Program-made: the position numbers and the translations under genes | Part shown: positions 1-64,000 of the stretch, piece by piece | How positions within the stretch are numbered: position 1 is the stretch's first letter | Layout of the letters: each line of letters starts with the position of its first letter | NCBI RefSeq assembly: GCF_022846255.1 | Contig: NZ_AP025682.1 | Origin: Escherichia coli | GTDB taxonomy: Bacteria > Pseudomonadota > Gammaproteobacteria > Enterobacterales > Enterobacteriaceae | Reading direction: 5' to 3' (one strand) | DNA length: 64,000 nucleotides | Notes under the pieces: model-generated | Databases searched by the model: none | Told to the model about the DNA's origin: nothing | The model's input: only the letters and a program-made list of their open reading frames with translations

Positions 1-1173
1 TTGTCCCCCTTGCAGATAAGCGTTCGCCAGGTTGAGCTGCAACACCGGATTGGTGCGCAAATCGCGGGCATTTTTCAGGCGATTGATAGCGTCATTGGCT
101 TTGTTTTGCCCAAGATCGATATCGGTAGCCAGATCGAGATACCATGCGTTGCCAGGTTCTGCCGCCAGTAACGGTTGCAGCGTTTTACGCGCCTCGTCGT
201 ATTTATTGGCTTCCATCGCCTGTAAAGCACGACCATATTGCGCCGCTCGTTGCTGACGAACGTTTCCTTTCGCCCATTCATCCAGCAAATCACTGGTGAG
301 TTGGTTACGCCCTGAATTGTACATCCCCAGTGTGCGCACTTTTGCCAGATAGAAATCTTCTGACGATTGCACCACTATCGGGCGCATCTGATTGGCACGG
401 TTACGGGCATCAGCCAGACGGCTTTCCGGTAGTGGGTGAGTGAGCAGAATTTCTGGCGGGCGCGAAGAGTAACGCGCCTGATCGAGTAATTTTTCGAGGA
501 AGGTCGGCATCGCCTGCGGATCGAATCCCGAGCGTTGCAGCACCTGAATACCAATGCGGTCCGCTTCCTGTTCATTTTGCTGGGTGAAACTGATCATCCC
601 CTGGCGCGTTCCCGCCAGTGTACCGGTCAGCGCCGCCATCCCCGCCTGCGGACTGGCCATCGCCAGTAAAATAGAACCTAACGCGCCGACCCAGGTCAGC
701 GGCGCGCTGCGCTGCTGATCTTCCATCGCTCGCGCCAGGTGACGTTGGGTGACGTGGGAGATTTCGTGCGCCATAACTGAAGCCAGTTGACTTTCGTTAT
801 CGGAATAACGGAACAGGGCAGAGTGCAGCACCACGTTGCCGCCAAAGAAAGCAAAGGCGTTAATTTCGTCGTTGTTGATCAGAAAGAAATGAAACGGTGT
901 CTTAACCGAATTGGCATGCGAAACCAGACGCATTCCTAGCGAATTAATGTATTGCGTTAACAGCGGATCATTAATTAACGGCGCGCTGCCGCGTAACTGG
1001 CGGACATAATAGTCGCCCATCTGCATTTCCTGACCAATGGAAAGTGTGCTTCCTGCGGAGGTTCCCATATCCGGCAAGGTGTCTGCGCTGTCGGCAAACG
1101 CCGGGGCTACCTGACCAATGGTCATAGCAGCAATGAGGGTTGCAACCAGGTTTTTTTTCAACTGCCTGAACAT
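1..1173 (-). CDS. bepA: BepA (YfgC) periplasmic M48 zinc metalloprotease with C-terminal TPR domain; N-terminal ~391 codons present, 3' end runs beyond window start
   Basis: Reverse-strand translation from ATG near 1173 gives signal peptide [27 protein letters not shown] and HEISH zinc motif; frame stays open to position 1. Confidence 0.85.
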
Positions 1174-1385
1174 AACCTCTATCCTGTATTTCTGGAGATA
1201 GTCATTTGACCGATACTGTGAAATATCGTTCCCACCGCGCCGCCTTTGAGTGTAACGGCGAAGATTAGCCCACTCAAATGACTTTTCAGTTTCCTGAATC
1301 CGTCATAAAAAGCGAAGTCTTTTTTGTGACATTTCGATACAATTGCGGATCGCAATCCCGCTCTTGAGGTTCAGGGAAGGTCTGT

Positions 1386-2447
1386 ATGCTCGAAATGTTG
1401 ATGCAATGGTATCGCCGCCGTTTTAGCGACCCGGAAGCGATTGCCTTGCTGGTTATTTTGGTTGCTGGTTTTGGCATTATCTTTTTCTTTAGCGGCCTAC
1501 TCGCGCCGTTGCTGGTGGCTATTGTGCTGGCCTATTTACTGGAATGGCCGACTGTCCGCCTGCAGTCTATTGGCTGTTCCCGCCCTTGGGCGACATCTAT
1601 CGTGCTGATCCTGTTTGTGGGCATCCTGCTACTGATGGCGTTCGTGGTACTGCCTATCGCCTGGCAGCAGGGCATCTACTTAATCCGCGATATGCCAGGG
1701 ATGCTTAATAAACTTTCTGATTTTGCTGCCACGTTACCGCGCCGGTATCCGGCATTAATGGATGCGGGGATTATTGATGCAATGGCTGAAAATATGCGTA
1801 GCCGGATGCTGACCATGGGCGATTCGGTGGTGAAAATTTCCCTCGCCTCGTTGGTCGGTTTGCTGACCATTGCCGTCTATCTGGTGCTGGTGCCATTGAT
1901 GGTCTTCTTCCTGCTGAAAGACAAAGAGCAGATGCTGAACGCCGTTCGCCGGGTGCTGCCGCGCAACCGTGGACTGGCAGGACAGGTGTGGAAGGAGATG
2001 AATCAACAAATCACCAACTATATCCGCGGCAAAGTGCTGGAGATGATCGTGGTAGGGATCGCCACCTGGCTGGGGTTCTTGCTCTTTGGGCTGAACTATT
2101 CGCTGCTGCTGGCGGTGCTGGTCGGCTTCTCGGTACTTATTCCGTACATTGGCGCATTTGTGGTGACCATTCCGGTGGTTGGCGTGGCGCTATTCCAGTT
2201 TGGTGCTGGCACGGAATTCTGGAGCTGCTTCGCGGTGTATCTGATTATTCAGGCGCTGGACGGCAACCTGTTAGTACCGGTGTTGTTTTCCGAAGCGGTT
2301 AACCTGCATCCTCTGGTGATTATTTTATCGGTGGTGATCTTCGGTGGTTTGTGGGGATTCTGGGGCGTATTCTTCGCTATTCCATTGGCGACGCTGATCA
2401 AAGCCGTGATTCACGCCTGGCCTGATGGGCAAATCGCGCAAGACTGA
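1386..2447 (+). CDS. perM: AI-2E/PerM-family inner membrane transporter (353 aa)
   Basis: ORF track 1386..2447; strongly hydrophobic multi-TM protein; divergent from bepA as in E. coli. Confidence 0.85.
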   Translation: MLEMLMQWYRRRFSDPEAIALLVILVAGFGIIFFFSGLLAPLLVAIVLAYLLEWPTVRLQSIGCSRPWATSIVLILFVGILLLMAFVVLPIAWQQGIYLIRDMPGMLNKLSDFAATLPRRYPALMDAGIIDAMAENMRSRMLTMGDSVVKISLASLVGLLTIAVYLVLVPLMVFFLLKDKEQMLNAVRRVLPRNRGLAGQVWKEMNQQITNYIRGKVLEMIVVGIATWLGFLLFGLNYSLLLAVLVGFSVLIPYIGAFVVTIPVVGVALFQFGAGTEFWSCFAVYLIIQALDGNLLVPVLFSEAVNLHPLVIILSVVIFGGLWGFWGVFFAIPLATLIKAVIHAWPDGQIAQD

Positions 2448-2545
2448 CCTTCAGCGAAAAAATTTGAAACGAGTGTTGCAGGGCAGTGAGACGATTTGAG
2501 ATGTGCTGGCCGCAAGCGCAGCCAGCACGGAATGGAGCAAAGTAA

Positions 2546-3016
2546 TCAGGCGTGTTCTTTCAGCCAGTTCAGCACAACGTCGTGGTGATTGCTGGTTTTG
2601 AAATCGTCAAAAACATGTTCGATTTTGCCATCAGCGTCAATCAGGAAGCTGATGCGATGAATACCATTGTAGGTTTTGCCCATGAAGGACTTTTCACCCC
2701 AGACGCCGAATTGTTCGCACACCTGGTGGTCCTCATCAGACAGGAGCGTAAAGTTAAGCAGCTCTTTTTCCGCAAAACGGGAGAGTTTTTCGGGTTTATC
2801 GGTGCTGATACCCAGCACATCAACGCCCGCTTTTTTCAACTCATCCATGTTATCGCGTAAGCCGCAGGCCTGTACGGTACAGCCGGGGGTCATGGCTTTC
2901 GGGTAGAAATAAACCAGAACACGCTGTCCCTGGAAGTCGGTCAAATTAACTTGTTCTCCGTCTTGATCCGGCAAGCTAAATTTCGGTGCGATATCACCGG
3001 CTTTCAGTGGATTCAT
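2546..3016 (-). CDS. bcp: thiol peroxidase Bcp (peroxiredoxin, 156 aa)
   Basis: ORF track; peroxidatic cysteine motif KAMTPGCTVQACG. Confidence 0.95.
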   Translation of the reverse strand: MNPLKAGDIAPKFSLPDQDGEQVNLTDFQGQRVLVYFYPKAMTPGCTVQACGLRDNMDELKKAGVDVLGISTDKPEKLSRFAEKELLNFTLLSDEDHQVCEQFGVWGEKSFMGKTYNGIHRISFLIDADGKIEHVFDDFKTSNHHDVVLNWLKEHA

Positions 3017-3588
3017 TACTTAACTCCATCCTGTTCATCATGTTGGGAATAATTGACGACGTTAATACTGCCTTGTGCATTGAGTTCTGTACATAGGGCT
3101 TTGAACGCTTGCTCAATATTTGCTGCGTCCGCAGATGCGGGGCTGTGGGCAGTAATTTGAATATGCAACTGCGCAGCCCGTTCATTTTCAGCAGGTTGCG
3201 TGCGTGACACCAGCTCCGCAATGTTCATATGATGCGCGTCGAAAAGTGCTGTGAAGCGTTCAATTAAATGCGGGGAGTCTGCCACATCGACCTGAACCCA
3301 GACAGATGCTGGCATTGGCGGACGCGGACGCGCCGTAGTGCGCTTCATCACGATTAAAAGATCCAGCTCGGCACCTTTCAACGGTAACGTTGATTCAATC
3401 AGAGTAATGGCATTCCATGAACCGGAAAGCAGCATGATAAACGTGAACTCTTCTCCCAGCATCGCCAGGCGACTGTCTTCAATATTACAGCCGCAACTAC
3501 TGACATGACGGGTGATGGTGTTCACAATTCCAGGGCGATCGGCACCCAACGCAGTGATCACCAGATAATGTTGCGATGACAGTGTCAA
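3016..3588 (-). CDS. gcvR: glycine cleavage system transcriptional repressor GcvR (190 aa)
   Basis: ORF-track frame 3016..3654; recognised protein begins MTLSSQHYLVITALGADRPGIV at a TTG codon; the upstream ATG at 3654 would add 22 residues. Confidence 0.85.
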   Translation of the reverse strand: MTLSSQHYLVITALGADRPGIVNTITRHVSSCGCNIEDSRLAMLGEEFTFIMLLSGSWNAITLIESTLPLKGAELDLLIVMKRTTARPRPPMPASVWVQVDVADSPHLIERFTALFDAHHMNIAELVSRTQPAENERAAQLHIQITAHSPASADAANIEQAFKALCTELNAQGSINVVNYSQHDEQDGVK

Positions 3589-3733
3589 ACTGGTTATTCC
3601 TTCAAGGGGTGAGTTGTTCTTAAGGAAAGCATAAAAAAAACATGCATACAACAATCAGAACGGTTCTGTCTGCTTGCTTTTAATACCATACCAAACGTAC
3701 CATTGAGACACTTGTTTGCACAGAGGATGGCCC

Positions 3734-4612
3734 ATGTTCACGGGAAGTATTGTCGCGATTGTTACTCCGATGGATGAAAAAGGTAATGTCTGTCGGGCTA
3801 GCTTGAAAAAACTGATTGATTATCATGTCGCCAGCGGTACTTCGGCGATCGTTTCTGTTGGCACCACTGGCGAGTCCGCTACCTTAAATCATGACGAACA
3901 TGCTGATGTGGTGATGATGACGCTGGAGCTGGCTGACGGGCGCATTCCGGTGATTGCCGGGACCGGCGCTAACGCTACTGCGGAAGCCATTAGCCTGACG
4001 CAGCGCTTCAATGACAGTGGTATCGTCGGCTGCCTGACGGTAACCCCTTACTACAATCGTCCGTCGCAAGAAGGTTTGTATCAGCATTTCAAAGCCATCG
4101 CTGAACATACTGACCTGCCGCAAATTCTGTATAATGTGCCGTCCCGTACTGGCTGCGATCTGCTCCCGGAAACGGTGGGCCGTCTGGCGAAAGTAAAAAA
4201 TATTATCGGAATCAAAGAGGCAACAGGGAACTTAACGCGTGTAAACCAGATCAAAGAGCTGGTTTCAGATGATTTTGTTCTGCTGAGCGGCGATGATGCG
4301 AGCGCGCTGGACTTCATGCAATTAGGCGGTCATGGGGTTATTTCCGTTACGGCTAACGTCGCAGCGCGTGATATGGCCCAGATGTGCAAACTGGCAGCAG
4401 AAGGGCATTTTGCCGAGGCACGCGTTATTAATCAGCGTCTGATGCCATTACACAACAAACTATTTGTCGAACCCAATCCAATCCCGGTGAAATGGGCATG
4501 TAAGGAACTGGGTCTTGTGGCGACCGATACGCTGCGCCTGCCAATGACACCAATCACCGACAGTGGTCGTGAGACGGTCAGAGCGGCGCTTAAGCATGCC
4601 GGTTTGCTGTAA
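3734..4612 (+). CDS. dapA: 4-hydroxy-tetrahydrodipicolinate synthase DapA (292 aa)
   Basis: N-terminus [20 protein letters not shown]-track ORF begins 6 codons upstream at 3716. Confidence 0.95.
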
Positions 4613-4628
4613 AGTTTAGGGAGATTTG

Positions 4629-5663
4629 ATGGCTTACTCTGTTCAAAAGTCGCGCCTGGCAAAGGTTGCGGGTGTTTCGCTTGTTTTATTACTCGCTGCC
4701 TGTAGTTCTGACTCACGCTATAAGCGTCAGGTCAGTGGTGATGAAGCCTACCTGGAAGCGGCACCGCTTGCGGAGCTTCATGCCCCGGCTGGAATGATTT
4801 TGCCGGTGACCTCCGGTGATTATGCAATCCCGGTGACCAACGGTAGTGGTGCTGTCGGTAAGGCGCTGGACATTCGTCCACCAGCCCAGCCGTTGGCACT
4901 GGTTTCTGGCGCGCGTACCCAGTTCACGGGCGATACCGCTTCATTGCTGGTGGAAAATGGTCGTGGCAATACTCTGTGGCCGCAGGTGGTTAGCGTGCTG
5001 CAGGCGAAAAACTACACCATCACCCAACGTGATGATGCTGGTCAGACACTGACCACCGATTGGGTACAATGGAACCGTCTGGACGAAGACGAGCAGTATC
5101 GTGGTCGTTATCAAATCTCTGTTAAGCCGCAGGGTTATCAGCAGGCGGTTACGGTTAAACTGCTGAACCTGGAACAGGCGGGCAAACCGGTCGCAGACGC
5201 GGCTTCCATGCAGCGTTACAGCACGGAGATGATGAACGTTATTTCCGCCGGTCTGGATAAATCTGCCACTGACGCCGCGAACGCTGCGCAAAATCGTGCC
5301 TCCACCACTATGGACGTACAAAGTGCAGCTGATGACACCGGTTTACCAATGCTGGTCGTACGCGGGCCGTTCAATGTGGTTTGGCAACGTCTGCCAGCTG
5401 CGCTGGAAAAAGTGGGCATGAAAGTGACTGACAGCACCCGTTCGCAGGGCAACATGGCCGTAACTTATAAGCCGCTGTCTGACAGCGAATGGCACGAACT
5501 GGGCGCGAGCGATCCAGGTCTGGCATCCGGTGACTATAAACTGCAGGTTGGCGATTTAGATAACCGCAGCAGCCTACAGTTCATCGATCCGAAAGGTCAT
5601 ACTCTGACTCAGAGTCAGAACGACGCGCTGGTAGCTGTCTTCCAGGCTGCGTTTAGCAAGTAA
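4629..5663 (+). CDS. bamC: outer membrane protein assembly factor BamC (NlpB) lipoprotein (344 aa)
   Basis: Signal peptide with lipobox LLLAAC; full-length match to recalled BamC. Confidence 0.95.
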
Positions 5664-5670
5664 AAATACA

Positions 5671-5696
5671 GGGCTGGAGTCATCCGGCCCTTTTTT
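5671..5696 (+). terminator. intrinsic terminator after bamC
   Basis: gggctggagtcatccggccc hairpin followed by tttttt. Confidence 0.6.
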
Positions 5697-5706
5697 CTGA
5701 TATGAT

Positions 5707-5722
5707 ACGCAAACGTGTGCGT
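5707..5722. promoter_or_regulatory. PurR operator (pur box) upstream of purC
   Basis: acgcaaacgtgtgcgt is 15/16 to the PurR box consensus ACGCAAACGTTTGCGT. Confidence 0.6.
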
Positions 5723-5764
5723 CGACAGAAAAACGCGATTTTAGCGGTAATTCGCACGAAATTT

Positions 5765-5820
5765 GTCTGTCGGACGTAGGTCGGATAAGGCGTTTACGCC
5801 GCATCCGACAAAACATCCGG
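5765..5820. repeat. REP (repetitive extragenic palindromic) element in purC leader
   Basis: gtaggtcggataaggcgtttacgccgcatccgacaa matches the canonical E. coli REP pattern. Confidence 0.75.
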
Positions 5821-5875
5821 CACACCAGACAGCAAAAGATTTTAAAACGTTAATTCACACCCAGGAGTGATAAAG

Positions 5876-6589
5876 ATGCAAAAGCAAGCTGAGTTGTATC
5901 GTGGTAAAGCGAAAACCGTATACAGCACGGAAAACCCGGACCTGTTGGTGCTCGAATTCCGCAATGATACGTCAGCAGGGGATGGCGCGCGCATTGAGCA
6001 GTTTGATCGCAAAGGTATGGTGAACAACAAGTTCAACTACTTCATTATGAGCAAACTGGCTGAAGCGGGTATCCCGACTCAAATGGAGCGTCTGCTCTCC
6101 GATACCGAATGTCTGGTGAAAAAGCTGGATATGGTGCCGGTTGAGTGTGTCGTGCGTAACCGTGCTGCTGGCTCTCTGGTGAAACGTCTTGGAATCGAAG
6201 AAGGTATTGAGCTGAACCCGCCACTGTTCGATCTGTTCCTGAAAAACGACGCCATGCACGATCCGATGGTCAACGAATCTTACTGCGAAACCTTTGGCTG
6301 GGTGAGCAAAGAGAATCTGGCGCGTATGAAAGAGCTGACCTACAAAGCGAACGACGTGCTGAAAAAACTGTTCGATGATGCAGGTCTGATTCTGGTCGAC
6401 TTCAAGCTGGAGTTTGGTCTGTACAAAGGCGAAGTGGTTCTGGGCGATGAGTTCTCCCCGGACGGCAGCCGCCTGTGGGACAAAGAAACGCTGGAGAAAA
6501 TGGATAAAGACCGTTTCCGCCAGAGCCTCGGTGGCCTGATCGAAGCCTATGAAGCCGTTGCCCGCCGCCTGGGTGTACAGCTGGACTGA
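5876..6589 (+). CDS. purC: phosphoribosylaminoimidazole-succinocarboxamide synthase PurC (237 aa)
   Basis: N-terminus [34 protein letters not shown]-track ORF begins 3 codons upstream. Confidence 0.95.
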
Positions 6590-6756
6590 TTTTTCTATTC
6601 ATCATCTTGCCGTGCTACTGGCACGGCAAGACAACCGCTCTCATAAGATGTGCATTGAACGCTCATTCCTCCGCCATTTCATCCCGCTTTCCTGTGGTAA
6701 TCTTCCTCTGAACCACCTACGATCATTTCTATAATGAATATAATGTTGAGGTATCT

Positions 6757-7620
6757 ATGCGTTGGCAAGGGCGACGTGAAAGTGACAATGTTGAAGACAG
6801 GCGCAACAGCTCTGGTGGTCCGTCTATGGGCGGTCCCGGTTTTCGCCTGCCAAGCGGTAAAGGCGGGCTGATTTTACTGATAGTCGTGCTGGTTGCAGGC
6901 TACTATGGCGTTGATTTAACCGGGTTGATGACCGGACAGCCGGTTTCCCAACAGCAATCAACGCGGTCAATTAGCCCTAATGAAGACGAAGCCGCAAAAT
7001 TCACCTCGGTGATTCTGGCAACCACGGAAGACACCTGGGGACAGCAATTCGAGAAGATGGGTAAAACCTATCAGCAACCGAAGCTGGTCATGTACCGTGG
7101 AATGACGCGTACCGGCTGCGGGGCGGGCCAGTCCATAATGGGGCCATTCTATTGCCCGGCGGATGGCACAGTTTATATCGATCTCTCCTTCTATGATGAC
7201 ATGAAAGACAAACTTGGCGCGGATGGCGATTTTGCCCAGGGGTACGTTATCGCTCATGAAGTCGGTCATCATGTGCAGAAACTGTTAGGCATCGAGCCGA
7301 AAGTTCGTCAACTGCAACAAAACGCGACGCAGGCGGAAGTAAACCGCTTATCTGTGCGTATGGAACTCCAGGCCGACTGTTTTGCCGGTGTATGGGGGCA
7401 TAGTATGCAGCAGCAAGGTGTTCTGGAAACTGGCGATCTGGAAGAGGCGCTGAACGCGGCGCAGGCCATCGGCGATGACCGTTTACAACAGCAAAGTCAG
7501 GGGCGAGTAGTACCAGACAGTTTCACTCATGGCACTTCTCAGCAACGCTACAGCTGGTTTAAACGTGGTTTCGACAGCGGCGATCCGGCACAATGCAATA
7601 CTTTTGGTAAAAGCATTTAA
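6757..7620 (+). CDS. ypfJ: YpfJ, putative zinc metallopeptidase (287 aa)
   Basis: HEVGHH zinc-binding motif; N-terminal TM segment; position between purC and tmcA. Confidence 0.85.
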
Positions 7621-7634
7621 CTTCCGGGGCAGGG

Positions 7635-9650
7635 ATGGCTGAACTGACTGCGCTTCACACATTAACAGCGCAAATGAAACGTGAAGGGATCCGCCGCTTG
7701 CTGGTGTTGAGCGGGGAAGAGCGTTGGTGTTTTGATCATGCGCTTAAGTTGCGTGATGCCTTACCTGGCGACTGGCTGTGGATTTCGCCGCAGCCAGATG
7801 CTGAAAACCACTGTTCTCCCTCGGCACTACAAACTTTACTTGGGCGCGAGTTCCGGCATGCGGTATTCGACGCCCGCCACGGCTTTGATGCCGCTGCCTT
7901 TGCGGCACTTAGCGGAACGTTGAAAGCGGGAAGCTGGCTGGTGTTGTTACTCCCTGTATGGGATGAGTGGGAAAACCAACCTGATGCCGACTCGCTGCGC
8001 TGGAGTGATTGCCCTGACCCTATTGCGACGCCGCATTTTGTCCTGCACCTCAAACGTGTACTTACGGCGAATAACGACGCCATCCTCTGGCGGCAAAACC
8101 AGCCGTTCTCGTTGGCGCATTTTACTCCCCGTACTGACTGGCACTCCGCTACCGGCGCACCACAACCAGAACAACAGCAACTCTTACAGCAGCTACTGAC
8201 CATGCCGCCGGGCGTGGCAGCGGTAACTGCTGCGCGTGGGCGCGGTAAGTCGGCGTTGGCAGGGCAACTCATTTCTCGTATTGCGGGCAGTGCGATTGTC
8301 ACCGCGCCCGCAAAAGCGGCAACGGATGTACTGGCACAATTTGCGGGCGAGAAGTTTCGCTTTATTGCACCGGATGCCTTGTTAGCCAGCGATGAGCAAG
8401 CCGATTGGCTGGTGGTCGATGAAGCCGCAGCTATACCTGCGCCGTTGTTGCATCAACTGGTATCGCGTTTTCCTCGAACGTTGTTAACCACTACGGTGCA
8501 GGGCTACGAAGGCACCGGACGTGGTTTTTTGCTGAAATTTTGCGCTCGCTTTCCGCATTTACACCGTTTTGAACTACAACAGCCGATCCGTTGGGCGCAG
8601 GGATGCCCGCTGGAAAAAATGGTTAGTGAGGCACTGGTGTTTGACGATGAAAACTTCACCCATACACCACAAGGCAATATCGTTATTTCCGCATTTGAAC
8701 AGACGTTATGGCGAAGCGAGCCAGAAACGCCGTTAAAGGTTTATCAATTATTGTCTGGTGCGCACTACCGGACTTCGCCGCTGGATTTACGCCGCATGAT
8801 GGATGCACCAGGTCAACATTTTTTACAGGCGGCTGGCGAAAACGAGATTGCCGGAGCGCTGTGGCTGGTGGATGAGGGTGGATTATCTCAAGAACTCAGT
8901 CAGGCGGTATGGGCGGGTTATCGTCGTCCACGGGGCAATCTGGTGGCTCAATCGCTGGCGGCGCACGGCAGCAATCCACTGGCGGCGACATTGCGCGGAC
9001 GGCGGGTCAGCCGGATAGCAGTTCATCCGGCGCGTCAGCGGGAAGGCACAGGGCGGCAACTTATTGCTGGTGCTTTGCAATATACGCAGGACCTCGACTA
9101 TCTTTCGGTGAGTTTTGGTTACACCGGGGAATTATGGCGTTTCTGGCAACGCTGCGGTTTTGTGCTGGTGCGAATGGGTAATCATCGTGAAGCCAGCAGC
9201 GGTTGCTATACGGCGATGGCGCTGTTACCGATGAGTGATGCGGGTAAACAACTGGCTGAACGTGAGCATTACCGTTTACGTCGCGATGCGCAAGCTCTCG
9301 CGCAGTGGAATGGCGAAATGCTTCCTGTTGATCCACTAAACGATGCCGTCCTTTCTGACGACGACTGGCTTGAACTGGCCGGTTTTGCTTTCACTCATCG
9401 TCCGCTATTAACATCGTTAGGTTGCTTATTGCGTTTGCTACAAACCAGCGAACTGGCATTACCGGCGCTGCGTGGGCGTTTACAGAAAAACGCCAGTGAC
9501 GCGCAGTTATGTACCACACTTAAACTTTCAGGCCGTAAGCTGTTACTGGTTCGCCAGCGGGAAGAGGCCGCGCAGGCGCTATTCGCACTTGATGATGTTC
9601 GCACTGAGCGTCTGCGCGATCGCATAACGCAATGGCAATTTTTTCACTGA
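7635..9650 (+). CDS. tmcA: tRNA(Met) cytidine acetyltransferase TmcA (671 aa)
   Basis: ATPase/helicase-like region with GRGKS Walker A plus C-terminal acetyltransferase region; length matches TmcA. Confidence 0.9.
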   Translation: MAELTALHTLTAQMKREGIRRLLVLSGEERWCFDHALKLRDALPGDWLWISPQPDAENHCSPSALQTLLGREFRHAVFDARHGFDAAAFAALSGTLKAGSWLVLLLPVWDEWENQPDADSLRWSDCPDPIATPHFVLHLKRVLTANNDAILWRQNQPFSLAHFTPRTDWHSATGAPQPEQQQLLQQLLTMPPGVAAVTAARGRGKSALAGQLISRIAGSAIVTAPAKAATDVLAQFAGEKFRFIAPDALLASDEQADWLVVDEAAAIPAPLLHQLVSRFPRTLLTTTVQGYEGTGRGFLLKFCARFPHLHRFELQQPIRWAQGCPLEKMVSEALVFDDENFTHTPQGNIVISAFEQTLWRSEPETPLKVYQLLSGAHYRTSPLDLRRMMDAPGQHFLQAAGENEIAGALWLVDEGGLSQELSQAVWAGYRRPRGNLVAQSLAAHGSNPLAATLRGRRVSRIAVHPARQREGTGRQLIAGALQYTQDLDYLSVSFGYTGELWRFWQRCGFVLVRMGNHREASSGCYTAMALLPMSDAGKQLAEREHYRLRRDAQALAQWNGEMLPVDPLNDAVLSDDDWLELAGFAFTHRPLLTSLGCLLRLLQTSELALPALRGRLQKNASDAQLCTTLKLSGRKLLLVRQREEAAQALFALDDVRTERLRDRITQWQFFH

Positions 9651-9723
9651 CTCCTTCAATTTTCTCCCATGGTCATTGTGAGTCAGCGGCGTAAAATTAA
9701 TGACATCAGTTAAGGAGTTCGCC

Positions 9724-10422
9724 ATGAAACATGACCATTTTGTTGTTCAAAGCCCGGATAAACCAGCACAACAGTTGTTACTGCTTTTCCACGGTGTCGG
9801 GGATAACCCGGTGGCAATGGGGGAAATAGGTAGCTGGTTTGCGCCGCTGTTTCCTGATGCGCTGGTGGTGAGTGTCGGTGGCGCGGAGCCGAGCGGTAAT
9901 CCGGCGGGGCGTCAGTGGTTTTCGGTGCAGGGTATTACGGAAGATAATCGCCAGGCGCGTGTGAATGCCATCATGCCGACGTTTATTGAGACGGTGCGCT
10001 ACTGGCAGAAACAAAGCGGAGTAGGGGCTAATGCCACGGCGCTAATCGGTTTCTCACAAGGCGCGATTATGGCGCTGGAGAGCATTAAAGCCGAACCGGG
10101 CCTTGCTTCGCGCGTCATTGCCTTCAACGGACGCTACGCGAGCCTGCCGGAAACCGCGTCTACAGCCACAACAATTCACTTGATTCATGGCGGTGAAGAT
10201 CCGGTTATCGATCTGGCGCATGCGGTTGCGGCGCAGGAAGCGTTAATCAGTGCCGGTGGCGATGTGACGCTGGATATCGTGGAGGATTTAGGCCATGCGA
10301 TCGACAATCGCAGTATGCAATTAGCCCTGGATCACTTGCGTTATACCATTCCGAAACATTATTTCGACGAAGCGCTAAGCGGCGGTAAGCCTGGCGATGA
10401 TGATGTGATTGAAATGATGTAA
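9724..10422 (+). CDS. ypfH: YpfH esterase, phospholipase/carboxylesterase family (232 aa)
   Basis: Serine hydrolase motif GFSQGA; start at MKHDHFVVQSPDK within ORF-track ORF 9700..10422. Confidence 0.85.
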   Translation: MKHDHFVVQSPDKPAQQLLLLFHGVGDNPVAMGEIGSWFAPLFPDALVVSVGGAEPSGNPAGRQWFSVQGITEDNRQARVNAIMPTFIETVRYWQKQSGVGANATALIGFSQGAIMALESIKAEPGLASRVIAFNGRYASLPETASTATTIHLIHGGEDPVIDLAHAVAAQEALISAGGDVTLDIVEDLGHAIDNRSMQLALDHLRYTIPKHYFDEALSGGKPGDDDVIEMM

Positions 10423-10427
10423 TAATA

Positions 10428-10498
10428 GCCGGGTAGGTCTGATAAGACTGTATCAGGCATCATGGCCGGATGCGGCGTTAACGCCTTATCCGGCCACT
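10428..10498. repeat. tandem REP units (BIME-like) between ypfH and ypfN
   Basis: gggtaggtctgataagactgtatcaggcatc followed by ggccggatgcggcgttaacgccttatccggcc. Confidence 0.75.
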
Positions 10499-10502
10499 TA
10501 GC

Positions 10503-10703
10503 TTACTTCTTCGGTTGATCCTTTTTCGGCCAGTCGTCGTCATCGTCCCACTTATCGTTGAAATCACGATGCGGGGGAAGCTCCGGCTTGTTGGCGAGAA
10601 ATTTCTTATGGTCGACGCGCTTGAGATCTTTAATCACGTTCAGCAGGACGCCTACCAAAAAGACAATCACCAGAATCCACCAATATTTAGCCAGCCAGTC
10701 CAT
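10503..10703 (-). CDS. ypfN: small membrane protein YpfN (66 aa) with acidic C-terminus
   Basis: [27 protein letters not shown]... single TM helix; start at internal Met of ORF-track ORF. Confidence 0.8.
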
Positions 10704-10730
10704 GCTTATTTCCTCTTGCAGAACCACTCA

Positions 10731-11858
10731 TCAGGCGACGAGCTGTTCCATGATACGTTGATACATACGGGCAAGTAGCTGCAGGTCGGCAGCGTTCACA
10801 CATTCATTAATTTTATGAATTGTGGCATTGACCGGCCCGAGTTCCACCACCTGCGCCCCCATGCGGGCAATAAAGCGCCCGTCGGACGTTCCGCCTGTGG
10901 TCAGTAGCTGCGGTTTAATTTCATTATAGTGCTCAACCGCGTTAACGACCGCATCCACCAGTTTACCGCGCGCGGTCAAAAATGGCTGCCCGGAAAGCCA
11001 CCAATCCACCGTATAGCGCAGTTGATGTTTTTCAAGCAGGGCAAGCACCTGCGCTTTGATCATCTCATCCGTCAGTTCGGTGCTAAAGCGGAAGTTAAAC
11101 TGCACAAACAGTTCACCTGGAATAACGTTGTTACTGCCCGTTCCCGCCTGAATATTGGCAATCTGCATACTGGTCGCCGGGAAGAATTCATTACCCTGAT
11201 CCCACTCAATAGCCACTAATTCATTAATGAAAGGTGCTGCGCGATGTACCGGATTGTCAGCCAGATGTGGGTAGGCAACATGCCCCTGAACGCCATGAAT
11301 GGTAAGGTTGCAGGTTAACGATCCGCGACGACCATTTTTCACCACATCACCTACCACTTCGATACTCGACGGTTCGCCAACCAGACAGTAATCGAGACGC
11401 TCATTACGCGCCATTAACGCTTCGACGACTTTTACCGTACCATTGTGGGCACTAGCTTCTTCATCAGAGGTGATCAGAAATGCCAGTCGCCCCGTATGGT
11501 TGGGATGTTGTGCGACAAAGCGTTCTGCCGCTACTACCATCGCCGCCAGCGAGCCTTTCATATCTGCCGCACCGCGCCCGAATAACATGCCGTCACGAAT
11601 GGTTGGTTCAAACGGCGGATTGATCCAACGATCGGCGTCGCCAGGCGGCACCACGTCGGTATGCCCGGCAAAGGCCAATGTTTCACCTTGCCCACGCCAT
11701 GCCCAAAAATTCTGCGTATCGGCAAAGTCCATGCGTTCAACGGTAAAACCGATCGCCTGCAAACGTTCAATCAACAAAGCCTGGCATCCTGCGTCATCAG
11801 GACTCAGGGAAGGGCGGCGAATAAGCTGTTGTGTCAGCTCAATAACCGGGCACGACAT
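10731..11858 (-). CDS. dapE: succinyl-diaminopimelate desuccinylase DapE (375 aa)
   Basis: ORF track; M20 peptidase family; [27 protein letters not shown]-terminus. Confidence 0.95.
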
Positions 11859-11861
11859 AGA

Positions 11862-12236
<375 letters not shown>

Positions 12237-12598
12237 TTATGAGAATAAATACTCATTTAAAGGTGAAAACATTTTGCCTGCAAATGATTATCAGGAAATA
12301 TAACATTATCGAAGTATTCAAATTAACAACCATTAAATAACATTAAACATTTTTAACGTAAACATTAAGAATATTCATCTTGTTATCTGTCTGTATTTTA
12401 ACCAGAATTAAATCAGTATTAGATGCCGTATGAATATCTCGAAATGTTGCGGTGCATCACATACAAATCATCACCGCAGGACCATAGTATTTACATAAGG
12501 TTTGTCCCCCGGAGGTAGTCATCACAGCAATCGAGTAAATTAGCTTCACCACGGTATATTGTTTCCGTAGAATACCCATAATTATAAGAGAGGTTGTT

Positions 12599-12658
12599 AT
12601 GATTGAACGTGAACTGGGGAACTGGAAAGACTTTATCGAAGTTATGCTTCGTAAGTAA
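12599..12658 (+). CDS. ypfM: small protein YpfM (19 aa, MIERELGNWKDFIEVMLRK)
   Basis: Short ORF with GAGAGG Shine-Dalgarno about 7 nt upstream, in the AT-rich yffB-acrD intergenic region; below the ORF-track length cutoff. Confidence 0.6.
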   Translation: MIERELGNWKDFIEVMLRK

Positions 12659-12722
12659 TTCCTGAGACAAAGTACAAACAGCAAGAACCCGCTGAGCAGG
12701 TTCTTAATCGGAAAGTTGAAAA

Positions 12723-12752
12723 GGGCGACACATTGGCATGTCGCCTTTTTTA
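12723..12752. terminator. bidirectional intrinsic terminator (ypfM / acrD)
   Basis: ggcgacacattggcatgtcgcc hairpin flanked by T-run on plus strand and adjacent to acrD stop. Confidence 0.6.
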
Positions 12753-12756
12753 TTGC

Positions 12757-15700
12757 TTATTCCGGGCGCGGCTTCAGCGGGAAGCGGCGGCGCACCAGCA
12801 CAAAGAACAGCGGCACGAAGTAAATAGCCAGAATAGTGGCCGAAATCATCCCGCCCATTACGCCAGTACCCACCGCATGCTGACCACCGGAACCGGCACC
12901 TGTGCTGGTTGCCATTGGCAATACGCCGAAGATAAATGCCAGCGAGGTCATCAGAATCGGGCGTAAACGCTGACGGCAGGCGTGGAGCGTCGCTTCAAAC
13001 AGGTCGTGGCCTTTTTGGTTCATCTCGTTAGCAAACTCGACGATCAGGATAGCGTTTTTCGCCGATAAACCAATGACCGTTAACAGACCCACCTGGAAGT
13101 AAACATCGTTTTCCAGCCCGCGCATCCAGGTTGCCAGCAGCGCGCCGATAACCCCCAGCGGCACGACCAGCATTACCGAGAACGGCACCGACCAGCTTTC
13201 ATACAATGCCGCCAGACACAGGAATACCACCAGCAAGGAAATGGCGTACAGCGCCGGAGCCTGCGCGCCGGAAAGCCGCTCCTGATACGACATCGCCGTC
13301 CACTCCAGACCAAAGCCGTTTGGCAACTGCTTCACTAACGATTCCATAATATCCATCGCCGTACCGGTACTGACCCCCGGTGCGGCTTCCCCAACAATCT
13401 CAACCGCAGAATAACCATTATAGCGTTCCAGACGCGGCGAGCCTGTCTCCCAGCGTGAGGTCGCGAAAGCAGAGAAGGGCACCATGCCGCCATCTTTATT
13501 TCGGACATACCAGAGATTGATGTCATCTGGCAGCATGCGATACGGCGCAGCTGCCTGCACATAGACTTTCTTCACGCGACCGCGATCCATAAAGTCATTC
13601 ACATAGCTAGAACCCCAGGCGGTTTGCAGTGTGTCGTTAATATCGTCGATAGCAACGCCCAGCGCCTGAGCTTTACGCTGGTCGATATCAATCTGCAACT
13701 GCGGACTGTCGTCGAGGCCGTTATGGCGCACACGGGTTAGCTCCGGGTTTTCCGCTGCCAGCGCCAGCAACTGGTTTCGTGCTGCCATCAGCGCATCGTG
13801 ACCCGCTCCAGCGTGGTCCTGCAACTCCATATCAAAACCCGCAGAACTACCAAGACCGCTAATTGCTGGCGGGCTGCTGGCGATAACGCGAGCTTCTTTA
13901 ATCTTGTTAAACGCCTTCGTTGCACGCTCGATAATGGCAAACGAGGTGCCGGTCTTACTGTCGCGTTCGCTCCAGTCTTTCAGGCGGATAAACATTCGCG
14001 CCACGTTTTGCCCGTTACCCCCAGGGCCAGAACCCACGGTGGCAAACACCGACATGATGTTGTCTTTTTCATGGGTGAAGTAATATTTCTCGATTTGCTC
14101 AACGACTTTCAGGGTCTGTTGCTGGGTTGAACCGCTGGGCAACTGTACCGAGGTAGTAAACATGCCACGGTCTTCCAGCGGTAAGAACGACGTCGGCAAA
14201 CGCAGGAACAGGAACACCATGCCGCCAAGCAGCAGGACATAAATCACAATCCAGCGCAGGCTACGGTGGAGAATTTTCGCCACCCCTTTTTCGTAGCGTT
14301 CGGCGTTGCGGTTAAACATCTGGTTAAACCAGGCAAAAAAGCCTTTTTGCCCGTGATGCTCACCTTTTTTCAGTGGCTTAAGTAGCGTGGCACACAGAGC
14401 AGGAGTGAGGATCATCGCTACCAGTACTGACAGCACCATCGCCGCAACAATGGTAATAGAGAACTGGCGATAGATGGCACCGGTGGTGCCGCCGAAGAAG
14501 GCCATTGGCACAAATACCGCCGAAAGCACCATCGCAATCCCGACCAGTGCCCCCTGGATCTGCCCCATCGATTTACGTGTGGCTTCGCGAGGAGTGAGTC
14601 CTTCCTCACTCATAATACGTTCGACGTTTTCCACCACCACGATGGCATCATCCACCAGCAGACCGATCGCCAGCACCATCGCGAACATGGTTAAGGTGTT
14701 GACACTGTAACCGAAGGCGTAAAGCACGGAGAAGGTTCCCATCAACACCACTGGCACGGCGATAGTGGGTATCAGCGTGGCGCGGAAGTTTTGCAGGAAC
14801 AGATACATAACGAGGAAAACCAGGGCGATAGCTTCCAGAAGCGTTTTCACCACGTCTTCAATGGAGGCTTTAACAAACGAGGTGGTTTCATACGCCACCT
14901 TGTATTCCAGTCCGTGTGGAAAATACTGCGCCAGCTCGTCGAGACGATTGAGCACCAGCTCCGCTGTCGCCATTTCGTTCGCGCCGGAGGCCAGTTTAAC
15001 CCCCAGCCCGGAGGCTGGCTTACCATTGAAGCGGCTAAGATAATCGTATTTCTCCGCCCCCATTTCGACGGTGGCGACATCGCCCAGCCTTACCTCTGAG
15101 CCGTCCTGATTCACCCGCAAGGTGATATCGCGGAACTGTTCTGGTGTTTGCAGCAGTGACTGGGCGTTAATGGTGGCGTTGAGCGCCTGCTTATCGACGG
15201 AAGGCGTACCACCAAGTTGCCCAACCGCAATCTGCGCGTTCTGTGATTCAATGGCATCGGTGACATCTTTAGCCGTCATCTGGAAACTGTTGAGTTTCGC
15301 CGGGTCCAGCCAGATACGCATGGAATATTGCGAACCATAGGCATCGATATCCCCGACGCCATTCACGCGGCTTAACGGGTCCTGAATATTACTGGCAACA
15401 TAATCGGCAATATCCTGCTTATCCATCGAACCATCGGTAGAGACGAAGGCAATGGTCAGAATGTTGGTATCGCCGGTTTTACGCACCGTCACGCCCTGAT
15501 TTTGCACCGCCTGCGGTAACTTTCGCATGGCTGATTGCAGCTGGTTTTGTACTTGCTGCACGGCTTCGTCCGGATCGGTGCCTGCTTTAAAACTTAACGT
15601 GACAGATGCCTGACCGGTGCCGCTGCTCTGAGATGACATATACATCAGATTATCGAGGCCCGTCATATTTTGCTCGATAACCTGGGTCACGGTGTTTTCC

Positions 15701-15870
15701 AGCGTCTGGGCCGATGCGCCGGGATAGTTAGCGGTCACTCGCACATTCGGTGGCGCGAGATCGGGGTATTGTTCAACGGGCAATGAAAAAATCGCCAGGG
15801 TACCTGTCAGACACAACAGGATTGCCAGCACCCAGGCAAAAATGGGGCGATCAATAAAGAAATTCGCCAT
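12757..15870 (-). CDS. acrD: RND-family aminoglycoside efflux pump AcrD (1037 aa)
   Basis: ORF track; full-length 12-TM RND transporter beginning [18 protein letters not shown]. Confidence 0.97.
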
Positions 15871-16033
15871 TAAAAGAGGACCTCGTGTTTCTGCGTATCG
15901 TTGTAGGCTTGGCTTGCTTCACTGTAGCGGCAAGGTACGAGCCAATCGTGGAGAAAAAAAGGAGTTAATGTAAATTATCATGCCCTTTTATACTGAACCT
16001 TAAGTGCCACTATTCTTTGGTCAATAAGAGGCA

Positions 16034-17749
16034 TTACATCAGCTGACTTTCCTCACCCTCCGCAGAGCGAAAGCTAATACTCACTAACGTGCCGCCGCCG
16101 GAAGGTTGTGAAAAAGTCAGCGTCCCACCCAATCTTTCCGCGCGTTCGCGCATGATATTCAGACCATAATGACCTTCGGGTTCTTTCGGTTCACCGATGC
16201 CAATCCCGTTATCACGGATATAAACCGTGTGATTGCCGTCCGGCGCAGTGACGCAGCTAACGGCGATTTCGCTGGCGTTGGCGTGCTTCATCGCATTCAG
16301 CACCGCTTCGCGAATAATTTGCAACAAATGCACCTGCATTTGCGCATCCAGCGCCAGGGTTGGCAGACGGCAGTCGAGGGTCAGTTTGGCGCTGGTTTGA
16401 TTTTGTAACGTATCCAGCATTTCACGTAGCGCAGAGGGGAGATCCGCCTGCTGTAGCGTCAGGCGGAAAGTAGTTAACAGCTCGCGTAACTGCCGATAAG
16501 CATCATTCAGCGCCTGGGAGAAATCGGCCATGATACTTTGTGCGGTGGCGTTATCTTCCGGTATCGAACGCTTCAGTAACGTCAACTGGATACGTAAGTA
16601 AGAAAGTACCTGAGCCAGCGAGTCGTGCAATTCGCGGGCGATGGTCGCACGTTCTTCCATCAACAATAACTGCTGAAAATGCTTCTGCGCCTGATTAAAG
16701 TACAAACCGCGTCCCAGCATCGACGAAACGCTGTTAAGCAGCGGTTCTGATGATGAAACGTGACTATTTTGCCAGTGCAGTTCGCCGTAAACCGTCTCTT
16801 GCATTGTCACCGGTAAAATCTGCATCGGCAATTCCGGGTTTGGCTGCCCTTCGCTAATCCGCCAGTTGTCACCGACATTTAACTCCAGATATTCAGCCGC
16901 TTCATTGTCGCGAACAATCTGCAAAATATGGCGGAAACAATGCACATCAATCTGGCTGGTGTTCAGCGCCTGCGAACACTGATACAACACCTCCAGACGA
17001 CGCTTGGCCTCGTGGAGATCGCGGGTCTTTTCTTCTACTGACGCCTCCAGCGAACGGTACAATTTATGCAGCTCGCTCGACATCTGGTTAAAGGTTTTTG
17101 CAAGCAGGCCAAGCTCATTCGGCAGGCTGGTATCCAGCGGCGGCGAGTCGAACTGTCCGTGTTCAATACGCTGACTGGCGGTAACCAGCTGATTCAGCGG
17201 GGCAACCACCTGATGGCGTATGCGGCGCAAAGTAAAAAAGACCAGCGTGAAAATACCGATGCCGCCAGCCAGGGAAATCGCCACCACCAGCAGCATTTTG
17301 CGTTCAGCGTAGTGCTGTAAAGCCAGTACGAACAGGTCTATCTGATTAACATAATTATTAATATTGGCCTGATACCACGGCAAGTCGCCCTTGCTGAGCC
17401 GATTATTCATCTCCAGCCAGTTGGCATTCAGATGCGCATAGCGGGTTTTTACTGCCTCTGGCACATACCAGACGTTGAGATTGGTTAATACCGGTGAATG
17501 CAGTGCCTGCTGAAATAACTGGCGATGTGCATTGAGTTGTGGACTGCCACTTTGCAAGTCGTAGCCCAGGCGGTAACTCTGCATACGCAGCGATCCGGCA
17601 ATATTGATAGCCTCAGCGTCGCGTAAACTGCTCGCCAGCGTTAGCAGAGCGATACCCGTGGAAAGAATCGACAGCAGCACAATGTAAAAAAAGGCCCGGG
17701 CCAGACTGGCCGAGACGGGTCGTTTAACAATCACACGCGTCTTCTCCAC
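16034..17749 (-). CDS. narQ: nitrate/nitrite sensor histidine kinase NarQ
   Basis: Two TM segments, H-box ELHDSLAQ, C-terminal HATPase; the recognised 566-aa protein begins MIVKRPV, probably at a GTG 5 codons inside the ORF-track ORF. Confidence 0.92.
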   Translation of the reverse strand: MEKTRVIVKRPVSASLARAFFYIVLLSILSTGIALLTLASSLRDAEAINIAGSLRMQSYRLGYDLQSGSPQLNAHRQLFQQALHSPVLTNLNVWYVPEAVKTRYAHLNANWLEMNNRLSKGDLPWYQANINNYVNQIDLFVLALQHYAERKMLLVVAISLAGGIGIFTLVFFTLRRIRHQVVAPLNQLVTASQRIEHGQFDSPPLDTSLPNELGLLAKTFNQMSSELHKLYRSLEASVEEKTRDLHEAKRRLEVLYQCSQALNTSQIDVHCFRHILQIVRDNEAAEYLELNVGDNWRISEGQPNPELPMQILPVTMQETVYGELHWQNSHVSSSEPLLNSVSSMLGRGLYFNQAQKHFQQLLLMEERATIARELHDSLAQVLSYLRIQLTLLKRSIPEDNATAQSIMADFSQALNDAYRQLRELLTTFRLTLQQADLPSALREMLDTLQNQTSAKLTLDCRLPTLALDAQMQVHLLQIIREAVLNAMKHANASEIAVSCVTAPDGNHTVYIRDNGIGIGEPKEPEGHYGLNIMRERAERLGGTLTFSQPSGGGTLVSISFRSAEGEESQLM

Positions 17750-17939
17750 AAAAAATCATTAATGTTCCAGTTCGCTGAAACGAAATTTAGTCAGTGATGG
17801 GATTATTTGATCTGCCACAGTTTATAGCGAAATAGTTACTTATTCTGGGCACATGAACATTGCCGATTCCCCTGTAAGTCGGGTAATAACAACACTCATA
17901 TAAAGAATAAGGTTTTTACAACCAAAAAAGAAGGTCGTT

Positions 17940-19919
17940 ATGAATCGTTTTATTATGGCCAACAGTCAGCAATGTCTGGGTTGTCATGCTTGTGAAATCG
18001 CCTGTGTCATGGCTCACAATGACGAGCAACATGTCCTGAGCCAACACCATTTTCATCCCCGAATTACGGTTATCAAACATCAGCAGCAACGTAGTGCAGT
18101 GACCTGTCACCATTGTGAAGATGCGCCCTGCGCCCGTAGCTGCCCTAATGGCGCAATCAGCCACGTTGATGACAGCATTCAGGTCAATCAGCAAAAGTGT
18201 ATTGGCTGTAAATCCTGCGTGGTGGCCTGTCCATTTGGTACGATGCAAATCGTTCTGACACCCGTTGCGGTAGGAAAAGTAAAAGCCACGGCGCATAAAT
18301 GCGACCTTTGTGCAGGGCGCGAAAACGGTCCTGCCTGTGTCGAAAATTGCCCGGCGGACGCGCTGCAACTGGTCACTGACGCCGCACTCTCCGGCATGGC
18401 GAAATCCCGCCGCTTGCGCACCGCACGTCAGGAACAACAACCGTGGCATGCCAGTACCGCGGCGCAAGAAATGCCGGTAATGAGTAAAGTCGAGCAAATG
18501 CAGGCAACGCCCGCGCGTGGCGAGCCAGATAAACTGGCGATTGAAGCGCGCAAAACCGGTTTTGATGAAATTTATCTGCCATTCCGTGCCGATCAGGCAC
18601 AACGGGAAGCCTCGCGCTGCCTTAAGTGCGGCGAGCACAGCGTTTGTGAATGGACCTGCCCGCTGCATAACCATATACCGCAGTGGATTGAACTGGTGAA
18701 AGCCGGAAACATCGACGCCGCCGTCGAGCTTTCTCACCAGACCAACACCCTGCCGGAAATTACCGGACGCGTTTGCCCGCAAGACCGTTTGTGTGAAGGT
18801 GCCTGTACTATTCGCGATGAGCACGGCGCAGTAACTATCGGTAACATTGAACGCTACATTTCAGATCAGGCGTTGGCGAAAGGTTGGCGTCCTGACTTAA
18901 GCCATGTCACCAAAGTGGACAAGCGGGTGGCGATTATCGGTGCGGGTCCGGCAGGGCTGGCCTGTGCAGATGTTCTGACCCGCAATGGCGTGGCGGTGAC
19001 GGTGTACGATCGCCATCCAGAAATCGGTGGCTTGCTCACTTTCGGCATTCCTTCTTTCAAACTGGATAAATCCCTGCTGGCACGCCGTCGGGAAATCTTC
19101 AGCGCGATGGGGATTCACTTCGAACTCAATTGTGAAGTGGGTAAAGATGTTTCTTTGAATTCGCTTTTGGAACAATACGACGCGGTCTTCGTTGGCGTAG
19201 GCACTTACCGTTCCATGAAAGCGGGTTTACCCAATGAAGATGCGCCGGGCGTTTATGACGCGCTGCCGTTCCTCATCGCCAACACTAAACAGGTGATGGG
19301 ACTCGAAGAGCTACCGGAAGAGCCGTTTATCAATACCGCCGGACTTAACGTCGTGGTACTGGGCGGCGGCGACACCGCGATGGACTGTGTGCGTACCGCG
19401 CTGCGCCACGGCGCGAGTAATGTCACCTGCGCTTATCGTCGTGATGAAGCTAACATGCCAGGCTCGAAGAAAGAGGTGAAGAACGCCCGTGAAGAGGGGG
19501 CTAACTTCGAATTTAACGTCCAGCCGGTGGCGCTTGAGCTGAATGAACAAGGTCACGTCTGCGGGATTCGTTTCCTGCGCACGCGTCTTGGCGAGCCGGA
19601 TGCCCAGGGGCGTCGGCGTCCAGTGCCGGTGGAAGGCAGTGAATTTGTCATGCCAGCCGATGCGGTGATTATGGCGTTTGGCTTCAATCCGCACGGGATG
19701 CCGTGGCTGGAGTCGCACGGTGTAACGGTAGACAAATGGGGCCGCATCATCGCGGATGTGGAAAGCCAGTACCGTTACCAGACCACGAATCCGAAAATCT
19801 TCGCCGGTGGTGACGCCGTGCGTGGTGCGGATCTGGTGGTTACCGCAATGGCAGAAGGACGTCATGCGGCACAGGGGATCATTGACTGGCTGGGCGTAAA
19901 ATCAGTCAAATCTCACTGA
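17940..19919 (+). CDS. aegA: AegA, Fe-S cluster and FAD/NAD(P)-binding oxidoreductase (659 aa)
   Basis: N-terminal 4Fe-4S ferredoxin cysteine clusters (CxxCxxCxxxCP) followed by dinucleotide-binding motifs GAGPAG and GGGDTA. Confidence 0.9.
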   Translation: MNRFIMANSQQCLGCHACEIACVMAHNDEQHVLSQHHFHPRITVIKHQQQRSAVTCHHCEDAPCARSCPNGAISHVDDSIQVNQQKCIGCKSCVVACPFGTMQIVLTPVAVGKVKATAHKCDLCAGRENGPACVENCPADALQLVTDAALSGMAKSRRLRTARQEQQPWHASTAAQEMPVMSKVEQMQATPARGEPDKLAIEARKTGFDEIYLPFRADQAQREASRCLKCGEHSVCEWTCPLHNHIPQWIELVKAGNIDAAVELSHQTNTLPEITGRVCPQDRLCEGACTIRDEHGAVTIGNIERYISDQALAKGWRPDLSHVTKVDKRVAIIGAGPAGLACADVLTRNGVAVTVYDRHPEIGGLLTFGIPSFKLDKSLLARRREIFSAMGIHFELNCEVGKDVSLNSLLEQYDAVFVGVGTYRSMKAGLPNEDAPGVYDALPFLIANTKQVMGLEELPEEPFINTAGLNVVVLGGGDTAMDCVRTALRHGASNVTCAYRRDEANMPGSKKEVKNAREEGANFEFNVQPVALELNEQGHVCGIRFLRTRLGEPDAQGRRRPVPVEGSEFVMPADAVIMAFGFNPHGMPWLESHGVTVDKWGRIIADVESQYRYQTTNPKIFAGGDAVRGADLVVTAMAEGRHAAQGIIDWLGVKSVKSH

Positions 19920-19986
19920 TAGCCTGCGCAGACAAACCCGACTTCACAGCGTAAGATAATTGTTCATTTCGCGCTGTGGAGTCGGT

Positions 19987-20562
19987 ATGACGCAACAAAT
20001 CACCCTCGTTAAAGACAAAATTCTCTCCGATAACTATTTCACCCTGCACAACATTACTTACGATCTCACGCGCAAAGATGGCGAAGTTATCCGCCATAAA
20101 CGTGAAGTTTACGATCGCGGTAATGGTGCGACGATCCTCCTGTACAACGCGAAGAAAAAGACCGTGGTTCTGATTCGCCAGTTCCGCGTCGCTACCTGGG
20201 TTAATGGCAATGAAAGCGGGCAACTGATTGAAACCTGCGCCGGGCTGCTGGATAACGACGAACCGGAAGTGTGCATTCGCAAGGAAGCGATTGAAGAGAC
20301 GGGCTATGAAGTTGGCGAAGTCCGCAAATTATTTGAACTGTATATGTCGCCAGGCGGTGTGACTGAGCTAATCCACTTTTTTATCGCCGAATACAGTGAC
20401 AGCCAGCGCGCTAACGCCGGTGGTGGTGTCGAAGATGAAGATATTGAAGTGCTTGAGCTGCCGTTCAGCCAGGCGCTGGAGATGATTAAAACCGGCGAGA
20501 TACGTGACGGTAAGACGGTGTTATTGCTTAACTATTTGCAAATGTCACATTTAATGGACTGA
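19987..20562 (+). CDS. nudK: GDP-mannose pyrophosphatase NudK (Nudix hydrolase, 191 aa)
   Basis: Nudix box [22 protein letters not shown]; start at [11 protein letters not shown] within ORF-track ORF. Confidence 0.9.
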
Positions 20563-20687
20563 AAAATAACAATAATATTTCGTTGTTTATTATTGGCTCA
20601 ATCCGACAAATCCGATTGAGCCGCGCTACCTGCGCAACGAAGATACGACTTGTGCTGTTTGTTTGAACTTCTGGGGTCGTACCGTCC

Positions 20688-21731
20688 ATGCGATATCGCA
20701 TTTTCCTTCTCTTTTTTTTCGTTTTGTTGCCGATGTCTTTGGTGTGGGCGGCACCAGCGCAACGGGCGTTTTCCGACTGGCAGGTCACCTGTAATAATCA
20801 AAATTTCTGTGTAGCGCGCAATACGGGCGATCATAATGGACTGGTGATGACCCTGAGCCGCAGCGCCGGGGCGCATACCGATGCCGTTTTACGTATTGAG
20901 CGCGGCGGGTTGAAGTCGCCGGATGCGTCAGAAGGGGAGATAGCGCCACGGCTGCTGTTAGATGGTGAGCCGTTGGCGTTAAGTGGTGACAAGTGGCGGA
21001 TTTCACCATGGTTATTAGTAACCGATGATACGGCAACCATCACCGCGTTTTTGCAGATGATTCAGGAAGGGAGGGCGATCACCTTACGCGACGGCAATCA
21101 GACTATTTCTCTGAGTGGCTTAAAAGCGGCGTTGTTGTTTATTGATGCCCAGCAAAAGCGCGTTGGCAGTGAGACCGCGTGGATAAAGAAAGGGGACGAA
21201 CCGCCGCTCAGCGTACCGCCAGCGCCTGCGCTGAAAGAGGTCGCGGTGGTTAACCCAACGCCGACGCCACTCTCACGCGAAGAACGTAACGATTTGCTGG
21301 ATTATGGAAACTGGCGGATGAATGGTCTGCGCTGTTCGCTTGATCCGTTACGTCGTGAGGTGAATGTCACTGCGCTGACCGATGATAAAGCGCTGATGAT
21401 GATTAGCTGTGAGGCAGGGGCCTATAACACCATTGATTTGGCATGGATTGTGTCGCGTAAAAAGCCGCTGGCCTCGCGCCCGGTACGGTTGCGTTTGCCG
21501 TTCAACAACGGTCAGGAGACCAATGAACTGGAACTGATGAACGCAACATTCGATGAAAAATCGCGTGAACTGGTGACCTTAGCAAAAGGGCGCGGATTAA
21601 GCGATTGTGGCATTCAGGCGCGCTGGCGCTTTGACGGTCAGCGTTTTCGCCTGGTGCGTTACGCCGCAGAACCCACCTGCGATAACTGGCATGGGCCAGA
21701 CGCCTGGCCCACGTTGTGGATCACCCGTTAA
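20688..21731 (+). CDS. ypfG: DUF1176 periplasmic protein YpfG (347 aa)
   Basis: ORF track; N-terminal signal peptide; position between nudK and tktB. Confidence 0.8.
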   Translation: MRYRIFLLFFFVLLPMSLVWAAPAQRAFSDWQVTCNNQNFCVARNTGDHNGLVMTLSRSAGAHTDAVLRIERGGLKSPDASEGEIAPRLLLDGEPLALSGDKWRISPWLLVTDDTATITAFLQMIQEGRAITLRDGNQTISLSGLKAALLFIDAQQKRVGSETAWIKKGDEPPLSVPPAPALKEVAVVNPTPTPLSREERNDLLDYGNWRMNGLRCSLDPLRREVNVTALTDDKALMMISCEAGAYNTIDLAWIVSRKKPLASRPVRLRLPFNNGQETNELELMNATFDEKSRELVTLAKGRGLSDCGIQARWRFDGQRFRLVRYAAEPTCDNWHGPDAWPTLWITR

Positions 21732-21744
21732 ACAAAATGGCGGG

Positions 21745-21800
21745 GACATGTAGACCGGATAAGACGCACCAGCGTCACATCCGACAATCAGCATCCGGCG
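21745..21800. repeat. REP-like element between ypfG and tktB
   Basis: tgtagaccggataagacgcaccagcgtcacatccgacaatcagcatccggcg. Confidence 0.65.
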
Positions 21801-21807
21801 ATCACCA

Positions 21808-23811
21808 TCAGGCACCTTTCACTCCCAGTACCTTATGCGCTTTTGCCACAATATTCTCGGCGGTAAAGCCAAAGAACGGGAACAGCTTATCCGCCGGAGC
21901 AGATTCCCCATAACCTGTCATCCCGACAATTGTCCCTTTCAGACCAACATATTTGTACCAGTAATCGGCAATACCCGCTTCTACTGCCACGCGGGCAGAA
22001 ACATTTGAAGGCAGTACCGACTCGCGATATTCCTCATCCTGGGCATCGAAAATATCGGTCGAGGGCAGGGAAACCACGCGAACATTGCGACCTTCTCCCG
22101 CTAATTTCTCTGCCGCTTGCAGGGTGATTTCCATCTCTGAACCGGTGGCAATCAGAATAATATCTGGCTTACCGCCGCTGTCTTTCAGCACATAACCGCC
22201 ACGAGCAATCTCTTTAACCTGATCCGGTGTTCGTTCTACCTGTGCCAGATTCTGCCTTGAGAGGATCAGTGCTGTCGGTCCGTTGTGGCGCTCAACCGCC
22301 AGCTTCCAGCCAACCGCCGCTTCCACCTGATCGCACGGTCGCCAGGTGCTGAAATTTGGCGTTAAGCGCAGACTAGCCAGTTGCTCAACAGCCTGGTGCG
22401 TCGGACCATCTTCGCCCAGACCAATTGAGTCGTGGGTATAAACCATAATCTGCCGCGCTTTCATCAGTGCCGCCATCCGCGCGGCGTTACGGGCGTATTC
22501 AACAAACATCAGGAACGTCGCGGTATACGGCACAAAGCCGCCGTGGTGCGCGATGCCGTTGGCGATAGCGGTCATACCAAATTCACGCACCCCGTAGTGA
22601 ATGTAGTTGCCCGCCGGATCTTCCTTCAGCGAAACAGAACCTTTCCAGATGGTCAGGTTGCTGGGAGCCAGATCCGCCGAACCGCCGAGCAACTCAGGCA
22701 GCATCGGCCCGTAAGCGTTAAGCGTATTTTGCGAAGCCTTACGGGTAGCGATTTTCGCCGGATTCGCCTGCAACTCATTGATATATTTCTGAGTCGTTTT
22801 CTCCCAGTCCTTCGGCAAACCGCCGCTCATTCGACGGGTAAACTCTTCTGCCAGTTGCGGATGAGCCTTTTTATAGGCGGCAAACTTCTCATTCCAGCTC
22901 TGCTGCGCTTTTTCGCCTTTTTCACGGGCATCCCAGGCGTGATAAATCTCTTTAGGGATCTCAAATGGCGGATGGTGCCAGCCCAGTTTTTGCCGTGCCA
23001 GAGCTACTTCTTCTTCCCCCAGCGGTGCGCCGTGCGCCTCTTCCTTACCTGCTTTATTCGGCGAACCAAAGCCAATCACCGTACGGCAGATAATCAGCGA
23101 CGGCTTATCTTTCACGCTTTGCGCTTCAAGGATCGCTTCCTTCACCGCCTGCGGATCGTGGCCGTCGATCTCGTGGACCACATGCCAGTGATAGGCTTCA
23201 AAACGTTTTGCCGTATCGTCGGTAAACCAGCCTTCGGTTTCACCGTCGATGGAAATACCGTTGTGATCGTAAAAACCAATCAGCTTGCCCAGCCCCAGCG
23301 TGCCCGCCAGCGAACAGACTTCGTGAGAGATACCTTCCATCAGGCAGCCGTCGCCCATAAACACATAGGTGAAGTGATCGACAATTTCATGATCCGGCTG
23401 ATTAAACTGCGCCGCCAGCGTACGCTCTGCTATCGCCAGCCCGACGGCGTTCGCCAAACCTTGTCCAAGAGGACCGGTGGTGGTTTCAACACCTGGCGTA
23501 TAGCCGATTTCCGGGTGACCAGGGGTTTTCGAATGCAACTGACGGAAGTTCTTCAGTTCTTCCAGTGGCAGGTCGTAACCGGTCAGATGCAGCAAACTGT
23601 AGAGCAGCATCGACGCGTGACCGTTGGAAAGAATAAAGCGGTCACGGTCATACCAGGTTGGGTCGGTGGGGTTATGTTTAAGAAAATCGTTCCACAGCAC
23701 TTCGGCAATATCAGCCATGCCCATCGGCGCGCCGGGATGACCAGAATTGGCTTTTTGTACCGCATCCATACTGAGTGCGCGAATCGCATTGGCAAGGTCT
23801 TTTCGGGACAT
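21808..23811 (-). CDS. tktB: transketolase 2 TktB (667 aa)
   Basis: N-terminus [34 protein letters not shown]-track ORF extends 21 codons further upstream to 23874 and would overlap talA. Confidence 0.93.
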
Positions 23812-23830
23812 ATAACACTCCGTGGCTGGT

Positions 23831-24781
23831 TTATAGTTTGGCGGCAAGAAGATCTTCCAGTTTGCGTTGATCAACGGCGAACAGACGAATGCCTTCAGAC
23901 AGTTTTTCTACCGCCATCGCATCCTGATTGTGCTCCCAACGGAATTCCGCTTCGCTCATGGGAGCTGGGCGTGGGAACGTCTGAGAAGGTGGGATTAATT
24001 TACGTACCACTGGCGAAACTTTTTCCTGTAGCTCCTTCAGCAAATTCGGTGCGATAGTCAGTCGGTCGCAGCCGGTTAAGGCGAGGATTTGTTCGGTGCG
24101 ACGGAAGCTCGCGCCCATCACAATGGTTTCATAGTGGTGTTGCTTATAGTAGTCGTAGATATTGCGTACTGATTTAACGCCTGGATCTTCTTCCACCACA
24201 TACGGGTCCATCGGCTTGCGTGCCTGATACCAGTCATAAATACGCCCGACAAACGGCGAAATCAGAAAAACGCCTGCTTCTGCACAGGCCCGCGCCTGTG
24301 CAAAAGAAAACAGCAGCGTCAGGTTGCAGTTGATACCTTCTTTTTCCAGCTCTTCTGCCGCGCGAATTCCTTCCCAGGTCGAAGCCAGCTTGATCAGAAT
24401 GCGCGATTTCTCAACGCCTTGTTGCTGATACAAGTCCACCAGATGGCGCGCCTTCTCAATACTCTTTTCTTTATCAAAAGAGAGGCGTGCATCAACTTCT
24501 GTTGACACGCGACCGGGTACGATTTTGAGAATTTCAGCACCGAAATTGACCGCCAGTTTGTCACACGCTGCGACCACCTGTTGTTCCTGGGTCTTGCCAT
24601 TTTTTTTACCCCAGGCGATAGCATCGTCTATTAAATGCTCATATTGTGATAATCCGGCAGCCTTGAGTAACAGCGAAGGATTGGTGGTGGCATCCTGGGG
24701 ATGATAATGGCGAATGGACTCAATATCGCCGCTGTCTGCCACGACAGTGGTGAACTGTTTGATGCCGTCTAACTCGTTCAT
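23831..24781 (-). CDS. talA: transaldolase A (316 aa)
   Basis: ORF track; full-length transaldolase; forms talA-tktB operon. Confidence 0.95.
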
Positions 24782-25069
24782 AGGAAATACTCCTTGAAAA
24801 GTAAAGTGTTAGATGAGTGCGTTAATTCACACTTCTGAGGAATTTCGCTAAACGCATCAAAAAAGCATAGCAGACAGGCATGGTATTGCTGGATTAAGCA
24901 GGTAACATCAGTGTTATAGGATTATTACCAAAACATTATATTAATGGTGAGAGTTTGGACTTGCTCAAAGTCTGTAGACTCCGGCAGGGTAATAATGTGC
25001 GCCACGTTGTGGACAGGGGCTGTTGCCCACACACTTTATTTGTGAACGTTACGTGAAAGGAACAACCAA

Positions 25070-27349
25070 ATGGATGACCAGTTAAAACAAAGTGCACTTG
25101 ATTTCCATGAATTTCCAGTTCCAGGGAAAATCCAGGTTTCTCCAACCAAGCCTCTGGCAACGCAGCGCGATCTGGCGCTGGCCTACTCACCAGGCGTTGC
25201 CGCACCTTGTCTTGAAATCGAAAAAGACCCGTTAAAAGCCTACAAATATACCGCGCGCGGTAACCTGGTAGCGGTGATCTCTAACGGTACGGCGGTGCTG
25301 GGGTTAGGCAACATTGGCGCGCTGGCAGGCAAACCGGTGATGGAAGGCAAGGGCGTTCTGTTTAAGAAATTCGCCGGGATTGATGTATTTGACATTGAAG
25401 TTGATGAACTCGACCCGGACAAATTTATTGAAGTCGTCGCTGCGCTCGAACCGACCTTCGGCGGCATCAACCTCGAAGACATTAAAGCGCCAGAATGTTT
25501 CTATATTGAACAGAAACTGCGCGAGCGGATGAATATTCCGGTATTCCACGACGATCAGCACGGCACGGCAATTATCAGCACTGCCGCCATCCTCAACGGC
25601 TTGCGCGTGGTGGAGAAAAACATCTCCGACGTGCGGATGGTGGTTTCTGGCGCGGGTGCCGCAGCAATTGCCTGTATGAACCTGCTGGTAGCGCTGGGTC
25701 TGCAAAAACATAACATCGTGGTTTGCGATTCAAAAGGCGTTATCTATCAGGGCCGTGAGCCAAACATGGCGGAAACCAAAGCCGCATACGCGGTGGTGGA
25801 TGACGGTAAACGTACCCTCGATGATGTGATTGAAGGCGCGGATATTTTCCTCGGCTGTTCCGGCCCGAAAGTGCTGACCCAGGAAATGGTGAAGAAAATG
25901 GCCCGTGCGCCAATGATCCTGGCGCTGGCGAATCCGGAACCGGAAATTCTGCCGCCGCTGGCGAAAGAAGTGCGTCCGGATGCCATCATCTGTACCGGCC
26001 GTTCCGACTACCCGAACCAGGTGAACAACGTTCTTTGCTTCCCGTTCATCTTCCGTGGCGCGCTGGACGTTGGCGCAACCGCCATCAACGAAGAGATGAA
26101 ACTGGCGGCGGTACGCGCAATTGCAGAACTGGCCCATGCGGAACAGAGTGAAGTGGTGGCTTCAGCGTATGGCGATCAGGATCTGAGCTTTGGTCCGGAA
26201 TACATCATTCCAAAACCGTTTGATCCGCGCTTGATCGTTAAGATCGCTCCTGCGGTCGCTAAAGCCGCGATGGAGTCGGGCGTGGCGACGCGTCCGATTG
26301 CTGATTTCGACGTCTACATCGACAAGCTGACGGAGTTCGTTTACAAAACCAACCTGTTTATGAAGCCGATTTTCTCCCAGGCTCGCAAAGCGCCGAAGCG
26401 CGTCGTTCTGCCGGAAGGGGAAGAGGCGCGCGTTCTGCATGCCACTCAGGAACTGGTAACGCTGGGGCTGGCGAAACCGATCCTTATCGGTCGTCCGAAT
26501 GTGATCGAAATGCGCATTCAGAAACTGGGCTTGCAGATCAAAGCGGGCGTTGATTTTGAGATCGTCAATAACGAATCCGATCCGCGCTTTAAAGAGTACT
26601 GGACCGAATACTTCCAGATCATGAAGCGTCGCGGTGTCACTCAGGAACAGGCGCAGCGTGCATTGATCAGTAACCCGACAGTGATTGGCGCGATCATGGT
26701 TCAGCGTGGCGAAGCCGATGCAATGATTTGCGGTACGGTGGGTGATTATCATGAACATTTTAGCGTGGTGAAAAATGTCTTTGGTTATCGCGATGGCGTT
26801 CACACCGCAGGTGCAATGAACGCGCTGCTGTTGCCGAGTGGTAACACCTTTATTGCCGATACCTACGTCAATGATGAGCCTGATGCAGAAGAGCTGGCGG
26901 AGATCACCTTGATGGCGGCAGAAACTGTTCGTCGTTTTGGTATTGAGCCGCGTGTGGCTCTGTTGTCGCACTCCAACTTTGGTTCTTCTGACTGCCCGTC
27001 GTCGAGCAAAATGCGTCAGGCGCTGGAACTGGTCAGGGAACGTGCACCAGAACTGATGATTGATGGTGAAATGCACGGCGATGCAGCGCTGGTGGAAGCG
27101 ATTCGCAACGACCGTATGCCGGACAGCCCTTTGAAAGGTTCCGCTAATATTCTGGTGATGCCGAACATGGAAGCTGCCCGCATTAGTTACAACTTACTGC
27201 GCGTTTCCAGCTCGGAAGGTGTGACTGTCGGTCCGGTGCTGATGGGCGTGGCGAAACCGGTTCACGTGTTAACGCCGATCGCATCTGTACGTCGTATCGT
27301 CAACATGGTGGCGCTGGCCGTGGTTGAAGCGCAAACCCAACCGCTGTAA
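25070..27349 (+). CDS. maeB: NADP-dependent malic enzyme MaeB with C-terminal phosphotransacetylase-like domain (759 aa)
   Basis: ORF track; malic enzyme N-terminal half plus Pta-like C-terminal half. Confidence 0.95.
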
Positions 27350-27393
27350 TTCTTTTTTAACTCTCACGCTTACCCTGAATATTCAGGGTAAGC

Positions 27394-27641
27394 GGTTTAG
27401 CTGCAATATATTAGTAAAGTTTATTACTGAGTTTGCGAATAATAAAAAAATCAGTATATAAAATATCTCGATATTATTTTATTTATATTCATGCGTTGCA
27501 TATGAAAGTTTATGCACCACATCAAATATCTCTCCATTCTTAGTGATCTACCTCACCTTTTAAACGCGCTTGCCGAATTTTGTTATTTACTCTGACGAAA
27601 AATTGTCACGATACACGAAAGTTTTTCACAGGCGGCGACTC
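27394..27641 (+). promoter_or_regulatory. AT-rich eut operon upstream region (expected main promoter and EutR target)
   Basis: About 250 bp strongly AT-rich between the maeB terminator palindrome and eutS; exact -35/-10 not assigned. Confidence 0.4.
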
Positions 27642-27977
27642 ATGGATAAAGAACGCATCATTCAGGAATTTGTGCCCGGTAAACAGGTCACACTGGCGCA
27701 TCTCATCGCGCATCCCGGCGAGGAACTGGCGAAGAAAATCGGCGTTCCGGATGCGGGCGCAATCGGCATTATGACGCTAACTCCCGGAGAAACGGCGATG
27801 ATCGCCGGTGATTTAGCGTTGAAAGCCGCCGATGTGCATATCGGTTTTCTCGACCGTTTTAGCGGCGCGCTGGTGATTTATGGCTCGGTGGGCGCAGTAG
27901 AAGAAGCGTTATCACAAACCGTCAGTGGTTTAGGACGCTTATTAAATTATACGCTTTGTGAAATGACCAAAAGTTAA
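27642..27977 (+). CDS. eutS: EutS bacterial microcompartment shell protein (111 aa)
   Basis: Start at [15 protein letters not shown] inside ORF-track ORF 27570..27977; first gene of eut operon. Confidence 0.9.
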
Positions 27978-27989
27978 TACGAGGCATTC

Positions 27990-28469
27990 ATGAAACGAAT
28001 TGCGTTTGTGGGTACCGTCGGGGCAGGAAAAACAACGTTATTTAATGCGTTGCAGGGGAATTATACCCTCGCAAGAAAAACACAGGCCGTGGAATTTAAT
28101 GATAATGGCGATATCGATACGCCGGGTGAATATTTTAGCCATCCCCGCTGGTATCACGCCTTAATTACCACGCTACAGGATGTGGACATGCTGATCTATG
28201 TCCACGGCGCGAATGACCCGGAAAGTCGGTTGCCTGCCGGGTTGCTGGATATTGGCGTCAGCAAACGGCAAATCGCCGTCATCAGTAAAACGGACATGCC
28301 AGATGCTGACGTCGCCGCAACGCGAAAGTTATTGCTTGAGACGGGCTTCGAAGAGCCGATTTTCGAGCTAAACAGCCACGACCCGCAAAGCGTGCAGCAA
28401 CTGGTGGATTATCTGGCATCTCTCACCAAACAGGAGGAAGCAGGTGAAAAAACTCATCACAGCGAATGA
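27990..28469 (+). CDS. eutP: EutP, EutP/PduV-family P-loop protein (159 aa)
   Basis: Walker A GTVGAGKTT; overlaps eutQ start. Confidence 0.9.
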   Translation: MKRIAFVGTVGAGKTTLFNALQGNYTLARKTQAVEFNDNGDIDTPGEYFSHPRWYHALITTLQDVDMLIYVHGANDPESRLPAGLLDIGVSKRQIAVISKTDMPDADVAATRKLLLETGFEEPIFELNSHDPQSVQQLVDYLASLTKQEEAGEKTHHSE

Positions 28470-29145
28470 TATTCGTGAAGCACACGCGCGCGGCGAACTG
28501 GCAATGTCCGTGGTTCTGCGCGCCAGCATTATTACCCCGGAAGCTCGTGAAGTGGCTGATCTGTTGGGTTTTACCATCACCGAATGTGATGAATCGATCC
28601 CGGTAACGGCGTCTGTTCCCGCCAGCGCATCAGCCGATAAAACCGAAAGCCAGCGCATCCGTGAAACCATTATCGCCCAACTGCCGGAAGGTCAGTTTAC
28701 CGAAAGCCTGGTCGCGCAGCTGATGGAAAAAGTGATGAAGGAAAAACAGTCGCTGGAACAGGGTGCACTGCAGCCGAGCTTTAAATCGGTGACCGGCAAA
28801 GGCGGCATCAAAGTTATTGATGGCAGCAGCGTCAAGTTTGGTCGTTTCGACGGCGCACAGCCGCACTGTGTAGGCTTGACTGATCTCGTGACCGGAGACG
28901 ACGGCAGCAGTATGGCCGCTGGTTTCATGCAGTGGGAGAACGCATTCTTCCCGTGGACTCTGAACTACGACGAAATCGACATGGTGCTGGAAGGGGAGCT
29001 GCATGTTCGCCACGAAGGCGAAACTATGATCGCCAAAGCGGGCGATGTGATGTTTATCCCGAAAGGCTCCAGCATCGAATTTGGTACGACATCCAGCGTG
29101 AAATTTCTGTATGTCGCCTGGCCGGCTAACTGGCAATCCCTATGA
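28444..29145 (+). CDS. eutQ: EutQ cupin-fold microcompartment-associated protein (233 aa)
   Basis: ORF track; position and length match EutQ. Confidence 0.9.
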   Translation: MKKLITANDIREAHARGELAMSVVLRASIITPEAREVADLLGFTITECDESIPVTASVPASASADKTESQRIRETIIAQLPEGQFTESLVAQLMEKVMKEKQSLEQGALQPSFKSVTGKGGIKVIDGSSVKFGRFDGAQPHCVGLTDLVTGDDGSSMAAGFMQWENAFFPWTLNYDEIDMVLEGELHVRHEGETMIAKAGDVMFIPKGSSIEFGTTSSVKFLYVAWPANWQSL

Positions 29146-29945
29146 AAGATTTCATCACCGAAGCATGGCTAAGAGCGAACCATACGCTCAGCGAAGGCGC
29201 AGAGATCCATCTCCCTGCGGACAGTCGCCTGACGCCCTCTGCCCGGGAGTTACTGGAAAGCCGCCATCTGCGCATCAAGTTTATTGACGAGCAGGGCCGC
29301 CTGTTTGTTGACGATGAACAGCAGCAGCCGCAGCCCGTTCACGGGCTGACCAGTAGCGATGAACATCCGCAGGCGTGCTGCGAACTGTGCCGCCAGCCGG
29401 TGGCAAAAAAGCCGGATACGCTGACTCACCTGTCGGCGGAAAAAATAGTTGCCAAAAGCGATCCGCGCCTGGCTTTTCGCGCTGTTCTCGACAGCACCAT
29501 TGCGCTGGCAGTGTGGCTGCAAATTGAACTGGCGGAACCGTGGCAGCCGTGGCTGGCGGATATCCGTTCGCGTCTTGGCAACATTATGCGCGCTGATGCG
29601 CTGGGGGAACCGCTGGCCTGCCAGGCGATTGTCGGGCTTTCTGACGAAGATCTGCATCGGCTTTCTCATCAACCGCTGCGCTATCTTGGTCACGATCATC
29701 TGGTGCCGGAAGCCAGCCACGGACGCGATGCGGCGTTGCTCAATCTGCTACGCACCAAAGTGCGGGAAACCGAAACCGTAGCAGCGCAGGTATTTATCAC
29801 CCGCAGCTTTGAAGTATTACGCCCGGACATCTTGCAGGCGCTGAACCGCCTTTCCAGCACGGTTTACGTGATGATGATCCTGAGCGTAGCGAAACAACCG
29901 CTAACGGTGAAGCAGATCCAACAACGACTGGGGGAAACGCAATGA
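29142..29945 (+). CDS. eutT: EutT corrinoid adenosyltransferase (267 aa)
   Basis: ORF track; 4-bp overlap with eutQ stop. Confidence 0.9.
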
Positions 29946-30958
29946 TTATTGAACGTTGTCGTGAACTGGCGTTGCGAGCGCCCGCCAGAGTAGTTTTTCC
30001 GGATGCGTTAGATCAACGTGTGCTGAAAGCTGCGCAATATTTACATCAACAAGGTCTGGCAACGCCCATTCTGGTCGCCAATCCGTTTGAACTTCGTCAG
30101 TTTGCGCTCAGTCACGGCGTGGCGATGGACGGGCTACAGGTGATAGATCCGCATGGCAACCTCGCAATGCGGGAAGAATTTGCTCATCGCTGGCTGGCCC
30201 GCGCGGGCGAAAAAACGCCGCCGGATGCGCTGGAAAAACTTACCGATCCGCTGATGTTCGCCGCCGCAATGGTCAGCGCCGGTAAAGCGGATGTCTGTAT
30301 CGCGGGCAACCTCTCTTCCACGGCGAATGTGCTGCGTGCCGGATTACGCATTATCGGCTTGCAGCCAGGCTGTAAAACGCTCTCATCCATTTTCCTGATG
30401 CTGCCACAGTACAGCGGTCCGGCGTTGGGTTTTGCCGATTGCAGCGTGGTGCCACAGCCGACGGCGGCACAACTGGCGGATATCGCGCTTGCCAGCGCCG
30501 AAACCTGGCGCGCCATCACCGGAGAAGAACCGCGCGTGGCGATGCTGTCGTTTTCCAGCAACGGTAGTGCCCGTCACCCCTGCGTTGCCAACGTCCAGCA
30601 GGCGACAGAAATCGTCCGTGAGCGCGCACCAAAGCTGGTTGTCGATGGCGAGTTGCAGTTTGACGCCGCCTTCGTGCCGGAAGTGGCGGCGCAAAAAGCG
30701 CCTGCCAGCCCGTTACAGGGCAAAGCCAATGTGATGGTTTTTCCGTCGCTGGAGGCAGGAAATATTGGCTACAAAATCGCACAACGACTTGGCGGATATC
30801 GTGCCGTCGGGCCATTGATACAAGGACTTGCCGCGCCGATGCACGATCTCTCTCGTGGTTGTAGCGTGCAGGAAATTATCGAACTGGCGCTGGTGGCAGC
30901 TGTGCCGCGTCAGACAGAAGTGAACCGCGAAAGCAGTTTACAAACACTGGTTGAATGA
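29942..30958 (+). CDS. eutD: EutD phosphotransacetylase (338 aa)
   Basis: ORF track; Pta-family protein, 4-bp overlap with eutT. Confidence 0.92.
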
Positions 30959-30996
30959 ACGGTCCCGTTCTGGACCCTGATAAAGAGGAAAGCACA

Positions 30997-31290
30997 ATGG
31001 AAGCATTAGGAATGATCGAAACCCGGGGCCTGGTTGCACTGATTGAGGCTTCTGACGCGATGGTTAAAGCTGCGCGCGTCAAGCTGGTTGGTGTTAAGCA
31101 GATTGGCGGCGGCCTGTGTACTGCCATGGTTCGTGGTGATGTTGCAGCCTGTAAAGCCGCGACCGATGCCGGTGCCGCAGCGGCACAGCGTATCGGCGAG
31201 CTGGTATCTGTACACGTTATCCCGCGTCCGCACGGCGACCTGGAAGAAGTCTTCCCGATCGGCCTGAAAGGCGATAGCAGCAACCTGTAA
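30997..31290 (+). CDS. eutM: EutM BMC-H major shell protein (97 aa)
   Basis: [31 protein letters not shown]-domain N-terminus; GAGGAAAG Shine-Dalgarno upstream. Confidence 0.92.
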
Positions 31291-31396
31291 TCACCCTGTG
31301 TGACGTCGATTCGGGCGTCACGCTCTCTCCTTTTTCATTTTACCTTCTGCGGAGGGTAGGGGGAGCTTTTACCTGAAATACGCCACGGAGGCGGGT

Positions 31397-31684
31397 ATGA
31401 AACTGGCAGTCGTCACTGGACAAATTGTTTGTACCGTACGCCATCACGGACTGGCGCATGACAAATTGCTGATGGTGGAAATGATTGATCCACAAGGTAA
31501 TCCTGACGGGCAATGCGCCGTCGCCATCGACAATATTGGCGCGGGAACCGGGGAGTGGGTGTTACTGGTGAGTGGCAGTTCCGCCCGCCAGGCGCATAAA
31601 AGCGAAACGTCACCGGTCGATCTGTGCGTGATTGGCATTGTCGATGAGGTGGTGTCTGGCGGTCAGGTCATTTTCCACAAATAA
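31397..31684 (+). CDS. eutN: EutN microcompartment vertex protein (95 aa)
   Basis: ORF track; EutN/CcmL-type small protein. Confidence 0.9.
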   Translation: MKLAVVTGQIVCTVRHHGLAHDKLLMVEMIDPQGNPDGQCAVAIDNIGAGTGEWVLLVSGSSARQAHKSETSPVDLCVIGIVDEVVSGGQVIFHK

Positions 31685-31695
31685 GGCAGAACATC

Positions 31696-33099
31696 ATGAA
31701 TCAACAGGATATTGAACAGGTGGTGAAAGCGGTACTGCTGAAAATGCAAAGCAGTGACACGCCGCCCGCCGCCGTTCATGAGATGGGCGTTTTCGCGTCC
31801 CTGGATGACGCCGTTGCGGCAGCCAAAGTCGCCCAGCAAGGGTTAAAAAGCGTGGCAATGCGCCAGTTAGCCATTGCTGCCATTCGTGAGGCAGGCGAAA
31901 AACACGCCAGAGATTTAGCGGAACTTGCCGTCAGTGAAACCGGCATGGGGCGCGTTGAAGATAAATTTGCCAAAAACGTCGCTCAGGCGCGCGGCACACC
32001 AGGCGTTGAGTGCCTCTCACCACAGGTGCTGACCGGTGACAACGGCCTGACCCTGATTGAAAACGCGCCCTGGGGCGTGGTGGCTTCGGTAACTCCGTCC
32101 ACCAACCCGGCGGCAACCGTAATTAATAACGCCATCAGCCTGATTGCCGCGGGCAACAGCGTCATTTTTGCCCCGCATCCGGCGGCGAAAAAAGTCTCCC
32201 AGCGGGCGATTACGCTGCTCAACCAGGCGATTGTTGCCGCAGGCGGGCCGGAAAACTTACTGGTTACTGTGGCCAATCCGGATATCGAAACCGCGCAACG
32301 TTTGTTCAAGTTCCCGGGTATCGGCCTGCTGGTGGTGACCGGCGGCGAAGCGGTAGTGGAAGCGGCGCGTAAACACACCAATAAACGTCTGATTGCCGCA
32401 GGCGCTGGCAACCCGCCGGTAGTTGTGGATGAAACCGCTGACCTCGCCCGTGCTGCTCAGTCCATCGTCAAAGGCGCGTCTTTCGATAACAACATCATTT
32501 GTGCCGACGAAAAGGTACTGATTGTTGTTGATAGCGTAGCCGATGAACTGATGCGTCTGATGGAAGGCCAGCATGCGGTGAAACTGACCGCAGAGCAGGC
32601 GCAGCAACTGCAATCGGTGTTGCTGAAAAATATCGACGAGTGCGGAAAAGGCACCGTCAGCCGTGACTGGGTTGGTCGCGATGCGGCGAAAATCGCGGCG
32701 GCAATCGGCCTTAAAGTTCCGGAACAAACGCGACTGCTGTTTGTAGAAACCTCCGCAGAACATCCGTTTGCTGTGACTGAACTGATGATGCCGGTGCTGC
32801 CCGTCGTGCGCGTCGCCAACGTGGCGGATGCCATTGCGCTGGCGGTGAAACTGGAAGGCGGTTGCCACCACACGGCGGCAATGCACTCGCGCAACATCGA
32901 AAACATGAACCAGATGGCGAACGCCATTGATACCAGCATTTTCGTTAAGAACGGACCGTGCATTGCCGGGCTGGGGCTGGGCGGGGAAGGCTGGACCACC
33001 ATGACCATCACCACGCCAACCGGTGAAGGGGTAACCAGCGCGCGGACGTTTGTCCGTCTGCGTCGCTGTGTATTAGTCGATGCGTTTCGCATTGTTTAA
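31696..33099 (+). CDS. eutE: EutE CoA-acylating acetaldehyde dehydrogenase (467 aa)
   Basis: ORF track; aldehyde dehydrogenase family; N-terminal encapsulation-peptide-like helix. Confidence 0.93.
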   Translation: MNQQDIEQVVKAVLLKMQSSDTPPAAVHEMGVFASLDDAVAAAKVAQQGLKSVAMRQLAIAAIREAGEKHARDLAELAVSETGMGRVEDKFAKNVAQARGTPGVECLSPQVLTGDNGLTLIENAPWGVVASVTPSTNPAATVINNAISLIAAGNSVIFAPHPAAKKVSQRAITLLNQAIVAAGGPENLLVTVANPDIETAQRLFKFPGIGLLVVTGGEAVVEAARKHTNKRLIAAGAGNPPVVVDETADLARAAQSIVKGASFDNNIICADEKVLIVVDSVADELMRLMEGQHAVKLTAEQAQQLQSVLLKNIDECGKGTVSRDWVGRDAAKIAAAIGLKVPEQTRLLFVETSAEHPFAVTELMMPVLPVVRVANVADAIALAVKLEGGCHHTAAMHSRNIENMNQMANAIDTSIFVKNGPCIAGLGLGGEGWTTMTITTPTGEGVTSARTFVRLRRCVLVDAFRIV

Positions 33100-33109
33100 G
33101 GAGTAACAG

Positions 33110-33946
33110 ATGGCGCACGACGAACAATGGCTCACCCCACGTCTGCAAACGGCGGCAACGCTGTGTAACCAGACGCCCGCCGCGACGGAATCTCCGCTGT
33201 GGCTGGGGGTGGATCTGGGCACCTGCGATGTGGTGTCGATGATTGTTGACTGCGACGGTCAGCCGGTGGCGGTATGCCTCGACTGGGCCGATGTGGTCCG
33301 CGACGGCATCGTCTGGGATTTCTTCGGTGCGGTCACCATTGTTCGTCGCCATCTCGACACCCTCGAGCAGCAATTCGGTCGCCGTTTTAGCCATGCGGCG
33401 ACCTCTTTTCCTCCAGGCACGGACCCGCGTATTTCCATCAACGTGCTGGAGTCTGCCGGACTGGAAGTGAGCCATGTGCTGGATGAGCCAACCGCAGTTG
33501 CGGATCTGCTGCAACTGGACAACGCCGGTGTAGTGGATATCGGCGGCGGCACTACCGGCATTGCCATCGTGAAAAAAGGCAAAGTGACGTACTCGGCGGA
33601 TGAAGCCACCGGCGGACATCACATCTCTCTGACTCTCGCCGGAAATCGTCGTATTTCGCTGGAAGAGGCAGAGCAGTACAAGCGCGGTCACGGTGAAGAG
33701 ATTTGGCCCGCGGTGAAACCGGTGTACGAAAAAATGGCGGACATTGTCGCCCGGCATATTGAAGGGCAGGGCATTACGGATTTATGGCTGGCGGGCGGCT
33801 CTTGTATGCAACCGGGCGTGGCGGAACTGTTTCGCAAACAATTCCCGGCGTTACAGGTGCATTTACCGCAGCACAGTTTGTTTATGACCCCGCTGGCGAT
33901 CGCCAGTAGCGGGCGAGAGAAAGCGGAGGGGCTATATGCAAAATGA
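33110..33946 (+). CDS. eutJ: EutJ actin/Hsp70-fold chaperone-like protein (278 aa)
   Basis: ORF track; DLGTCD and GGGTTG ATPase-fold motifs. Confidence 0.9.
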   Translation: MAHDEQWLTPRLQTAATLCNQTPAATESPLWLGVDLGTCDVVSMIVDCDGQPVAVCLDWADVVRDGIVWDFFGAVTIVRRHLDTLEQQFGRRFSHAATSFPPGTDPRISINVLESAGLEVSHVLDEPTAVADLLQLDNAGVVDIGGGTTGIAIVKKGKVTYSADEATGGHHISLTLAGNRRISLEEAEQYKRGHGEEIWPAVKPVYEKMADIVARHIEGQGITDLWLAGGSCMQPGVAELFRKQFPALQVHLPQHSLFMTPLAIASSGREKAEGLYAK

Positions 33947-35123
33947 ATTGCAGACCGCGCTCTTTCAGGCGTTCGATACCCTGAATCTGCAACGGGTAAA
34001 AACATTTAGCGTTCCACCGGTGACGCTTTGCGGTCCGGGCGCGGTGAGCAGTTGTGGGCAGCAAGCGCAAACGCGTGGGCTGAAACATCTGTTCGTGATG
34101 GCAGACAGCTTTTTGCATCAGACCGGGATGACCGCCGGGCTGACGCGTAGCCTGGCCGTTAAAGGTATCGCCATGACGCTCTGGCCATGTCCGGTGGGCG
34201 AACCATGCATCACCGACGTGTGTGCAGCCGTGGCGCAGTTGCGTGAATCAGGTTGTGACGGGGTGATCGCGTTTGGCGGCGGCTCGGTGCTGGATGCGGC
34301 GAAAGCCGTGGCGTTGCTGGTGACGAACCCGGATAGCACGCTGGCAGAAATGTCAGAAACCAGCGTTCTGCAACCGCGCCTGCCGTTGATTGCCATTCCA
34401 ACGACCGCCGGAACCGGCTCTGAAACGACTAACGTGACGGTGATTATCGATGCGGTAAGCGGGCGCAAACAGGTGTTAGCCCATGCCTCGCTGATGCCGG
34501 ATGTGGCGATCCTCGACGCCGCATTGACCGAAGGTGTGCCGTCGCATGTCACGGCGATGACTGGCATTGATGCGTTAACCCATGCCATTGAAGCGTACAG
34601 CGCGCTGAACGCCACACCGTTTACCGACAGTCTGGCGATTGGTGCCATTGCGATGATTGGCAAATCGCTGCCGAAAGCGGTGGGCTACGGTCATGACCTT
34701 GCCGCGCGCGAGAGCATGTTGCTGGCTTCATGTATGGCGGGAATGGCGTTTTCCAGTGCCGGACTTGGGTTGTGCCACGCGATGGCGCATCAGCCAGGGG
34801 CGGCGCTGCATATTCCGCACGGTCTGGCGAACGCCATGTTGTTGCCAACGGTGATGGAATTTAACCGGATGGTTTGTCGTGATCGGTTTAGTCAGATTGG
34901 TCGGGCGCTGCGAACTAAAAAATCCGACGATCGTGACGCTATTAACGCGGTAAGTGAGCTGATTGCGGAAGTCGGGATTGGTAAACGACTGGGCGATGTT
35001 GGTGCGACATCTGCGCATTACGGTGCATGGGCGCAGGCCGCGCTGGAAGATATTTGTCTGCGCAGTAACCCGCGTACCGCCAGCCTGGAGCAGATTATTG
35101 GTCTGTATGCTGCGGCGCTATAA
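33936..35123 (+). CDS. eutG: EutG iron-containing alcohol dehydrogenase (395 aa)
   Basis: ORF track; Fe-ADH family; overlaps eutJ by 11 bp. Confidence 0.92.
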   Translation: MQNELQTALFQAFDTLNLQRVKTFSVPPVTLCGPGAVSSCGQQAQTRGLKHLFVMADSFLHQTGMTAGLTRSLAVKGIAMTLWPCPVGEPCITDVCAAVAQLRESGCDGVIAFGGGSVLDAAKAVALLVTNPDSTLAEMSETSVLQPRLPLIAIPTTAGTGSETTNVTVIIDAVSGRKQVLAHASLMPDVAILDAALTEGVPSHVTAMTGIDALTHAIEAYSALNATPFTDSLAIGAIAMIGKSLPKAVGYGHDLAARESMLLASCMAGMAFSSAGLGLCHAMAHQPGAALHIPHGLANAMLLPTVMEFNRMVCRDRFSQIGRALRTKKSDDRDAINAVSELIAEVGIGKRLGDVGATSAHYGAWAQAALEDICLRSNPRTASLEQIIGLYAAAL

Positions 35124-35135
35124 AAGTGTACGGAC

Positions 35136-35240
35136 AGTCCCCTCGCCCCTTTGGGGAGAGGGTTAGGGTGAGGGGAACAGAGTCGCGCCGGTGCAAACAA
35201 TTACCCTCACCCCGGCCCCTCGGCTTCCAGAGTGAGGGAA
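35136..35240. repeat. GC-rich imperfect palindromic repeat in the eutG-eutH spacer
   Basis: cccctcgcccctttggggagaggg and gggtgagggg...ccctcacccc inverted repeats; family not assigned with confidence. Confidence 0.55.
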
Positions 35241-48568: not shown

Positions 48569-49465
48569 TTATTCCTTTTCCAGAGCCTTGCGAATAAAAC
48601 CGCCGTGTTGATCCAGGCATTTTTTAGCTTCATCGGCATCGAGATTTTTCAGTACCATCACAATGGCCGTTTTACAGTTGCGCTCGCAAGCAATTAACGC
48701 CGCTTCCGCTTGTTCGGCATTACATCCGGTAGCGTTTTTGACGATATTGACCTGGCGCACATGCAGTTTTTCGTTGGTGGCGACCACATCGACCATCAGG
48801 TTGCCGAACACTTTGCCGGATTTAATCATCAGCCCGGTGGAGAGCATGTTGAGCACCAGTTTCTGCGCCGTGCCTGCTTTCATTCGCGAAGAACCGGTAA
48901 CAACTTCGGCACCAACTACCGGCGTAATAGCAAACTCTGCGGTGGATGAAACGGCACTCCCCGGATTACAGGAAATGCCCACTGTACGGCAGCCGAGTTG
49001 GCGCGCGTATTCCAGCCCGGCAATCACATACGGCGTGCGTCCGCTGGCCGCAATACCAACCACCACATCCTGCGCGGTTAAGCCGATATTTTTCAGATCA
49101 TTAACACCACCTTCCCGGCTATCTTCTGCGCCTTCCACCGCGTGCTGAATGGCATATTCGCCGCCAGCAATCAAACCAACTACCAGGCCCGGTTTCACGC
49201 CGTAGGTCGGCGGACATTCGCTGGCATCCAGAATCCCCAGACGACCGGATGTTCCCGCACCGAGATAAATCAGACGGCCGCCGCCGCTTACCTGGGGGTG
49301 GATAACATCGATCGCCGCGGCGATATCCGGCAGTACGCGCTCAACGGCGAGTGGTACGGTTTTATCTTCATCGTTGATAATCCGGCACATTTCCAGCGTT
49401 GATACGCGGTCAATTTCAGCCGAGGCGGCGTTCGAGCCTTCGGTAATCATCTTTTCAAGTTGCAT
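48569..49465 (-). CDS. murQ: N-acetylmuramic acid 6-phosphate etherase MurQ (298 aa)
   Basis: ORF track; SIS-domain protein; 3 bp upstream of murP. Confidence 0.93.
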
Positions 49466-49744
49466 CGGTGGTGACCTTAATATTTGCGATCAAATAATTG
49501 CAGATAAATGGGATCATATATCCCGATTTGATAGACACAAAGGAATCATTAAGTCCGAATATTACTCATGTGATGTCACTGAAAATGATTGCGCGCTGAC
49601 GTAACGCTTGAGGTGCTGCATAAAGCAGCGACTAAATTGAGATTTTCCTGAATTAGTGAGCTGATCCGCAGCAATATTTTGTTTATCCTGTATTTTCAGA
49701 GGGAATGGAGTGTAACGCTCTGTATTAACAAGGAGAGCATTAAA

Positions 49745-50536
49745 ATGGGTAAACTCACGGGCAAGACAGCACTGATTACGGGCGCATTGCAGGGAATTGG
49801 CGAAGGAATTGCCAGAACTTTTGCGCGTCATGGCGCAAACCTAATCTTGCTGGATATCTCCCCTGAGATCGAAAAGCTGGCGGACGAACTGTGTGGCCGT
49901 GGTCATCGCTGTACGGCGGTTGTCGCCGATGTGCGTGACCCGGCGTCGGTAGCCGCAGCTATTAAGCGCGCTAAGGAAAAAGAAGGGCGCATTGATATTC
50001 TGGTGAATAACGCAGGCGTTTGTCGTCTGGGCAGTTTCCTTGATATGAGCGATGAAGATCGCGATTTCCATATTGATATCAATATAAAAGGCGTATGGAA
50101 CGTCACGAAGGCGGTGCTGCCGGAGATGATTGCCCGCAAAGATGGCCGGATTGTGATGATGTCTTCAGTCACTGGCGATATGGTGGCAGACCCGGGCGAA
50201 ACGGCGTACGCCTTAACGAAAGCGGCGATTGTTGGCCTGACTAAATCGCTGGCGGTGGAGTACGCGCAGTCTGGTATTCGCGTTAACGCCATCTGCCCTG
50301 GATACGTTCGCACGCCAATGGCGGAAAGCATTGCCCGCCAGTCGAACCCGGAAGATCCAGAATCGGTGCTGACTGAAATGGCGAAAGCAATCCCGATGCG
50401 TCGCCTCGCCGATCCGCTGGAAGTCGGCGAACTGGCGGCCTTCCTCGCATCGGATGAATCCAGCTATTTAACCGGTACACAGAATGTGATTGATGGCGGC
50501 AGCACACTGCCGGAGACGGTTAGCGTCGGCATCTGA
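49745..50536 (+). CDS. ucpA: short-chain dehydrogenase/reductase UcpA (263 aa)
   Basis: Start at MGKLTGKTALITGALQGIG (Rossmann motif) inside ORF-track ORF 49679..50536. Confidence 0.9.
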   Translation: MGKLTGKTALITGALQGIGEGIARTFARHGANLILLDISPEIEKLADELCGRGHRCTAVVADVRDPASVAAAIKRAKEKEGRIDILVNNAGVCRLGSFLDMSDEDRDFHIDINIKGVWNVTKAVLPEMIARKDGRIVMMSSVTGDMVADPGETAYALTKAAIVGLTKSLAVEYAQSGIRVNAICPGYVRTPMAESIARQSNPEDPESVLTEMAKAIPMRRLADPLEVGELAAFLASDESSYLTGTQNVIDGGSTLPETVSVGI

Positions 50537-50548
50537 TTCACCTCTGTT

Positions 50549-50580
50549 TCCTCCCTGCATTTGTGGGGAGGATTTCGTCT
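50549..50580 (+). terminator. terminator after ucpA
   Basis: tcctccc-tgcatttgtg-gggagga hairpin followed by T-rich tract. Confidence 0.5.
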
Positions 50581-50693
50581 TATTCCCTTTTCAACTTCCA
50601 AATCACCAAACGGTATATAAAACCGTTACTCCTTTCACGTCCGTTATAAATATGATGGCTATTAGAAAGTCATTAAATTTATAAGGGTGCGCA

Positions 50694-51710
50694 ATGGCCG
50701 TTAACTTACTGAAAAAGAACTCACTCGTGCTGGTTGCTTCTCTGCTACTGGCGGGCCATGTACAGGCAACGGAACTGCTGAACAGTTCTTATGACGTCTC
50801 CCGCGAGCTGTTTGCCGCCCTGAACCCGCCGTTTGAGCAACAATGGGCAAAAGATAACGGTGGCGACAAACTGACGATTAAACAATCTCATGCCGGATCA
50901 TCAAAACAGGCGCTGGCAATTTTGCAGGGTTTAAAAGCCGACGTTGTCACTTATAACCAGGTGACCGACGTACAAATCCTGCACGATAAAGGCAAGCTGA
51001 TCCCAGCGGACTGGCAGTCGCGCCTGCCGAATAATAGCTCGCCGTTCTACTCCACCATGGGCTTCCTGGTGCGTAAGGGCAACCCGAAGAATATCCACGA
51101 CTGGAACGACCTGGTACGCTCTGACGTGAAGCTGATTTTCCCGAACCCGAAAACGTCGGGTAACGCGCGTTATACCTACCTTGCGGCATGGGGCGCAGCA
51201 GACAAAGCCGACGGTGGTGATAAAGCCAAAACCGAACAGTTTATGACCCAGTTCCTGAAAAACGTTGAAGTGTTCGATACTGGCGGTCGTGGCGCGACCA
51301 CCACTTTTGCCGAGCGCGGCCTGGGCGATGTGCTGATCAGCTTCGAGTCGGAAGTGAACAACATCCGTAAACAGTATGAAGCGCAGGGCTTTGAAGTGGT
51401 GATTCCGAAAACCAACATTCTGGCGGAATTCCCGGTGGCGTGGGTCGATAAAAATGTGCAGGCCAACGGCACGGAAAAAGCGGCAAAAGCCTACCTGAAC
51501 TGGCTCTACAGCCCGCAGGCGCAAACCATCATCACCGACTATTACTACCGCGTAAATAACCCGGAAGTCATGGACAAACTGAAAGATAAATTCCCGCAGA
51601 CCGAGCTGTTCCGCGTGGAAGACAAATTTGGCTCCTGGCCGGAAGTGATGAAAACCCACTTCACCAGCGGCGGCGAGTTAGACAAGCTGTTAGCGGCGGG
51701 GCGTAAGTAA
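50694..51710 (+). CDS. cysP: thiosulfate/sulfate ABC transporter periplasmic binding protein CysP (338 aa)
   Basis: ORF track; signal peptide. Confidence 0.95.
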
Positions 51711-52543
51711 TGTTTGCCGTTTCTTCAAGACGCGTGCTGCCGGGCTTTACCTTAAGCCTCGGCACCAGTCTGCTGTTTGTGTGCCTGATTTTGCTGCTGC
51801 CGCTCTCCGCGCTGGTGATGCAACTGGCCCAGATGAGCTGGGCGCAGTACTGGGAGGTGATCACCAACCCGCAGGTGGTCGCAGCCTATAAAGTGACGCT
51901 GCTGTCGGCGTTTGTGGCATCGATTTTTAACGGCGTTTTCGGTCTGCTGATGGCGTGGATCTTAACCCGCTATCGCTTTCCGGGTCGCACGCTGCTTGAT
52001 GCGCTGATGGATTTACCCTTTGCGCTGCCAACGGCAGTCGCCGGTTTAACGCTGGCCTCGCTCTTTTCCGTGAACGGTTTTTACGGTGAATGGCTGGCGA
52101 AGTTTGATATCAAAGTCACCTATACCTGGCTGGGGATTGCGGTGGCGATGGCCTTTACCAGCATTCCGTTTGTGGTGCGCACCGTGCAGCCGGTGCTGGA
52201 AGAGTTAGGCCCGGAATATGAAGAGGCGGCAGAAACGCTCGGCGCAACACGCTGGCAGAGTTTTCGCAAAGTGGTGCTGCCGGAACTATCTCCGGCGCTG
52301 GTGGCGGGTGTGGCGCTGTCGTTTACCCGCAGCCTCGGTGAGTTTGGCGCGGTGATTTTTATCGCCGGGAATATCGCCTGGAAAACAGAAGTGACGTCGC
52401 TGATGATCTTTGTTCGCTTACAGGAGTTTGATTACCCGGCGGCGAGCGCGATTGCCTCGGTGATCCTCGCGGCATCGCTGCTGTTGCTGTTCTCAATTAA
52501 CACTCTGCAAAGTCGCTTTGGTCGGCGTGTGGTAGGTCATTAA
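51710..52543 (+). CDS. cysU: sulfate/thiosulfate ABC transporter permease CysU (CysT) (277 aa)
   Basis: ORF track; start overlaps cysP stop. Confidence 0.95.
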   Translation: MFAVSSRRVLPGFTLSLGTSLLFVCLILLLPLSALVMQLAQMSWAQYWEVITNPQVVAAYKVTLLSAFVASIFNGVFGLLMAWILTRYRFPGRTLLDALMDLPFALPTAVAGLTLASLFSVNGFYGEWLAKFDIKVTYTWLGIAVAMAFTSIPFVVRTVQPVLEELGPEYEEAAETLGATRWQSFRKVVLPELSPALVAGVALSFTRSLGEFGAVIFIAGNIAWKTEVTSLMIFVRLQEFDYPAASAIASVILAASLLLLFSINTLQSRFGRRVVGH

Positions 52544-53418
52544 TGGCGGAAGTGACACAATTGAAGCGTTATGACGCGCGCCCGATTAACTGGGGCAAAT
52601 GGTTTCTGATTGGCATCGGGATGCTGGTATCGGCGTTCATCCTGCTGGTACCGATGATTTATATCTTCGTACAGGCGTTCAGCAAAGGACTGATGCCGGT
52701 GTTACAAAATCTGGCCGATCCGGACATGCTGCACGCCATCTGGCTGACGGTGATGATCGCGCTGATTGCCGTACCGGTAAACCTGGTGTTCGGTATTCTG
52801 CTGGCCTGGCTGGTGACGCGCTTTAACTTCCCCGGACGCCAGCTATTGCTGACGCTGTTGGACATTCCGTTTGCCGTGTCGCCGGTGGTTGCTGGTCTGG
52901 TGTATCTGCTGTTCTACGGCTCTAACGGCCCGCTGGGCGGCTGGCTGGATGAACATAATCTGCAAATTATGTTCTCCTGGCCGGGTATGGTACTGGTCAC
53001 CATCTTCGTGACGTGTCCGTTTGTGGTGCGCGAGCTGGTGCCGGTAATGTTAAGTCAGGGCAGCCAGGAAGACGAAGCGGCTATTTTGCTTGGCGCGTCC
53101 GGCTGGCAGATGTTCCGTCGCGTCACGCTGCCGAACATCCGCTGGGCGCTGCTTTACGGCGTGGTGCTGACCAACGCCCGCGCGATTGGCGAGTTTGGCG
53201 CGGTGTCGGTGGTTTCTGGCTCGATTCGCGGCGAAACACTTTCGCTGCCGTTACAGATTGAATTGCTGGAGCAGGACTACAACACCGTCGGCTCCTTTAC
53301 CGCCGCGGCGCTGTTGACGCTGATGGCGATTATCACCCTGTTTTTAAAGAGTATGTTGCAGTGGCGCCTGGAGAACCAGGAAAAACGCGCGCAGCAGGAG
53401 GAGCATCATGAGCATTGA
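52543..53418 (+). CDS. cysW: sulfate/thiosulfate ABC transporter permease CysW (291 aa)
   Basis: ORF track; start overlaps cysU stop. Confidence 0.95.
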
Positions 53419-54505
53419 GATTGCCAATATTAAGAAGTCGTTTGGTCGCACCCAGGTGCTGAACGATATCTCACTGGATATTCCTTCTGGTCAGATGGTC
53501 GCGTTGCTTGGGCCGTCCGGTTCCGGGAAAACCACGCTGCTGCGCATTATCGCCGGGCTGGAGCATCAAACCAGTGGGCATATTCGCTTTCACGGTACCG
53601 ACGTGAGCCGTCTGCACGCGCGGGACCGTAAAGTCGGTTTCGTGTTCCAGCATTACGCGCTGTTTCGCCATATGACGGTGTTTGACAATATCGCTTTTGG
53701 CCTGACGGTGTTGCCACGGCGTGAACGCCCGAATGCGGTGGCGATCAAAGCGAAAGTGACAAAATTGCTGGAGATGGTGCAGCTTGCTCATCTGGCAGAC
53801 CGCTATCCTGCGCAGCTTTCCGGCGGCCAGAAACAGCGTGTGGCGCTGGCGCGCGCGCTTGCTGTAGAACCGCAAATTCTGCTGCTTGATGAACCGTTTG
53901 GCGCGCTGGATGCGCAGGTGCGTAAAGAGTTGCGTCGCTGGCTGCGTCAGTTACATGAAGAGCTGAAATTCACCAGCGTGTTTGTGACCCATGACCAGGA
54001 AGAAGCGACCGAAGTAGCCGATCGTGTAGTGGTGATGAGCCAGGGCAATATCGAGCAGGCTGATGCACCGGACCAGGTATGGCGCGAACCAGCGACCCGT
54101 TTTGTACTCGAATTTATGGGCGAAGTTAACCGCCTGCAGGGAACCATTCGCGGCGGGCAGTTCCATGTTGGCGCACATCGCTGGCCGCTGGGCTATACAC
54201 CTGCGTATCAGGGGCCAGTGGATCTCTTCCTGCGTCCGTGGGAAGTGGATATCAGCCGCCGTACCAGCCTCGATTCGCCGCTGCCGGTACAGGTACTGGA
54301 AGCCAGCCCGAAAGGCCACTACACCCAATTAGTCGTGCAGCCGCTGGGGTGGTACAACGAAGCGCTGACGGTCGTGATGCACGGCGACGACGCCCCGCAA
54401 CGTGGCGAGCGTTTATTCGTTGGTCTGCAACATGCGCGGCTGTATAACGGCGACGAGCGTATTGAAACCCGCGATGAGGAACTTGCTCTCGCACAAAGCG
54501 CCTGA
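53408..54505 (+). CDS. cysA: sulfate/thiosulfate ABC transporter ATP-binding protein CysA (365 aa)
   Basis: Walker [10 protein letters not shown] and ABC signature [15 protein letters not shown]. Confidence 0.96.
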
Positions 54506-54526
54506 TAGGTTGAGTGAATGTTAAAC

Positions 54527-54559
54527 GCCCGGAGGCGCTTCCCGCGATCCGGGCTTTTT
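54527..54559 (+). terminator. terminator after cysA
   Basis: gcccgg...ccgggc hairpin followed by ttttt. Confidence 0.55.
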
Positions 54560-54577
54560 AATGGCAAGGTTTGTAAC

Positions 54578-54625
54578 CTGTAGGTCTGATAAGACGCGCA
54601 AGCGTCGCATCAGGCAACACCACGT
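54578..54625. repeat. REP element between cysA and cysM
   Basis: ctgtaggtctgataagacgcgcaagcgtcgcatcaggca. Confidence 0.75.
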
Positions 54626-54638
54626 ATGGACAGAGATC

Positions 54639-55550
54639 GTGAGTACATTAGAACAAACAATAGGCAATACGCCTCTGGTGAAGTTGCAGCGAATGGGGCC
54701 GGATAACGGCAGTGAAGTGTGGTTAAAGCTGGAAGGCAATAATCCGGCCGGTTCGGTGAAAGATCGTGCGGCGCTTTCGATGATCGTCGAGGCGGAAAAG
54801 CGCGGGGAAATTAAACCGGGTGATGTGTTAATCGAAGCCACCAGTGGTAACACCGGGATTGCGCTGGCAATGATTGCCGCGCTAAAAGGCTATCGCATGA
54901 AATTGCTGATGCCCGACAACATGAGCCAGGAACGCCGTGCGGCGATGCTGGCATACGGTGCGGAACTGATTCTTGTCACCAAAGAGCAGGGCATGGAAGG
55001 TGCGCGCGATCTGGCGCTGGAGATGGCCAATCGTGGTGAAGGAAAGCTGCTCGATCAGTTCAACAATCCCGATAACCCTTACGCCCATTACACCACTACC
55101 GGGCCGGAAATCTGGCAGCAAACCGGCGGGCGCATTACCCATTTTGTCTCCAGCATGGGAACAACCGGCACTATCACCGGCGTTTCACGCTTTATGCGCG
55201 AACAATCCAAACCGGTGACCATTGTTGGCCTGCAGCCGGAAGAAGGCAGCAGCATTCCGGGCATTCGCCGCTGGCCTGCGGAATATCTACCGGGGATTTT
55301 CAACGCTTCGCTGGTGGATGAGGTGCTGGATATTCATCAGCGCGATGCGGAAAACACCATGCGCGAACTGGCTGTGCGGGAAGGGATTTTCTGCGGCGTA
55401 AGCTCCGGCGGCGCGGTTGCCGGAGCACTGCGCGTGGCAAAAGCTAACCCCGGCGCGGTGGTTGTGGCGATCATCTGCGATCGCGGCGATCGTTACCTTT
55501 CTACCGGGGTATTCGGGGAAGAGCATTTTAGTCAGGGGGCGGGCATTTAA
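54639..55550 (+). CDS. cysM: cysteine synthase B CysM (303 aa)
   Basis: Recognised protein begins (M)STLEQTIGNTPLVKLQRMG at a GTG codon within ORF-track ORF 54561..55550. Confidence 0.92.
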   Translation: MSTLEQTIGNTPLVKLQRMGPDNGSEVWLKLEGNNPAGSVKDRAALSMIVEAEKRGEIKPGDVLIEATSGNTGIALAMIAALKGYRMKLLMPDNMSQERRAAMLAYGAELILVTKEQGMEGARDLALEMANRGEGKLLDQFNNPDNPYAHYTTTGPEIWQQTGGRITHFVSSMGTTGTITGVSRFMREQSKPVTIVGLQPEEGSSIPGIRRWPAEYLPGIFNASLVDEVLDIHQRDAENTMRELAVREGIFCGVSSGGAVAGALRVAKANPGAVVVAIICDRGDRYLSTGVFGEEHFSQGAGI

Positions 55551-55552
55551 GA

Positions 55553-56012
<460 letters not shown>

Positions 56013-56025
56013 GAGAAAAAATTAA

Positions 56026-56877
56026 ATGAGTAGTTTGTTGTTGTTTAACGATAAGAGCAGGGCACTGCAGGCGGATATCGTTGCCGTGCAGTCGCAGGTA
56101 GTGTACGGCAGCGTAGGCAACAGCATTGCGGTGCCTGCTATCAAACAGAACGGCCTGAATGTCTTTGCCGTGCCGACGGTATTGCTGAGCAATACGCCGC
56201 ATTATGACACTTTCTACGGTGGTGCGATTCCGGATGAATGGTTTAGCGGTTATTTGCGTGCGCTTCAGGAGCGTGATGCGCTGCGCCAACTTCGTGCTGT
56301 AACCACGGGCTATATGGGAACGGCATCGCAAATCAAAATCCTTGCCGAGTGGCTGACTGCGCTACGCAAAGACCATCCTGACCTATTGATCATGGTCGAT
56401 CCGGTGATTGGCGATATTGATAGCGGAATTTATGTCAAACCTAACCTTCCCGAGGCGTATCGACAATATTTACTGCCGCTGGCGCAGGGAATTACCCCCA
56501 ATATCTTTGAGCTGGAAATCCTGACCGGTAAAAATTGCCGCGATCTCGACAGTGTCATTGCTGCCGCAAAAAGTCTGCTTTCAGACACATTAAAATGGGT
56601 GGTGGTTACCAGCGCCTCCGGTAACGAAGAAAATCAGGAGATGCAGGTGGTGGTGGTGAGTGCCGACAGCGTGAATGTCATTTCCCATTCACGGGTAAAA
56701 ACCGATCTGAAAGGGACTGGCGACCTGTTTTGTGCTCAGCTTATCAGTGGTTTGCTGAAAGGGAAGGCGTTAAACGATGCGGTGCACCGCGCGGGGTTGC
56801 GCGTACTGGAAGTGATGCGCTATACCCAGCAGCATGAGAGCGATGAATTGATTTTGCCGCCTCTGGCTGAAGCATAA
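56026..56877 (+). CDS. pdxK: pyridoxal/pyridoxine/pyridoxamine kinase PdxK (283 aa)
   Basis: ORF track; ribokinase-like fold. Confidence 0.92.
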
Positions 56878-56906
56878 AAAAATGGCGCCGATGGGCGCCA
56901 TTTTTC
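56876..56906. terminator. bidirectional terminator between convergent pdxK and crr
   Basis: aaaaa-atggcgcc-gatg-ggcgccat-ttttt. Confidence 0.7.
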
Positions 56907-56919
56907 ACTGCGGCAAGAA

Positions 56920-57429
56920 TTACTTCTTGATGCGGATAACCGGGGTTTCGCCCACAGTCACGCTACCGGACAGTTTGATCAGTTCTTTGATTTCGTCCAT
57001 GTTGGAGATAACAACCGGAGTCAGGGTTGACTTGGCTTTCTCTTCCAGCAGCGGCAGATCAAATTCAATGACAGTATCACCAACTTTCACGCGCTGACCT
57101 TCTTCAGCAATACGCTTGAAGCCTTCGCCTTTCAGTTCAACGGTGTCGATACCGAAGTGGACGAACAGCTCAACGCCGCTATCAGATTCGATAGAGAACG
57201 CGTGGTTGGTTTCAAAGATTTTACCAATGGTGCCGTCTACAGGCGCGACCATTTTGTTACCCGTTGGTTTGATAGCAATGCCATCACCAACGATTTTTTC
57301 CGCAAAAACGACATCCGGCACGTCTTCGATATTGACGATCTCGCCAGAGAGCGGAGCAATGATCTCAATAGTTCCGGTATCCTTCTTGTCGTCGGAAACC
57401 AGAGATTTCAGTTTATCGAACAAACCCAT
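56920..57429 (-). CDS. crr: PTS glucose-specific EIIA component Crr (169 aa)
   Basis: ORF track; [39 protein letters not shown]. Confidence 0.97.
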
Positions 57430-57469
57430 GATCTTCTCCTAAGCAGTAAATTGGGCCGCATCTCGTGGA

Positions 57470-59197
57470 TTAGCAGATTGTTTTTTCTTCAATGAACTTG
57501 TTAACCAGCGTCATTAACTCGTCCGTTGTCGGTTGAGCAAGAGCCTGCTCTGCTAACACCTTCGCATCTTCGAAGTTCGTGTTACGGATAATCTTCTTAA
57601 TGCGCGGGATAGAAATGGCGCTCATAGAGAATTCGTCCAGACCCATCCCCAGCAACAGAAGTGTAGCACGTTCATCGCCTGCAAGCTCACCACACATGCC
57701 AGTCCATTTGCCTTCAGCATGAGAAGCATCAATAACTTGCTTGATCAAGTTCAGCACGGACGGTGACATTGGCTGGTAAAGGTGTGAAATCATATCATTA
57801 CCACGGTCAACTGCCAGAGTGTACTGCGTTAAATCATTGGTGCCGATACTAAAGAAATCAACTTCTTTGGCTAAATGACGTGCAATTGTTGCGGCAGCCG
57901 GTGTTTCCACCATTACGCCGATTTCAATTGACTCGTCAAACGCTTTACCTTCGTCGCGCAGTTCCTGTTTGTAGATTTCGATCTCTTTGCGCAGTGCACG
58001 TACTTCTTCAACAGAGATGATCATCGGGAACATAATGCGCAATTTACCGAAAGCCGAGGCACGCAGGATAGCGCGGAGCTGATCGCGCAGGATCTCTTTA
58101 CGATCCATCGCGATACGGATAGCGCGCCAGCCGAGGAACGGGTTCTCTTCTTTCGGGAAGTTCATGTATGGCAGCTCTTTGTCGCCGCCGATGTCCATGG
58201 TACGAACGATAACCGCCTGCGAGCCACACGCTTCAGCCACTGCTTTGTAAGCAGCAAACTGTTCTTCTTCAGTGGGCAGCGCGTCGCGGTCCATGAACAG
58301 GAACTCAGTACGATACAGACCAACGCCTTCAGCGCCGTTACGCTCTGCACCTTCAACGTCACGAACCGTACCAATGTTAGCGCACACTTCTACCTGGTGA
58401 CCGTCCAGCGTAATAGCTGGCAGATCTTTCAGTTTAGCAAGCTCTGCTTTTTCAGAAGCCACTTGCTCCTGAACAGCGCGCATTTTATCAATAACTTCGT
58501 TGGTTGGATTGACGTAAACCTGATTATTTACGGCATCCAGAATCAGATAGTCGTCATTTTTCACCTGAGAGGTGACGCTACCGGTACCCACGATAGCAGG
58601 CAGTTCCAGAGAACGCGCCATGATAGAGGTGTGGGAAGTACGGCCACCCGCGTCGGTGATGAAACCCAGCACCTTCTTCAGGTTCAGCTGTGCGGTTTCG
58701 GACGGCGTCAGGTCAGCGGCAACCAGAATGACTTCATCCTGAATGGCGCTCAGGTCGATAATCTTCAGGCCCAGGATGTTGCGCAGCAGGCGCTTACCGA
58801 TATCACGTACGTCAGCCGCACGTTCTTTCAGGTATTCATCATCCAGCTCTTCCAGGGCAGAAGCCTGACCTTCGATAACTTCATGAGCAGCTGCGTCAGC
58901 TGTCATGTGCTTATCTTTAATCAGGGCTATGATTTCCTGCTCCAGCTCCTCATCTTCGAGCAGCATAATATGCCCTTCAAAGATGGCTTCTTTTTCTTCA
59001 CCGAACGTTTCACCAGCTTTCGTTTTGATCGTTTCCAGCTGGGCTGATGCCTTGGCACGACCGCTCAGAAAACGTTCAACTTCCTGATCAACCTGGTCGG
59101 CAGAAATTTTTTTCCGGTCAATGACAATTTCGTCTTCTTTCAGAAGCAGAGCTTTACCGAAAGCGATACCCGGGGATGCTAAAATGCCTGAAATCAT
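57470..59197 (-). CDS. ptsI: PTS enzyme I (PtsI, 575 aa)
   Basis: ORF track; [23 protein letters not shown]. Confidence 0.97.
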
Positions 59198-59241
59198 AAC
59201 CCTACCTTACTTGTGACTGATTTTTAAAAGAACCCGGGAAA

Positions 59242-59499
59242 TTACTCGAGTTCCGCCATCAGTTTAACCAGATGTTCAACCGCTTTCTGCTCGTCTTCGC
59301 CTTCTGCGGAGATAGTCACAACGGTACCTTGAGTCAGGCCCAGAGTCTGCAGTTTAAACAGGCTTTTCGCGCTGGCGCTTTTGCCGTTGGAAGTCACAGT
59401 AATTTCAGAAGTGAAGCCCTTAGCTTCTTTTACAAACTGGGCAGCAGGGCGGGTGTGCAGACCGTTCGGAGCGGTAATGGTAACTTCTTGCTGGAACAT
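59242..59499 (-). CDS. ptsH: PTS phosphocarrier protein HPr (85 aa)
   Basis: ORF track; [27 protein letters not shown] with active-site His15. Confidence 0.97.
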
Positions 59500-59832
59500 T
59501 GTATTTCCCCAACTTATAGGTTTAGTGTTGTGGAACTAAAGTCTAGCCTGGCGGTTCGACTTTAGCCTGTATTGTTAGCGCCAGTTTTTAACAGACGCGA
59601 CACACGAAGAGCGCAATACAGTCCATTGCTGGCGGGTGTTGACCGCTGACGTTTCGTACGTCATTAAACATTATGCCGCTAAAGGAAGAATTGAACCAAA
59701 TCATAAAATCGATTCAGCTTTGGCTTTTCCTGTAACGATTAATTTCGCGCATCAAAATAATTAGTCTGGTTAAATACCAGTTCCGACAGGCTGAATCAAT
59801 GCCAGGAGGGGCGAAAGTTTGAAGCAGGCCAC

Positions 59833-59860
59833 AAAAAAGCACCTGAAAAGGTGCTTTTTT
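59833..59860 (-). terminator. terminator after cysK
   Basis: aaaaaagcacctgaaaaggtgctttttt; hairpin with flanking A and T runs about 23 nt past the cysK stop. Confidence 0.7.
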
Positions 59861-59882
59861 ACGCATTTTTAACAAGCTGGCA

Positions 59883-60854
59883 TTACTGTTGCAGTTCTTT
59901 CTCAGTGAAGAGATCGGCAAACAATGCGGTGCTTAAATAACGCTCACCCGATGACGGCAGAATAACCACAATATTCTTATTGGTAAAGCTTTCATCTTCT
60001 TGTAGTTTCAACGCCGCAGCAACAGCTGCTCCAGAAGAGATACCAGCAAGAATACCTTCTTCTTCCATCAGACGACGTGCGGTAGAAATGGCTTCTTCAT
60101 TGGTGATGCCAATGACTTTGTCGACCAGCTTGAGATCAAGGTTAGCCGGGATAAAACCAGCGCCAATACCCTGAATTTTATGCGGACCAGGTTTAATCTC
60201 TTCACCTGCCAGCGCCTGGGCGATAACTGGAGAATCGGTTGGCTCAACGGCGACAGAGATAAGATCGGTCTTGCCTTTGGTGCCTTTAATGTAGCGGCTG
60301 ACGCCAGTCAGCGTACCGCCAGTCCCAACGCCAGCAATAAATACATCAACCTGACCGTCGGTATCTTCCCAGATCTCCGGACCGGTGGTTTTTTCGTGAA
60401 TTTCAGGGTTTGCCGGATTGCTGAATTGTTGCAGCAGCAGGTATTTCTCTGGATTGCTGGCGACAATTTCTTCTGCTTTTTGGATTGCGCCTTTCATGCC
60501 TTTAGCACCTTCGGTCAGCACCAGGTTTGCACCTAACGCTTTCAGCAGCTTGCGGCGTTCAATACTCATGGTTTCTGGCATAGTCAGGGTGAGTTTGTAA
60601 CCGCGAGCGGCAGCGACATAGGCCAGTGCAATCCCGGTATTACCGCTGGTTGGTTCAACCAGTTCAACGCCTGGTTTCAGCACGCCGCGCTTCTCGGCAT
60701 CCCAAATCATGTTGGCACCGATACGGCACTTAACGCTGAAGCTGGGGTTACGAGATTCCACCTTCGCCAGAATGCGTCCGTTACCGATGCGATTCAGGCG
60801 AACCAGCGGCGTGTGACCGATAGTCAGCGAGTTATCTTCAAAAATCTTACTCAT
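59883..60854 (-). CDS. cysK: cysteine synthase A CysK (323 aa)
   Basis: ORF track; PLP-binding lysine context [11 protein letters not shown]. Confidence 0.97.
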
Positions 60855-61038
60855 GGCCTGTCCTTAACTGTATGAAATTGGGATACAACAGGTAGCATAC
60901 CCGCTCAGAGAATATGCGGAAGTAAGGATTTAGCATATCTATATGCAGAAGGGAAATAATGACATGCAAGATGGAATAAGGGGCGGCATAAGCCACCCCT
61001 GTTTCACACAAACGGTTTACAAAATAACCGGTAGATTG

Positions 61039-61800
61039 TTACCGCCACATGGCGTGTTTATCGCGATAGCAATCGACCCACATCGCCGTCGCGCCACAAA
61101 CGGCAACGGGCATAATGAACAGATTAAGCAGCGGGATCATCGTAAACAGGCTGGTTAAAGCACCAAACTGCATATTGGTGATTTTGCGTGTGCGCAGGGC
61201 GGTGCGCATCTCTTTAAACGGCACTTTGTGGTTATCGAAGGGGTAATCACAATACTGGATGGCTAACATCCAGGCGCTAAACAGGAACCACAGTACCGGC
61301 GCGACGGTTTGCCCAATGCCAGGGATGAAGTAAAGAATTAGCAATACAATTGCGCGCGGCAGATACCAGGCAAATTTTTGCCATTCGCGTTTCATGATTC
61401 GCGGCACATCTTTCATGATACCGAAAATTCCGGTATCTGGCGGTGTAGCGCCAGTCAGTCTTGCTTCCAGTTGTTCAGCCAATAAACCGTTGAACGGAGC
61501 GGCAATCCAGTTAGCAATCGTTGAAAAGAAATAGCCAAATACTAACAGCACAGAGATGACAGCCAGGGGCCACAACAGATAGCTCAGCCATTGTAACCAG
61601 TCCGGAACATAACTCATGAGAGTCGGGATCCAGACATCGAGTTGCGTAAAGAGCCACCAGAATGCGCCCCCCATCAACAAAATATTGACCAGCAGCGGTA
61701 AAATAACGAAACGCCGAATCCCAGGTTGCGAGACGAGCTTCCAGCCTTGCGCAAAATAGTAAAAACCGCTGCGTGGGGCAGATGTGAATGATGAAACCAT
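61039..61800 (-). CDS. cysZ: sulfate transporter CysZ (253 aa)
   Basis: ORF track; polytopic membrane protein. Confidence 0.9.
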
Positions 61801-62029
61801 AATCAGGATGAGCTCCTTTTGACCAATCCCAGGAAAATTCTGCGTATTTTACCGGGTAATTGCGCAATGGACAGTTAGGATATGTTCGAAAAAACAGCAA
61901 AAAGCACGATTTCATCTATCTTTGTGCTGTGAAAGTTAATAGTGCACTTGCACTTGAGGTAATCGGCAAATACTCTTAGTGAGTAAATGTTTGCCGTGGT
62001 GGCAAGGTGTTAGAACAACAGAGAATATA

Positions 62030-63028
62030 ATGATGCAGGATTTGCGTCTGATATTAATCATTGTTGGCGCGATCGCCATAATCGCTTTACTGGTACATGG
62101 TTTCTGGACCAGCCGTAAAGAACGATCTTCTATGTTCCGCGATCGGCCATTAAAACGAATGAAGTCAAAACGTGACGACGATTCTTATGACGAGGATGTC
62201 GAAGATGATGAGGGCGTTGGTGAGGTTCGTGTTCACCGCGTGAATCATGCCCCGGCTAACGCCCAGGAGCATGAGGCTGCTCGTCCGTCGCCGCAACACC
62301 AGTACCAACCGCCTTATGCGTCTGCGCAGCCGCGTCAACCGGTCCAGCAGCCGCCTGAAGCGCAGGTACCGCCGCAACATGCTCCGCGTCCAACGCAGCC
62401 GGTGCAGCAACCCGTGCAGCAGCCTGCCTATCAGCCGCAGCCTGAACAGCCGTTGCAGCAGCCAGTTTCGCCACAGGTCGCGTCAGCGCCGCAGCCAGTG
62501 CATTCAGCACCGCAACCGGCACAACAGGCTTTTCAGCCTGCAGAACCCGTAGCGGCACCACAGCCTGAGCCTGTAGCGGAACCGGCTCCAGTTACGGATA
62601 AACCGAAGCGCAAAGAAGCGGTGATTATCATGAACGTCGCGGCGCATCACGGTAGCGAGTTAAACGGTGAACTGCTTCTTAACAGCATTCAACAAGCGGG
62701 CTTCATTTTTGGCGATATGAACATTTACCATCGTCATCTTAGCCCGGATGGCAGCGGCCCGGCGTTATTCAGCCTGGCGAATATGGTGAAACCGGGAACC
62801 TTTGATCCTGAAATGAAGGATTTCACTACTCCGGGTGTCACTATCTTTATGCAGGTACCGTCTTACGGTGACGAGCTGCAGAACTTTAAGCTGATGCTGC
62901 AATCTGCGCAGCATATTGCCGATGAAGTGGGCGGTGTAGTGCTTGACGATCAGCGCCGTATGATGACTCCGCAGAAATTGCGCGAGTACCAGGACATCAT
63001 CCGCGAAGTCAAAGACGCCAACGCCTGA
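62030..63028 (+). CDS. zipA: cell division protein ZipA (332 aa here) with N-terminal TM anchor and P/Q-rich linker
   Basis: Start at [26 protein letters not shown] inside ORF-track ORF 61979..63028. Confidence 0.9.
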
Positions 63029-63057
63029 TACACTTAAGGCAAATTAACTCCTCTTCG

Positions 63058-63083
63058 AACCCCCGCTTGTCGGGGGTTTTTAG
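63058..63083 (+). terminator. terminator after zipA
   Basis: aacccccgcttgtcgggggtt hairpin followed by ttt. Confidence 0.65.
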
Positions 63084-63089
63084 CATTGA

Positions 63090-64000
<911 letters not shown>

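Follow-up and report, generated by a model that had tools for sequence, protein, structure and literature searches.

The hyf-focB segment is absent from the perM-bcp junction of a B2-type Escherichia coli chromosome: anatomy and possible origin of a 98-bp spacer

The window analyzed here is a stretch of 64,000 nucleotides of Escherichia coli DNA (contig NZ_AP025682.1, assembly GCF_022846255.1), taken as a whole. Within its positions 1 to 6600, the genes follow one another in the order bepA (minus strand, to 1173), perM/yfgO (plus), bcp (minus), gcvR (minus), dapA (plus), bamC (plus), and purC (plus). Our subject is the junction at which perM and bcp converge, which comprises the following features:

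1386..2447, plus strand: perM/yfgO, complete gene (353 aa) for an AI-2E family transporter, called yfgO in the annotation of matching genomes
2448..2545, no strand assigned: convergent spacer of 98 bp, homologous throughout to the initial ~118 bp between bcp and hyfA in K-12
2450..2455, no strand assigned: TTCAGC (GCTGAA in the K-12 orientation), single retained repeat copy and junction point, 2 bp after the perM stop
2464..2478, minus strand: CAACACTCGTTTCAA (bcp sense), degenerate palindrome copy, from sequence comparison with CGACACnnnGTGyCGA
2493..2500, minus strand: CTCAAATC (bcp sense), degenerate copy of the block GATCACATT, at a point where the K-12-type flank has ~20 extra bases
2503..2528, minus strand: stem-loop, 17 nt after the bcp stop, with 11 pairs and a GCUU loop in the bcp sense
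2546..3016, minus strand: bcp, thiol peroxidase, complete, 156 aa

perM and bcp are each intact, their products being 98.9% (PerM/YfgO) and 99.4% (Bcp) identical to those of K-12, and their stop codons bound the spacer, with the perM TGA ending at 2447 and the bcp stop reading TCA on the plus strand at 2546 to 2548. K-12 MG1655, whose hyf operon was reportedly described by Andrews et al. in 1997, has the order gcvR-bcp-hyfABCDEFGHIJ-hyfR-focB, converging on yfgO (perM); the K-12 annotation thereby confirms the order bcp-hyf-focB-perM that the original prediction had given. The claim built on that order, namely, that hyf-focB is absent here and that bcp and perM converge across a 98-bp spacer, is borne out by the open reading frames and stop codons, and re-examination revealed no hyf gene adjoining bcp, the two stops lying exactly 98 bp apart. 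The cluster had been correctly identified as missing, but its size had been given as about 13 genes, where K-12 has 12 (hyfABCDEFGHIJ, hyfR, and focB; 13,746 bp). A 13.7-kb segment is truly missing.

The only match to a Hyf protein within the 64-kb window was a 38% ferredoxin-domain match inside aegA. The spacer itself holds open reading frames of only 24 to 34 aa, all without support, and a promoter and terminator scan of 2200 to 2800 left it empty. Rfam, searched over 1 to 6000 at E <= 1 and over the whole window at gathering thresholds, likewise returned no match in the spacer, which does not correspond to a REP/BIME sequence or any other curated RNA family (Rfam, E <= 1), and a tRNA search of the window found none. 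The sole Rfam match in 1 to 6000 lies between bamC and purC, where positions 5779 to 5823 resemble naRNA4 below the threshold (40.3 bits, against a gathering threshold of 59.5; E = 1e-4); this match is most likely a REP-type element.

The comparison with hyf-positive and hyf-negative genomes that had been suggested along with the original prediction was carried out with a 698-bp probe spanning the junction, searched against 5,426 complete E. coli genomes. The probe matched contiguously in 1,126 of them, including the B2 strains Nissle 1917 and NRG 857C (coverage of 100%, with identities of 99.7% and 99.4%, respectively), and it split into two places in almost all of the remaining genomes. A K-12 hyfG query found its target in 4,295 of the 5,426 genomes, as a single copy in each and always on the chromosome, never on a plasmid. 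Together, the hyfG-positive and the empty-junction genomes account for 5,421 of the total, with 5 genomes in neither class. Since it is present in 1,126 of the 5,426 genomes, the junction is a lineage-level allele and no private event, and the absence of hyf-focB is almost certainly real and a known B2-type allele. An exact-protein lookup with Bcp returned B2-like contexts only and no further species.

The hyf-less condition is already known and ordinary for phylogroup-B2-type strains, having been in print since 2009. Touchon et al. (2009, PLoS Genet, Table 5; PMC2617782) reported hyfABCDEFGHIJ to be specifically absent in B2, and a later study found B2 to be negatively associated with the Hyf system (Touchon et al., 2020; PMC7314097). 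In a third paper (González-Alba et al., 2019; PMC6896753), an F/G/B2 lineage was described as having lost hyf, an account that fits poorly since the phylogroup F strain IAI39 is hyf-positive, with borders as in K-12. The hyfR gene of IAI39 (L087, 16673 to 18685) is an annotated pseudogene with an internal stop, and the hyf operon of this strain may be transcriptionally crippled.

Beyond the junction, collinearity of the window with Nissle 1917 extends over 49 kb, the sole stretches in that span unaligned to Nissle 1917 being 21739 to 21788 and 35125 to 35260, both intergenic according to the Nissle annotation. For positions 1 to 20000, the best match among the 5,426 complete E. coli genomes was 99.4% over 20 kb, with 426 records reaching 99%; the source strain is without a close representative among these genomes. 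Judged by its collinearity with the annotated Nissle 1917 sequence, the window has eutA next to eutB at about 36589 to 39365, in an uninterrupted eut operon; in K-12, the CPZ-55 prophage presumably lies between these two genes.

Compared base by base with K-12, the spacer falls into two parts. The first 50 nt after the bcp stop, read in the bcp sense and including the hairpin, are near-identical in the window and K-12, and the remaining 48 nt give a gapped alignment, at ~75 to 80% identity, to the ~70 nt that follow in the K-12 bcp-hyfA region. The score of the window's distal 56 nt against that intergenic region was reached by 0 of 1,000 shuffles. The alignment terminates in GCTGAA, of which K-12 and IAI39 have a second copy 2 bp beyond the perM stop, and in both strains the two copies bracket the 13,746-bp hyf-focB segment. 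A repeat that flanks the intact allele, with one copy in the short allele, is the pattern of a microhomology scar. Nevertheless, because about two 6-bp repeats are expected by chance between intergenic regions of 250 and 37 bp, the repeat alone is little proof, and it is absent from the hyf borders of Enterobacter sp. Bisph1. Around the spacer, the only other repeats, the hairpin aside, were weak pairs at chance level. The K-12 segment has no mobility gene among its 12 annotated genes, no terminal inverted repeats were seen in its end sequences, and the borders show none of the hallmarks of a transposon or integrative island (transposase, integrase, terminal inverted repeats, or a tRNA/att site). 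Its G+C content of 53.8%, against 51.7 to 52.9% in the flanks, is uninformative.

The better-conserved part of the spacer holds a hairpin, whose plus strand reads GTGCTGGCCGC AAGC GCAGCCAGCAC, with 8 perfect pairs extending to 11. Its presence had been correctly noted, but its stem, first given as 8 bp, comes to 11 pairs in the bcp sense; the extension holds one C.A on the plus strand, which is a U.G wobble on the bcp-sense strand. The energy of the structure is -21.4 kcal/mol in the bcp sense and -17.4 kcal/mol in the perM sense. A perfect 8-bp inverted repeat with a loop of 3 to 12 nt appeared in 49 of 5,000 dinucleotide shuffles of the spacer, and the hairpin is therefore unlikely to have arisen by chance. 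It is conserved across Escherichia, with 98.5% of cells paired in the bcp sense in a comparison of six sequences. One compensatory change, from U-A to C-G, was seen, along with three positions with G.U wobbles that are valid in the bcp sense only and are C.A mismatches in the perM sense; in the covariation control for the six sequences, 87 of 500 shuffles reached the observed values.

This strand asymmetry, together with conservation in hyf-positive and hyf-negative genomes, points to a conserved structure of the bcp mRNA 3' end. The hairpin would act at the RNA level in the bcp transcript, probably as a 3'-end stabilizer or else as a noncanonical or factor-assisted termination structure, roles that we propose because the spacer is without a canonical intrinsic terminator in either direction. 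No U tract follows the stem on either strand; on this point the original prediction agrees with both the sequence and the terminator scan, which was blank over the spacer. Several other genera have a canonical bidirectional terminator in the same gap, e.g., AAAAAGCCGAC...GTCGGCTTTTT.

The less-conserved part of the spacer can be compared with the intergenic regions of hyf-positive relatives, given that hyf lies at exactly the perM/bcp site, in the same order, in two other taxa, Enterobacter sp. Bisph1 and a soil MAG. The gene focB, present in K-12 and Enterobacter sp. Bisph1, is missing between hyfR and perM in the soil MAG (L018, 11060 to 11240). Three collinear blocks, GATCACATT, CGACACnnnGTGyCGA, and ATTTTTyGC, recur between bcp and hyfA in K-12/IAI39, Bisph1, and the MAG, all of them on the bcp side of the junction; toward hyfA, these regions have TGACCATCAyTTTTGT in common, plus a sigma-54 promoter. 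Both hyf-less spacers, that of the window and that of E. albertii, have the bcp-side blocks in degenerate form, the latter spacer with the degenerate palindrome copy CGACACTCGTTTCAA.

In the hyf-positive taxa, the palindrome CGACACnnnGTGyCGA is located ~105 bp upstream of the hyfA sigma-54 promoter; in K-12, CGACACGGGTGTCG stands ~105 bp upstream of TGGCATCCTTTATGCA. The K-12 palindrome has GTGTCGA in common with the FhlA-controlled hycA-hypA region and resembles the TGTCGA/TCGACA repeats there. The order of its half-sites differs from that of the published FhlA consensus, TGWC-N6-GWCA (PMC7658346). From these comparisons, we infer that the copy in the window may be a decayed putative HyfR/FhlA upstream activating site.

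Across genera, the likeness of the bcp-side blocks appears only moderately significant. The observed score was reached by 7 of 1,000 shuffles for the distal part of the E. albertii spacer against the MAG region, by 45 of 1,000 for the K-12 bcp-side part against Bisph1, and by 74 of 1,000 for the same K-12 part against the MAG. The distal part of the window itself gave nonsignificant results against both the Bisph1 region (533 of 1,000 shuffles) and the MAG region (596 of 1,000), and for that reason the argument for homology leans on E. albertii and the K-12 flank as intermediates. When 56 hyf-less spacers, 53 of them from other genera, were compared with the K-12 flank, a collinear alignment was obtained only for Escherichia. 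Taken together, these comparisons support, to a moderate degree, a descent of the empty Escherichia spacer from the intergenic DNA between bcp and hyfA; the bcp-side blocks could instead predate the insertion. A separate match to the K-12-specific flank (CGTGATCAAGATCA / ACTTCTCGTGATCAAGATCA...CCCCTGC) occurs after bcp in an Arsenophonus endosymbiont (L058, ~11050 to 11135); 0 of 300 shuffles reached it, and we judged it to be probably chance or coding sequence.

The spacer of E. albertii is collinear with that of the window from end to end, the junction GCT(G/A)AAGG and the stop codon included. Over the spacer stretch, the window is 86 to 88% identical to E. albertii, and the K-12 flank is 68 to 77% identical to it. 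Because E. albertii has the same junction, the scar allele would be older than E. coli or would have been exchanged among Escherichia species. In 100-nt segments compared between the window and K-12, identity is 97 to 100% from bcp to purC and 76 to 82% in the two segments spanning the spacer, with bcp itself at least 99% identical. A shorter, 62-bp hyf-less junction occurs in L004, a genome labeled E. coli that is ~93% identical to E. coli; we considered an independent deletion in L004 and dropped it in favor of an E. albertii/B2-type scar with a further loss of ~36 bp.

The perM genes of K-12 and IAI39 are 98% identical to each other, and each is 93 to 94% identical to perM of the window and Nissle 1917. 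This difference is distributed as a mosaic, with the window 84 to 90% identical to K-12 and IAI39 in 1486 to 1785, 94 to 99% identical to K-12 elsewhere in perM, and 95 to 100% identical to the two strains in the stretches next to the patch. Within 1486 to 1785, the window resembles E. albertii (90 to 96%) and K-12 resembles L004 (89 to 94%), resemblances that divide perM into two old trans-specific allele classes. In bepA, positions 295 to 494 are 88 to 90% identical to K-12 inside a gene that is otherwise 98 to 100% identical, and this stretch looks like another imported recombination tract. The avian strain CT30 combines a B2-type spacer with an IAI39-like perM, a pairing from which we conclude that the scar allele moves by homologous recombination. 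To judge from these identities, the scar and the hyf-bearing alleles parted either before E. coli diversified or outside that diversification.

To place the junction in a wider frame, we carried out an ancestry scan with PerM as the query and one genome per species, which gave 80 loci. The Escherichia outgroups sampled were E. albertii and the divergent L004, with E. fergusonii, other cryptic clades, and Salmonella outside the sample. At 56 of the 80 loci, perM and bcp converge over ~45 to 265 bp without hyf, and these loci range over E. albertii, Enterobacter, Yersinia, Serratia, Proteus, Vibrio, and Photobacterium. At the scale of the order, perM-bcp adjacency is ancestral and hyf is an insertion.

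Unrelated cargo occupies the perM/bcp gap at L005 to L007, L016, L020, L029, L048, and L049. In Citrobacter, the gap holds Gate-domain proteins and an amidohydrolase. The cargo of L016 and L020 consists of a CdaR-type regulator, a GntP permease, and a glycerate kinase, with ABC-transporter-like open reading frames added in L020. L029 has Dak1 and iron-dependent alcohol dehydrogenase genes, L048 has a macro-domain protein, and L049 has DUF1345 and VTT/DedA proteins. No integrase or transposase was seen in the part of the listed open reading frames that was scanned, and the perM/bcp gap may serve repeatedly as a slot for cargo. In 2017, Oliveira, Touchon and Rocha reportedly described integration hotspots of the core genome that are without mobility genes.

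The original prediction had left open whether this lineage never had hyf or had lost it by a clean deletion; that choice can now be refined to a lineage-level allele, for which an old scar is the better reading. We estimate at roughly 0.6 the probability that the 98-bp spacer is an old deletion scar, with the direction of the change, a deletion, being what we infer, and we prefer it of the two options because the spacer resembles that part of the DNA between bcp and hyfA that is distal to the promoter. An old deletion between two GCTGAA copies, one in the bcp-hyfA region just downstream of the candidate hyfA upstream activating site and the other 2 bp past the perM stop, would have removed hyf-focB and left behind the bcp 3' stem-loop, a decaying copy of the hyfA upstream palindrome, and one copy of the repeat. 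The scar allele would then pass from one background to another through homologous recombination in its flanking genes, and this strain would have inherited or recombined it, with no hyf deletion of its own. The following observations weigh against a deletion scar. The hyf-less convergent adjacency is the norm from Vibrio to Escherichia, and an insertion is needed at some depth; the 6-bp repeat found at both borders also looks like a target-site duplication; and the sampled outgroups, E. albertii and L004, are without hyf, parsimony thus favoring a gain in non-B2 E. coli.

The strongest competing explanation, which we regard as possible but on balance doubtful, is that the site was never occupied and the 98-bp spacer is the uninterrupted ancestral Escherichia spacer. 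As to mechanism, hyf-focB might, in a scenario to which we give the same minority weight, have been inserted 2 to 8 bp past the perM stop in a non-B2 ancestor or have come in, along with diverged flanks, by homologous recombination with DNA of a hyf-positive relative, the 6-bp target-site duplication being created or carried along. This explanation draws on the ancestral state of perM-bcp adjacency across Enterobacterales and Vibrionaceae, on the hyf-less state of E. albertii and L004, and on the spacer of the window being nearer to E. albertii than the K-12 flank is. It would also account for perM and the flank of hyf-positive strains forming a separate allele class (93 to 94% to B2 perM), as if they had arrived with the island, and a single gain explains the distribution if B2 branches first (Touchon 2009). 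However, the supposed insert does not include the hyfA-upstream blocks common to the three hyf-positive taxa; these blocks are degenerate in the empty Escherichia spacers and missing from the 53 loci of other genera, and neutral intergenic DNA should have lost its recognizability over a time reaching back to before the genera diverged. Moreover, the borders are without transposase, integrase, tRNA, and terminal inverted repeats, and the repeat is missing at the borders of Enterobacter sp. Bisph1.

The deletion scar can be set in a still older, trans-species frame, one that we offer tentatively and hold to be rather unlikely as a whole. Under this scenario, hyf-focB would have been deleted once, before the E. 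coli/E. albertii split, leaving a scar with its decaying putative HyfR/FhlA site as a relic, and the hyf genes of all non-B2 E. coli would have been either reacquired later or maintained for a long time as an alternative allele. Under the same joint and tentative grading, homologous recombination would have brought in hyf along with diverged sequence, ~1 kb of it in perM and ~70 bp in the flank. If true, such a history would contradict the published view of hyf loss in B2, and, more broadly, cargo would enter the perM/bcp gap, across genera, by homologous recombination in its flanks and not by means of mobile-element machinery.

That hyf-focB was cleanly deleted from a K-12-like chromosome in recent times, whether in this strain or within B2, is highly improbable. 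The GCTGAA microhomology at both K-12 borders would suit such an event, as would the description of hyf as lost in the F/G/B2 lineage (PMC6896753), but the spacer is not simply the two K-12 flanks joined, being ~20 bp shorter, and about 1 in 4 positions differ in the 60 bp adjoining the junction, against 97 to 100% identity in bcp to purC. Furthermore, the junction is common to 1,126 genomes and E. albertii, and IAI39, of phylogroup F, keeps hyf. An assembly or sequence artifact collapsing the region, in favor of which we could count nothing, has a negligible probability given the identical arrangement in >1,000 independently finished genomes and the 49-kb collinearity with Nissle 1917.

Whichever its origin, the empty junction marks the window as B2-type E. 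coli without hydrogenase 4, and the Hyf system has been tied, in the papers cited above, to survival at acid pH, pH control, and environmental or plant-associated over host-associated lifestyles. The comparisons indicate that the two junction alleles long predate the B2 split and that homologous recombination moves them, and the age of the alleles and their recombination bear on how "lineage-specific gene loss" in E. coli is to be read. The junction opens no new mechanism or family.

Several known systems provide points of comparison. The perM/bcp interval is like core-genome hotspots without mobility genes in that, in other genera, it houses metabolic genes of various kinds; here it is without cargo. 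The GC-rich 11-bp stem-loop 17 nt past the bcp stop recalls a Rho-independent terminator but differs in having no U tract on either strand and falls outside the definition. The missing segment is the K-12 hyf operon, encoding formate hydrogenlyase-2 (Finney et al., 2019; PMC7384014), with its 12 genes, its sigma-54 promoter, and focB as the last gene, converging on perM; of this operon, the window has only ~50 nt of the far-upstream region, in degenerate form. As in microhomology-mediated deletions, a 6-bp repeat flanks the intact segment, the short allele keeps one copy, and the neighboring genes are untouched, but here the event would be old, the scar being ~20 to 25% diverged from the extant intact flank. 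Finally, the junction agrees with the B2-specific gene absences of Touchon et al. (2009, 2020) in lacking hyfABCDEFGHIJ, and the window is 99.4 to 99.7% identical to B2 references at this point. Those studies dealt with presence and absence only, and what is added here is the base-level anatomy, comprising the borders, the 6-bp repeat, the homology of the spacer with its hyfA-upstream remnant, and the corresponding junction in E. albertii.

Follow-up and report, generated by a model that had tools for sequence, protein, structure and literature searches.

RESULTS

Genes and sequence features of the bamC-purC region

The stretch of DNA that we analyzed (64 kb in full; hereafter the window) carries, by its list of open reading frames (ORFs), dapA (3716-4612), bamC, and purC in that order, all on the plus strand. 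Their counterparts in Escherichia coli K-12 MG1655 are b2478, b2477, and b2476, and the spacer between bamC and purC measures 212 bp there. In the window, the purC ATG is at 5876-5878. A 401-nt query spanning the purC leader matched 5,425 of 5,426 complete E. coli genomes at 95 to 100% identity, with the features there annotated as bamC and purC. Relative to K-12, the window showed 7 differences over 261 aligned nucleotides, one of them in the loop of the bamC terminator. The window is E. coli chromosome that lies near K-12, though it is not K-12 itself, so data gathered in K-12 transfer directly to it. The features of the region are collected in Table 1.

Table 1. Features of the bamC-purC region, in window coordinates
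Feature	Position	Strand	Basis or remark
bamC CDS (outer membrane protein assembly factor BamC)	4629..5663	+	ORF; RefSeq annotation; K-12 b2477, 1035 nt
bamC intrinsic terminator (9-bp stem, 4-nt loop, T6 run)	5670..5696	+	Terminator scan; K-12 Term-seq
purC promoter, extended -10 (TGaTATGAT)	5698..5706	+	Sequence reading relative to mapped transcription start
PurR operator (pur box) ACGCAAACGTGTGCGT	5707..5722	.	15/16 to consensus; ChIP-chip site in K-12; spans -6 to +10
purC transcription start (A6/A7 of pur box; 5' UTR 163-164 nt)	5712..5713	+	Two K-12 transcription start sets
Leader copy A GACAGAAAAACGCGATTTTAGCGGTAATTCGCAC	5724..5757	+	Promoter-proximal copy of ancestral leader segment
Insert left arm	5758..5775	+	Locus-specific; partly complementary to right arm and to starts of copies A and B
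REP (GTAG tag and imperfect palindrome; 7-bp and 4-bp stems, TTTA loop)	5776..5809	+	+64 to +97 of purC mRNA
Insert right arm	5810..5827	+	Locus-specific; pairs with left arm in minimum-free-energy fold
Leader copy B GACAGCAAAAGATTTTAAAACGTTAATTCACAC	5828..5860	+	ATG-proximal copy of ancestral leader segment
Shine-Dalgarno AGGAG	5863..5867	+	8 nt before ATG; sequence reading
purC CDS (SAICAR synthetase, 237 aa)	5876..6589	+	ORF; RefSeq; Pfam SAICAR_synt

Downstream of bamC, a terminator scan returned the hairpin AGGGCTGGAGTCATCCGGCCCT at 5670-5691, whose stem contains 6 GC pairs, followed by TTTTTT up to position 5696. The primary 3' end of bamC in K-12 Term-seq data is at 2597798/2597799 (Adams 2021 supplement), which corresponds to window positions 5696/5695, the last T's of the run. 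A GC-rich hairpin, a U-run, and a K-12 RNA 3' end mapped inside that run, the marks of an intrinsic terminator, are all found together here, and the terminator is unchanged between E. coli and Escherichia albertii.

An 83-aa ORF on the minus strand (5574-5825) overlaps the terminator, the operator, and the REP element and was taken as spurious. On the far side of purC, the E. coli contigs L088-L091 carry a two-gene insertion (2068-2693) between purC and ypfJ that both the window and K-12 lack; it encodes a 75-aa protein and a 132-aa PIN-domain protein, resembling a VapBC-type toxin-antitoxin pair.

An extended -10 promoter with its start site inside the pur box

Two K-12 data sets locate the start of the purC transcript. 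The supplement of Kim 2012 (PMC3415461) lists a single minus-strand start site for purC, at 2595803; the 5' UTR is given as 163 nt, and the upstream sequence ends in ...CTGATATGATACGCAAA. The start corresponds to window position 5713, the seventh base of the pur box (5876 - 5713 = 163). Independent differential RNA-seq (Romero 2014, PMC4681348) places a reverse-strand start at 2595804, one base from the first. The next reverse-strand start downstream in that list, 2595462, lies inside the purC coding sequence, and none is listed between the pur box and the purC ATG. Because neither data set lists a start from box to ATG, we rejected, for E. coli, a candidate second promoter close to the GTTAAT of copy B. 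The portion of the Kim 2012 files consulted listed no purC start for Klebsiella pneumoniae, and the Shigella M90T, ROSE, and Salmonella ChIP-exo supplements contained no purC entry.

Relative to the start at 5713, T5698/G5699 occupy -15/-14 and TATGAT (5701-5706) occupies -12 to -7. We recognized no -35 element: the match to TTGACA is at most 3/6 by reading, and the position falls inside the bamC terminator hairpin. A two-hexamer consensus promoter scan of 5500-6000 returned no match because the purC promoter is without a -35. Judged by motif and start position, the promoter reads as an extended -10 promoter of the sigma-70 type. The extended -10 is identical in Escherichia, Citrobacter, Pseudocitrobacter, and RIT691. 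Close behind the box, many genera show a good -10-like hexamer (TAGAAT, TAAAAT, GATAAT, or CATAAT) where E. coli and Citrobacter have CAGAAA, and some of these genera are without the upstream TGATATGAT. The promoter may have shifted around a fixed operator between genera.

The pur box ACGCAAACGTGTGCGT departs from the palindromic consensus ACGCAAACGTTTGCGT at a single position and retains the central CpG (C5714-G5715). It was the only match in the 64 kb, both at no more than one mismatch and at no more than three, and none of 100 shuffles of the window gave a match at no more than one mismatch. The preliminary description had placed a near-palindromic pur box directly after the bamC terminator and about 150 bp before the purC ATG. 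By our measurement, 10 nt separate the box from the end of the T-run and 153 nt separate it from the ATG, and the 15/16 agreement with the consensus bears out the near-palindrome.

In K-12 the purC site bound by PurR in ChIP-chip experiments is ACGCACACGTTTGCGT, the reverse complement of the box, with a log2 enrichment of 2.08 with adenine and 1.52 without (Cho 2011, PMC3159470). Occupancy is therefore taken from the identical site in K-12. The purC start lies within the box, which covers -6 to +10, as expected of an operator position. Counting either orientation, about 25 Enterobacteriaceae loci, which represent more than 10 genera, have this identical 16-mer in front of purC.

PurR is a dimeric repressor of the LacI family whose corepressor is hypoxanthine or guanine. 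RNA polymerase would start at the extended -10 promoter that abuts the bamC terminator, with A5712/5713 inside the box as the first base of the transcript. When purines are plentiful, the PurR dimer with hypoxanthine or guanine would sit on the box from -6 to +10 and block polymerase binding or open-complex formation, leaving purC repressed. From the position of the operator and the established behavior of PurR and other LacI-family proteins, we infer that repression would work by steric exclusion. The K-12 purC promoter-operator and the PurR regulon were reportedly described in 1990 by He et al. and by Tiedeman et al.

Several variations on the operator came to light among the loci compared. 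In Enterobacter sp. BIGb0383 (L021) and Enterobacter sp. ENT03 (L064), the box reads ACGCACACGTTTGCGT and lies about 69 to 100 nt upstream of purC; this is the exact reverse complement of the ACGCAAACGTGTGCGT of all other genera, so that the single asymmetric position has switched sides. No pur box (at no more than three mismatches) was found within 450 nt upstream of purC in L019, L023, L028, L027, L035, or L038. In place of the box, these Enterobacterales have a short GC-rich hairpin directly before the Shine-Dalgarno sequence (e.g., CGATTGC-GCAA-GCGATCG or GGCCGC-GCA-GCGGTC), and Siccibacter and Shimwellia have both this hairpin and a pur box. Within the E. coli leader, a candidate second PurR site centered on AAAACGTTAAT in copy B was rejected, matching the consensus at 7/16 by reading.

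A REP element in the purC leader

As the preliminary description had it, a REP lies between the pur box and the purC ATG; it is a single GTAG-tagged element with the sequence GTAGGTCGGATAAGGCGTTTACGCCGCATCCGAC. The GTAG occupies 5776-5779, and the 14-nt arms (5780-5793 and 5796-5809) are 86% complementary; the hairpin is present in both the minimum-free-energy and the centroid folds. The element is extragenic: it lies in the spacer of 212 bp that separates bamC from purC, at a distance of 113 nt from the bamC stop codon. Elsewhere in the window, the 24-nt core of the REP is found again on the minus strand (10468-10491). In megablast searches, a query that contains the core matched each E. coli genome at a median of 6 places, with a maximum of 15, and the flanks of the core were single-copy. 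An imperfect palindrome of about 35 nt, a terminal GTAG, dispersed copies, and an extragenic site thus come together, as in other REPs. Compared with Rfam, the element scored 40.3 bits for naRNA4, short of the gathering score of 59.5; we take that family to be derived from REP325.

Because transcription starts upstream of the element, at 5712/5713, the REP is transcribed in the purC leader, at +64 to +97. The preliminary description had put it in the 5' UTR and had named a start site downstream of the REP as the result that would take it out of the mRNA; both published K-12 maps instead start inside the pur box.

The GTAG-tagged REP class is described in PMC3733652. Like other GTAG-tagged E. 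coli REPs, the purC element combines its tag with an imperfect palindrome of about 34 nt and is multi-copy, extragenic, and transcribed; it differs in lying downstream of a mapped promoter, in a 5' UTR, and not in a 3' UTR or an intercistronic operon spacer. It is also a single unit and not a BIME. The ends of its stem read TCGGA/TCCGA, against CCGGA/TCCGG in the second copy in the window. That second REP, GGCCGGATAAGGCGTTAACGCCGCATCCGGCC (within 10420-10500, minus strand), begins a few nucleotides after a stop codon and is followed by a different palindromic unit, GCCTGATACAGTCTTATCAGACCTAC; the two look like a BIME-like pair in the usual 3' position.

REPs typically lie between co-oriented genes, and the purC element, 113 nt beyond the bamC stop between two genes on the same strand, is in such a place. 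It could serve bamC, as a back-up terminator or a barrier to 3' exonucleases for read-through from dapA-bamC, a function that REPs between co-oriented genes usually have in 3' UTRs, and stabilizer and terminator roles have been described for REPs in tandem gene pairs (bioRxiv 10.64898/2026.03.23.713779). Against this, bamC transcripts have their primary 3' end at the intrinsic terminator, which the REP follows at a distance of 80 nt, and the portion of the Term-seq tables consulted lists no 3' end for bamC at the REP. Genera without the REP moreover keep the same terminator and spacer design. We consider a role for the REP in bamC expression very unlikely. Because the terminator and the promoter separate bamC from the REP, we assign the element to the leader of the downstream gene.

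A 103-bp insertion lengthened the leader in Escherichia

To compare purC leaders across species, we used a protein-guided scan of one genome per species, which yielded 80 purC loci. The distance from box to ATG is 168 to 169 nt in E. coli and E. albertii. It is 65 to 68 nt in Citrobacter (four loci), Enterobacter, Leclercia, Pseudocitrobacter, Phytobacter, and others, and the short spacing holds in most other box-bearing Enterobacteriaceae genera, with a few independently longer leaders. The bamC-purC spacer likewise measures 211 to 212 bp in Escherichia versus 106 to 119 bp in most other Enterobacteriaceae. The short leaders of Citrobacter, Enterobacter, and Leclercia, which are of the ancestral type, share with E. 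coli the bamC terminator design and an identical pur box and differ in having no REP and a single copy of the leader segment. Citrobacter resembles E. coli further in its extended -10 and its Shine-Dalgarno-proximal sequence: by alignment and side-by-side reading it has the terminator design, TGATATGAT, the box, and CGTTAATTCACACCCAGGAG...ATG, and is without about 103 bp in between. The GGAG of the Shine-Dalgarno sequence was conserved in all Enterobacteriaceae leaders inspected.

The additional sequence in Escherichia has a recognizable structure. Copies A and B aligned to each other with a local score of 26, the maximum in 2,000 shuffles being 22. Copy A aligned to the 5' part of the single Citrobacter leader with a score of 40, which none of 2,000 shuffles reached, and copy B aligned to the 3' part of that leader with a score likewise reached in none of 2,000 shuffles; the 3' part of copy B is identical to Citrobacter at 27 of 28 positions. 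Between the copies lies a 70-nt imperfect palindrome made up of an 18-nt arm, the 34-nt REP, and a second 18-nt arm. Each arm occurs at one place per genome (for the left arm, in a search of 28 Gb of E. coli sequence). The whole 70-nt insert was therefore rejected as a mobile unit; because both arms are single-copy in E. coli, the repetitive part is the REP core only.

The full leader is present in 5,425 of the 5,426 complete E. coli genomes, and all of 10 further contigs encoding an identical PurC have the 212-bp spacer. By parsimony, the Escherichia lineage probably acquired a 103-bp block by insertion before the divergence of E. coli from E. albertii. This block, the 70-nt REP palindrome together with a second leader copy of about 34 nt, would have entered an ancestral leader of about 60 nt between its operator-proximal and ATG-proximal parts. 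The insertion would have spared the promoter and operator on one side and, on the other, the translation-initiation region formed by copy B and the Shine-Dalgarno sequence. The purC leader is 163 nt long only because of this insertion.

REPs and BIMEs are bound by gyrase and Pol I, and REP-associated tyrosine transposases recognize GTAG-tagged sequences of the REP type. The purC REP carries this tag and is of the kind that these transposases recognize, which would suit an element acting at the level of DNA, as a site for gyrase or a nucleoid protein, a supercoiling buffer, or a transposase substrate, with transcription through it irrelevant. Such a role leaves the leader duplication around the insert unexplained, and the element is a single REP and not a BIME pair; we regard it as extremely improbable.

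Other sequences have also entered or resemble parts of this spacer. The spacers of 218 to 229 bp in Cedecea neteri (L022), Klebsiella sp. BIGb0407 (L027), and Brenneria roseae (L038) share an element of about 125 nt with the pattern …AATAATTCGAG(C/T)TGCAGGAAGGCGG…CCAACGCACATGCA(G/A)CTTGAAGTATGACGGGTA…, which we take to be ERIC/IRU-like. On that assumption, a different family of repeats entered the same spacer independently in these genera. Independent expansions of the spacer are also seen in Kluyvera (173 bp) and Enterobacter sp. BIGb0383 (141 bp). A ChIP study in Salmonella Typhimurium (PMC10268841) reported, in front of purC, a peak for MarA/RamA together with a weak marbox, GAAATAGCGGTTAAA, which resembles GATTTTAGCGGTAATT in E. 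coli copy A; two metagenome pattern scans built on this marbox gave zero matches.

Substitution pattern and folding of the leader

We compared E. coli with E. albertii segment by segment, taking four-fold-degenerate sites as the reference. The PurC proteins of the two loci are 100% identical. No differences were found in the terminator, promoter, and operator (0/59; fraction 0) or in copy B and the Shine-Dalgarno sequence (0/55; fraction 0). The copy A region (5723-5757) differed at 7 of 35 positions (0.20), the left arm at 4 of 18 (0.22), the right arm at 5 of 17 (0.29), and the REP at 3 of 34 (0.09). Four-fold-degenerate sites differed at 19 of 107 positions in purC (0.18) and at 60 of 165 in bamC (0.36). 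At a rate of 0.18, each of the two invariant blocks has a probability of about 1e-5, and both are evidently strongly constrained. The divergence of copy A and of the arms is close to the synonymous value, and these segments look neutral. Divergence of the REP was not significantly slower than the synonymous rate of purC (P = 0.12).

These rates are to be read with the history of the region in mind. Over window positions 4626-6589, four-fold divergence from E. coli SCPM-O-B-8794 (L003) was 0.36 in bamC and 0.045 in purC, a contrast suggesting that a recombination boundary lies within or close to the bamC-purC spacer of the SCPM-O-B-8794 lineage. Recombination has made the region a mosaic, and its local neutral rate is therefore uncertain.

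The principal alternative to a tolerated insertion is that the REP hairpin is a functional post-transcriptional element of purC, a layer of control found only in Escherichia and modest in effect. It could cause leaky attenuation or pausing of transcription, form a barrier that affects how the leader decays, or let TTTGTCTGTCG (5762-5772) switch its pairing between copies A and B. In favor of this, the purC mRNA contains the REP, and the insert has become fixed in E. coli. The predicted fold of the leader is more stable than those of its shuffles (z = -2.8) and includes an extended hairpin of 25 pairs. In the leader folded from the transcription start, the REP is predicted to form an autonomous hairpin. 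Both attenuation and exonuclease blocking have been reported for REPs, which a preprint describes as leaky terminators and exonuclease barriers whose action depends on context (bioRxiv 10.64898/2026.03.23.713779).

Other properties of the hairpin speak against such a function. Across seven distinct Escherichia sequences, 93% of the extended hairpin was paired, and no pair had changed on both sides, so that no covariation was seen; the helix formed by the two arms is broken in E. albertii and in strain SCPM-O-B-8794, and the rate of change in the flanks of the REP is close to that of synonymous sites. Two C-to-T changes in a single E. coli lineage result in G-U pairs on the mRNA strand; these are too few for an interpretation. 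No U-run follows the REP hairpin on the plus strand, and the portion of the K-12 Term-seq tables of Adams 2021 that was consulted assigned no 3' end to the purC leader. A search of Rfam gave no match to a cis-regulatory family in the leader. Over the positions from -15 to +6 relative to the AUG, the leader with the insert has a mean predicted unpaired probability of 0.49. Three deletions made in silico give 0.39 to 0.52, and the native leader of Citrobacter gives 0.39; predicted accessibility of the ribosome-binding site (RBS) is thus unchanged by the insert.

The pairing switch rests on an inverted repeat of 10/11, CGACAGAAAAA (5723-5733) with TTTGTCTGTCG (5762-5772). The left arm can pair alternatively with the start of copy A (5723-5733) or with the start of copy B (5827-5832), the latter pairing enclosing the REP. 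The repeat may be fortuitous, because by our estimate about 0.25 such repeats are expected by chance in a 250-nt region.

A regulatory RNA element in a 5' UTR would be recognized by covariation, a premature 3' end, or RBS sequestration. We saw neither covariation nor predicted sequestration, and the Term-seq tables consulted list no premature 3' end in the leader. The preliminary description had raised the possibility that the REP influences the stability or translation of purC mRNA; our computations lend that idea no support, and we found no experiment on the purC-leader REP in the literature. We consider a functional purC element of this kind unlikely.

Given these results, we favor as probable the following reading: purC is transcribed from an extended -10 promoter that PurR represses, and its leader has gained a REP that is specific to the lineage, is tolerated, and affects purC expression little or not at all. 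From the substitution patterns and the predicted folding, we infer that the insert would be nearly neutral. Counting against a mere passenger are the fixation of the insert in essentially all E. coli and its retention in E. albertii, as well as the somewhat lower divergence of the REP core relative to its flanks (3/34). Fixation or lower divergence could reflect selection, and equally could reflect gene conversion among REP copies or small numbers.

DISCUSSION

The purC operator, promoter, long leader, and leader REP are essentially already known from K-12, and the locus is an ordinary one. Terminator, extended -10, pur box, and start region have essentially the same sequence as the K-12 purC promoter-operator, apart from the one difference in the terminator loop, and the ChIP-chip site and the 163-nt UTR are the same; strain-level substitutions relative to the K-12 leader fall in copy A, the left arm, and the REP. 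The positions of the elements, the transcription start, PurR occupancy in K-12, and the restriction of the insert to one lineage are published or observed. Somewhat new are only the Escherichia-specific timing of the insertion and the flanking duplication of about 34 nt of leader.

REPs can act as stabilizers and attenuators in tandem gene pairs, of which malE-malF is one. The purC REP resembles the malE-malF element and REP325 of yjdM-yjdN (bioRxiv 10.64898/2026.03.23.713779) in being a transcribed hairpin between two co-oriented genes. It differs from both in that an efficient intrinsic terminator and an independent, repressor-controlled promoter precede it. Unlike the REPs of such tandem pairs, it had no associated 3' ends at purC in the part of the Term-seq tables consulted.

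We attach little weight to the locus as a discovery, as its features are textbook ones for K-12 and REPs are the commonest repeats of E. coli. That the Escherichia-specific 103-bp expansion is non-neutral and provides lineage-specific post-transcriptional control of purC, through attenuation, leader decay, or a pairing switch, seems to us quite improbable; if true, a REP would here have been put to use in a 5' UTR, which is rare in nature, and the footprint of its insertion and of the duplication could still be traced. The locus has modest value as a clean natural experiment on what follows when a REP lands in a 5' UTR. Between E. coli and Citrobacter, the promoter, the operator, and the translation-initiation region are essentially the same, and the main difference is the 103-bp REP-bearing insertion, of whose origin the flanking duplication of about 34 nt is an unusually clear footprint.

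Follow-up and report, generated by a model that had tools for sequence, protein, structure and literature searches.

Are the short palindromes that lie between genes at four places in this stretch of E. coli DNA genuine REP elements, are they organised as BIMEs, and what might they do where they stand? The window, by which we mean the whole 64-kb stretch analysed, is a piece of the E. coli chromosome with ~99.4% identity to human isolates, running in reverse orientation relative to 2.53-2.60 Mb of K-12. Knowledge of REPs dates from the early 1980s, and K-12 has several hundred annotated units (697 by one recent count). A first-pass annotation, made by eye, had placed REP elements in the purC leader, between ypfH and ypfN, after ypfG and between cysA and cysM, here called sites 1, 2, 3 and 4. 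All four loci do carry REP sequence, the interval 5765-54625 brackets the first and last copy, and the gene neighbours match the K-12 annotation, the K-12 counterparts of the four loci being orthologous. Five REP palindromic units were found at these four intergenic loci. The best explanation as a whole, with the roles taken from the literature or inferred, is that they are five genuine E. coli REP-family units of the y and z1 classes, one locus being a decayed BIME-like pair; we give this reading a probability of roughly 93%.

A pattern search of the window with the REP tail CTTATCMGGCCTAC, allowing up to two mismatches, returned exactly four matches, at 5776, 10433, 21750 and 54580, all on the minus strand, against 0.39 expected from shuffles; none of 100 shuffles reached four. 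The search with a REP consensus that the first-pass annotation had proposed as its own check succeeds. Direct reading, combined with blastn-short against the y and z1 consensus and K-12 units, gave five units with E-values from 1e-9 to 1e-16, and beyond these five nothing in the 64 kb matched at E<0.01. The two consensus strings were checked against K-12 units. The y class comprises site 1 (94% to the consensus) and the second unit of site 2, called 2b (97% over 31 nt), while the z1 class comprises site 4 (94% over 36 nt), site 3 (92% over 24 nt) and the first unit of site 2, 2a, by descent from the allele of strain SC477. The two z2 units of the K-12 BIME-1 copies, used as queries, detected no z2 unit in the window, and Rfam at gathering thresholds likewise gave no match there. 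A degenerate 37-nt full-length REP pattern with up to three mismatches found nothing, its fixed 5-nt loop and G/T positions being unfit for these variants. A 12-nt match at 47029-47040, considered as a possible REP remnant, was rejected as the 3' end of the deleted yfeW gene.

The structure of the units points the same way as their sequence. REP hairpins characteristically have a conserved GTAG at their 5' foot (PMC8266576, PMC3479197), and this tetranucleotide is present on the plus strand in four of the five units (5776, 10433, 21750 and 54580); the fifth, at 10464-10497 on the minus strand, reads GTGG. Two conserved mismatches break the stem of a REP, itself an imperfect palindrome of some 30-40 nt. 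At sites 1, 2b, 3 and 4 an AA opposite a GC forms such a bulge between a 7-bp lower stem and an upper stem of 4-5 bp. When 13 units were tested for the hairpin, 97.9% of cells paired, versus 24-39% with the partner slid; three stem pairs are changed on both sides in a compensatory manner between classes, and the covariation score was reached by none of 500 shuffles. Fold z-scores of the units range from -3.8 to -5.4. All five units are extragenic, lying between annotated genes, and the family is abundant: the 36-nt z1 unit of site 4 occurs at no fewer than 19-74 places per genome in 5425 of 5426 complete genomes, and queries of sites 1 and 4 with their flanks hit a median of six places per genome by megablast. 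The units thus share with the E. coli y/z1 REPs (group 2, TnpA-REP-associated) the GTAG foot, the 7-bp lower stem, the AA/GC mismatch bulge, the upper stem of 4-5 bp, a 4-nt loop, an extragenic position and tens to hundreds of copies per genome. Sequence, foot, bulged hairpin, position and copy number all agree with the first-pass view that these are typical elements of the enterobacterial core genome, and the recognition by eye proved accurate to the base.

Could the hairpins instead be intrinsic (Rho-independent) terminators of the usual kind, or operator sites for proteins, whose likeness to REP is superficial? All of the units are G+C-rich hairpins that follow genes, and terminator-like structures do stand beside sites 1 and 4. 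However, no T-run follows any unit on either strand, the terminator scan lists none of them, and the terminator-like hairpins nearby are distinct sequences. Moreover, it is the sequence and not only the shape that fits the REP consensus, along with tens of copies per genome. We regard this explanation as highly improbable and treat the hairpins as REPs in what follows.

Site 1 is a single y-type unit, GTAGGTCGGATAAGGCGTTTACGCCGCATCCGAC, at 5776..5809 on the plus strand, identified, as were the units of sites 3 and 4, by direct reading, blast and folding. It lies between bamC (which ends at 5663) and purC (ATG at 5877), 54 nt downstream of the PurR operator ACGCAAACGTGTGCGT (5707..5722, plus strand), a sequence listed for purC by Cho et al. 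2011 (PMC3159470). A terminator-like hairpin of bamC followed by a T-run, found by the terminator scan at 5670-5691, stands just upstream of that operator. The unit is identical at 31 of 32 bases to the REP oligonucleotide co-crystallised with TnpA-REP (PMC3479197), so that it is one base from the crystallised REP, and its RNA folds at -18.8 kcal/mol (z -3.8). Neither here nor at site 4 does the unit differ in substance from the known y/z1 REPs. The locus is intact and near-fixed, being found in 5359 of 5426 complete genomes (98.8%). If the purC promoter overlaps the PurR operator, the unit probably lies within the purC transcript, as the operator position and the comparison across genera suggest. 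On that condition the original wording 'purC leader' is probably right, while the description of this copy as an operon boundary fails, the unit being downstream of the operator.

Alignment to Citrobacter indicates how the unit is embedded. An insert of ~100 nt carrying the REP (5723..5860, plus strand) sits between two copies of the leader segment that runs from operator to ribosome site, copy A at 5723-5757 and copy B at 5825-5860, amounting to a target duplication of ~35 nt. Each copy aligns to the single Citrobacter copy and to the other, with a score observed in none of 2000 shuffles; the gapless core of the duplication is 5745-5757 / 5848-5860. The leader segment is single-copy and REP-less in Citrobacter, Klebsiella and Enterobacter. 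E. albertii and other Escherichia lineages have the purC-leader REP in common with E. coli, and Salmonella (arizonae) carries a REP-like unit. Cedecea and some other genera have an ERIC upstream of purC, in the region where Escherichia has its REP.

This placement, between PurR operator and ribosome-binding site, raises the idea that the unit has been co-opted as a cis-regulator of purC; it could, for instance, act in pausing or attenuation, or determine how the 5' UTR is processed or how stable it is. Near-fixation in E. coli and the wider occurrence just described are in keeping with it. Against it, 68 other enterobacterial species representatives have the PurR box 49-53 nt before the purC ATG with no insert, and the insert has drifted in several lineages (the foot is ACAG in L057, and L010 is changed in the foot-side stem and bulge region). 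We consider such co-option improbable.

Site 4 is a single z1 unit, GTAGGTCTGATAAGACGCGCAAGCGTCGCATCAGGC, at 54580..54615 on the plus strand, between cysA (which ends at 54505) and cysM (GTG at 54639); a CT dinucleotide lies directly 5' of the GTAG. The unit ends 23 nt before the cysM start codon, between same-strand cys genes, and folds at -20.4 kcal/mol (z -4.9). It too is intact and near-fixed, the locus being found in 5414 of 5426 complete genomes (99.8%). Just after cysA, 20 nt upstream of the REP, folding of 54518-54621 alone revealed a G+C-rich hairpin followed by TTTTT that resembles an intrinsic terminator (54527..54559, plus strand); the K-12 sequence is identical, and the simple terminator scan did not list this hairpin.

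The other two loci are in a different state. Site 3 is a single z1-like unit, GTAGACCGGATAAGACGCACCAGCGTCACATCCGAC, at 21750..21785 on the plus strand, between the convergent genes ypfG (ending at 21731) and tktB (stop codon 21808-21810). Point changes relative to K-12 have weakened its lower stem to five pairs, and it folds at -15.0 kcal/mol (z -3.9). Tandem Repeats Finder and a repeat search identified a 14-nt unit (CATCCGACAATCAC-like) present as 2.3 copies in tandem at 21778..21809 on the plus strand; this unit repeats the 3' arm of the REP and reaches into the tktB stop codon, the REP unit itself being intergenic. The window allele occurs in 1312 genomes. The two further alleles examined are set apart from it by short tandem duplications to either side of the REP, and strain L7_E1373 has one extra copy of the 14-nt unit.

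Site 2 lies between the convergent genes ypfH (ending at 10422) and ypfN (ending at 10503) and holds two units. Unit 2a (10433..10462, plus strand; direct reading and folding) is derived from z1 and retains the GTAG foot. Its hairpin tip has lost 10 bp (GTAGGTCTGATAAGAC/TGTATCAGGCATCA), and with them went the upper stem and the bulge; what is left of the hairpin still folds, and strain SC477 has an undeleted z1 unit at the same position. Unit 2b (10464..10497, minus strand; direct reading and blast) is of the y type and inverse in orientation, an iREP relative to 2a. It lacks 11 bp that K-12 has, so that its foot reads GTGG instead of GTAG. The linker is 1-6 nt, versus 13 nt in K-12 and SC477, and the pair folds at -39.4 kcal/mol (z -5.4). 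The window allele was recovered at ≥80% query coverage in 2561 of 5426 genomes, and the locus varies among genomes by small indels.

The first-pass label 'REP/BIME' thus applies in its first half to all four loci and in its second half to one. Two or more REPs in alternating orientation and joined by a linker, as in a BIME, occur only at site 2 (10433-10497), in a decayed form with tip deleted, linker shortened and GTAG lost; sites 1, 3 and 4 are single units. BIMEs are sorted by their linker motifs, an L motif with an IHF site marking BIME-1, and S and s/l/r motifs marking BIME-2. The site 2 linker could not accommodate an IHF-binding L motif like that of the two K-12 BIME-1 copies. With its z1-derived unit and inverse y unit arranged head to head, site 2 resembles clusters of the BIME-2 type, in which y and z1 units alternate with short linkers (e.g., the four-unit cluster between eutG and eutH of K-12), but it is a single pair and not a tandem array, its linker is only 1-6 nt, and both units are damaged. 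Two inverted REPs forming a larger hairpin also recall the REPINs of Pseudomonas, which are REP doublets mobilised by RAYT; in contrast to these, three of the four loci here are singlets, and single REP units could be REPIN remnants.

The setting of the loci was likewise described only in part correctly. Sites 2 and 3 lie between convergent genes and do mark operon boundaries, whereas site 4 lies inside the cys cluster. With two loci between convergent and two between same-strand genes, the window is consistent with the genome-wide gene-context split of ~60%/~40% for REPs (bioRxiv 10.64898/2026.03.23.713779).

REP had also been called the only repeat family recognisable here, and this does not hold, since the eutG-eutH spacer carries a BoxC pair (35130-35244) where K-12 has four REPs. 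Like REP, BoxC (PIT/TMECO, an intrastrand-triplex repeat) is a short, G+C-rich intergenic repeat of E. coli, but its sequence is unrelated (CCCTCACCCTAACCCTCTCCCC...) and has no GTAG foot. BoxC occurs as inverted pairs of type A and type B and is linked with local instability. ERIC (IRU), also an enterobacterial intergenic palindromic repeat, differs from REP in its ~127-bp length and unrelated sequence; none was found in the window. The reported absence of CRISPR-like periodicity was correct: Tandem Repeats Finder gave no such array in the window, only two short rows of 2.0-2.3 copies, and the REP loci are spaced 4.6-33 kb apart, unlike regularly spaced direct repeats. In K-12 the corresponding stretch has three further REP loci that are missing from the window. 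Among the gene differences, alignment to K-12 identifies the ORF at 49679-50536 as ucpA and not murR, murR itself being absent.

As for what such units do, a transcribed REP forms a stable stem-loop that stops 3'-to-5' exonucleases and serves as a partial terminator, often a Rho-dependent one; REPs are non-autonomous, and a single-copy TnpA-REP (RAYT) recognises, cuts and rejoins them as single-stranded hairpins (PMC8266576; bioRxiv 10.64898/2026.03.23.713779). The tnpA-REP gene is absent from the window. By analogy, the likely role of the units is that of transcribed hairpins, spread by the RAYT transposase, that would hold back 3' exonucleases and cause partial termination. At cysA-cysM, the unit and the terminator-like hairpin ahead of it would jointly reduce read-through into cysM and protect the upstream cys message; at ypfH/ypfN and ypfG/tktB, the units may cap convergent transcripts at their 3' ends. 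In the purC case the unit would be carried inside the 5' leader, a position at odds with the 3'-end model.

Alternatively, the units may be REPs without local function, neutral remains of an earlier RAYT-driven spread whose persistence or decay is a matter of drift. Sites 2 and 3 are multi-allelic, through internal deletions, a lost GTAG, stem mutations and slipped tandem duplications. Measured against the known y/z1 form, 2a is without its tip, bulge and upper stem, the GTAG of 2b is gone and the lower stem of site 3 is weakened, which argues against strong selection at these two sites. The three K-12 loci missing from the window, with BoxC in the place of four REPs, fit the same account, as does the finding that the effects of REPs vary with context and that a terminal REP does not, as a rule, prolong mRNA half-life (bioRxiv 10.64898/2026.03.23.713779). 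On the other side, the units of sites 1 and 4 are undamaged and their loci occur in 98.8% and 99.8% of the 5426 genomes, and the purC-leader insert has been kept in other Escherichia lineages, E. albertii included, and, as a REP-like unit, in Salmonella, although low deletion rates and not selection could yet explain retention in both cases. Neutrality throughout is possible and, in our judgement, somewhat unlikely; a role as transcribed hairpins is the reading we prefer.

How the units arrived is a separate matter, and we see no sign at these four loci that a unit has moved recently; flanking duplications were not found at sites 2-4. In two REP/BIME presence-absence comparisons the insert lies between long direct target duplications. 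One is the ~35 nt of purC leader in Escherichia, a duplication also seen around the Salmonella and Intestinirhabdus inserts; the other is ~27 nt, an entire terminator hairpin, around the K-12 yfeX-yfeW BIME-1. To our knowledge, the single-strand mechanism of IS200/IS605 type proposed for TnpA-REP makes no larger target duplication. The palindromic insert in the purC leader differs between genera: it may be a REP, an ERIC or yet another kind. Because such long duplications are at odds with the proposed mechanism, REP/BIME units may enter sites by copy-choice or template-switch at hairpins, with the purC leader as a preferred landing site and, in a linked reading, the old, near-fixed purC REP now regulatory; we hold this for speculative and quite unlikely.

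The finding is confirmed but ordinary, the REP hairpin repeat of E. coli being already known, and the loci in themselves are of little importance, the check being useful as a calibration. Any further interest would lie only in the long target duplications at two insertions and in the recurrent insertion into the purC leader across genera. What the window does illustrate, within a single 64-kb stretch, is the behaviour of the REP family: two copies are fixed species-wide and two are decaying through small indels, three K-12 REP loci have no counterpart here, and one slot is taken by another repeat family.

The gene order of the window matches that of K-12 MG1655 at 2.53-2.60 Mb, in reversed orientation, and the gene names of the first-pass annotation are therefore correct. 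Of 5426 complete E. coli genomes, 5420 contain a 10-kb slice of the window, which shares 99.4% identity with several human isolates of the species. The pattern search that the annotation had proposed, run with the REP tail CTTATCMGGCCTAC and allowing no more than two mismatches, gave four matches (5776, 10433, 21750 and 54580) against 0.39 expected from shuffles, and none of 100 shuffles attained four. Direct sequence reading and blastn-short with y and z1 consensus strings and K-12 units resolved these into five palindromic units at four loci, with no further REP unit in the window at E < 0.01.

All four placements proposed at first pass were thus confirmed. Site 1 (5776-5809, GTAGGTCGGATAAGGCGTTTACGCCGCATCCGAC) lies between the end of bamC (5663) and the start of purC (5877). 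Site 2, between ypfH (end 10422) and the minus-strand ypfN (end 10503), comprises unit 2a at 10433-10462 and, on the opposite strand, unit 2b at 10464-10497. Site 3 (21750-21785) is found between ypfG (end 21731) and the minus-strand tktB (stop codon 21808-21810), and site 4 (54580-54615, GTAGGTCTGATAAGACGCGCAAGCGTCGCATCAGGC) between cysA (end 54505) and the GTG start of cysM (54639). The within-window repeat families likewise pick out the units as repeats of one another. Convergent genes flank two of the loci and same-strand genes the other two, in line with the reported genome-wide split of ~60% and ~40% (bioRxiv 10.64898/2026.03.23.713779). The units that begin with GTAG (5776, 10433, 21750 and 54580) are all on the plus strand, where GC skew is positive (+0.037); this is the lagging-strand template, on which IS200/IS605-type enzymes act. 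With n = 4 the bias is not significant.

E. coli REPs are extragenic palindromes of 20-50 nt, present in hundreds of copies of classes y, z1 and z2, directly preceded by GTAG and with two conserved mismatches in the stem (PMC8266576; PMC3479197; bioRxiv 10.64898/2026.03.23.713779). Four of the five window units start with GTAG, and four of five have an AA/GC bulge separating a 7-bp lower stem from an upper stem of 4-5 bp. A single base distinguishes site 1 from the 32-mer in the co-crystal with TnpA-REP, the enzyme acting on REPs, the gene for which is absent from the window. Single units fold as RNA at -15 to -20 kcal/mol (z-scores -3.8 to -4.9) and the site 2 pair at -39.4 kcal/mol (z -5.4). 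An alignment of 13 units was also built, drawing on the window, non-orthologous K-12 loci, a further strain and the crystal oligonucleotide; in it, 97.9% of cells pair, compared with 24-39% once the partners are slid, and three base pairs show changes on both sides. Each of 5425 genomes out of 5426 holds at least 19-74 matches to the site 4 unit alone, the count being capped at 40 pieces per record. Given the GTAG, bulge, fold, pairing and copy number, the units belong to the REP family, agreeing with it in every feature examined, and the original REP interpretation is upheld. The REP is a textbook feature of E. coli and, as such, already known.

The label ‘REP/BIME’ holds for REP at all four loci, and for BIME at site 2, the only locus with two units in inverse orientation; sites 1, 3 and 4 are single units. 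An intact form of site 2 is seen in strain SC477, where 13 nt of linker separate a complete z1 unit from a y unit. The window allele derives from this form by loss of 10 bp at the z1 hairpin tip and of 7 bp within the linker; the 11 bp that complete the GTAG of the y unit in K-12 are missing from both.

Allele frequencies were obtained from 5,426 complete genomes using queries of 95-125 nt (the REP unit extended by 30 nt of unique sequence to either side), a locus being scored as present at ≥80% query coverage. Site 1 was present in 5359 genomes and site 4 in 5414, the window allele of site 2 in 2561 and that of site 3 in 1312. At site 2, the match in most remaining genomes was confined to the y-unit half, as expected of a K-12-type allele. 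The site 3 query had no megablast match in 2427 genomes. Two further alleles were read, the differences being a 19-nt partial duplication of the REP 5′ part and additional copies of a 14-nt unit. This 14-nt tandem repeat (21778-21809) duplicates the 3′ arm of the site 3 unit, extends into the tktB stop codon and differs in copy number among strains.

Three REP loci of the same K-12 stretch are missing from the window: a BIME-1 between yfeS and cysM, a BIME-1 between yfeX and yfeW, and four units between eutG and eutH. The first is absent together with yfeS itself (55551-55560), and the cysM stop lies 2 nt from the end of a convergent yfeK-like ORF. At the second, the window has an empty site (46965-47140; K-12, 19407-19647 of locus L001), and just the first ~75 and final ~28 nt of yfeW (PBP4B) remain. 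The third slot, the eutG-eutH spacer (35124-35292), is filled, within the same boundaries, by an inverted pair of BoxC (PIT/TMECO triplex motif), where K-12 and two other strains have the four REPs. One BoxC unit (35130-35179, minus strand) is 96-100% identical to K-12 members (supplement of PMC2267715); the second (~35200-35244, plus strand) is degenerate, with a CCG loop variant. Inverted pairs of type A with type B have been described by Holder et al. 2015 (PMC4666352), and the arrangement is consistent with these. This allele occurs in only 303 of 5426 complete genomes. REP, the only family recognised at first pass, is therefore not the only repeat family in the window, while the reported lack of CRISPR-like periodicity is borne out: neither a CRISPR-like array nor an ERIC element was found in the window.

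Other differences from K-12 were noted. Nearly all of murR, the murQP repressor gene, is missing (49555-49603): a 48-nt junction retaining just the 3′ end of the gene takes the place of ~920 bp, which leaves murQ 280 nt from ucpA. The eut operon is uninterrupted, since the cryptic prophage CPZ-55 that separates eutA from eutB in K-12 is absent (~37897-37919). Positions 1-2496, which include a 353-aa ORF (1386-2447), do not align to the hyfA-hyfB region that adjoins bcp in K-12, and the hyf operon appears to be missing from this position.

At site 1, a PurR operator, ACGCAAACGTGTGCGT, occupies 5707-5722; the REP begins 54 nt downstream, 67 nt upstream of the purC ATG. It would be transcribed if the PurR-controlled promoter overlaps the operator, and on that premise its description as part of the purC leader agrees with its position. 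Using a purC N-terminal pattern, we scanned one genome per species (≥120 loci). Among the matches listed, 68 species representatives, including Citrobacter, Klebsiella, Enterobacter, Kosakonia, Leclercia, Buttiauxella and Raoultella, have the operator 49-53 nt upstream of the ATG and carry no insert. In E. albertii and three further Escherichia representatives the spacing is 152-153 nt, and the REP occupies the same position. Salmonella enterica subsp. arizonae (126 nt) carries a REP-like unit without GTAG, Intestinirhabdus alba (128 nt) another palindromic insert, and several Cedecea and related genomes instead an element upstream of purC that is ERIC-like by eye against ERIC sequences.

The E. 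coli insert is flanked by two ~35-nt copies of the operator-to-ribosome-site segment (5723-5757 and 5825-5860), each aligning to the single Citrobacter copy with a score attained by 0 of 2000 shuffles. Similar duplicated inserts occur in the Salmonella arizonae and Intestinirhabdus leaders. Likewise, a 27-nt terminator hairpin of which the window has one copy occurs twice in K-12, once on each side of the yfeX-yfeW BIME-1. No larger target duplication results from IS200/IS605-type transposition, and the literature searched makes no mention of such duplications. With two cases, the putative long target duplication is no more than a lead.

Site 4 does not fit the ‘operon boundary’ ascribed to it, as the REP lies between the same-strand cysA and cysM, 23 nt upstream of the cysM start. 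It is preceded by a distinct hairpin at 54527-54559, G+C-rich and carrying a T5 run, seen in the RNA fold; the whole spacer is 99% identical to K-12. Other REPs can obstruct 3′ exonucleases and bring about partial, Rho-dependent termination, with effects that are context dependent and no general influence on half-life (bioRxiv 10.64898/2026.03.23.713779). By analogy with this blocking and partial termination, the site 4 unit may lower read-through into cysM and protect the upstream cys message, and sites 2 and 3 may cap convergent transcripts.

Follow-up and report, generated by a model that had tools for sequence, protein, structure and literature searches.

The 292-bp intergenic region between maeB and eutS of E. 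coli is probably a three-part junction composed of a hairpin at the 3' end of maeB, an AT-rich spacer and the eut P1 promoter. In the window (the whole analyzed stretch of 64,000 nucleotides, to which all coordinates refer), maeB, encoding the NADP-dependent malic enzyme, ends at 27349 (25070-27349, + strand, stop codon TAA at 27347-27349), and eutS begins at 27642 (27642-27977, + strand); both genes were assigned from their ORFs and from the RefSeq annotation of matching genomes. The segment 27250-27750 shares 97-100% identity with E. coli chromosomes, in which RefSeq annotates maeB upstream and eutS downstream. The sequence-only reading had proposed a palindrome with a 12-bp stem after maeB, followed by ~250 bp of very AT-rich DNA containing the eut promoter and the EutR site. 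The palindrome is indeed present at 27367-27394 with fully complementary arms, and the eut promoter, mapped by homology with the Salmonella start, lies inside the 27350-27641 interval. The high AT content, however, holds for about 135 bp (24% GC at 27395-27527) and not for the last 114 bp (41% GC); similarly, the intergenic location of the promoter and EutR site was correct, but their placement in the AT-rich part was not, as the promoter occupies the last ~100 bp.

Every element of the maeB-eutS gap belongs to a known kind, and eut P1 with EutR and CRP has already been described. Only three points are mildly new: the turnover of the Escherichia maeB terminator stem, a possible leak into eut and a concrete candidate for the EutR operator. 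A scan of 27000-28000 against Rfam (E <= 10) returned only sub-threshold chance matches, and the search for small ORFs in the spacer revealed only short, unconvincing ones. In one strain, E. coli 19AR0656 (L004 3100-3900), the sequence from the hairpin through the spacer, eut promoter and eutS to the 5' part of eutP is lost, with an IS1 element directly 3' of maeB in its place.

Three kinds of evidence define the promoter module as the invariant, not AT-rich last ~100 bp of the region (27540-27619): the start in Salmonella (23 nt before eutS), the K-12 CRP footprint and the rigid spacing of elements in 45 loci. The whole block, including the leader (27528-27641, + strand, 114 bp, 41% GC), shows variation in 0/114 columns among 11 E. 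coli strains and is alignable across Enterobacterales as far as Morganella. Alignment of the 150 nt upstream of eutS in 34 sequences, from Escherichia to Morganella, revealed three conserved boxes: Box 1 (AGTGATCTACCTCAC, 27542-27556), which is the conserved part of the CRP site; Box 2 (TTGCCGAATTTTGTTAT, 27570-27586, + strand); and a hexamer of the form nAnnAT, represented here by CACGAT (27607-27612, + strand). Box 2 differs by no more than one base across Enterobacterales genera, within TTGCCGAWWTTTGTTAT, and is unique in the window; in Iodobacter it is still recognizable upstream of eutS with three mismatches. In all 45 loci that possess Box 2, the core GTGA-N6-TCW precedes it by exactly 27 nt, and the hexamer is found exactly 37 nt past the Box 2 start in 44 of these 45, while the distance from hexamer to ATG, and hence the leader, varies from 21 to 39 nt. 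Such fixed spacing combined with a variable leader characterizes a rigid promoter module with a free leader downstream. Two direct copies of Box 2, TTGCCGATTTTTGATAT and TTGCCGATTTTTGTTAT, occur 100 bp apart in Entomohabitans teleogrylli (L047, positions 2337 and 2437), and this double box could help to define the EutR operator.

The transcription start was located by homology. In S. Typhimurium SL1344, dRNA-seq identified the primary start P1378, with a 23-nt 5' UTR before eutS and a 'Sigma 70 (-10)' sequence (PMC3293720 supplement); the number of reads behind this start is very small (3 and 1), and the conditions were non-inducing. Each base of the Salmonella promoter sequence CTTGCCGAATTTTGTTATTTACTCCGACAAAAAATTGCCACGATGACGGCA has its aligned counterpart in 27569-27619; the E. 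coli start is accordingly predicted at A27619, which would leave a 23-nt leader (27619-27641, + strand) carrying a Shine-Dalgarno-like AGGCGG at 27630-27635, and CACGAT is the counterpart of the Salmonella -10 sequence. Thus, a mapped start with a -10 hexamer upstream of eutS is provided by Salmonella together with the conserved sequence and spacing in E. coli. The CRP site ttAGTGAtctaccTCACCttt (27540-27560) has its center at 27549.5, about -69.5 from the predicted start and 1-2 bp away from the usual class I positions, and matches the CRP consensus at 12 of 16 positions by our own count. The identical sequence was detected upstream of eutS in K-12 by in vitro Footprint-seq, with a Kd of 9.0 nM (PMC12871828), and eutS is a genomic-SELEX target of CRP (PMC3105977); both data sets and the fixed spacing identify it as a cAMP-CRP site.

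Reviews and primary papers place EutR, by EMSA and ChIP, on P1 directly upstream of eutS, where it activates transcription with ethanolamine and AdoCbl. From its depth of conservation and its position, we propose Box 2 as the candidate operator of this AraC-family regulator: it covers -49 to -33 and abuts the -35 region. The sequence at the -35 position, TATTTA (27584-27589, + strand), which was read from the sequence given the -10 hexamer and is separated from it by a 17-nt spacer, matches TTGACA at only 2 of 6 positions, and eut P1 has the appearance of a weak, activator-dependent sigma-70 promoter with a poor -35 element. No promoter was called by a consensus sigma-70 scan of the window and of K-12, as expected for a promoter that depends on activators. 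In the proposed mechanism, cAMP-CRP would bind at about -69.5, EutR with ethanolamine and AdoCbl would occupy the invariant 17-mer at -49 to -33 beside the poor -35, and RNA polymerase would use CACGAT as the -10 hexamer and start at 27619, producing the 23-nt leader.

A different arrangement of the promoter, with an extended -10 element TGtTATTTA (27581-27589) and a start at 27595, fits the eutS RNA used in a Salmonella CsrA EMSA, which begins at -47 from the ATG for a reason that is not stated (PMC10433801). This model was rejected: TATTTA degenerates to TATCCC or TATTCC in distant genera, while nAnnAT is kept in 44/45 loci, and a 23-nt leader follows from the dRNA-seq start. Of the eutS RNA tested with CsrA, about 24 nt are located upstream of that start and may be absent from the P1 transcript. 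The eutS leaders (27619-27646 in the window) also differ, with CACAGGCGG in E. coli versus GUGGAGACGG in Salmonella (L009/L010 2478-2505); of the two GGA motifs in the CsrA-binding Salmonella leader, one is missing from the E. coli leader, and the two species may not control eut through CsrA in the same way.

The -10 hexamer and the predicted start lie between the arms of an imperfect inverted repeat, GAAAAATTGTC / GAAAGTTTTTC (27596-27627). Its counterparts are AAAACTTG/CAAGTTTT in Klebsiella and AAAATTGCC/GGCAGTTTT in Citrobacter, with one double change from A-T to C-G. Since the 5' arm lies outside the P1 transcript, any role of the repeat would be confined to DNA or to read-through RNA. 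Its interpretation as an RNA or DNA structure was rejected as unconvincing, with 70% of cells paired versus 60% when slid by one column and few compensatory changes.

Upstream of the promoter block, the AT-rich spacer (27395-27527, ~133 bp) is specific to Escherichia and is the fastest-evolving segment of the region. GC content ranges from 0.23 to 0.31 across 27350-27550 and equals 0.24 for 27395-27527, against a genomic background of ~50%. In 11 E. coli strains, 16% of the AT-rich columns vary, compared with 0% in the promoter block and 3-7% in the coding DNA on either side; in a comparison of four other Escherichia species, the proportion is 76%, and the segment is largely unalignable or partly deleted, with about 56 bp missing in one of them (locus L008). 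The segment is present in a single copy, and its identity as a member of a repeat family was rejected for this reason. Most E. coli are merely 90-95% identical to this strain there, and about 100 of 5426 E. coli genomes have no full-length match to it. Among the spacers of other genera, no counterpart of 27395-27527 was found and no site within it is conserved across genera. We therefore read the AT-rich segment as a probably loosely constrained spacer without a promoter, found only in Escherichia, which would separate two transcription units as filler or as an insulator.

The low GC content raises another question: could the segment be a functional regulatory module, either a silencing patch for H-NS or other nucleoid proteins or a region of sigma-S-dependent or spurious promoters? 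We consider this unlikely, although several observations point in its direction. Apart from the base composition itself (24% GC against ~50%), E. coli strains show almost no variation in a sub-block at 27463-27490, which contains TCGATA, a sequence that we take to resemble an H-NS nucleation motif. Furthermore, a genomic-SELEX peak of the sigma-S RNA polymerase holoenzyme was assigned to the eutS-maeB spacer of K-12, at position 2574144 in older MG1655 coordinates (PMC5493296). Given this peak, the spacer may not be inert. However, no other segment is as polymorphic within E. coli, in other Escherichia species most of it fails to align or part of it is missing, the consensus promoter scan detected no promoter-like site in it in this strain or in K-12, and the other genera run the same eut promoter without any AT-rich segment. 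As to the position of the sigma-S peak, our conversion of the coordinates presumably places it near the maeB stop codon, the hairpin and the adjoining end of the AT-rich segment rather than at eut P1, with the coarse resolution of the array in mind. We thus retain the reading of a loosely constrained spacer.

The hairpin that precedes the spacer, cgcttaccctga-atat-tcagggtaagcg (27367-27394, + strand), starts 17 nt past the maeB stop codon in the sense orientation. A 12-bp stem (27367-27378 paired with 27383-27394) encloses the 4-nt loop AUAU (27379-27382), and because ATAT is self-complementary, the whole 28 bp form a perfect palindrome with 100% complementary arms (27367-27380 and 27381-27394). 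According to ViennaRNA energies, the hairpin alone has a dG of -20.4 kcal/mol; in its 81-nt context, the hairpin-only centroid reaches -22 kcal/mol and the full minimum-free-energy fold -22.8 kcal/mol (z = -3.7, with 0/200 shuffles equally stable). No other perfect long palindrome with a short loop exists in the 64-kb window, and by our own arithmetic about 0.02 perfect 12-bp stems with a short loop are expected per 64 kb by chance. The runner-up is a REP-like imperfect palindrome at 10463-10496, TGGCCGGATGCGGCGTTAAC / GTTAACGCCTTATCCGGCCA.

A stable stem-loop in the sense RNA soon after a stop codon is one hallmark of an intrinsic terminator, and the maeB hairpin shows it. The other hallmark, a run of ~5-8 U directly 3' of the stem, is missing: the tail is GTTTAGCT (also given as GUUUAGCU), in which GUUUAG at 27395-27400 supplies 3-4 U and the T-tract score is 1.56, so that the weak U tract noted by the sequence-only reading was borne out. 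A simple terminator scan called 0 terminators in the window, the palindrome included, and was likewise empty for K-12, which is expected of a U-poor hairpin.

Of 5426 complete E. coli genomes, 5409 contain the 45-nt hairpin region, in identical form in 2285 cases. Two places per genome were reported for it, which we read as both strands of one palindrome and hence as a single copy. REP/BIME elements exist as many copies sharing a consensus; the hairpin occupies one locus per genome, and a repeat-family identity was rejected on this ground. Among seven distinct Escherichia hairpin sequences, 97.6% of the stem cells are paired. In all four internal stem pairs that vary, the change is one-sided and produces a G.U pair on the maeB-sense + strand, while the loop, which is the center of the dyad, has acquired a 1-nt insertion in three Escherichia species; in the K-12-type hairpin, the terminal C-G pair alone is lost. 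With four substitutions and zero double compensatory changes, this pairing pattern is statistically weak and would be supportive rather than decisive.

What occupies this position in other genera? Sixty-three loci encoding EutS relatives were collected from species-representative genomes, and the maeB-eutS spacer was extracted wherever maeB lay upstream. In Klebsiella, Citrobacter, Pseudocitrobacter and Yokenella, the spacer is 153-160 bp long in most loci; longer spacers were found in K. pneumoniae (218 bp) and in two Citrobacter loci with inserts (284 and 370 bp). Most loci of these genera carry GGCGCGGG-loop-CCCGCGCC followed by TTTTTATTT, a canonical terminator with a GC stem and a U tract. 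Its GC-rich stem and T-run are offset from the maeB stop codon by 14-20 nt in most such loci and by about 19 nt in Salmonella. The flanks of the Escherichia hairpin are alignable with those of the other genera, through TTTAA upstream and, in E. whittamii, TTTTTAT downstream. In the two Citrobacter loci L028 and L018, inserts of ~125 bp and ~210 bp interrupt the T-tract region of the terminator, between CCCGCGCC TT... and ...TTTTTATTTC. The shorter insert presumably resembles an ERIC/IRU repeat, and by the same assumption ERIC-like inserts occur here in two Citrobacter genomes only. Insertions seem to favor the junction at the maeB terminator in several lineages.

The strength of these terminators was compared using a d-score of the d'Aubenton-Carafa type, with energies from ViennaRNA; the formula and its coefficients reportedly go back to d'Aubenton-Carafa in 1990. 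The score is +31 to +58 in 19 of 25 non-Escherichia loci. Lower values (+2.5 to -81) were obtained for the remaining six, which include Citrobacter L018 and L028, where the T-run is interrupted by an insertion; K. pneumoniae, with a different hairpin; and Yokenella and Salmonella L010, where the score refers to a longer stem that the stem-finder chose over the short terminator stem. The Escherichia hairpins score from -3.5 to -33 (-18 in this strain and -33 in K-12), and these negative values are entirely due to the short T tract, whose score of 1.56 here compares with 4.2-5.3 in intact canonical orthologous terminators. The hairpins of E. whittamii and E1V33 retain a AUUUUUAU tail and have a d-score of -3.5.

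Based on these comparisons of sequences, we read the palindrome as a likely 3'-end hairpin of maeB, a non-canonical terminator with a short U tract, and conclude that it appears to have taken the place of the ancestral terminator stem specifically in the Escherichia lineage, its U tract having decayed. In the suggested mechanism, the maeB transcript would fold into the 12-bp hairpin 17 nt past the stop codon, which would become the 3' end of the maeB mRNA. Termination at this hairpin would be intrinsic but non-canonical, owing to the short U tract, and is inferred to be leaky, possibly with Rho as a backup in the long untranslated spacer; in addition, the hairpin would block 3'-exonucleases. 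Two modes are conceivable: a leaky intrinsic terminator, or a barrier against exonucleases with Rho termination downstream.

The second of these options, taken strictly, means that the hairpin is not a terminator itself but only a stabilizer of the mRNA end, with Rho stopping maeB RNA farther down the 292-nt spacer and 3'-5' exonucleases trimming it back to the stem. A published model of this kind, in which Rho-dependent 3' ends are trimmed to stem-loops, is outlined in Dar & Sorek 2018. The weak U tract and the negative d-score of all Escherichia variants agree with it, as do the long untranslated spacer and its C>G skew at 27450-27600 (GC skew of -0.26 to -0.33). However, the hairpin is situated exactly at the position of the true intrinsic terminator of other genera, the AUUUUUAU tail in E. 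whittamii and E1V33 suggests descent from a functional terminator, and the first 100 nt 3' of the hairpin contain only about 10% C, making a poor rut region. The balance of this evidence leaves trimming from a Rho-dependent end with a rather low probability, and we keep a leaky, non-canonical intrinsic terminator as the preferred reading.

A broader scenario, which we regard as distinctly doubtful, connects the hairpin with the spacer. The Escherichia lineage would have swapped the canonical maeB terminator for a U-poor hairpin plus an AT-rich insert, and maeB transcription would either leak into eut or be stopped on the insert by Rho or nucleoid proteins. The outcome would be a lineage-specific, EutR-independent basal or sigma-S-linked input to eut, absent in Klebsiella, Citrobacter and Salmonella.

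It is highly improbable that a dimeric regulator, such as one of eut or maeB, uses the 28-bp palindrome as an operator in double-stranded DNA: the dyad symmetry is perfect across 28 bp, and the CTGAAT/ATTCAG half-sites presumably bear a loose likeness to LacI/GalR-type (Cra-like) half-sites, but they lack the central CG spacing of Cra-type sites, the one-sided changes in other Escherichia are G.U pairs in the maeB-sense RNA and mismatches in the DNA dyad, the central 1-bp insertion shifts the half-site spacing, so that neither dyad nor spacing is kept among relatives at the DNA level, an entirely different hairpin stands at the same position in other genera, and a site 3' of maeB and ~250 bp ahead of the eut start is poorly placed for either promoter. 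The sequence-only reading had left a terminator and a protein-binding palindrome side by side; the terminator is favored over the protein site because the position is that of the canonical maeB terminator of other genera and because RNA pairing is kept while DNA symmetry is broken.

The relevance of these results is limited, as they add little beyond annotation, apart from the lesson that the promoter lies outside the conspicuous AT-rich DNA. They nevertheless give E. coli nucleotide coordinates for eut P1, namely, for the CRP site, the candidate EutR box, the -10 hexamer, the start and the leader. With TTGCCGAWWTTTGTTAT, which keeps a rigid spacing to both CRP and the -10 hexamer in 45 loci, the EutR operator has a candidate that is open to direct testing. 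The Escherichia maeB terminator looks weak, and the resulting possibility of read-through from maeB to eut is relevant to work on the expression of the Eut microcompartment in E. coli.

Among known elements, REP/BIME and ERIC repeats resemble the hairpin in being palindromic, intergenic and located just 3' of a gene, but the hairpin is present in a single copy per genome and has no sequence similarity to them. The closer counterpart is the intrinsic maeB terminator of Klebsiella, Citrobacter and Salmonella, with which it shares position, orientation, a strong stem with a 4-nt loop and alignable flanks. The stems themselves are unrelated in sequence (12 bp with 50% GC in Escherichia versus 8-9 bp of almost entirely GC), and the Escherichia U tract (GUUUAG, 3-4 U) is reduced compared with the canonical one, which is why the hairpin fails both the classical score and the simple scan.

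The nearest relative of the promoter is eut P1 (PI) of Salmonella Typhimurium, which depends on EutR, ethanolamine and AdoCbl according to Roof & Roth 1992 as reported in PMC5821096. Box 2 and the -10 hexamer CACGAT are identical in the two species, and the spacer and the 23-nt leader length match. The leaders differ in that E. coli has AGGCGG where Salmonella has GGAGAC, and Salmonella differs further in an insert of 1.1-2.1 kb with an opposite-strand gene between maeB and the promoter. This insert (L010 391-2500 in subsp. diarizonae; SL1344_2434 in S. Typhimurium) contains a 413-aa opposite-strand ORF with a CxxxCxxC motif which, judged by eye, probably encodes a radical-SAM, anaerobic sulfatase-maturase-like protein. 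Among AraC-family systems, the araBAD, rhaBAD and melAB promoters have in common with eut P1 a poor -35 element, an activator box abutting the -35 region and an upstream CRP site at a fixed helical spacing. In eut P1, however, CRP is positioned much closer, at about -69.5, leaving room for one box of ~17-20 bp between CRP and RNA polymerase, whereas AraC and RhaS use two half-sites (-35 to -80).

Follow-up and report, generated by a model that had tools for sequence, protein, structure and literature searches.

The 106-nt gap between eutM and eutN in the eut operon of Escherichia coli is, as judged from sequence comparison and predicted folds, a strongly conserved and structured two-hairpin RNA module, and it separates the gene of the most abundant shell protein, EutM, from that of the rarest, EutN (relative levels of 96 and 1), as the initial annotation had supposed. 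The gap is most likely not a canonical terminator, with polymerases mostly reading through it. Tentatively, we favour the explanation that it acts as an intercistronic 3' stabiliser of the malE-malF type, combined with a translational uncoupler and a structured start region of eutN.

Genomic setting of the eutM-eutN gap

The window, which is the whole stretch of E. coli DNA analysed here (64,000 nt), contains an intact eut operon from eutS to eutR (27642-42480). Within the operon only two gaps are long, namely eutM-eutN (106 nt) and eutG-eutH (169 nt), while the remaining gaps are of 45 nt or less. The genes eutA and eutB adjoin with an 11-nt gap (window 36516-37931). In K-12 the operon is split by a prophage between eutA and eutB, and the adjacency of the two genes thus indicates that the source strain has no K-12-type prophage and that the window is not from K-12. 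The two genes flanking the gap are as follows.

30997..31290, + strand: eutM coding sequence, 97 aa, major hexameric shell protein (from the list of open reading frames; Pfam BMC domain, E=2e-29), with the stop codon TAA at 31288-31290
31397..31684, + strand: eutN coding sequence, 95 aa, pentameric vertex protein (Pfam EutN_CcmL, E=2e-30)

The spacer of 106 nt was correctly placed in the initial annotation, since the TAA ends at 31290 and eutN begins at 31397. Of 5426 complete E. coli genomes, 5407 carry the gap, nearly all of them at a single place; eutM is annotated in 5407 genomes, and no annotated feature lies in the gap across those genomes, the MG1655 record included. No Rfam 15 covariance model matches the gap at E values up to 10 (30000-33000 searched), and the whole window has zero matches at the gathering score. 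The E. coli gap has no REP core and does not belong to the REP/BIME elements; REP-like cores are present elsewhere in the window. A repeat family was rejected, the gap being single-copy per E. coli genome and unannotated. By inspection, no small open reading frame in the gap is conserved on either strand. Stop-codon read-through giving an EutM-EutN fusion in E. coli, to which a fused S. Typhi reading frame had drawn attention, was also rejected, as eutN is in another frame, a second in-frame stop is present, and the gap lengths of different species span all three frames.

A structured gap as a general design of microcompartment operons was considered and rejected, as the pdu operons of both Salmonella and E. 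albertii show a 4-nt overlap of pduA with pduB (loci L055, 2282-2285, and L057, 2279-2282); a long structured gap after the major hexamer gene is thus specific to eut.

Structure and conservation of the gap

The gap contains the following elements, in which the pairings are predicted.

31298..31323, + strand: SL1, the first hairpin, 10-bp stem GUGUGACGUC/GGCGUCACGC with the loop GAUUCG, -16.2 kcal/mol
31300-31307 with 31314-31321: core of SL1, 8 bp
31323..31341, + strand: pyrimidine tract CUCUCUCCUUUUUCAUUUU, the U-rich tract of the initial annotation
31325-31331, + strand: 5' strand of helix 2, CUCUCCU, predicted in the MFE and consensus folds
31341..31358, + strand: SL2, UACCUUC-UGCG-GAGGGUA, predicted in the MFE and consensus folds and stacked on helix 2
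31359..31365, + strand: 3' strand of helix 2, the G tract GGGGGAG, which pairs with 31325-31331 at the base of SL2
31365-31369, + strand: GC/UUU, a match to the RNase E motif RN/WUU (cut at the slash) and a candidate site, G31365 being the last base of helix 2
31366..31380, + strand: linker CUUUUACCUGAAAUA, predicted to be single-stranded
31370-31377, + strand: UA(C/U)CUGAA, near-invariant columns, predicted to be unpaired in E. coli
31381..31393, + strand: small hairpin CGCC-ACGGA-GGCG of the predicted fold, which holds the eutN Shine-Dalgarno sequence GGAGG (31387-31391)

The gtgacg/cgtcac hairpin which had been noticed after the eutM stop is present, with these arms at 31300-31305 and 31316-31321, and its true stem comprises 10 bp rather than 6. 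SL1 begins 7 nt past the eutM stop in E. coli and 5-9 nt past it in every species having SL1, six of its 10 bp are G-C pairs, and its loop is of 6 nt. A 30-nt window of the stability of SL1 occurs in only 9 of 1000 dinucleotide shuffles of the gap. The core, GUGACGYC/GRCGUCAC, is unchanged in 21 sequences from Escherichia, Citrobacter, Klebsiella spallanzanii, Buttiauxella and Entomohabitans save for one covarying pair (C-G, U.G or U-A), so that 14 of its 16 positions are invariant across genera; the stem is likewise unchanged in all six E. coli variant gaps compared, and Yokenella has an extra change from G-C to A-U. In the same taxa plus Yokenella, only 3-6% of the four-fold degenerate sites of eutM and eutN are invariant, and E. 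coli and Buttiauxella are identical at a fraction of about 0.5-0.6 of their third positions. SL1 is thus under strong selection where it is present, as its core is invariant while synonymous sites are almost fully randomised. This conservation, which rules out a neutral sequence, is the strongest evidence that SL1 is not a chance hairpin.

The invariant stem exceeds what a stabiliser needs, as an exonuclease barrier requires stability and not a fixed sequence. It would be accounted for if SL1 were a sequence-specific site for a trans-acting factor, such as an RNA-binding protein, an sRNA or a DNA-binding protein, and such a site would also suit the free covariation of SL2 within the same gap (14 of 16 core stem positions of SL1 being invariant, with one varying pair) and the near-invariant UA(C/U)CUGAA, which is otherwise unexplained as well. 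No candidate factor is known, however, and SL1 is swapped for REP elements in whole lineages. The motif is found once within the window, and its occurrences in metagenomes are unrelated to eut: a scan for the SL1 motif with a longer loop gave more than 120 matches, only in GC-rich environmental contigs and none near eutM or eutN, which look like chance matches and are uninformative. A site for a dimeric DNA-binding protein is disfavoured because the spacing of the arms, i.e. the length of the SL1 loop, varies widely among species, and CRP or MetJ-like DNA sites were rejected on inspection for their unfit spacing or sequence. Taken together, a trans-factor site is highly improbable. With equally little probability, SL1 and perhaps UA(C/U)CUGAA would be read by a dedicated factor that couples the decay, translation or placement of the shell message to microcompartment assembly, and enterobacterial eut operons would then have a dedicated post-transcriptional regulator of shell stoichiometry.

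The pyrimidines that had been described as a U-rich tract after the hairpin are present as ctctctcctttttcatttt at 31323-31341, but this tract is really C/U-rich, its first 8 nt (UCUCUCCU) holding four C. Part of it is also a predicted helix strand, as both the MFE and the consensus folds pair it with the G tract. The sequence of the G tract is kept in Escherichia and Citrobacter, and helix 2 owes most of its covariation to the sequences from Buttiauxella and Entomohabitans, which are aligned with less certainty and fold differently when taken singly. In SL2, 4 of the 6 pairs show compensatory changes, e.g. from A-U to G-C, or from U.G to C-G to G-C. Four helices are common to the MFE fold and the consensus of 21 gaps, namely SL1, helix 2, SL2 and a weak helix near the eutN start, and the fold of the whole gap has a z-score of -3.17. 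On the alignment, the proposed structure is paired in 96.7% of the cells, with compensatory change in 10 pairs; when the pairing partner was slid by 1-3 columns, at most 2 compensatory pairs were obtained, and none of 500 shuffles reached the observed values.

Downstream of SL2, UA(C/U)CUGAA is near-invariant in all gaps with SL1, even amid the diverged sequences of Buttiauxella and Entomohabitans, and in Entomohabitans it is able to pair with the Shine-Dalgarno region of eutN. The segment CACGGAGGCGGGU, which contains the eutN ribosome-binding site, is retained with small variations in nearly all enterobacterial lineages, including those with REP-filled gaps.

Two side observations concern this part of the gap. 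In E. coli strain 90-1, an IS911-family element (L053, about 1580-2830) is inserted right after SL2 at CTTT/TACC, corresponding to about window 31369/31370, and parts eutM, SL1 and SL2 from the ribosome-binding region of eutN in a natural isolate. In the Citrobacter freundii group, the last 22 nt of the gap in several loci contain a 6-codon upstream open reading frame (ATG CCA CGG AGG CGC GTA TGA), the stop codon of which overlaps the start codon of eutN; in E. coli its ATG reads ACG, and the reading frame is absent there.

Replacement of SL1 by REP elements in related genera

A scan with one genome per species gave 48 loci, in 42 of which the gap could be measured through an upstream eutM. 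In 41 loci, which extend from Escherichia to Pseudomonas and Rhodocyclaceae, eutM lies directly before eutN, and every one of these gaps is long (52-211 nt). Every enterobacterial gap opens with stable hairpins, and two types are found.

Type A, with SL1, a pyrimidine stretch and a second structure: Escherichia, the Citrobacter freundii group, Klebsiella spallanzanii, Buttiauxella, Entomohabitans and Yokenella
Type B, filled with REP elements: Salmonella, other Klebsiella, C. koseri, C. amalonaticus, C. sedlakii, Pseudocitrobacter and Pluralibacter

The REP core GCCGGATAAG occurs in 16 fetched loci, and in the 15 loci from species other than E. coli its copies are in or right at the eutM-eutN gap. 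The comparison with the Salmonella spacer that had been suggested therefore yields no counterpart of SL1, as the Salmonella gap is unrelated and built of REP elements; in the two Salmonella loci inspected it is a REP sequence of 111-112 nt. Whole lineages thus have REP hairpins in place of SL1. That REP elements occupy this position in Salmonella, most Klebsiella and several Citrobacter would fit a shared role, and it suits a stabiliser better than a terminator, but it is no more than consistent with such a role, as REPs may simply insert wherever they are tolerated.

A possible remnant of the 5' arm of SL1 is seen in C. amalonaticus and C. koseri (ACGTCGGATCG versus ACGTCGATTCG), where the initial 25 nt of the gap (CTACGTCGGATCG and CTACGTCTGATCG) are similar to TGACGTCGATTCG, the 5' arm with the loop of SL1 in E. 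coli. In these two species this suggests that a REP insertion may have displaced the 3' part of an ancestral SL1.

Gene models at this locus are variable in Salmonella, as RefSeq records use six of them for eutM-eutN, and in S. Typhi CT18 and Ty2 the two genes are annotated as one fused open reading frame of 690 bp (PMC3548604).

Intrinsic termination

It had been proposed that SL1 and the pyrimidine tract form a partial intrinsic terminator, which would release some polymerases and leave fewer transcripts into eutN. The site fits a loose hairpin-plus-T pattern and is the top-ranking terminator-like site of an 18-kb scan, which overall gave 23 sites against 21.9 in shuffles, i.e. no excess. 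Its stem (10 bp, -16.2 kcal/mol) and loop agree with the G+C-rich stem of 5-14 bp and the loop of 3-8 nt expected of a terminator. The U tract does not, as a near-uninterrupted run of 7-9 nt is expected, whereas UCUCUCCU has 4 U in 8 nt and no adjacent U before position 8, and its four C would give four rC:dG pairs and thus a strong RNA:DNA hybrid at the expected release point.

The d'Aubenton-Carafa-type tail score, a crude measure for which some real mapped 3' ends score lower, is 2.0 in E. coli and falls below the default tail threshold of TransTermHP (2.5). The corresponding values are 0.70 in the C. freundii group, where the tail begins with CC, 0.08 in Yokenella, where it is absent, 1.4 in Entomohabitans and 1.9-3.6 in Buttiauxella, which has the better tails (e.g. 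UUUCUUUAAC, score 3.6); REP-type gaps lack the U tract and score 1.2 or less. Apart from the Yokenella pair given above, SL1 is unchanged in both the C. freundii group and Yokenella, so that hairpin and U tract are not conserved jointly, and as tail scores range from 0.08 to 3.6 while SL1 is invariant, its conserved function does not rely on the U tract. The full d'Aubenton-Carafa-type score of SL1 is -20, which is to be read qualitatively, since the calibration set gave negative values for some real terminators as well.

No sense-strand 3' end lies in the gap in MG1655 Term-seq data from LB and M63 glucose, under which the eut operon is assumed to be uninduced. Many of 18 sampled E. coli Term-seq "primary" 3' ends lie 2-7 nt past stable hairpins with equal or worse tails, REPs included, which shows that stable hairpins alone mark RNA 3' ends in vivo and that termination and trimming are not separable in this way. 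The same data contain a low-count (946 reads) antisense RNA 3' end inside eutM, at about 31230 on the minus strand (MG1655 2572217, listed on the + strand); the upstream sequence given for it matches 31230-31280 in reverse complement, and the start of the antisense RNA must thus lie on the opposite strand within the eutM-eutN gap or beyond it.

RNA and protein levels

Published RNA-seq of strain LF82, a single study with low counts, incomplete induction and a strain other than the one analysed here, gives 108, 55, 5 and 14 RPKM for eutD, eutM, eutN and eutE in minimal medium, and 13, 35, 106 and 61 for the later genes eutJ, eutG, eutH and eutB; with bile salts, the respective values are 357, 177, 62 and 149, and 147, 168, 514 and 358 (PMC6379400). 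In proteomics of W3110 grown on ethanolamine and B12, the relative levels are 100 for EutQ, 96 for EutM, 39 for EutL, 37 for EutB, 27 for EutE, 24 for EutC, 11 for EutS, 10 for EutD, 8 for EutK and 1 for EutN (PMC11334477).

The expectation that eutM RNA exceeds eutN RNA is borne out in the one LF82 data set (55 versus 5 and 177 versus 62 RPKM), and in the uninduced state eutD and eutM (108 and 55 RPKM) are far above eutN, eutE and eutJ (5, 14 and 13), as a partial terminator would have it. In the induced state, however, eutE, eutH and eutB reach 149, 514 and 358 RPKM against 177 for eutM, and the proteins encoded downstream are abundant. The step-down in RNA is a dip confined to eutN, with eutE at 84% of eutM in bile salts and later genes above eutM, and the published values show no lasting downstream drop in RNA and protein. 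As a terminator would lower all downstream genes while those from eutE onward recover, termination is disfavoured, and the dip fits a locally unstable eutN segment better. With a tail that holds C, a tract that varies between species and pairs in part with downstream sequence, and expression that recovers after eutN, we regard a partial intrinsic terminator as unlikely, and termination as a minor contributor at most, with Buttiauxella providing the best case for it. The terminator reading is therefore partly supported, as the differential expression it was meant to explain is right and its mechanism is probably wrong.

An internal promoter in the gap was rejected, as no sigma-70-like site is found and eutN RNA is the lowest in the operon. 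The other long gap, eutG-eutH (35124-35292; 169 nt), which in strain SK1144 has an additional REP core and measures 216 nt, contains G/C-rich inverted repeats (CCCCUCGCCCCUUUGGGGAGAGGG; GGGUGAGGGG...CCCUCACCCC). Published RPKM values rise about 3-fold from eutG to eutH (168 to 514), and either a promoter inside this gap or a stabilising structure is suggested by this rise.

The roughly 100-fold difference between EutM and EutN can be divided into about 3-fold at the RNA level and about 34-fold in protein per RNA (0.54 for eutM and 0.016 for eutN), a crude division in which two strains, conditions and studies are combined. Most of the EutN deficit is not transcriptional, as EutE, which is encoded downstream, is 27-fold higher. 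The very low EutN iBAQ may be partly technical, as EutN gives few usable tryptic peptides on inspection of its sequence.

Translation of eutN

The same figures, a 27-fold excess of EutE from a downstream gene and the crude protein-per-RNA values, would also be expected if the gap were a purely translational device without any effect at the RNA level, which blocks re-initiation after eutM and, by way of the Shine-Dalgarno hairpin and of pairing at the start codon, sets a low, independent initiation at eutN. The opening energy of the initiation region is 13.4 kcal/mol for eutN versus 6.9 for eutM and 8.5 for eutE, and among the 12 quantified Eut proteins opening energy is correlated with protein level across the operon (Spearman rho -0.67, p 0.017), with eutN among the most closed; the retention of the ribosome-binding segment even in REP-type gaps points in the same direction. 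However, the eutN Shine-Dalgarno sequence is strong (GGAGG, -9.5 kcal/mol, 5-nt spacing), the start region does not fold with significantly greater stability than its shuffles (z -0.55), and eutN RNA does dip. A device of this kind also gives no account of the hairpin right after the eutM stop in all lineages, nor of the invariance of SL1, and is decidedly unlikely as the whole explanation.

Proposed role of the gap

The tentatively favoured stabiliser combines effects on RNA and on translation. RNA polymerase would mostly transcribe through the gap, and the polycistronic RNA would be cut by an endonuclease further downstream, either in the linker that follows SL2 or within eutN, which is thinly translated. 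The match GC/UUU right after the G tract is a candidate cut site, the RNase E motif being used as given in PMC5927463. Exonucleases running back from 3' to 5' would stall at SL2 and then at SL1, and the upstream segment ending with eutM would in consequence outlive the eutN segment. At the same time, the long structured gap would keep ribosomes that terminate on eutM from re-initiating at eutN, and the eutN start, with its Shine-Dalgarno sequence in the small hairpin, would hold EutN synthesis low.

Several observations agree with this proposal. A stable hairpin is located at the 3' boundary of the more abundant cistron in an operon that is read through, and structure at this place is kept among relatives, as the proposed pairing in type A gaps or as REP hairpins in other genera. 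Under this proposal the less stable neighbour would be translated less; the eutN start is costlier to open, and EutN per RNA is about 34-fold below EutM in values that mix two strains and studies. What is observed is the structure with its conservation, the REPs that stand in its place and the RNA and protein levels from the literature, whereas the stalling of exonucleases, the site of cleavage and the extent to which stoichiometry is affected are inferred. Liang, Rudd and Deutscher reportedly found in 2015 that hairpins within about 15 nt of a stop codon lower the translation of the upstream gene, and by this effect a hairpin near the eutM stop would work against high EutM.

Shells need about 100 times more of the hexamer EutM than of the vertex pentamer EutN, although the two genes adjoin in one operon, and wrong EutM:EutN ratios lead to malformed compartments. 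A cis element at the eutM/eutN boundary would partly explain how this ratio is set. For heterologous expression of Eut shells, such an element would be a concrete part to keep, tune or swap, e.g. for the Salmonella REP sequence. The gap is also a warning that a hairpin followed by pyrimidines within an operon should not be called a terminator by default.

Comparison with known systems

The eutM-eutN element is undescribed, while operon fine-tuning of this type is already known. The intercistronic stabiliser of malE-malF, attributed to Newbury et al. (1987), reportedly has a REP element as its barrier. Similarly to malE-malF and the operons with differential decay, the eutM gap has a stable hairpin right after a cistron which is needed in excess, the eut operon is read through, a longer-lived upstream segment is expected, and REPs are found in the same gap of related genera. 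Unlike the malE-malF barrier, the E. coli eut element is not a REP, but a single-copy element with its own invariant sequence, and its stabilising role is a proposed one; the segment to be stabilised would be internal (...eutD-eutM) and not the 5'-most gene alone. In E. coli, protection by 3' hairpins that border the more abundant cistron is documented: differential decay was found in about 12% of the operons, where a stable hairpin usually marks the boundary and the unstable neighbour carries fewer ribosomes (Dar and Sorek 2018, PMC5927463).

With intrinsic terminators and attenuators, the gap shares a G+C-rich, short-loop hairpin followed by pyrimidines just past the stop codon, but its U tract is interrupted by C, unconserved and partly paired with the G tract in the predicted fold, and the downstream genes are equally expressed. 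The REP/BIME gaps of related genera resemble it in position, orientation and the ribosome-binding segment of eutN, their stable hairpins starting 0-25 nt past the eutM stop, whereas REPs share no sequence with SL1 or SL2 and belong to a multi-copy genomic family. The puf operon of Rhodobacter capsulatus (pufBALMX in PMC5927463) is unrelated in sequence and organism, and the role of its hairpins in setting the ratio is experimental, while that of the eut gap is proposed from the evidence above; in both operons, intercistronic hairpins are found among genes for structural proteins that are required in fixed and unequal stoichiometry.

Follow-up and report, generated by a model that had tools for sequence, protein, structure and literature searches.

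In Escherichia coli K-12, murR forms a divergon with murQ-murP-yfeW, and its product MurR is a repressor that is relieved by MurNAc-6-phosphate (PMC5061867, PMC9177960). In the general scheme, MurR represses murQP and itself, MurNAc-6-phosphate is the inducer, CRP is involved, and yfeW is part of the operon (PMC9177960, PMC5061867, PMC3141248). In the window analysed here, which is a stretch of 64,000 nucleotides of E. coli DNA, murQ and murP lie close to ucpA, and a preliminary description had noticed no murR between them. The questions are whether the repressor gene is truly missing, how it was lost, and by what the murQP genes would be controlled without it. To our knowledge, all of the mechanistic knowledge on MurNAc catabolism in E. 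coli and its regulation by MurR, MurNAc-6-phosphate and CAP comes from K-12.

The murQ-ucpA locus and the absence of murR

The murQ gene for the MurNAc-6-phosphate etherase is intact (48569..49465, minus strand, 298 aa), and its start codon is read as CAT on the plus strand at 49463-49465. MurQ is 96% identical to K-12 MurQ by tblastn and scored 510 bits against the NCBIfam equivalog TIGR00274, whose cut-off is 302. The gene for the MurNAc-specific PTS EIIBC component, murP, is adjacent and co-oriented with 3 bp in between (47141..48565, minus strand, intact, 474 aa). Its product showed 98.9% identity to K-12 MurP over residues 1-474 by tblastn, and 941 bits were obtained against the equivalog NF007152 (cut-off 516). 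On the other side lies ucpA, encoding an SDR oxidoreductase of 263 aa (49745-50536, plus strand, ATG at 49745), with cysPUWA downstream. UcpA is 99.6% identical to the K-12 protein (tblastn; 541 bits against NCBIfam NF006080, cut-off 356), and from 49648 to 49797 there are no differences between the window and K-12. The spacer between the divergent murQ and ucpA genes (49466-49744) is exactly 279 bp, as the preliminary description had estimated. Its statement that murR of about 285 codons lies between ucpA and murQ in K-12, divergent from murQ, agrees with the MG1655 layout. The gene order there is ucpA - murR - murQ - murP - yfeW - yfeX. The murR gene has 858 bp and codes for an RpiR-family protein with HTH and SIS domains, the gap between murQ and ucpA is 1149 bp, and the murR-murQ intergenic region is 163 bp.

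Neither a MurR homologue nor an RpiR-like ORF was found in the window, which bears out the preliminary description. The best E value of K-12 MurR in tblastn over the whole 64 kb was 0.015. This weak match (19302-19505, 83 residues, 26% identity) falls inside an aegA-like oxidoreductase ORF at 17940-19919 and was rejected. Two ORFs that reach into the spacer, 49374-49604 on the plus strand and 49562-49831 on the minus strand, overlap murQ or ucpA in antisense and were not taken as genes. An Rfam search of 49300-49900 at E values up to 1 matched no structured RNA. A murR copy elsewhere in the genome, which had been considered at the outset, was sought by blastn with 11-base words in 5426 complete E. 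coli genomes. Of these, 1047 had no match, on chromosomes and plasmids alike. The scope of this result is the 1047 murR-less complete genomes, and the window's own genome is represented by the 64 kb. Therefore, the earlier inference that the operon is without its specific repressor stands, because murR is missing and no second copy was found.

The two remaining genes are under purifying selection. The dN/dS values of the window against murR-positive genomes are 0.05-0.08 for murQ and 0.02-0.03 for murP, and they are indistinguishable from the values among murR-positive genomes themselves. The PGAP annotation also gives murP as intact in ATCC 11775, CFT073, and LF82. The third gene of the K-12 murQ operon, yfeW (pbp4B), is a stub in the window (47024..47138, minus strand): tblastn and alignment recovered codons 1-29 together with the 11 final codons. 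The annotations of ATCC 11775, CFT073, and LF82 likewise list the gene as a partial pseudogene. As a separate observation, full-length yfeW is present in 4148 of the 5426 complete E. coli genomes, and at least 231 murR-positive genomes are without it.

Structure, distribution and origin of the deletion

Pairwise and three-way alignments showed that about 862 bp of K-12 sequence is missing from the window. Homology with K-12 stops at 49555 and starts again at about 49564, so that the junction lies at 49555..49556 and the missing part corresponds to about 6822-7683 of the K-12 locus (L001). The deleted segment consists of murR codons 1 to about 263 plus 73 bp from the distal side of the murR-murQ intergenic region, where the CAP site lies. 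The 90 bp proximal to murQ are retained (49466..49555, minus strand) and colinear with positions 7684-7773 of the K-12 locus. They contain the Shine-Dalgarno sequence, a candidate murQ -10 element and two conserved boxes. About 11% of their sites differ from K-12, and only four clustered sites differ from Escherichia albertii. The junction is filled by the 8-bp sequence CGAATATT (49556..49563), which has no clear K-12 homologue on either side. It is followed by a 53-bp stub of the murR 3' end (49564..49616, plus strand), assigned by alignment and a site table to codons about 264-285 and the stop codon. This stub carries an additional 10-bp deletion and about 15% lineage-specific substitutions, and it is too diverged for detection by blastn with murR. 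The rest of the spacer (49617..49744, plus strand) aligns to K-12 as the former murR-ucpA spacer and is now the upstream region of ucpA. Thus, one old deletion of about 0.86 kb joined the proximal 90 bp of the murQP control region to a decaying murR stub.

Two routes to this junction were considered and rejected. Within the control region of K-12 only one repeat was seen, a direct 8-mer, ATGATTCC, in two copies with 32 bp spacing, and no such repeat is present in the window spacer. The junction is also not a hybrid of box 1 and its look-alike AACTCAATGATG in the murR 3' end, because the allele keeps both copies.

The polarity of the change was determined with MurQ as the query and one genome per species. 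The murR gene adjoins murQ in three cryptic Escherichia lineages (MOD1-EC7003, E. whittamii, and E1V33), in a divergent species representative labelled E. coli, in Citrobacter, and in Vibrio. In Salmonella arizonae and a third Citrobacter it is likewise beside murQ, and the two are separated by an insertion. Since murR is kept beside murQ in the relatives, its presence is the ancestral state and a later deletion produced the gap. The leftover stub is consistent with this polarity.

Some of these relatives carry variants of their own. In Salmonella enterica subsp. arizonae (L010, 2084-4000) the distance from murR to murQ is about 1.9 kb, and a Citrobacter sp. (L016) has the same spacing. In L010 the space in between holds a 361-aa porin-like ORF (2286-3371) and a second ORF of 259 aa, whose start resembles a signal peptide. 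They may serve the MurNAc locus as an outer-membrane component for uptake. 'E. coli SCPM-O-B-8794' (L009, 4901-6321) has murR, a murP frameshifted near codon 181 and no yfeW. A metagenome-assembled genome labelled Citrobacter (L004) is E. coli-like, with murR present and a MurQ 99% identical to that of the window.

The preliminary description had treated the loss as a peculiarity of one genome, and this proved wrong. A 451-bp probe spanning the junction, for which a contiguous match was required, found the identical junction in 1046 of the 5426 complete E. coli genomes, each time with at least 99% identity. K-12 murR was detected in 4379 genomes, the same ones by megablast and by blastn with 11-base words. 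The murR-positive and junction-positive sets are complementary, and all but one of the 1047 murR-less genomes have the window's junction. The carriers include CFT073, Nissle 1917, LF82, NRG 857C, ATCC 25922, and the type strain ATCC 11775, which are regarded as phylogroup B2 strains. The 279-bp spacer of ATCC 11775 is identical to that of the window, and one base is different in CFT073. The murR-less allele is therefore fixed in a major E. coli lineage. One murR-positive strain stands apart in another respect: murR of HH45 (NZ_CP116411.1, 1408400-1409226) is only 78.7% identical to K-12, while the species range is 93-100%, and this murR is probably an imported allele.

The same allele is found outside the species. 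The E. albertii type strain is also without murR, and its junction, GGAATCATTAAGTC followed by CGAATA, is the same to the base. Six further E. albertii assemblies have it as well (seven in all). The filler at this place in E. albertii is CGAATACC, and the non-templated CGAATA is common to E. albertii and the window. Nine derived SNPs in 49431-49561 are common to B2 and E. albertii only and occur in no murR-positive sequence. This tract runs from the 35 bp that open murQ through the retained 90 bp to the junction. Within it, B2 and E. albertii differ at 4 of 131 sites (3.1%), whereas the flanks differ by 10.4% in the murQ coding region and by 17.6% to the right of the junction (Fisher p = 9e-4 versus the tract). 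The murQ dS is 0.45 between B2 and E. albertii and 0.47 between K-12 and E. albertii. Outside the tract, each genome resembles its own species. The same breakpoint, the same filler and the nine shared derived SNPs indicate a single origin of the allele. The stub is heavily and independently decayed in both lineages, and therefore the deletion is old. Either homologous recombination of a short tract passed the allele between the species, or the polymorphism is old and its left side was homogenised at a later time. The rest of the locus has a different state in E. albertii (L030/L031, 3901-6470). There, murQ is intact, but an IS1 splits murP near codon 53, a frameshift follows near codon 401, and yfeW is left as two fragments only; the draft assemblies break at the IS1.

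Two other accounts of the gap were weighed against this history. An assembly or sequencing artefact, or a rearrangement that moved murR elsewhere in this genome, deserves next to no credence, and nothing was found that speaks for it. The same junction is present in 1046 independent complete genomes and in seven E. albertii assemblies, so neither chance nor misassembly can explain it, and the murR-positive count complements the junction-positive count. Separate losses of murR in B2 E. coli and E. albertii by two parallel deletions would agree with the ordinary species-level divergence of both flanks, including the murQ dS of 0.45, and with a stub that differs between the two by about 18-23% plus a 10-bp indel. 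On the other hand, two independent events would have to reach a breakpoint identical to the base with the same non-templated CGAATA and with nine derived SNPs in common over the 131 bp alongside, and no direct repeat flanks the deleted segment to drive recurrence. Parallel deletion is thus very improbable, and the single old deletion is retained in what follows.

The remaining control region

The murR-murQ intergenic regions of murR-positive E. coli, cryptic clades and Citrobacter (eight sequences) were aligned, and three conserved blocks appeared, namely a CRP-type site, box 1 and box 2. The CRP-type site has the form T(T/A)TGA-N6-TCACA. In K-12 it reads TATGACGCTCTTCACA, with one mismatch to the consensus, and lies at -119..-104 from the murQ ATG. 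Its centre is about 71 bp upstream of the start expected from a -10 hexamer TATGAT. Jaeger and Mayer (2008) reportedly described a class I CAP site, face-to-face and non-overlapping murQ and murR promoters, and binding of MurR to two adjacent inverted repeats. The geometry of the control region in murR-positive genomes would fit this description. The native CAP site lies within the deleted segment. The preliminary description had expected murQP to be constitutive or dependent on CRP only. The part that concerns the lost repressor holds, and CRP dependence cannot be assumed because the deletion took the conserved CAP site with it.

The other two blocks are mostly retained. Box 1 is a 13-bp quasi-palindrome, GAnTCAnTGAnTC, at 49543..49555 on the minus strand (-90..-78). 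It reads GACTCAATGATTC in all murR-positive species and GACTTAATGATTC in the window, and E. albertii has the same C-to-T change. From its sequence and conservation, box 1 is probably a MurR operator. Box 2, around -57..-45, is ATATATGATTCCA in eight of eight murR-positive sequences from E. coli to Citrobacter and ATATATGATCCCA in the window. Each box thus carries one substitution at a position that is invariant in the murR-positive species, and both substitutions are shared by E. albertii. This pattern would fit a relaxed constraint on the operators. The hexamer TATGAT inside box 2 (49513..49518, minus strand, -53..-48 from the ATG) is a candidate murQ -10 element, as judged from the sequence and the geometry reportedly described by Jaeger and Mayer. 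The candidate -35 element changes from TTAAGC in K-12 to TTGTGT in the window. The promoter scan at its threshold did not call the murQ promoter in K-12 or in the window, and the two promoters were compared in strength by hexamer counting only. It was also observed that the T-to-C change in box 2 turns the region of the candidate -10 (49510-49524, minus strand) into a perfect inverted repeat with 5-bp arms, GGGAT-ATATG-ATCCC. A terminator scan flagged this repeat, though it is upstream of the expected murQ start.

A promoter-like site facing the other way, GTGACC-16-AATAAT, was called by the promoter scan at 49471..49498 on the plus strand and is the former candidate promoter of murR. It is a consensus match only, of a kind expected 0.9 times by chance in the region. 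K-12 has the same site at the corresponding position (7768-7741), beside the ribosome-binding region of murQ. In the window, the orphaned site faces ucpA across the junction at about 250 bp, and it could change ucpA expression in murR-less strains.

The stub itself provides a CRP-like 16-mer, TGTGATGTCACTGAAA (49569..49584), with two mismatches to TGTGA-N6-TCACA. It lies at -119..-104 from the murQ ATG, which is the exact register of the K-12 CAP site. This was a post hoc observation, and a site as good occurs anywhere in 11% of shuffled 279-base trials, or at about 5e-4 per position. Its promoter-proximal half is perfect through a B2-specific G-to-A change; K-12 and E. albertii read TGTGG. 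The E. albertii sequence has three mismatches, with CCACA for TCACA, and the case for a functional site is weaker because it is not conserved there. At gal, ara, and malT, natural CRP sites are known in which one half-site is good and the other is poor. CRP input through TGTGATGTCACTGAAA is possible.

Probable consequences for murQP expression, and sequence diversity around the locus

The locus has much in common with the K-12 divergon. The chromosomal position between yfeX and ucpA-cysP is the same, murQ and murP are orthologous (96% and 99% amino acid identity), and the same proximal 90 bp lie upstream of murQ. In contrast, the window has no murR and only a yfeW stub. Its native CAP site is gone, with a CRP-like stub sequence of two mismatches in its register, each conserved box has one substitution, and the candidate -35 is altered. 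The closest laboratory counterpart is an engineered murR deletion of K-12, in which the lag on MurNAc is lost and growth is faster (PMC9177960). The missing repressor is common to both. However, the laboratory deletions keep the whole intergenic region with the CAP site and the natural allele does not, and therefore their phenotype is not simply transferable. Jaeger and Mayer (2008) reportedly saw about 20-fold higher murQ transcription in such a deletion strain, and the natural allele may be weaker than one that keeps the CAP site. The allele also resembles the loss of local repressors in natural E. coli and Shigella, where a transcription factor is lost and its targets are kept under purifying selection. 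It is unlike that pattern in that the same event removes an activator site and appears to re-create one, and in that the allele crosses a species boundary.

Taken together, we consider it likely that a single old deletion, carried by a fixed allele shared with E. albertii, left murQP with MurNAc-independent and possibly catabolite-controlled expression. Without MurR, the operon would be neither repressed nor induced through MurNAc-6-phosphate. The murQP genes would be transcribed from the retained core promoter with the -10 element TATGAT, which would set the level. Input from cAMP-CRP may persist via the CRP-like site of the stub, which has the register of the lost CAP site. Overall, one would expect expression that does not depend on MurNAc and may still be under catabolite control. 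Such an output would suffice to recycle peptidoglycan and to use MurNAc at once, with no lag of the K-12 kind. Alternatively, murQP might be expressed only poorly now that the CAP site is gone. The open-access full-text literature yielded no paper on murR loss in B2 or E. albertii or on murQ expression in such strains, and no expression data for any murR-less strain.

The main rival to MurNAc-independent expression is a decaying locus in which only murQ matters. The losses of murR, the CAP site and yfeW would then be steps of decay, and murQ alone would be kept at a low, unregulated level for recycling of anhydro-MurNAc. The yfeW stub agrees with this, as does the deletion of the native CAP site, which is reportedly needed for K-12 murQ transcription. 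So does E. albertii, in which the same allele is combined with an IS1-cut and frameshifted murP, a fragmented yfeW and an intact murQ. However, murP is full length in the window and in the B2 references with a dN/dS of 0.02-0.03, and the deletion is old, with a stub diverged by about 15%, yet murP of E. coli has not decayed. Decay is thus regarded as unlikely. Control by another regulator, either a paralogous protein of the RpiR/SIS family or NagC, would restore a response of murQP to MurNAc-6-phosphate. Both conserved boxes are mostly retained with one substitution each, and other RpiR-family proteins are encoded by E. coli. Such a take-over is nevertheless distinctly improbable, since no murR-like DNA was found in the 1047 genomes at blastn sensitivity and no RpiR-like ORF in the window, while the literature searched gives no support for cross-regulation by a paralogue. 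The box substitutions at otherwise invariant positions, the same in both murR-less lineages, also look more like relaxed operator constraint. A further step beyond the favoured reading is that the deletion was an adaptive rewiring in one event, which removed the repressor, set a CRP half-site in the CAP register and made murQP purely catabolite-controlled, after which the tract of about 130 bp spread as advantageous. We hold this to be possible, if doubtful. If it were true, the change from TGTGG to TGTGA in B2 would be a later improvement of the CRP site, murQP would need no inducer, and a co-adapted promoter and junction would have spread between E. albertii and the B2 ancestor. The orphaned murR promoter could then drive ucpA as a side effect.

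The interest of this deletion is moderate, and it opens no long-standing question. The difference in murR content is visible in any public annotation, and changes of this kind, in which a local repressor is lost, are familiar. The interest lies in the joint loss of repressor and activator site, the latter of which the same event may have restored, in the crossing of species and in the K-12 model of regulation. This model cannot apply to about 19% of the complete E. coli genomes, because they have neither the repressor gene nor the mapped activator site. The affected fifth or so of the species is medically important and includes the extraintestinal pathogen references CFT073, a uropathogen, and ATCC 25922, the probiotic Nissle 1917, the Crohn's-associated LF82, and the type strain of the species. 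Peptidoglycan recycling influences the release of muropeptides to the host and stationary-phase survival. A lineage-wide change in the control of recycling is thus a cheap and directly testable hypothesis for B2 physiology, and the allele is a clean, small example of a regulatory deletion common to two species.

The surroundings of the locus are heterogeneous among strains. Over 24 kb, from 30 to 54 kb, the best matches of the window are LF82, NRG 857C, Nissle 1917, CFT073, and ATCC 25922, and no complete E. coli genome is above 99% to the window in this interval. The eut operon (32000-39000) is 96-97% identical to LF82, and the remainder of the interval is 99-100% identical. Genomes of the CFT073 and Nissle type have about 8.3 kb extra within it. 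In the 3' two thirds of murQ (48569-49162), 8.1% of nucleotides differ between B2 and K-12, compared with 3.0% in ucpA, and the dS of murQ is 0.24. The strains also show mosaic patterns, which are suggestive of frequent recombination at the murQ locus.

Follow-up and report, generated by a model that had tools for sequence, protein, structure and literature searches.

Overlapping gene junctions and their probable translational coupling in the sulfate/thiosulfate importer operon cysPUWA of Escherichia coli

Gene content and organization of the cys locus

The analyzed window, a 64,000-nucleotide stretch of an Escherichia coli genome, contains the genes cysP, cysU, cysW, cysA and cysM in this order on the plus strand, adjoining ucpA and collinear with E. 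coli K-12 and strain T309.Ta3. The ORF cysP (50694-51710) encodes the periplasmic thiosulfate/sulfate-binding protein (338 aa; NCBIfam NF008106, 1-338 of 338, 725 bits), cysU (also cysT, 51710-52543) and cysW (52543-53418) encode permease subunits of 277 aa (NF008208, 1-277 of 277) and 291 aa (NF008620, 1-291 of 291), and cysA (53408-54505) encodes the ATP-binding subunit of 365 aa, of which residues 1-365 align to positions 1-362 of the 362 in NF008105. All four ORFs match from residue 1 over the full length with scores far above the curated cut-offs, CysP at the level of a specific subfamily and CysT, CysW and CysA as equivalogs. The last gene of the operon, cysM for cysteine synthase B (54639-55550), was assigned by annotation transfer and does not overlap; between it and cysA lies a spacer of 133 nt containing a REP-like element. 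A search for RNA families gave only a partial, sub-threshold naRNA4/REP match in this spacer (54584-54616), outside the cysPUWA junctions, and no match to a known family at the junctions.

CysU also matches the CysW model and vice versa, so that two homologous permeases stand beside one ATPase gene. The closest solved relatives found by PDB search are ModB-type permeases (3d31, 2onk) and a CysA-like ATPase (1z47), and no CysUWA structure was present in the PDB copy searched. The family content fits a Type I ABC importer with a predicted TMD2:NBD2 complex.

The locus is present as a single copy in 5425 of 5426 complete E. coli genomes (megablast). With the K-12 operon cysPUWAM (b2425-b2421) it shares the genes, their order and the three junction geometries (1, 1 and 11 nt; RefSeq) at 95.3% DNA identity over the region. 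Within the operon only allelic differences occur, such as GAG versus GAA in the tail of CysW. K-12 lacks a letter-for-letter copy of the window's cysP/cysU junction string, although its annotated 1-nt overlap is equal. In comparison to K-12, this lineage lacks murR and yfeS and has a shorter ucpA-cysP spacer. The cys genes have been described as one polycistronic operon (PMC3082872). A simple sigma-70 scan of positions 50400-55700 revealed no promoter-like site, and terminator-like matches in the same interval were not more frequent than in shuffled sequence. For this reason, a split of the operon by internal promoters or terminators was rejected. An operon of this type would be expected to have a CysB-dependent promoter ahead of cysP and to respond to sulfur limitation.

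Junction geometry and ribosome-binding sites

There is no intergenic space across the four transporter genes, and since they are packed without gaps, each downstream ribosome-binding site lies inside the upstream coding sequence. Both junctions of cysU read TAATG on the plus strand. At cysP/cysU (51708-51712), the last A of the stop TAA (51708-51710) is the first base of the cysU ATG (51710-51712), which corresponds to a spacing of -1; the cysU/cysW junction (52541-52545) has the same spacing, with the stop TAA at 52541-52543 and the cysW ATG at 52543-52545. The genes cysW and cysA overlap by the 11 nt ATGAGCATTGA (53408-53418, plus strand) from the cysA ATG (53408-53410) to the cysW stop TGA (53416-53418), which falls within cysA codons 3-4 (ATT GAG). 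An earlier sequence-only reading had proposed overlaps of 1, 1 and 11 nt in the interval 51707-53420. This interval spans all three junctions, and inspection of the sequence confirmed the lengths, as did the identical relative coordinates in RefSeq K-12 MG1655 and the PGAP-annotated T309.Ta3. The label "ATGA-type" had to be corrected, because ATGA denotes a 4-nt overlap (-4) and both 1-nt overlaps are TAATG.

Upstream of the cysU ATG, a Shine-Dalgarno (SD)-like GGGG (51698-51701) lies within the end of cysP at a distance of 8 nt, with a predicted anti-SD duplex energy of -6.1 kcal/mol. For cysW, the motif is GGTAGGT (52531-52537) within the end of cysU, 5 nt upstream of the ATG (-6.2 kcal/mol), and for cysA it is the strong AGGAGG (53396-53401) within the cysW codons for Q-E-E, 6 nt upstream of the ATG (-10.3 kcal/mol); all three lie on the plus strand, and the window median is -6.55 kcal/mol. 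The predicted energies for opening the initiation region, calculated on 120-nt fragments and ranked among 60 genes of the window, are 11.9 kcal/mol for cysU (rank 49), 14.2 kcal/mol for cysW (rank 52) and 8.7 kcal/mol for cysA (rank 28).

Conservation of junctions, motifs and start codons

The junctions were compared in about 80 Enterobacterales species, each represented by one genome. The -1 spacing of cysP/cysU is present in 67 of 79 sequences (58 TAATG, 9 TGATG); the exceptions are ten Citrobacter-like species with TAAATG (spacing 0), one ambiguous GTGATG (-4 or -1) and one spacing of +2. For cysU/cysW it is found in 77 of 80 sequences (49 TAATG, 28 TGATG), and the remaining three comprise one +2 spacing, one frameshifted assembly and one contig-end artefact. 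Thus, the stop codon alternates between TAA and TGA and the shared A is retained. The 11-nt overlap of cysW/cysA occurs in 78 of 79 sequences, the exception being Shimwellia (-4), and ATGAGCATTGA is invariant with zero entropy at all 11 positions in the 78 species. As these geometries are kept despite heavily substituted neighboring synonymous sites, the junction pattern exceeds chance.

The SD-like motifs, which are modest for cysU and cysW and strong for cysA, are likewise conserved beyond coding needs. The GGGG of cysU is nearly invariant, including the four-fold degenerate third positions of the Ala/Gly codons. The last four codons of cysU show less synonymous variation, and in Pantoea and Erwinia relatives the cysW motif reads GGGAGGT. 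The core GGAG of the cysA motif is invariant in 78 species, whereas the CysW tail around it is variable. Since SD-like motifs are kept at all three downstream genes, independent initiation would be possible at each of them.

Each ORF opens at the earliest possible start after the preceding in-frame stop, and a reassignment of starts that removes the overlaps had been named in the sequence-only reading as the case against them. True starts of cysU, cysW or cysA might lie downstream, for example at the GTG of cysU codon 9, given the weak conservation of CysU residues 4-7 and CysW residues about 8-14 and the TIGR02139 CysT model, whose alignment begins at residue 9. In the downstream frame, however, the entropies at the three codon positions are 0.57/0.41/1.27 for cysU, 0.88/0.65/1.36 for cysW and 0.17/0.18/0.72 for cysA, and third-position variability sets in immediately past each ATG in the approximately 80 species, so that the starts cannot be moved. 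Coding-type variation is also evident in the N-termini, with MFA followed by a free third position in the GCN codon, MAE/MAD and MSIE. The CysU N-terminus MFA...[KR]RVLPGF is in frame in all species, MSIEI/MSIDI is conserved in CysA, and the frame is held with a single whole-codon indel across the set. Furthermore, the equivalog models span residues 1-277, 1-291 and 1-365, two independent annotations concur, and the SD-like motifs precede the annotated ATGs by 5 to 8 nt. Mis-assigned starts are therefore extremely unlikely; the downstream candidates, including the GTG, were rejected on in-frame conservation and codon-position periodicity, which uphold the annotated ATGs.

Translational coupling and its alternatives

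The region is the sulfate/thiosulfate ABC importer operon cysP-cysU-cysW-cysA(-cysM), with junctions that are probably coupled translationally on one mRNA, and coupling is the most likely reading of the junctions, as suggested by their geometry and conservation. On a single polycistronic mRNA, a ribosome terminating on cysP or cysU at the -1 junctions would sit directly on the next AUG. The AUGs of cysU and cysW have a modest SD-like motif and an initiation region predicted to be rather closed; the terminating ribosome may reinitiate there or keep the site accessible to a new 30S subunit, which would link the synthesis of CysU and CysW, the two permease halves, to each other. The AGGAGG of the -11 junction is strong, conserved, predicted to be accessible and located in the variable CysW tail, and because of this motif the cysW/cysA junction probably works partly by direct initiation besides coupling. 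Such added direct initiation at cysA would suit two CysA per CysU-CysW pair.

The spacings -4 and -1 are the commonest, and coupling has its peak efficiency from -4 to +3 and declines with overlaps longer than -4 (review PMC12548453). Among E. coli gene pairs at -8 to +10, those encoding heteromeric complexes are enriched 4.5-fold, and Huber et al. regard this range as predictive of termination-reinitiation (PMC10666635). The junctions cysP/cysU and cysU/cysW lie inside this range and cysW/cysA lies just outside. Full-text literature searches found no ribosome-profiling or other experimental data specific to coupling at the cys junctions.

The subunits had been called stoichiometric in the sequence-only reading. 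They do belong to one complex, but the term is too simple. The published composition is CysA2-CysU-CysW plus a free binding protein, the ratio of 2:1:1 being a literature value rather than one read from a CysUWA structure; CysP, a soluble partner in the periplasm, is not a fixed subunit. Published proteome mass fractions, which are weak for the under-detected membrane proteins, are about 6e-4 for CysP, between 6e-4 and 1e-3 for CysA and 0.5-2.5e-4 for CysU; CysW was not detected (PMC8144880 supplement). Because these fractions are unequal, the cys proteins are not equimolar, and therefore any coupling at cysP/cysU must be well below 100 per cent efficient.

These several-fold differences between CysP, CysA and CysU would also agree with overlaps that are functionless compaction, caused by deletion bias and base-sharing stops and starts, with each gene initiating independently at its own SD-like site and the initiation strengths setting the subunit ratio. 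The conserved SD-like motif at each downstream gene, the spacing variants 0, +2 and -4 inside Enterobacterales and the spacings of +1 to +15 at the same junctions in distant taxa point in the same direction, and overlaps are frequent anyway, with 10 of 43 same-strand neighbor pairs in the window overlapping and 24% of unidirectional E. coli pairs lying at -8 to +6. Against this stand the exact geometry in 67 to 78 of about 80 species despite heavy adjacent synonymous substitution, and the shared A, which is never lost although the stop toggles between TAA and TGA. Moreover, the motifs of cysU and cysW are of average strength with initiation regions predicted to be relatively closed, and reinitiation was very strongly distance-dependent in every one of six native pairs with overlaps, of which E. 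coli and Haloferax volcanii contributed three each (PMC10666635). Neutral compaction is thus considered unlikely, with a small but real probability.

Coupling could also operate via RNA unfolding if a hairpin sequesters the cysW start, and perhaps others, and is opened only by a ribosome on the upstream gene. In the MFE and centroid folds of the window sequence, a hairpin of about 45 nt contains GGUAGGU together with the cysW AUG, and the high predicted opening energy of cysW would be in agreement with it. On the other hand, folds of 120 nt at the junctions showed no significant structure compared to shuffled sequences (z = +0.41, +0.17 and -0.62), with the cysW start, at +0.17, no stabler than its shuffles. 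Citrobacter, Pantoea and others have lost the hairpin or have another one in its place, with synonymous changes such as GTG to GTT that are not compensated, and at -1 spacing the terminating ribosome itself covers the start site. This mechanism is very unlikely, and a conserved RNA element over the cysW start was rejected, as the hairpin is not conserved and its changes are uncompensated.

A more far-reaching version of the coupling model, regarded as quite improbable, would have CysA synthesized about twice as fast as CysW, with the invariant 11-nt overlap and the AGGAGG in the freely evolving CysW tail (…QE-x-x-HEH*) acting as a dedicated ratio-setting device that combines direct and coupled initiation. 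The overlap might also hold the ribosome that terminates on cysW close to nascent CysA and so permit co-translational assembly, while the -1 junctions would enforce CysU:CysW at 1:1 and cysP/cysU would be a deliberately leaky coupler.

Comparison with other operons and significance

The pairs trpE/trpD and trpB/trpA are the classic overlapping genes coupled by termination-reinitiation. Termination-reinitiation pairs of E. coli (Huber et al., 2019, 2023) are likewise co-directional, on one transcript and encode subunits of one complex, and they include pairs whose stop and start overlap at -1 and whose SD-like motif lies within the upstream gene, as in cys. They differ from cysPUWA in that coupling of the latter is inferred from geometry and in that the -11 of cysW/cysA is beyond their range of -8 to +10.

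Within the window, the eut operon offers a parallel that had been pointed out before and that is right in substance. The junctions eutQ/T and eutT/D are ATGA (-4), eutH/A is GTGA (-4), eutJ/G is -11 and eutP/Q is -26. Like cysW/cysA, eutJ/eutG combines an 11-nt overlap with a strong SD inside the upstream gene (GGAGG, -10.0 kcal/mol). In contrast, the -4 ATGA/GTGA type is absent from cysPUWA, and many eut neighbors are 9 to 20 nt apart with an SD of their own.

In Alphaproteobacteria and cyanobacteria, annotated plasmid and chromid records contain sbp-cysT-cysW-cysA operons with the same gene order and tight packing, most junctions being at -11 to +15 nt and one at +67. According to database start predictions alone, Rhizobium and Sinorhizobium have cysT/cysW at -11, Pseudanabaena at -8 and Cereibacter at +3, and the spacing of cysW/cysA ranges from +10 to +15. 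These few distant records suggest that the combination -1/-1/-11 may be peculiar to Enterobacterales. Due to these other spacings in distant taxa and the variants 0, +2 and -4 in Enterobacterales, the junction geometry is not essential.

The overlap layout of cysPUWA is long known and ordinary for bacterial operons encoding protein complexes. This agrees with the sequence-only reading, which had claimed no novelty: no spacing is more common in E. coli than a short overlap, and genes for heteromeric complexes are enriched in such overlaps (PMC10666635). Taken alone, the confirmation of textbook operon architecture at one of the best-annotated loci of E. coli carries little weight. The locus is nevertheless a clean natural example, with three consecutive overlaps of two types in one transporter operon and a geometry fixed over about 80 species. 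Together with the wholly invariant dual-coding segment of 11 nt, this makes it well suited for testing how overlap length and Shine-Dalgarno strength determine subunit ratios of 1:1:2 in ABC importers, and calls for caution when the operon is recoded or refactored.

Gene content and junction geometry of cysPUWA

Using the ORF list, the raw sequence and NCBIfam, four genes were identified on the + strand: cysP (50694-51710; 338 aa), cysU, also named cysT (51710-52543; 277 aa), cysW (52543-53418; 291 aa) and cysA (53408-54505; 365 aa). The NCBIfam scores of CysP, CysT, CysW and CysA are well over the curated cut-offs, and the models were aligned from the first to the last residue. Of 5426 complete E. 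coli genomes, 5425 contain the 4-kb region, each in single copy. The relative coordinates of cysPUWA are identical in the annotations of K-12 MG1655 and the PGAP-annotated strain T309.Ta3, which is collinear with the window and whose annotation was transferred to it, all transferred CDS being intact ORFs. The region is the cysPUWAM operon itself, not just a look-alike. Neither strand suggested another identity in the ORF list or the Rfam and repeat check, which revealed no RNA family or repeat in 51707-53420; antisense ORFs in the region are the usual shadows of GC-rich coding DNA.

The overlaps of 1, 1 and 11 nt claimed in the sequence-only reading were correct when the junction sequences were inspected, and lie within 51707-53420. 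The final A of the cysP stop codon TAA (51708-51710) is also the first base of the cysU ATG (51710-51712); the TAA of cysU (52541-52543) and the cysW ATG (52543-52545) are joined in the same way. The cysA ATG begins at 53408 and the cysW stop TGA is located at 53416-53418, resulting in the 11-nt overlap ATGAGCATTGA. The label "ATGA-type" for the 1-nt overlaps was wrong: their motif is TAATG (spacing -1), whereas ATGA is the 4-nt motif (-4). Sirko et al. reportedly described the overlapping junctions together with the sequence in the original sequencing of cysPUWAM in 1990. The overlaps are real and, as had been stated, not novel, being present in all current annotations (K-12 MG1655, T309.Ta3); such junctions in general have been reviewed (PMC12548453).

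The comparison with the eut operon (27642-42480) is valid: eutQ/T and eutT/D (both -4, ATGA), eutH/A (-4, GTGA), eutJ/G (-11) and eutP/Q (-26) overlap. The last value hinges on an annotated GTG start with AGGAGG ahead of it; the remaining eut neighbours are mostly 9-20 nt apart, each with its own Shine-Dalgarno (SD) sequence. The eutG-eutH spacer (35124-35261) measures 137 nt, compared to 484 nt in T309.Ta3, which marks it as a variable insertion site. Elsewhere, ypeA/yfeZ share 14 nt and gcvR/bcp a single nucleotide (TAATG). Across the window, overlaps occur in 10 of 43 same-strand neighbour pairs, in agreement with the 24% of unidirectional E. coli gene pairs spaced -8 to +6 (PMC10666635).

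Start codons and conservation of the overlaps

Reassigned starts of cysU, cysW and cysA, with which the overlaps could disappear, were rejected on three lines of evidence. Every listed cys ORF opens at the first available start past the preceding in-frame stop, and the NCBIfam models align from residue 1. In a comparative set of 80 loci (one genome per species; Enterobacteriaceae, Erwiniaceae, Yersinia), coding-type variation in the downstream frame sets in directly after each ATG, with mean column entropies at codon positions 1/2/3 (codons 2-14) of 0.57/0.41/1.27 for cysU, 0.88/0.65/1.36 for cysW and 0.17/0.18/0.72 for cysA. Here the N-terminal peptides are in frame across the set (CysU MFA…[KR]RVLPGF, CysW MAE/MAD/MTD…NWGKW, CysA MSIEI/MSIDI), with a single whole-codon indel in the alignment.

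The spacing is -1 at cysP/cysU in 67 of 79 loci (58 TAATG, 9 TGATG), the exceptions being 0 in 10, one ambiguous GTGATG and one +2. At cysU/cysW it is -1 in 77 of 80 (49 TAATG, 28 TGATG), apart from one +2, a frameshifted assembly and a contig-end artefact. The stop codons thus alternate between TAA and TGA, with the shared A retained. For cysW/cysA, -11 was found in 78 of 79. The 11 bases of ATGAGCATTGA have zero entropy in 78 of 78 species, including cysA-synonymous sites (AGC, ATT), as is expected where two frames read one segment. 5′ of the overlap, the CysW tail varies between species (…QQEEHHEH*, …QQEGNHEH*, …LEGNHEH*), except for the bases forming the cysA SD.

Ten Citrobacter-like loci (L008, L011-L017, L058, L064) carry a 1-nt insertion at cysP/cysU, changing TAATG to TAAATG (spacing 0), and in Shimwellia pseudoproteus (L076) ATGA (-4) replaces the otherwise invariant 11-nt overlap. 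In Leclercia adecarboxylata NCTC13032 (L069), cysU appears frameshifted around 190 nt before its normal end, near homopolymers (e.g., TTTTTTG), which is probably a long-read assembly error rather than a real pseudogene.

Four annotated operons of Pseudanabaena, Cereibacter, Rhizobium and Sinorhizobium share this order of genes and are mostly tightly spaced, though with a different geometry: by database start predictions, cysT/cysW are spaced -8, +3, -11 and -11, respectively, and cysW/cysA +10 to +15. This suggests that -1/-1/-11 as such is a trait of Enterobacterales, whereas tight packing is general.

Lineage and neighbourhood of the locus

Among 5426 complete E. coli genomes, the best match to the cys region (50600-54600, likewise 49000-57500) reaches only 98.5% identity; K-12 reaches 95.3%. 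Since no genome exceeds 99% (5406 at 95-99%, 21 at 90-95%), the window represents a lineage or allele without a representative among complete RefSeq genomes. Two K-12 genes, murR in the murQ-ucpA interval and yfeS in the cysM-yfeK interval, are absent from the window (49466-49744, 55551-55552) and from T309.Ta3; the K-12 murR fragment had no blastn match across the whole window. The ucpA-cysP spacer (50537-50693) has 157 nt compared to 303 nt in K-12, which has about 142 extra bases there. Directly 3′ of ucpA, a terminator-like hairpin, TCCTCCCTGCATTTGTGGGGAGGA, is followed by a T-run (50549-50572).

Within the operon, only cysM neither overlaps nor abuts its neighbour, being separated from cysA by a 133-nt spacer. 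The spacer contains a REP-type palindromic element, a sub-threshold Rfam naRNA4 match (54584-54616, - strand; 32.2 bits, gathering score 59.5, E = 0.008). The mechanical cysM ORF (ATG 54561 to 55550, 329 aa) extends through this spacer; the annotated start is GTG 54639 (303 aa, MSTLEQ…), with a weak SD (-3.0 kcal/mol).

Probable translational coupling and subunit amounts

Anti-SD duplex energies were computed over 20 nt 5′ of each start (median of 60 window genes: -6.55 kcal/mol). On the + strand, cysU is preceded by GGGG (51698-51701, -6.1 kcal/mol), cysW by GGTAGGT (52531-52537, -6.2 kcal/mol; the stronger GGGAGGT in Pantoea-like species) and cysA by AGGAGG (53396-53401, -10.3 kcal/mol). All three motifs are embedded in the upstream coding sequence, with lower synonymous variation than in adjacent codons. 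Opening energies (-15 to +12 around the start, 120-nt fragments) were predicted as 11.9 and 14.2 kcal/mol for cysU and cysW, which are relatively closed (ranks 49 and 52 of 60), and 8.7 kcal/mol for cysA (rank 28, around the median of 8.75). No significant local structure was detected at the junctions (z against shuffles +0.41, +0.17, -0.62), and a hairpin foldable over the cysW start is not retained in other genera. In the scanned region no sigma-70-like promoter was found, terminator-like matches were no commoner than in shuffled sequence and no Rfam family reached its threshold.

The four genes thus lack intergenic DNA and have correct starts, conserved geometry and conserved embedded SD-like motifs. 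From this we infer that translational coupling is likely, an interpretation that is broadly right but was over-simplified. At -1, a ribosome terminating the upstream gene would cover the next AUG. This spacing is among the commonest, coupling being most efficient from -4 to +3 (PMC12548453). Reinitiation efficiency was very strongly dependent on the intergenic distance in all six native overlapping pairs studied, three each from E. coli and Haloferax volcanii, and such pairs are enriched 4.5-fold for heteromeric complexes (PMC10666635). That cysU and cysW have modest SD motifs, and initiation regions predicted to be relatively closed, would fit dependence on upstream ribosomes. The cysW/cysA junction differs: overlaps beyond -4 reportedly couple less well (PMC12548453), -11 is not among the spacings of -8 to +10 classed together by Huber et al. 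(PMC10666635), and AGGAGG is strong, conserved and predicted to be accessible; we therefore speculate that cysA might be translated by both coupled and directly initiating ribosomes.

The rationale that coupling suits stoichiometric subunits holds only in part: two ATPase copies are required, and the binding protein acts as a soluble partner in the periplasm. Ribosome profiling by Li et al. in 2014 is said to have shown that binding proteins of ABC importers are made in excess over membrane subunits. In absolute proteome data (PMC8144880 supplement), CysP accounts for a mass fraction of about 6e-4, CysA for 6e-4 to 1e-3 and CysU for 0.5-2.5e-4, whereas CysW was undetected. In molar terms, CysP and CysA exceed CysU roughly 3-4-fold, with the reservation that integral membrane proteins are under-detected by mass spectrometry. 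Due to these unequal amounts, coupling, if present, does not give equimolar output.

Follow-up and report, generated by a model that had tools for sequence, protein, structure and literature searches.

The cysM/yfeK junction of an Escherichia coli strain without yfeS: the unoccupied and very probably ancestral form of a site at which K-12 carries a probably acquired islet

Has an E. coli chromosome in which the stop codons of cysM and yfeK almost touch lost the gene yfeS, or does it retain a junction into which K-12 and its relatives have gained that gene? The question was raised by a stretch of 64,000 nucleotides of E. coli DNA, referred to here as the window. Its initial annotation placed the two stop codons 2 bp apart and suspected the absence of yfeS, a gene of about 244 codons placed between them in K-12. 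The spacing was borne out to the base by the sequence and the list of open reading frames. The gene cysM, encoding cysteine synthase B, extends over positions 54639..55550 of the plus strand (303 aa, GTG start, TAA stop at 55548-55550), while yfeK, encoding a DUF5329 protein of 122 aa with an apparent signal peptide, occupies 55553..55921 on the minus strand with its stop codon at 55553-55555 (TTA on the plus strand). Between the convergent stop codons lies only the dinucleotide GA (55551..55552), the site that is occupied by a BIME and yfeS in K-12, as determined from the sequence, from alignment with K-12, BL21 and an E. coli strain with an empty site, and from a cross-species table of junctions. 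The gene order in the window is cysP-cysU-cysW-cysA-cysM on the plus strand, the 122-aa open reading frame on the minus strand, pdxK on the plus strand, and crr and ptsI on the minus strand. The synteny cysM - yfeK - pdxK - crr is fixed by pdxK (56026..56877, plus strand), which was identified from the open reading frame list, homologous RefSeq loci and an exact protein record.

The homologous stretches of RefSeq E. coli genomes are annotated as cysM, and a database record of E. coli cysteine synthase B matches the encoded protein exactly. The 122-aa open reading frame scored 108.7 bits against the Pfam family DUF5329 (PF17263; cut-off 27) and 277.3 bits over its full length, residues 1-122, against the NCBIfam model NF007646 (PRK10318.1-3; cut-off 171), and this exact protein, too, is recorded as E. 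coli YfeK. Its gene keeps the conserved place between these flanking genes, cysM and pdxK, and has a sigma-E-type promoter upstream, and its product is a member of the YfeK family with the native tail ..DKTVPVQ*. The assignment to YfeK rather than YfeS made in the initial annotation is thus correct. A truncated or mis-called YfeS was also considered for this open reading frame and was ruled out by the full-length YfeK profile matches and the lack of WGR similarity.

No YfeS-like sequence was detected anywhere in the 64-kb window, as the best tblastn match obtained with K-12 YfeS had an E value of 1.3, which is noise. A blastn search of the window with the additional K-12 segment returned only two REP-like matches of 31-41 nt, both located elsewhere in the window. 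These REP-like sequences, which match the BIME associated with yfeS in K-12, lie at 5776-5815 and 10465-10495. The suspected absence of the gene is therefore real. At the junction itself no deletion scar was seen: neither yfeS nor the BIME has left remnants there, and no IS element or notable repeat is present. Neither an intrinsic terminator nor a bidirectional hairpin was found at the 2-bp junction, and the region folds no better than shuffled sequence. The junction haplotype of the window, including the 2-bp spacing, occurs with 100% identity over about 6 kb in two independent assemblies (GCA_005387665.1 and DRR102846), and a metagenome contig with 99.97% identity also keeps the 2-bp junction; among complete E. 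coli genomes the haplotype is rare.

In K-12 MG1655, a 244-aa 'WGR domain-containing protein' is annotated between cysM and yfeK, so that the K-12 gene order and gene size given in the initial annotation proved accurate and K-12 yfeK does not directly adjoin cysM. The MG1655 locus (b2418-b2421) shares with the window the flanking genes, their order and orientation, and the 28-mer of the sigma-E-type promoter, and its flanks are 94-97% identical. It differs by approximately 955-963 bp of additional sequence at the junction, according to sequence alignment, and pairwise BLAST of K-12 against the window breaks between window positions 55555 and 55561. The initial annotation was right in naming yfeS as the missing gene, but the difference exceeds that gene. 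The additional segment consists of a BIME formed by two inverted REP-type palindromes on the left of the segment, of which none occurs at the window junction, followed by yfeS, a 32-bp spacer and a replaced 3' end of yfeK. K-12 YfeK accordingly has 124 aa and the tail ..PAEGN*, compared to ..PVQ* in the window, and the same 124-aa form ending in ..PAEGN* is found in yfeS-carrying strains. The K-12 BIME has a predicted folding energy of -50.7 kcal/mol (z = -4.9), and its sequence matches dozens of places per E. coli genome. Both ends of the cassette carry the 8-bp direct repeat GGATTAAT (positions 2052-2059 and 3004-3011 of the K-12 locus), which is also present in BL21 and in a metagenome-assembled genome (MAG) of Pseudocitrobacter. 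At the corresponding position the empty site reads AGATTATT, and the direct repeat resembles a single-copy target. Terminal inverted repeats, a transposase or an integrase were not found in the K-12 cassette, whose only open reading frame is yfeS. The G+C content of yfeS is 37-43% (about 40% overall) versus 50-60% in the flanks.

The frequency of the two forms was determined among 5426 complete E. coli genomes. Using yfeS alone as the query, the gene was present in 1387 of them (25.6%), and the whole additional K-12 segment was found in 1381. The 1400 matches to yfeS, with a median of one per genome, were all chromosomal except for one on a plasmid, and every copy that was displayed or inspected is situated at the cysM/yfeK locus. 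Two allele types occur, a K-12 type with at least 99% identity (1223 records) and a B type with about 97% identity (165 records). A megablast search with positions 55000-56100 of the window, which matched 5425 of the 5426 genomes, likewise separated two architectures: cysM, yfeK and pdxK in one piece, or cysM, yfeS, yfeK and pdxK in two pieces whose separation is larger by about 960 bp. The yfeS-carrying architecture is that of K-12 MG1655 and BL21, and the remaining 74% of the complete genomes, including O157:H7 and ST131 strains, have that of the window. Thus, the absence noted as a difference from K-12 is not peculiar to the window. The common empty allele of E. coli (A20, ECCNB12-2, O157:H7 and ST131 strains) resembles the window in its stop codons 2 bp apart, its 122-aa YfeK and the lack of REP sequences, but differs from it in the YfeK tail, which reads ..PAQ* instead of ..PVQ*. 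In E. coli ECCNB12-2, an IS4 element is located directly downstream of pdxK (locus L002, 3412-4101), in the place that crr takes in the window and in K-12. Insertions interrupt yfeS in some strains, namely ISVsa5 (IS4-like) in E. coli T2 (locus L033, 9740-11812) and IS1 in E. coli LR-03 (H41/H91), demonstrating that the gene is dispensable. A YfeS homologue of about 70% identity was observed on the 50-kb E. coli plasmid NZ_CP098226.1 (locus L041, 5001-5702), where it forms no intact open reading frame and carries no annotation.

The junction lies in a block of about 2.5 kb (53500..56000; the 3' half of cysA, cysM and yfeK) that is a hyper-divergent mosaic. Within this block, identity to the otherwise nearest E. 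coli strain, A20, is 93-96%, compared to 99-100% in the flanks, and the nearest relative switches between segments. Over cysM-yfeK all 5426 complete genomes differ from the window haplotype by 3-6%, and the best of them reaches 97.1% identity over 55000-56100; among named E. coli strains, divergence in the block amounts to up to 6-7%. This mosaic could plausibly have arisen through repeated recombination at a hotspot of insertion. Flank divergence was considered as a means of separating haplotypes with and without yfeS; the separation is not clean, the block being mosaic.

To place the junction in a wider context, a set with a single genome for each bacterial species was searched with YfeK, and the stop-to-stop distances and junction sequences of the resulting 22 loci were extracted. 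The empty junction TAAG(A/T)TTATTGCGCAGGCACC, with the 2-bp gap and a YfeK tail ..PAQ*, was found in E. coli A20, ECCNB12-2 and SCPM-O-B-8794 and in Pseudocitrobacter faecalis (L008). SCPM-O-B-8794, labelled 'E. coli', is a GTDB species representative, the second one for Escherichia with this junction. The stop codons are near-adjacent or overlapping, at distances of -12 to +57 bp, in Escherichia sp. E1V33, UBA5654, Superficieibacter sp., C. amalonaticus and Entomohabitans. In Escherichia sp. E1V33 (L005), the tails of cysM and yfeK overlap by 12 bp, the stop codon of cysM is TGA and the YfeK tail is ..PSNP*. Other species have cargo at the junction that is unrelated to yfeS: two unknown open reading frames of 280 and 175 aa in E. 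albertii (L011, 4331-6149), two of 628 and 654 aa in C. sedlakii (L013, 4364-8184), of which the 654-aa one contains TPR repeats, and one of 140 aa with similarity to SnoaL-like/DUF4440 proteins in Superficieibacter electus (L015, 4376-4891). The final residues of YfeK are different, too, in E. albertii and S. electus.

Outside E. coli, the cassette was encountered in Pseudocitrobacter, for which the evidence comes from one MAG (L007). There, yfeS (approximately 4408-5142), the cassette boundaries, the GGATTAAT ends and the rewritten YfeK tail are as in K-12 and BL21. At the DNA level, K-12 and the MAG are 95.9% identical in yfeS, versus 89.6% in cysM, 85.5% in yfeK and 68.6% in pdxK, and a sliding-window comparison gave 95-100% identity inside yfeS and 64-90% outside. 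Relatives of the YfeS protein are 89-98% identical within E. coli and Shigella and then drop to 65% or less, the genera named being Paenibacillus, Dysgonomonas, Lysinibacillus and Clostridium. Searches for yfeS recovered no copies in phages and almost none on plasmids. As an observation on the flanking genes, cysW of the window (52543-53418) is about 95% identical to its Pseudocitrobacter counterparts (L007/L008), compared to only 68-69% for pdxK; this disparity in sequence identity suggests either exchange of cys genes between the genera or a pdxK that may not be orthologous.

Because yfeS is missing from about three quarters of the complete E. coli genomes and outgroups share the empty junction, what calls for explanation is a gain by the lineage of K-12 and its relatives, and from these observations we infer that the gene was acquired there and not lost in the window. 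The ancestral state is most likely the empty site, as identical empty junctions arising across genera by independent deletions are very unlikely. An acquisition of yfeS is further indicated by its low G+C content, its distant next relatives, the 8-bp direct repeat and its 96% identity within diverged Pseudocitrobacter flanks. The common boundaries, GGATTAAT repeats and YfeK tail in K-12, BL21 and the Pseudocitrobacter MAG argue for a single origin of the cassette and its lateral spread. On this reading yfeS does not belong to the E. coli core genes. An islet of about 0.96 kb, comprising the BIME, yfeS and a new yfeK 3' end, would have entered the extreme end of yfeK in a single insertion. It would then have spread, presumably by way of homologous recombination in the conserved flanks, among some E. 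coli, in particular the K-12 and B lineages, and to at least one Pseudocitrobacter. The window therefore very probably represents the unoccupied ancestral junction, with yfeS as acquired islet cargo that K-12 and its relatives gained and that was not lost here.

A secondary loss, in which an ancestor of the window strain had the cassette and it was removed again, either by deletion or, more plausibly, by recombination restoring the empty allele from a strain lacking yfeS, appears rather unlikely. From the 3' half of cysA through yfeK, the sequence is a recombination mosaic of several haplotypes 3-7% apart, and the 5' half of cysM in the window has its nearest counterparts in the alleles of the yfeS-carrying strains K-12 and BL21 (96.5-97.1%), which makes some shared history possible. 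In principle, the 8-bp direct repeat bounding the cassette could mediate excision. However, if the K-12 form recombined between its GGATTAAT repeats and lost the intervening segment, TAAGGATTAATTTCCTTCCGCAGG and a YfeK ending in ..PAEGN* would remain, whereas the window has TAAGATTATTGTACAGG and ..PVQ*, the junction type common to the outgroups. Since the predicted excision product differs from the observed junction, simple excision is excluded and allelic replacement alone remains; its end state is the same as that of never having had the cassette, and no datum demands it.

Two further explanations carry still less weight. That yfeS resides elsewhere in the source genome is conceivable given that the window covers 64 kb of it, that one of the 1400 yfeS matches is on a plasmid, and that a degraded homologue of about 70% identity exists on an E. 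coli plasmid. Against this, 1399 of the 1400 matches are chromosomal, at a median of one per genome, and all inspected copies lie between cysM and yfeK; by analogy with this chromosomal, nearly single-copy pattern in complete genomes, a copy elsewhere would be excluded, and we regard relocation as highly improbable. Even less credible is a 2-bp junction produced by an assembly collapse or misassembly that dropped yfeS. This explanation came under consideration only because repeats, in the form of the BIME, flank yfeS in K-12, and no support for it was found. About 74% of the complete, mostly long-read, E. coli genomes have an identical junction, as do the independent assemblies that match the window perfectly over about 6 kb, and both open reading frames are intact and end at conserved positions. 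The recurrence of the junction in independent assemblies excludes an assembly artefact. Gain of yfeS by K-12 and its relatives at an ancestrally empty junction remains the preferred reading.

The two forms of the junction differ in the predicted transcriptional context of yfeK. A match to a sigma-E-type promoter, GAAACTT-N16-TCAAA, is located upstream of yfeK on the minus strand (55955..55982); the window contains no other match, 0.03 being expected by chance, and the identical 28-mer precedes yfeK in K-12. yfeK has been listed among sigma-E promoters (PMC3326320), K-12 yfeK and yfeS have been described as one sigma-E-driven operon (PMC11502571), and both genes rise under envelope stress (PMC6850105). 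The Keio ΔyfeS mutant is viable, and a sensitivity to boric acid that was only partly complemented has been reported for it (PMC11502571). In the window, yfeK stands alone, and the predicted promoter would drive this single gene only. Because no terminator-like site and no fold better than random was found between the convergent genes, the transcripts of cysM and yfeK may overlap, presumably as in most E. coli.

What kind of gene the islet carries was addressed by domain and neighborhood analysis. K-12 YfeS contains a WGR domain (PF05406), supported by a profile match and by the WGR fold, and this is the only domain detected by Pfam. A structure search directed at the C-terminal domain matched only the WGR half of the protein, with no convincing match for the helical half, and the PADLOC defence models matched neither YfeS nor YfeK. 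Among relatives of YfeS with 45-58% identity, all six loci with readable flanks (L034-L038 and L040) have immunity-type or related families nearby. In four of these (L035-L038), small genes form co-directional arrays that include the Imm10, Imm19, Barstar, SUKH/SMI1_KNR4 and Macro families, and a tyrosine recombinase is found immediately upstream of the array in three (L035-L037). The YfeS homologues of Paenibacillus (L034) and Lysinibacillus (L040) adjoin Imm10 and SUKH/Imm51 genes. Solely by this association with neighboring genes, the data suggest that YfeS may be an orphan immunity-type protein.

The arrangement of these distant homologues in arrays downstream of a tyrosine recombinase is reminiscent of the rAID-1 clusters of Bacteroidales, which have the layout of recombinase-associated acquired interbacterial defence (Ross et al., bioRxiv 10.1101/471110). 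E. coli yfeS resembles rAID-1 genes and orphan-immunity islets as a single dispensable gene of low G+C content that moves laterally. Unlike rAID-1, it is a lone gene with no recombinase, array or neighboring toxin. Our literature search found no published function or immunity role for YfeS, and in the portion of Zhang et al. 2012 (PMC3482391) consulted for a link between WGR and immunity proteins, WGR, YfeS and MolR are not mentioned. A broader and so far tentative proposal, which we consider possible but doubtful, is that the cysM/yfeK junction serves as a recurrent landing site in Enterobacteriaceae and that yfeS is an orphan immunity-type gene directed against an interbacterial toxin and moved between genera via recombination in the flanks. 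If this were true, the window would represent the naive allele of a strain-level polymorphism in interbacterial defence, and repeated allelic exchange would have left the diverged mosaic around the junction as its footprint.

The presence or absence of yfeS is an already known accessory-gene polymorphism, both forms of which are found in public RefSeq annotations. At this locus, the strain from which the window derives has the gene content of most E. coli, with little consequence for its annotation. As side results, the analysis provides a functional hint for the uncharacterised YfeS protein, from the occurrence of its homologues in immunity-gene neighborhoods in other phyla, and points to the junction as a multi-species insertion hotspot within a hyper-variable block. 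For E. coli as a species, the locus is a caution that K-12 is not the reference state, as it would be K-12 that carries the derived allele at cysM/yfeK.
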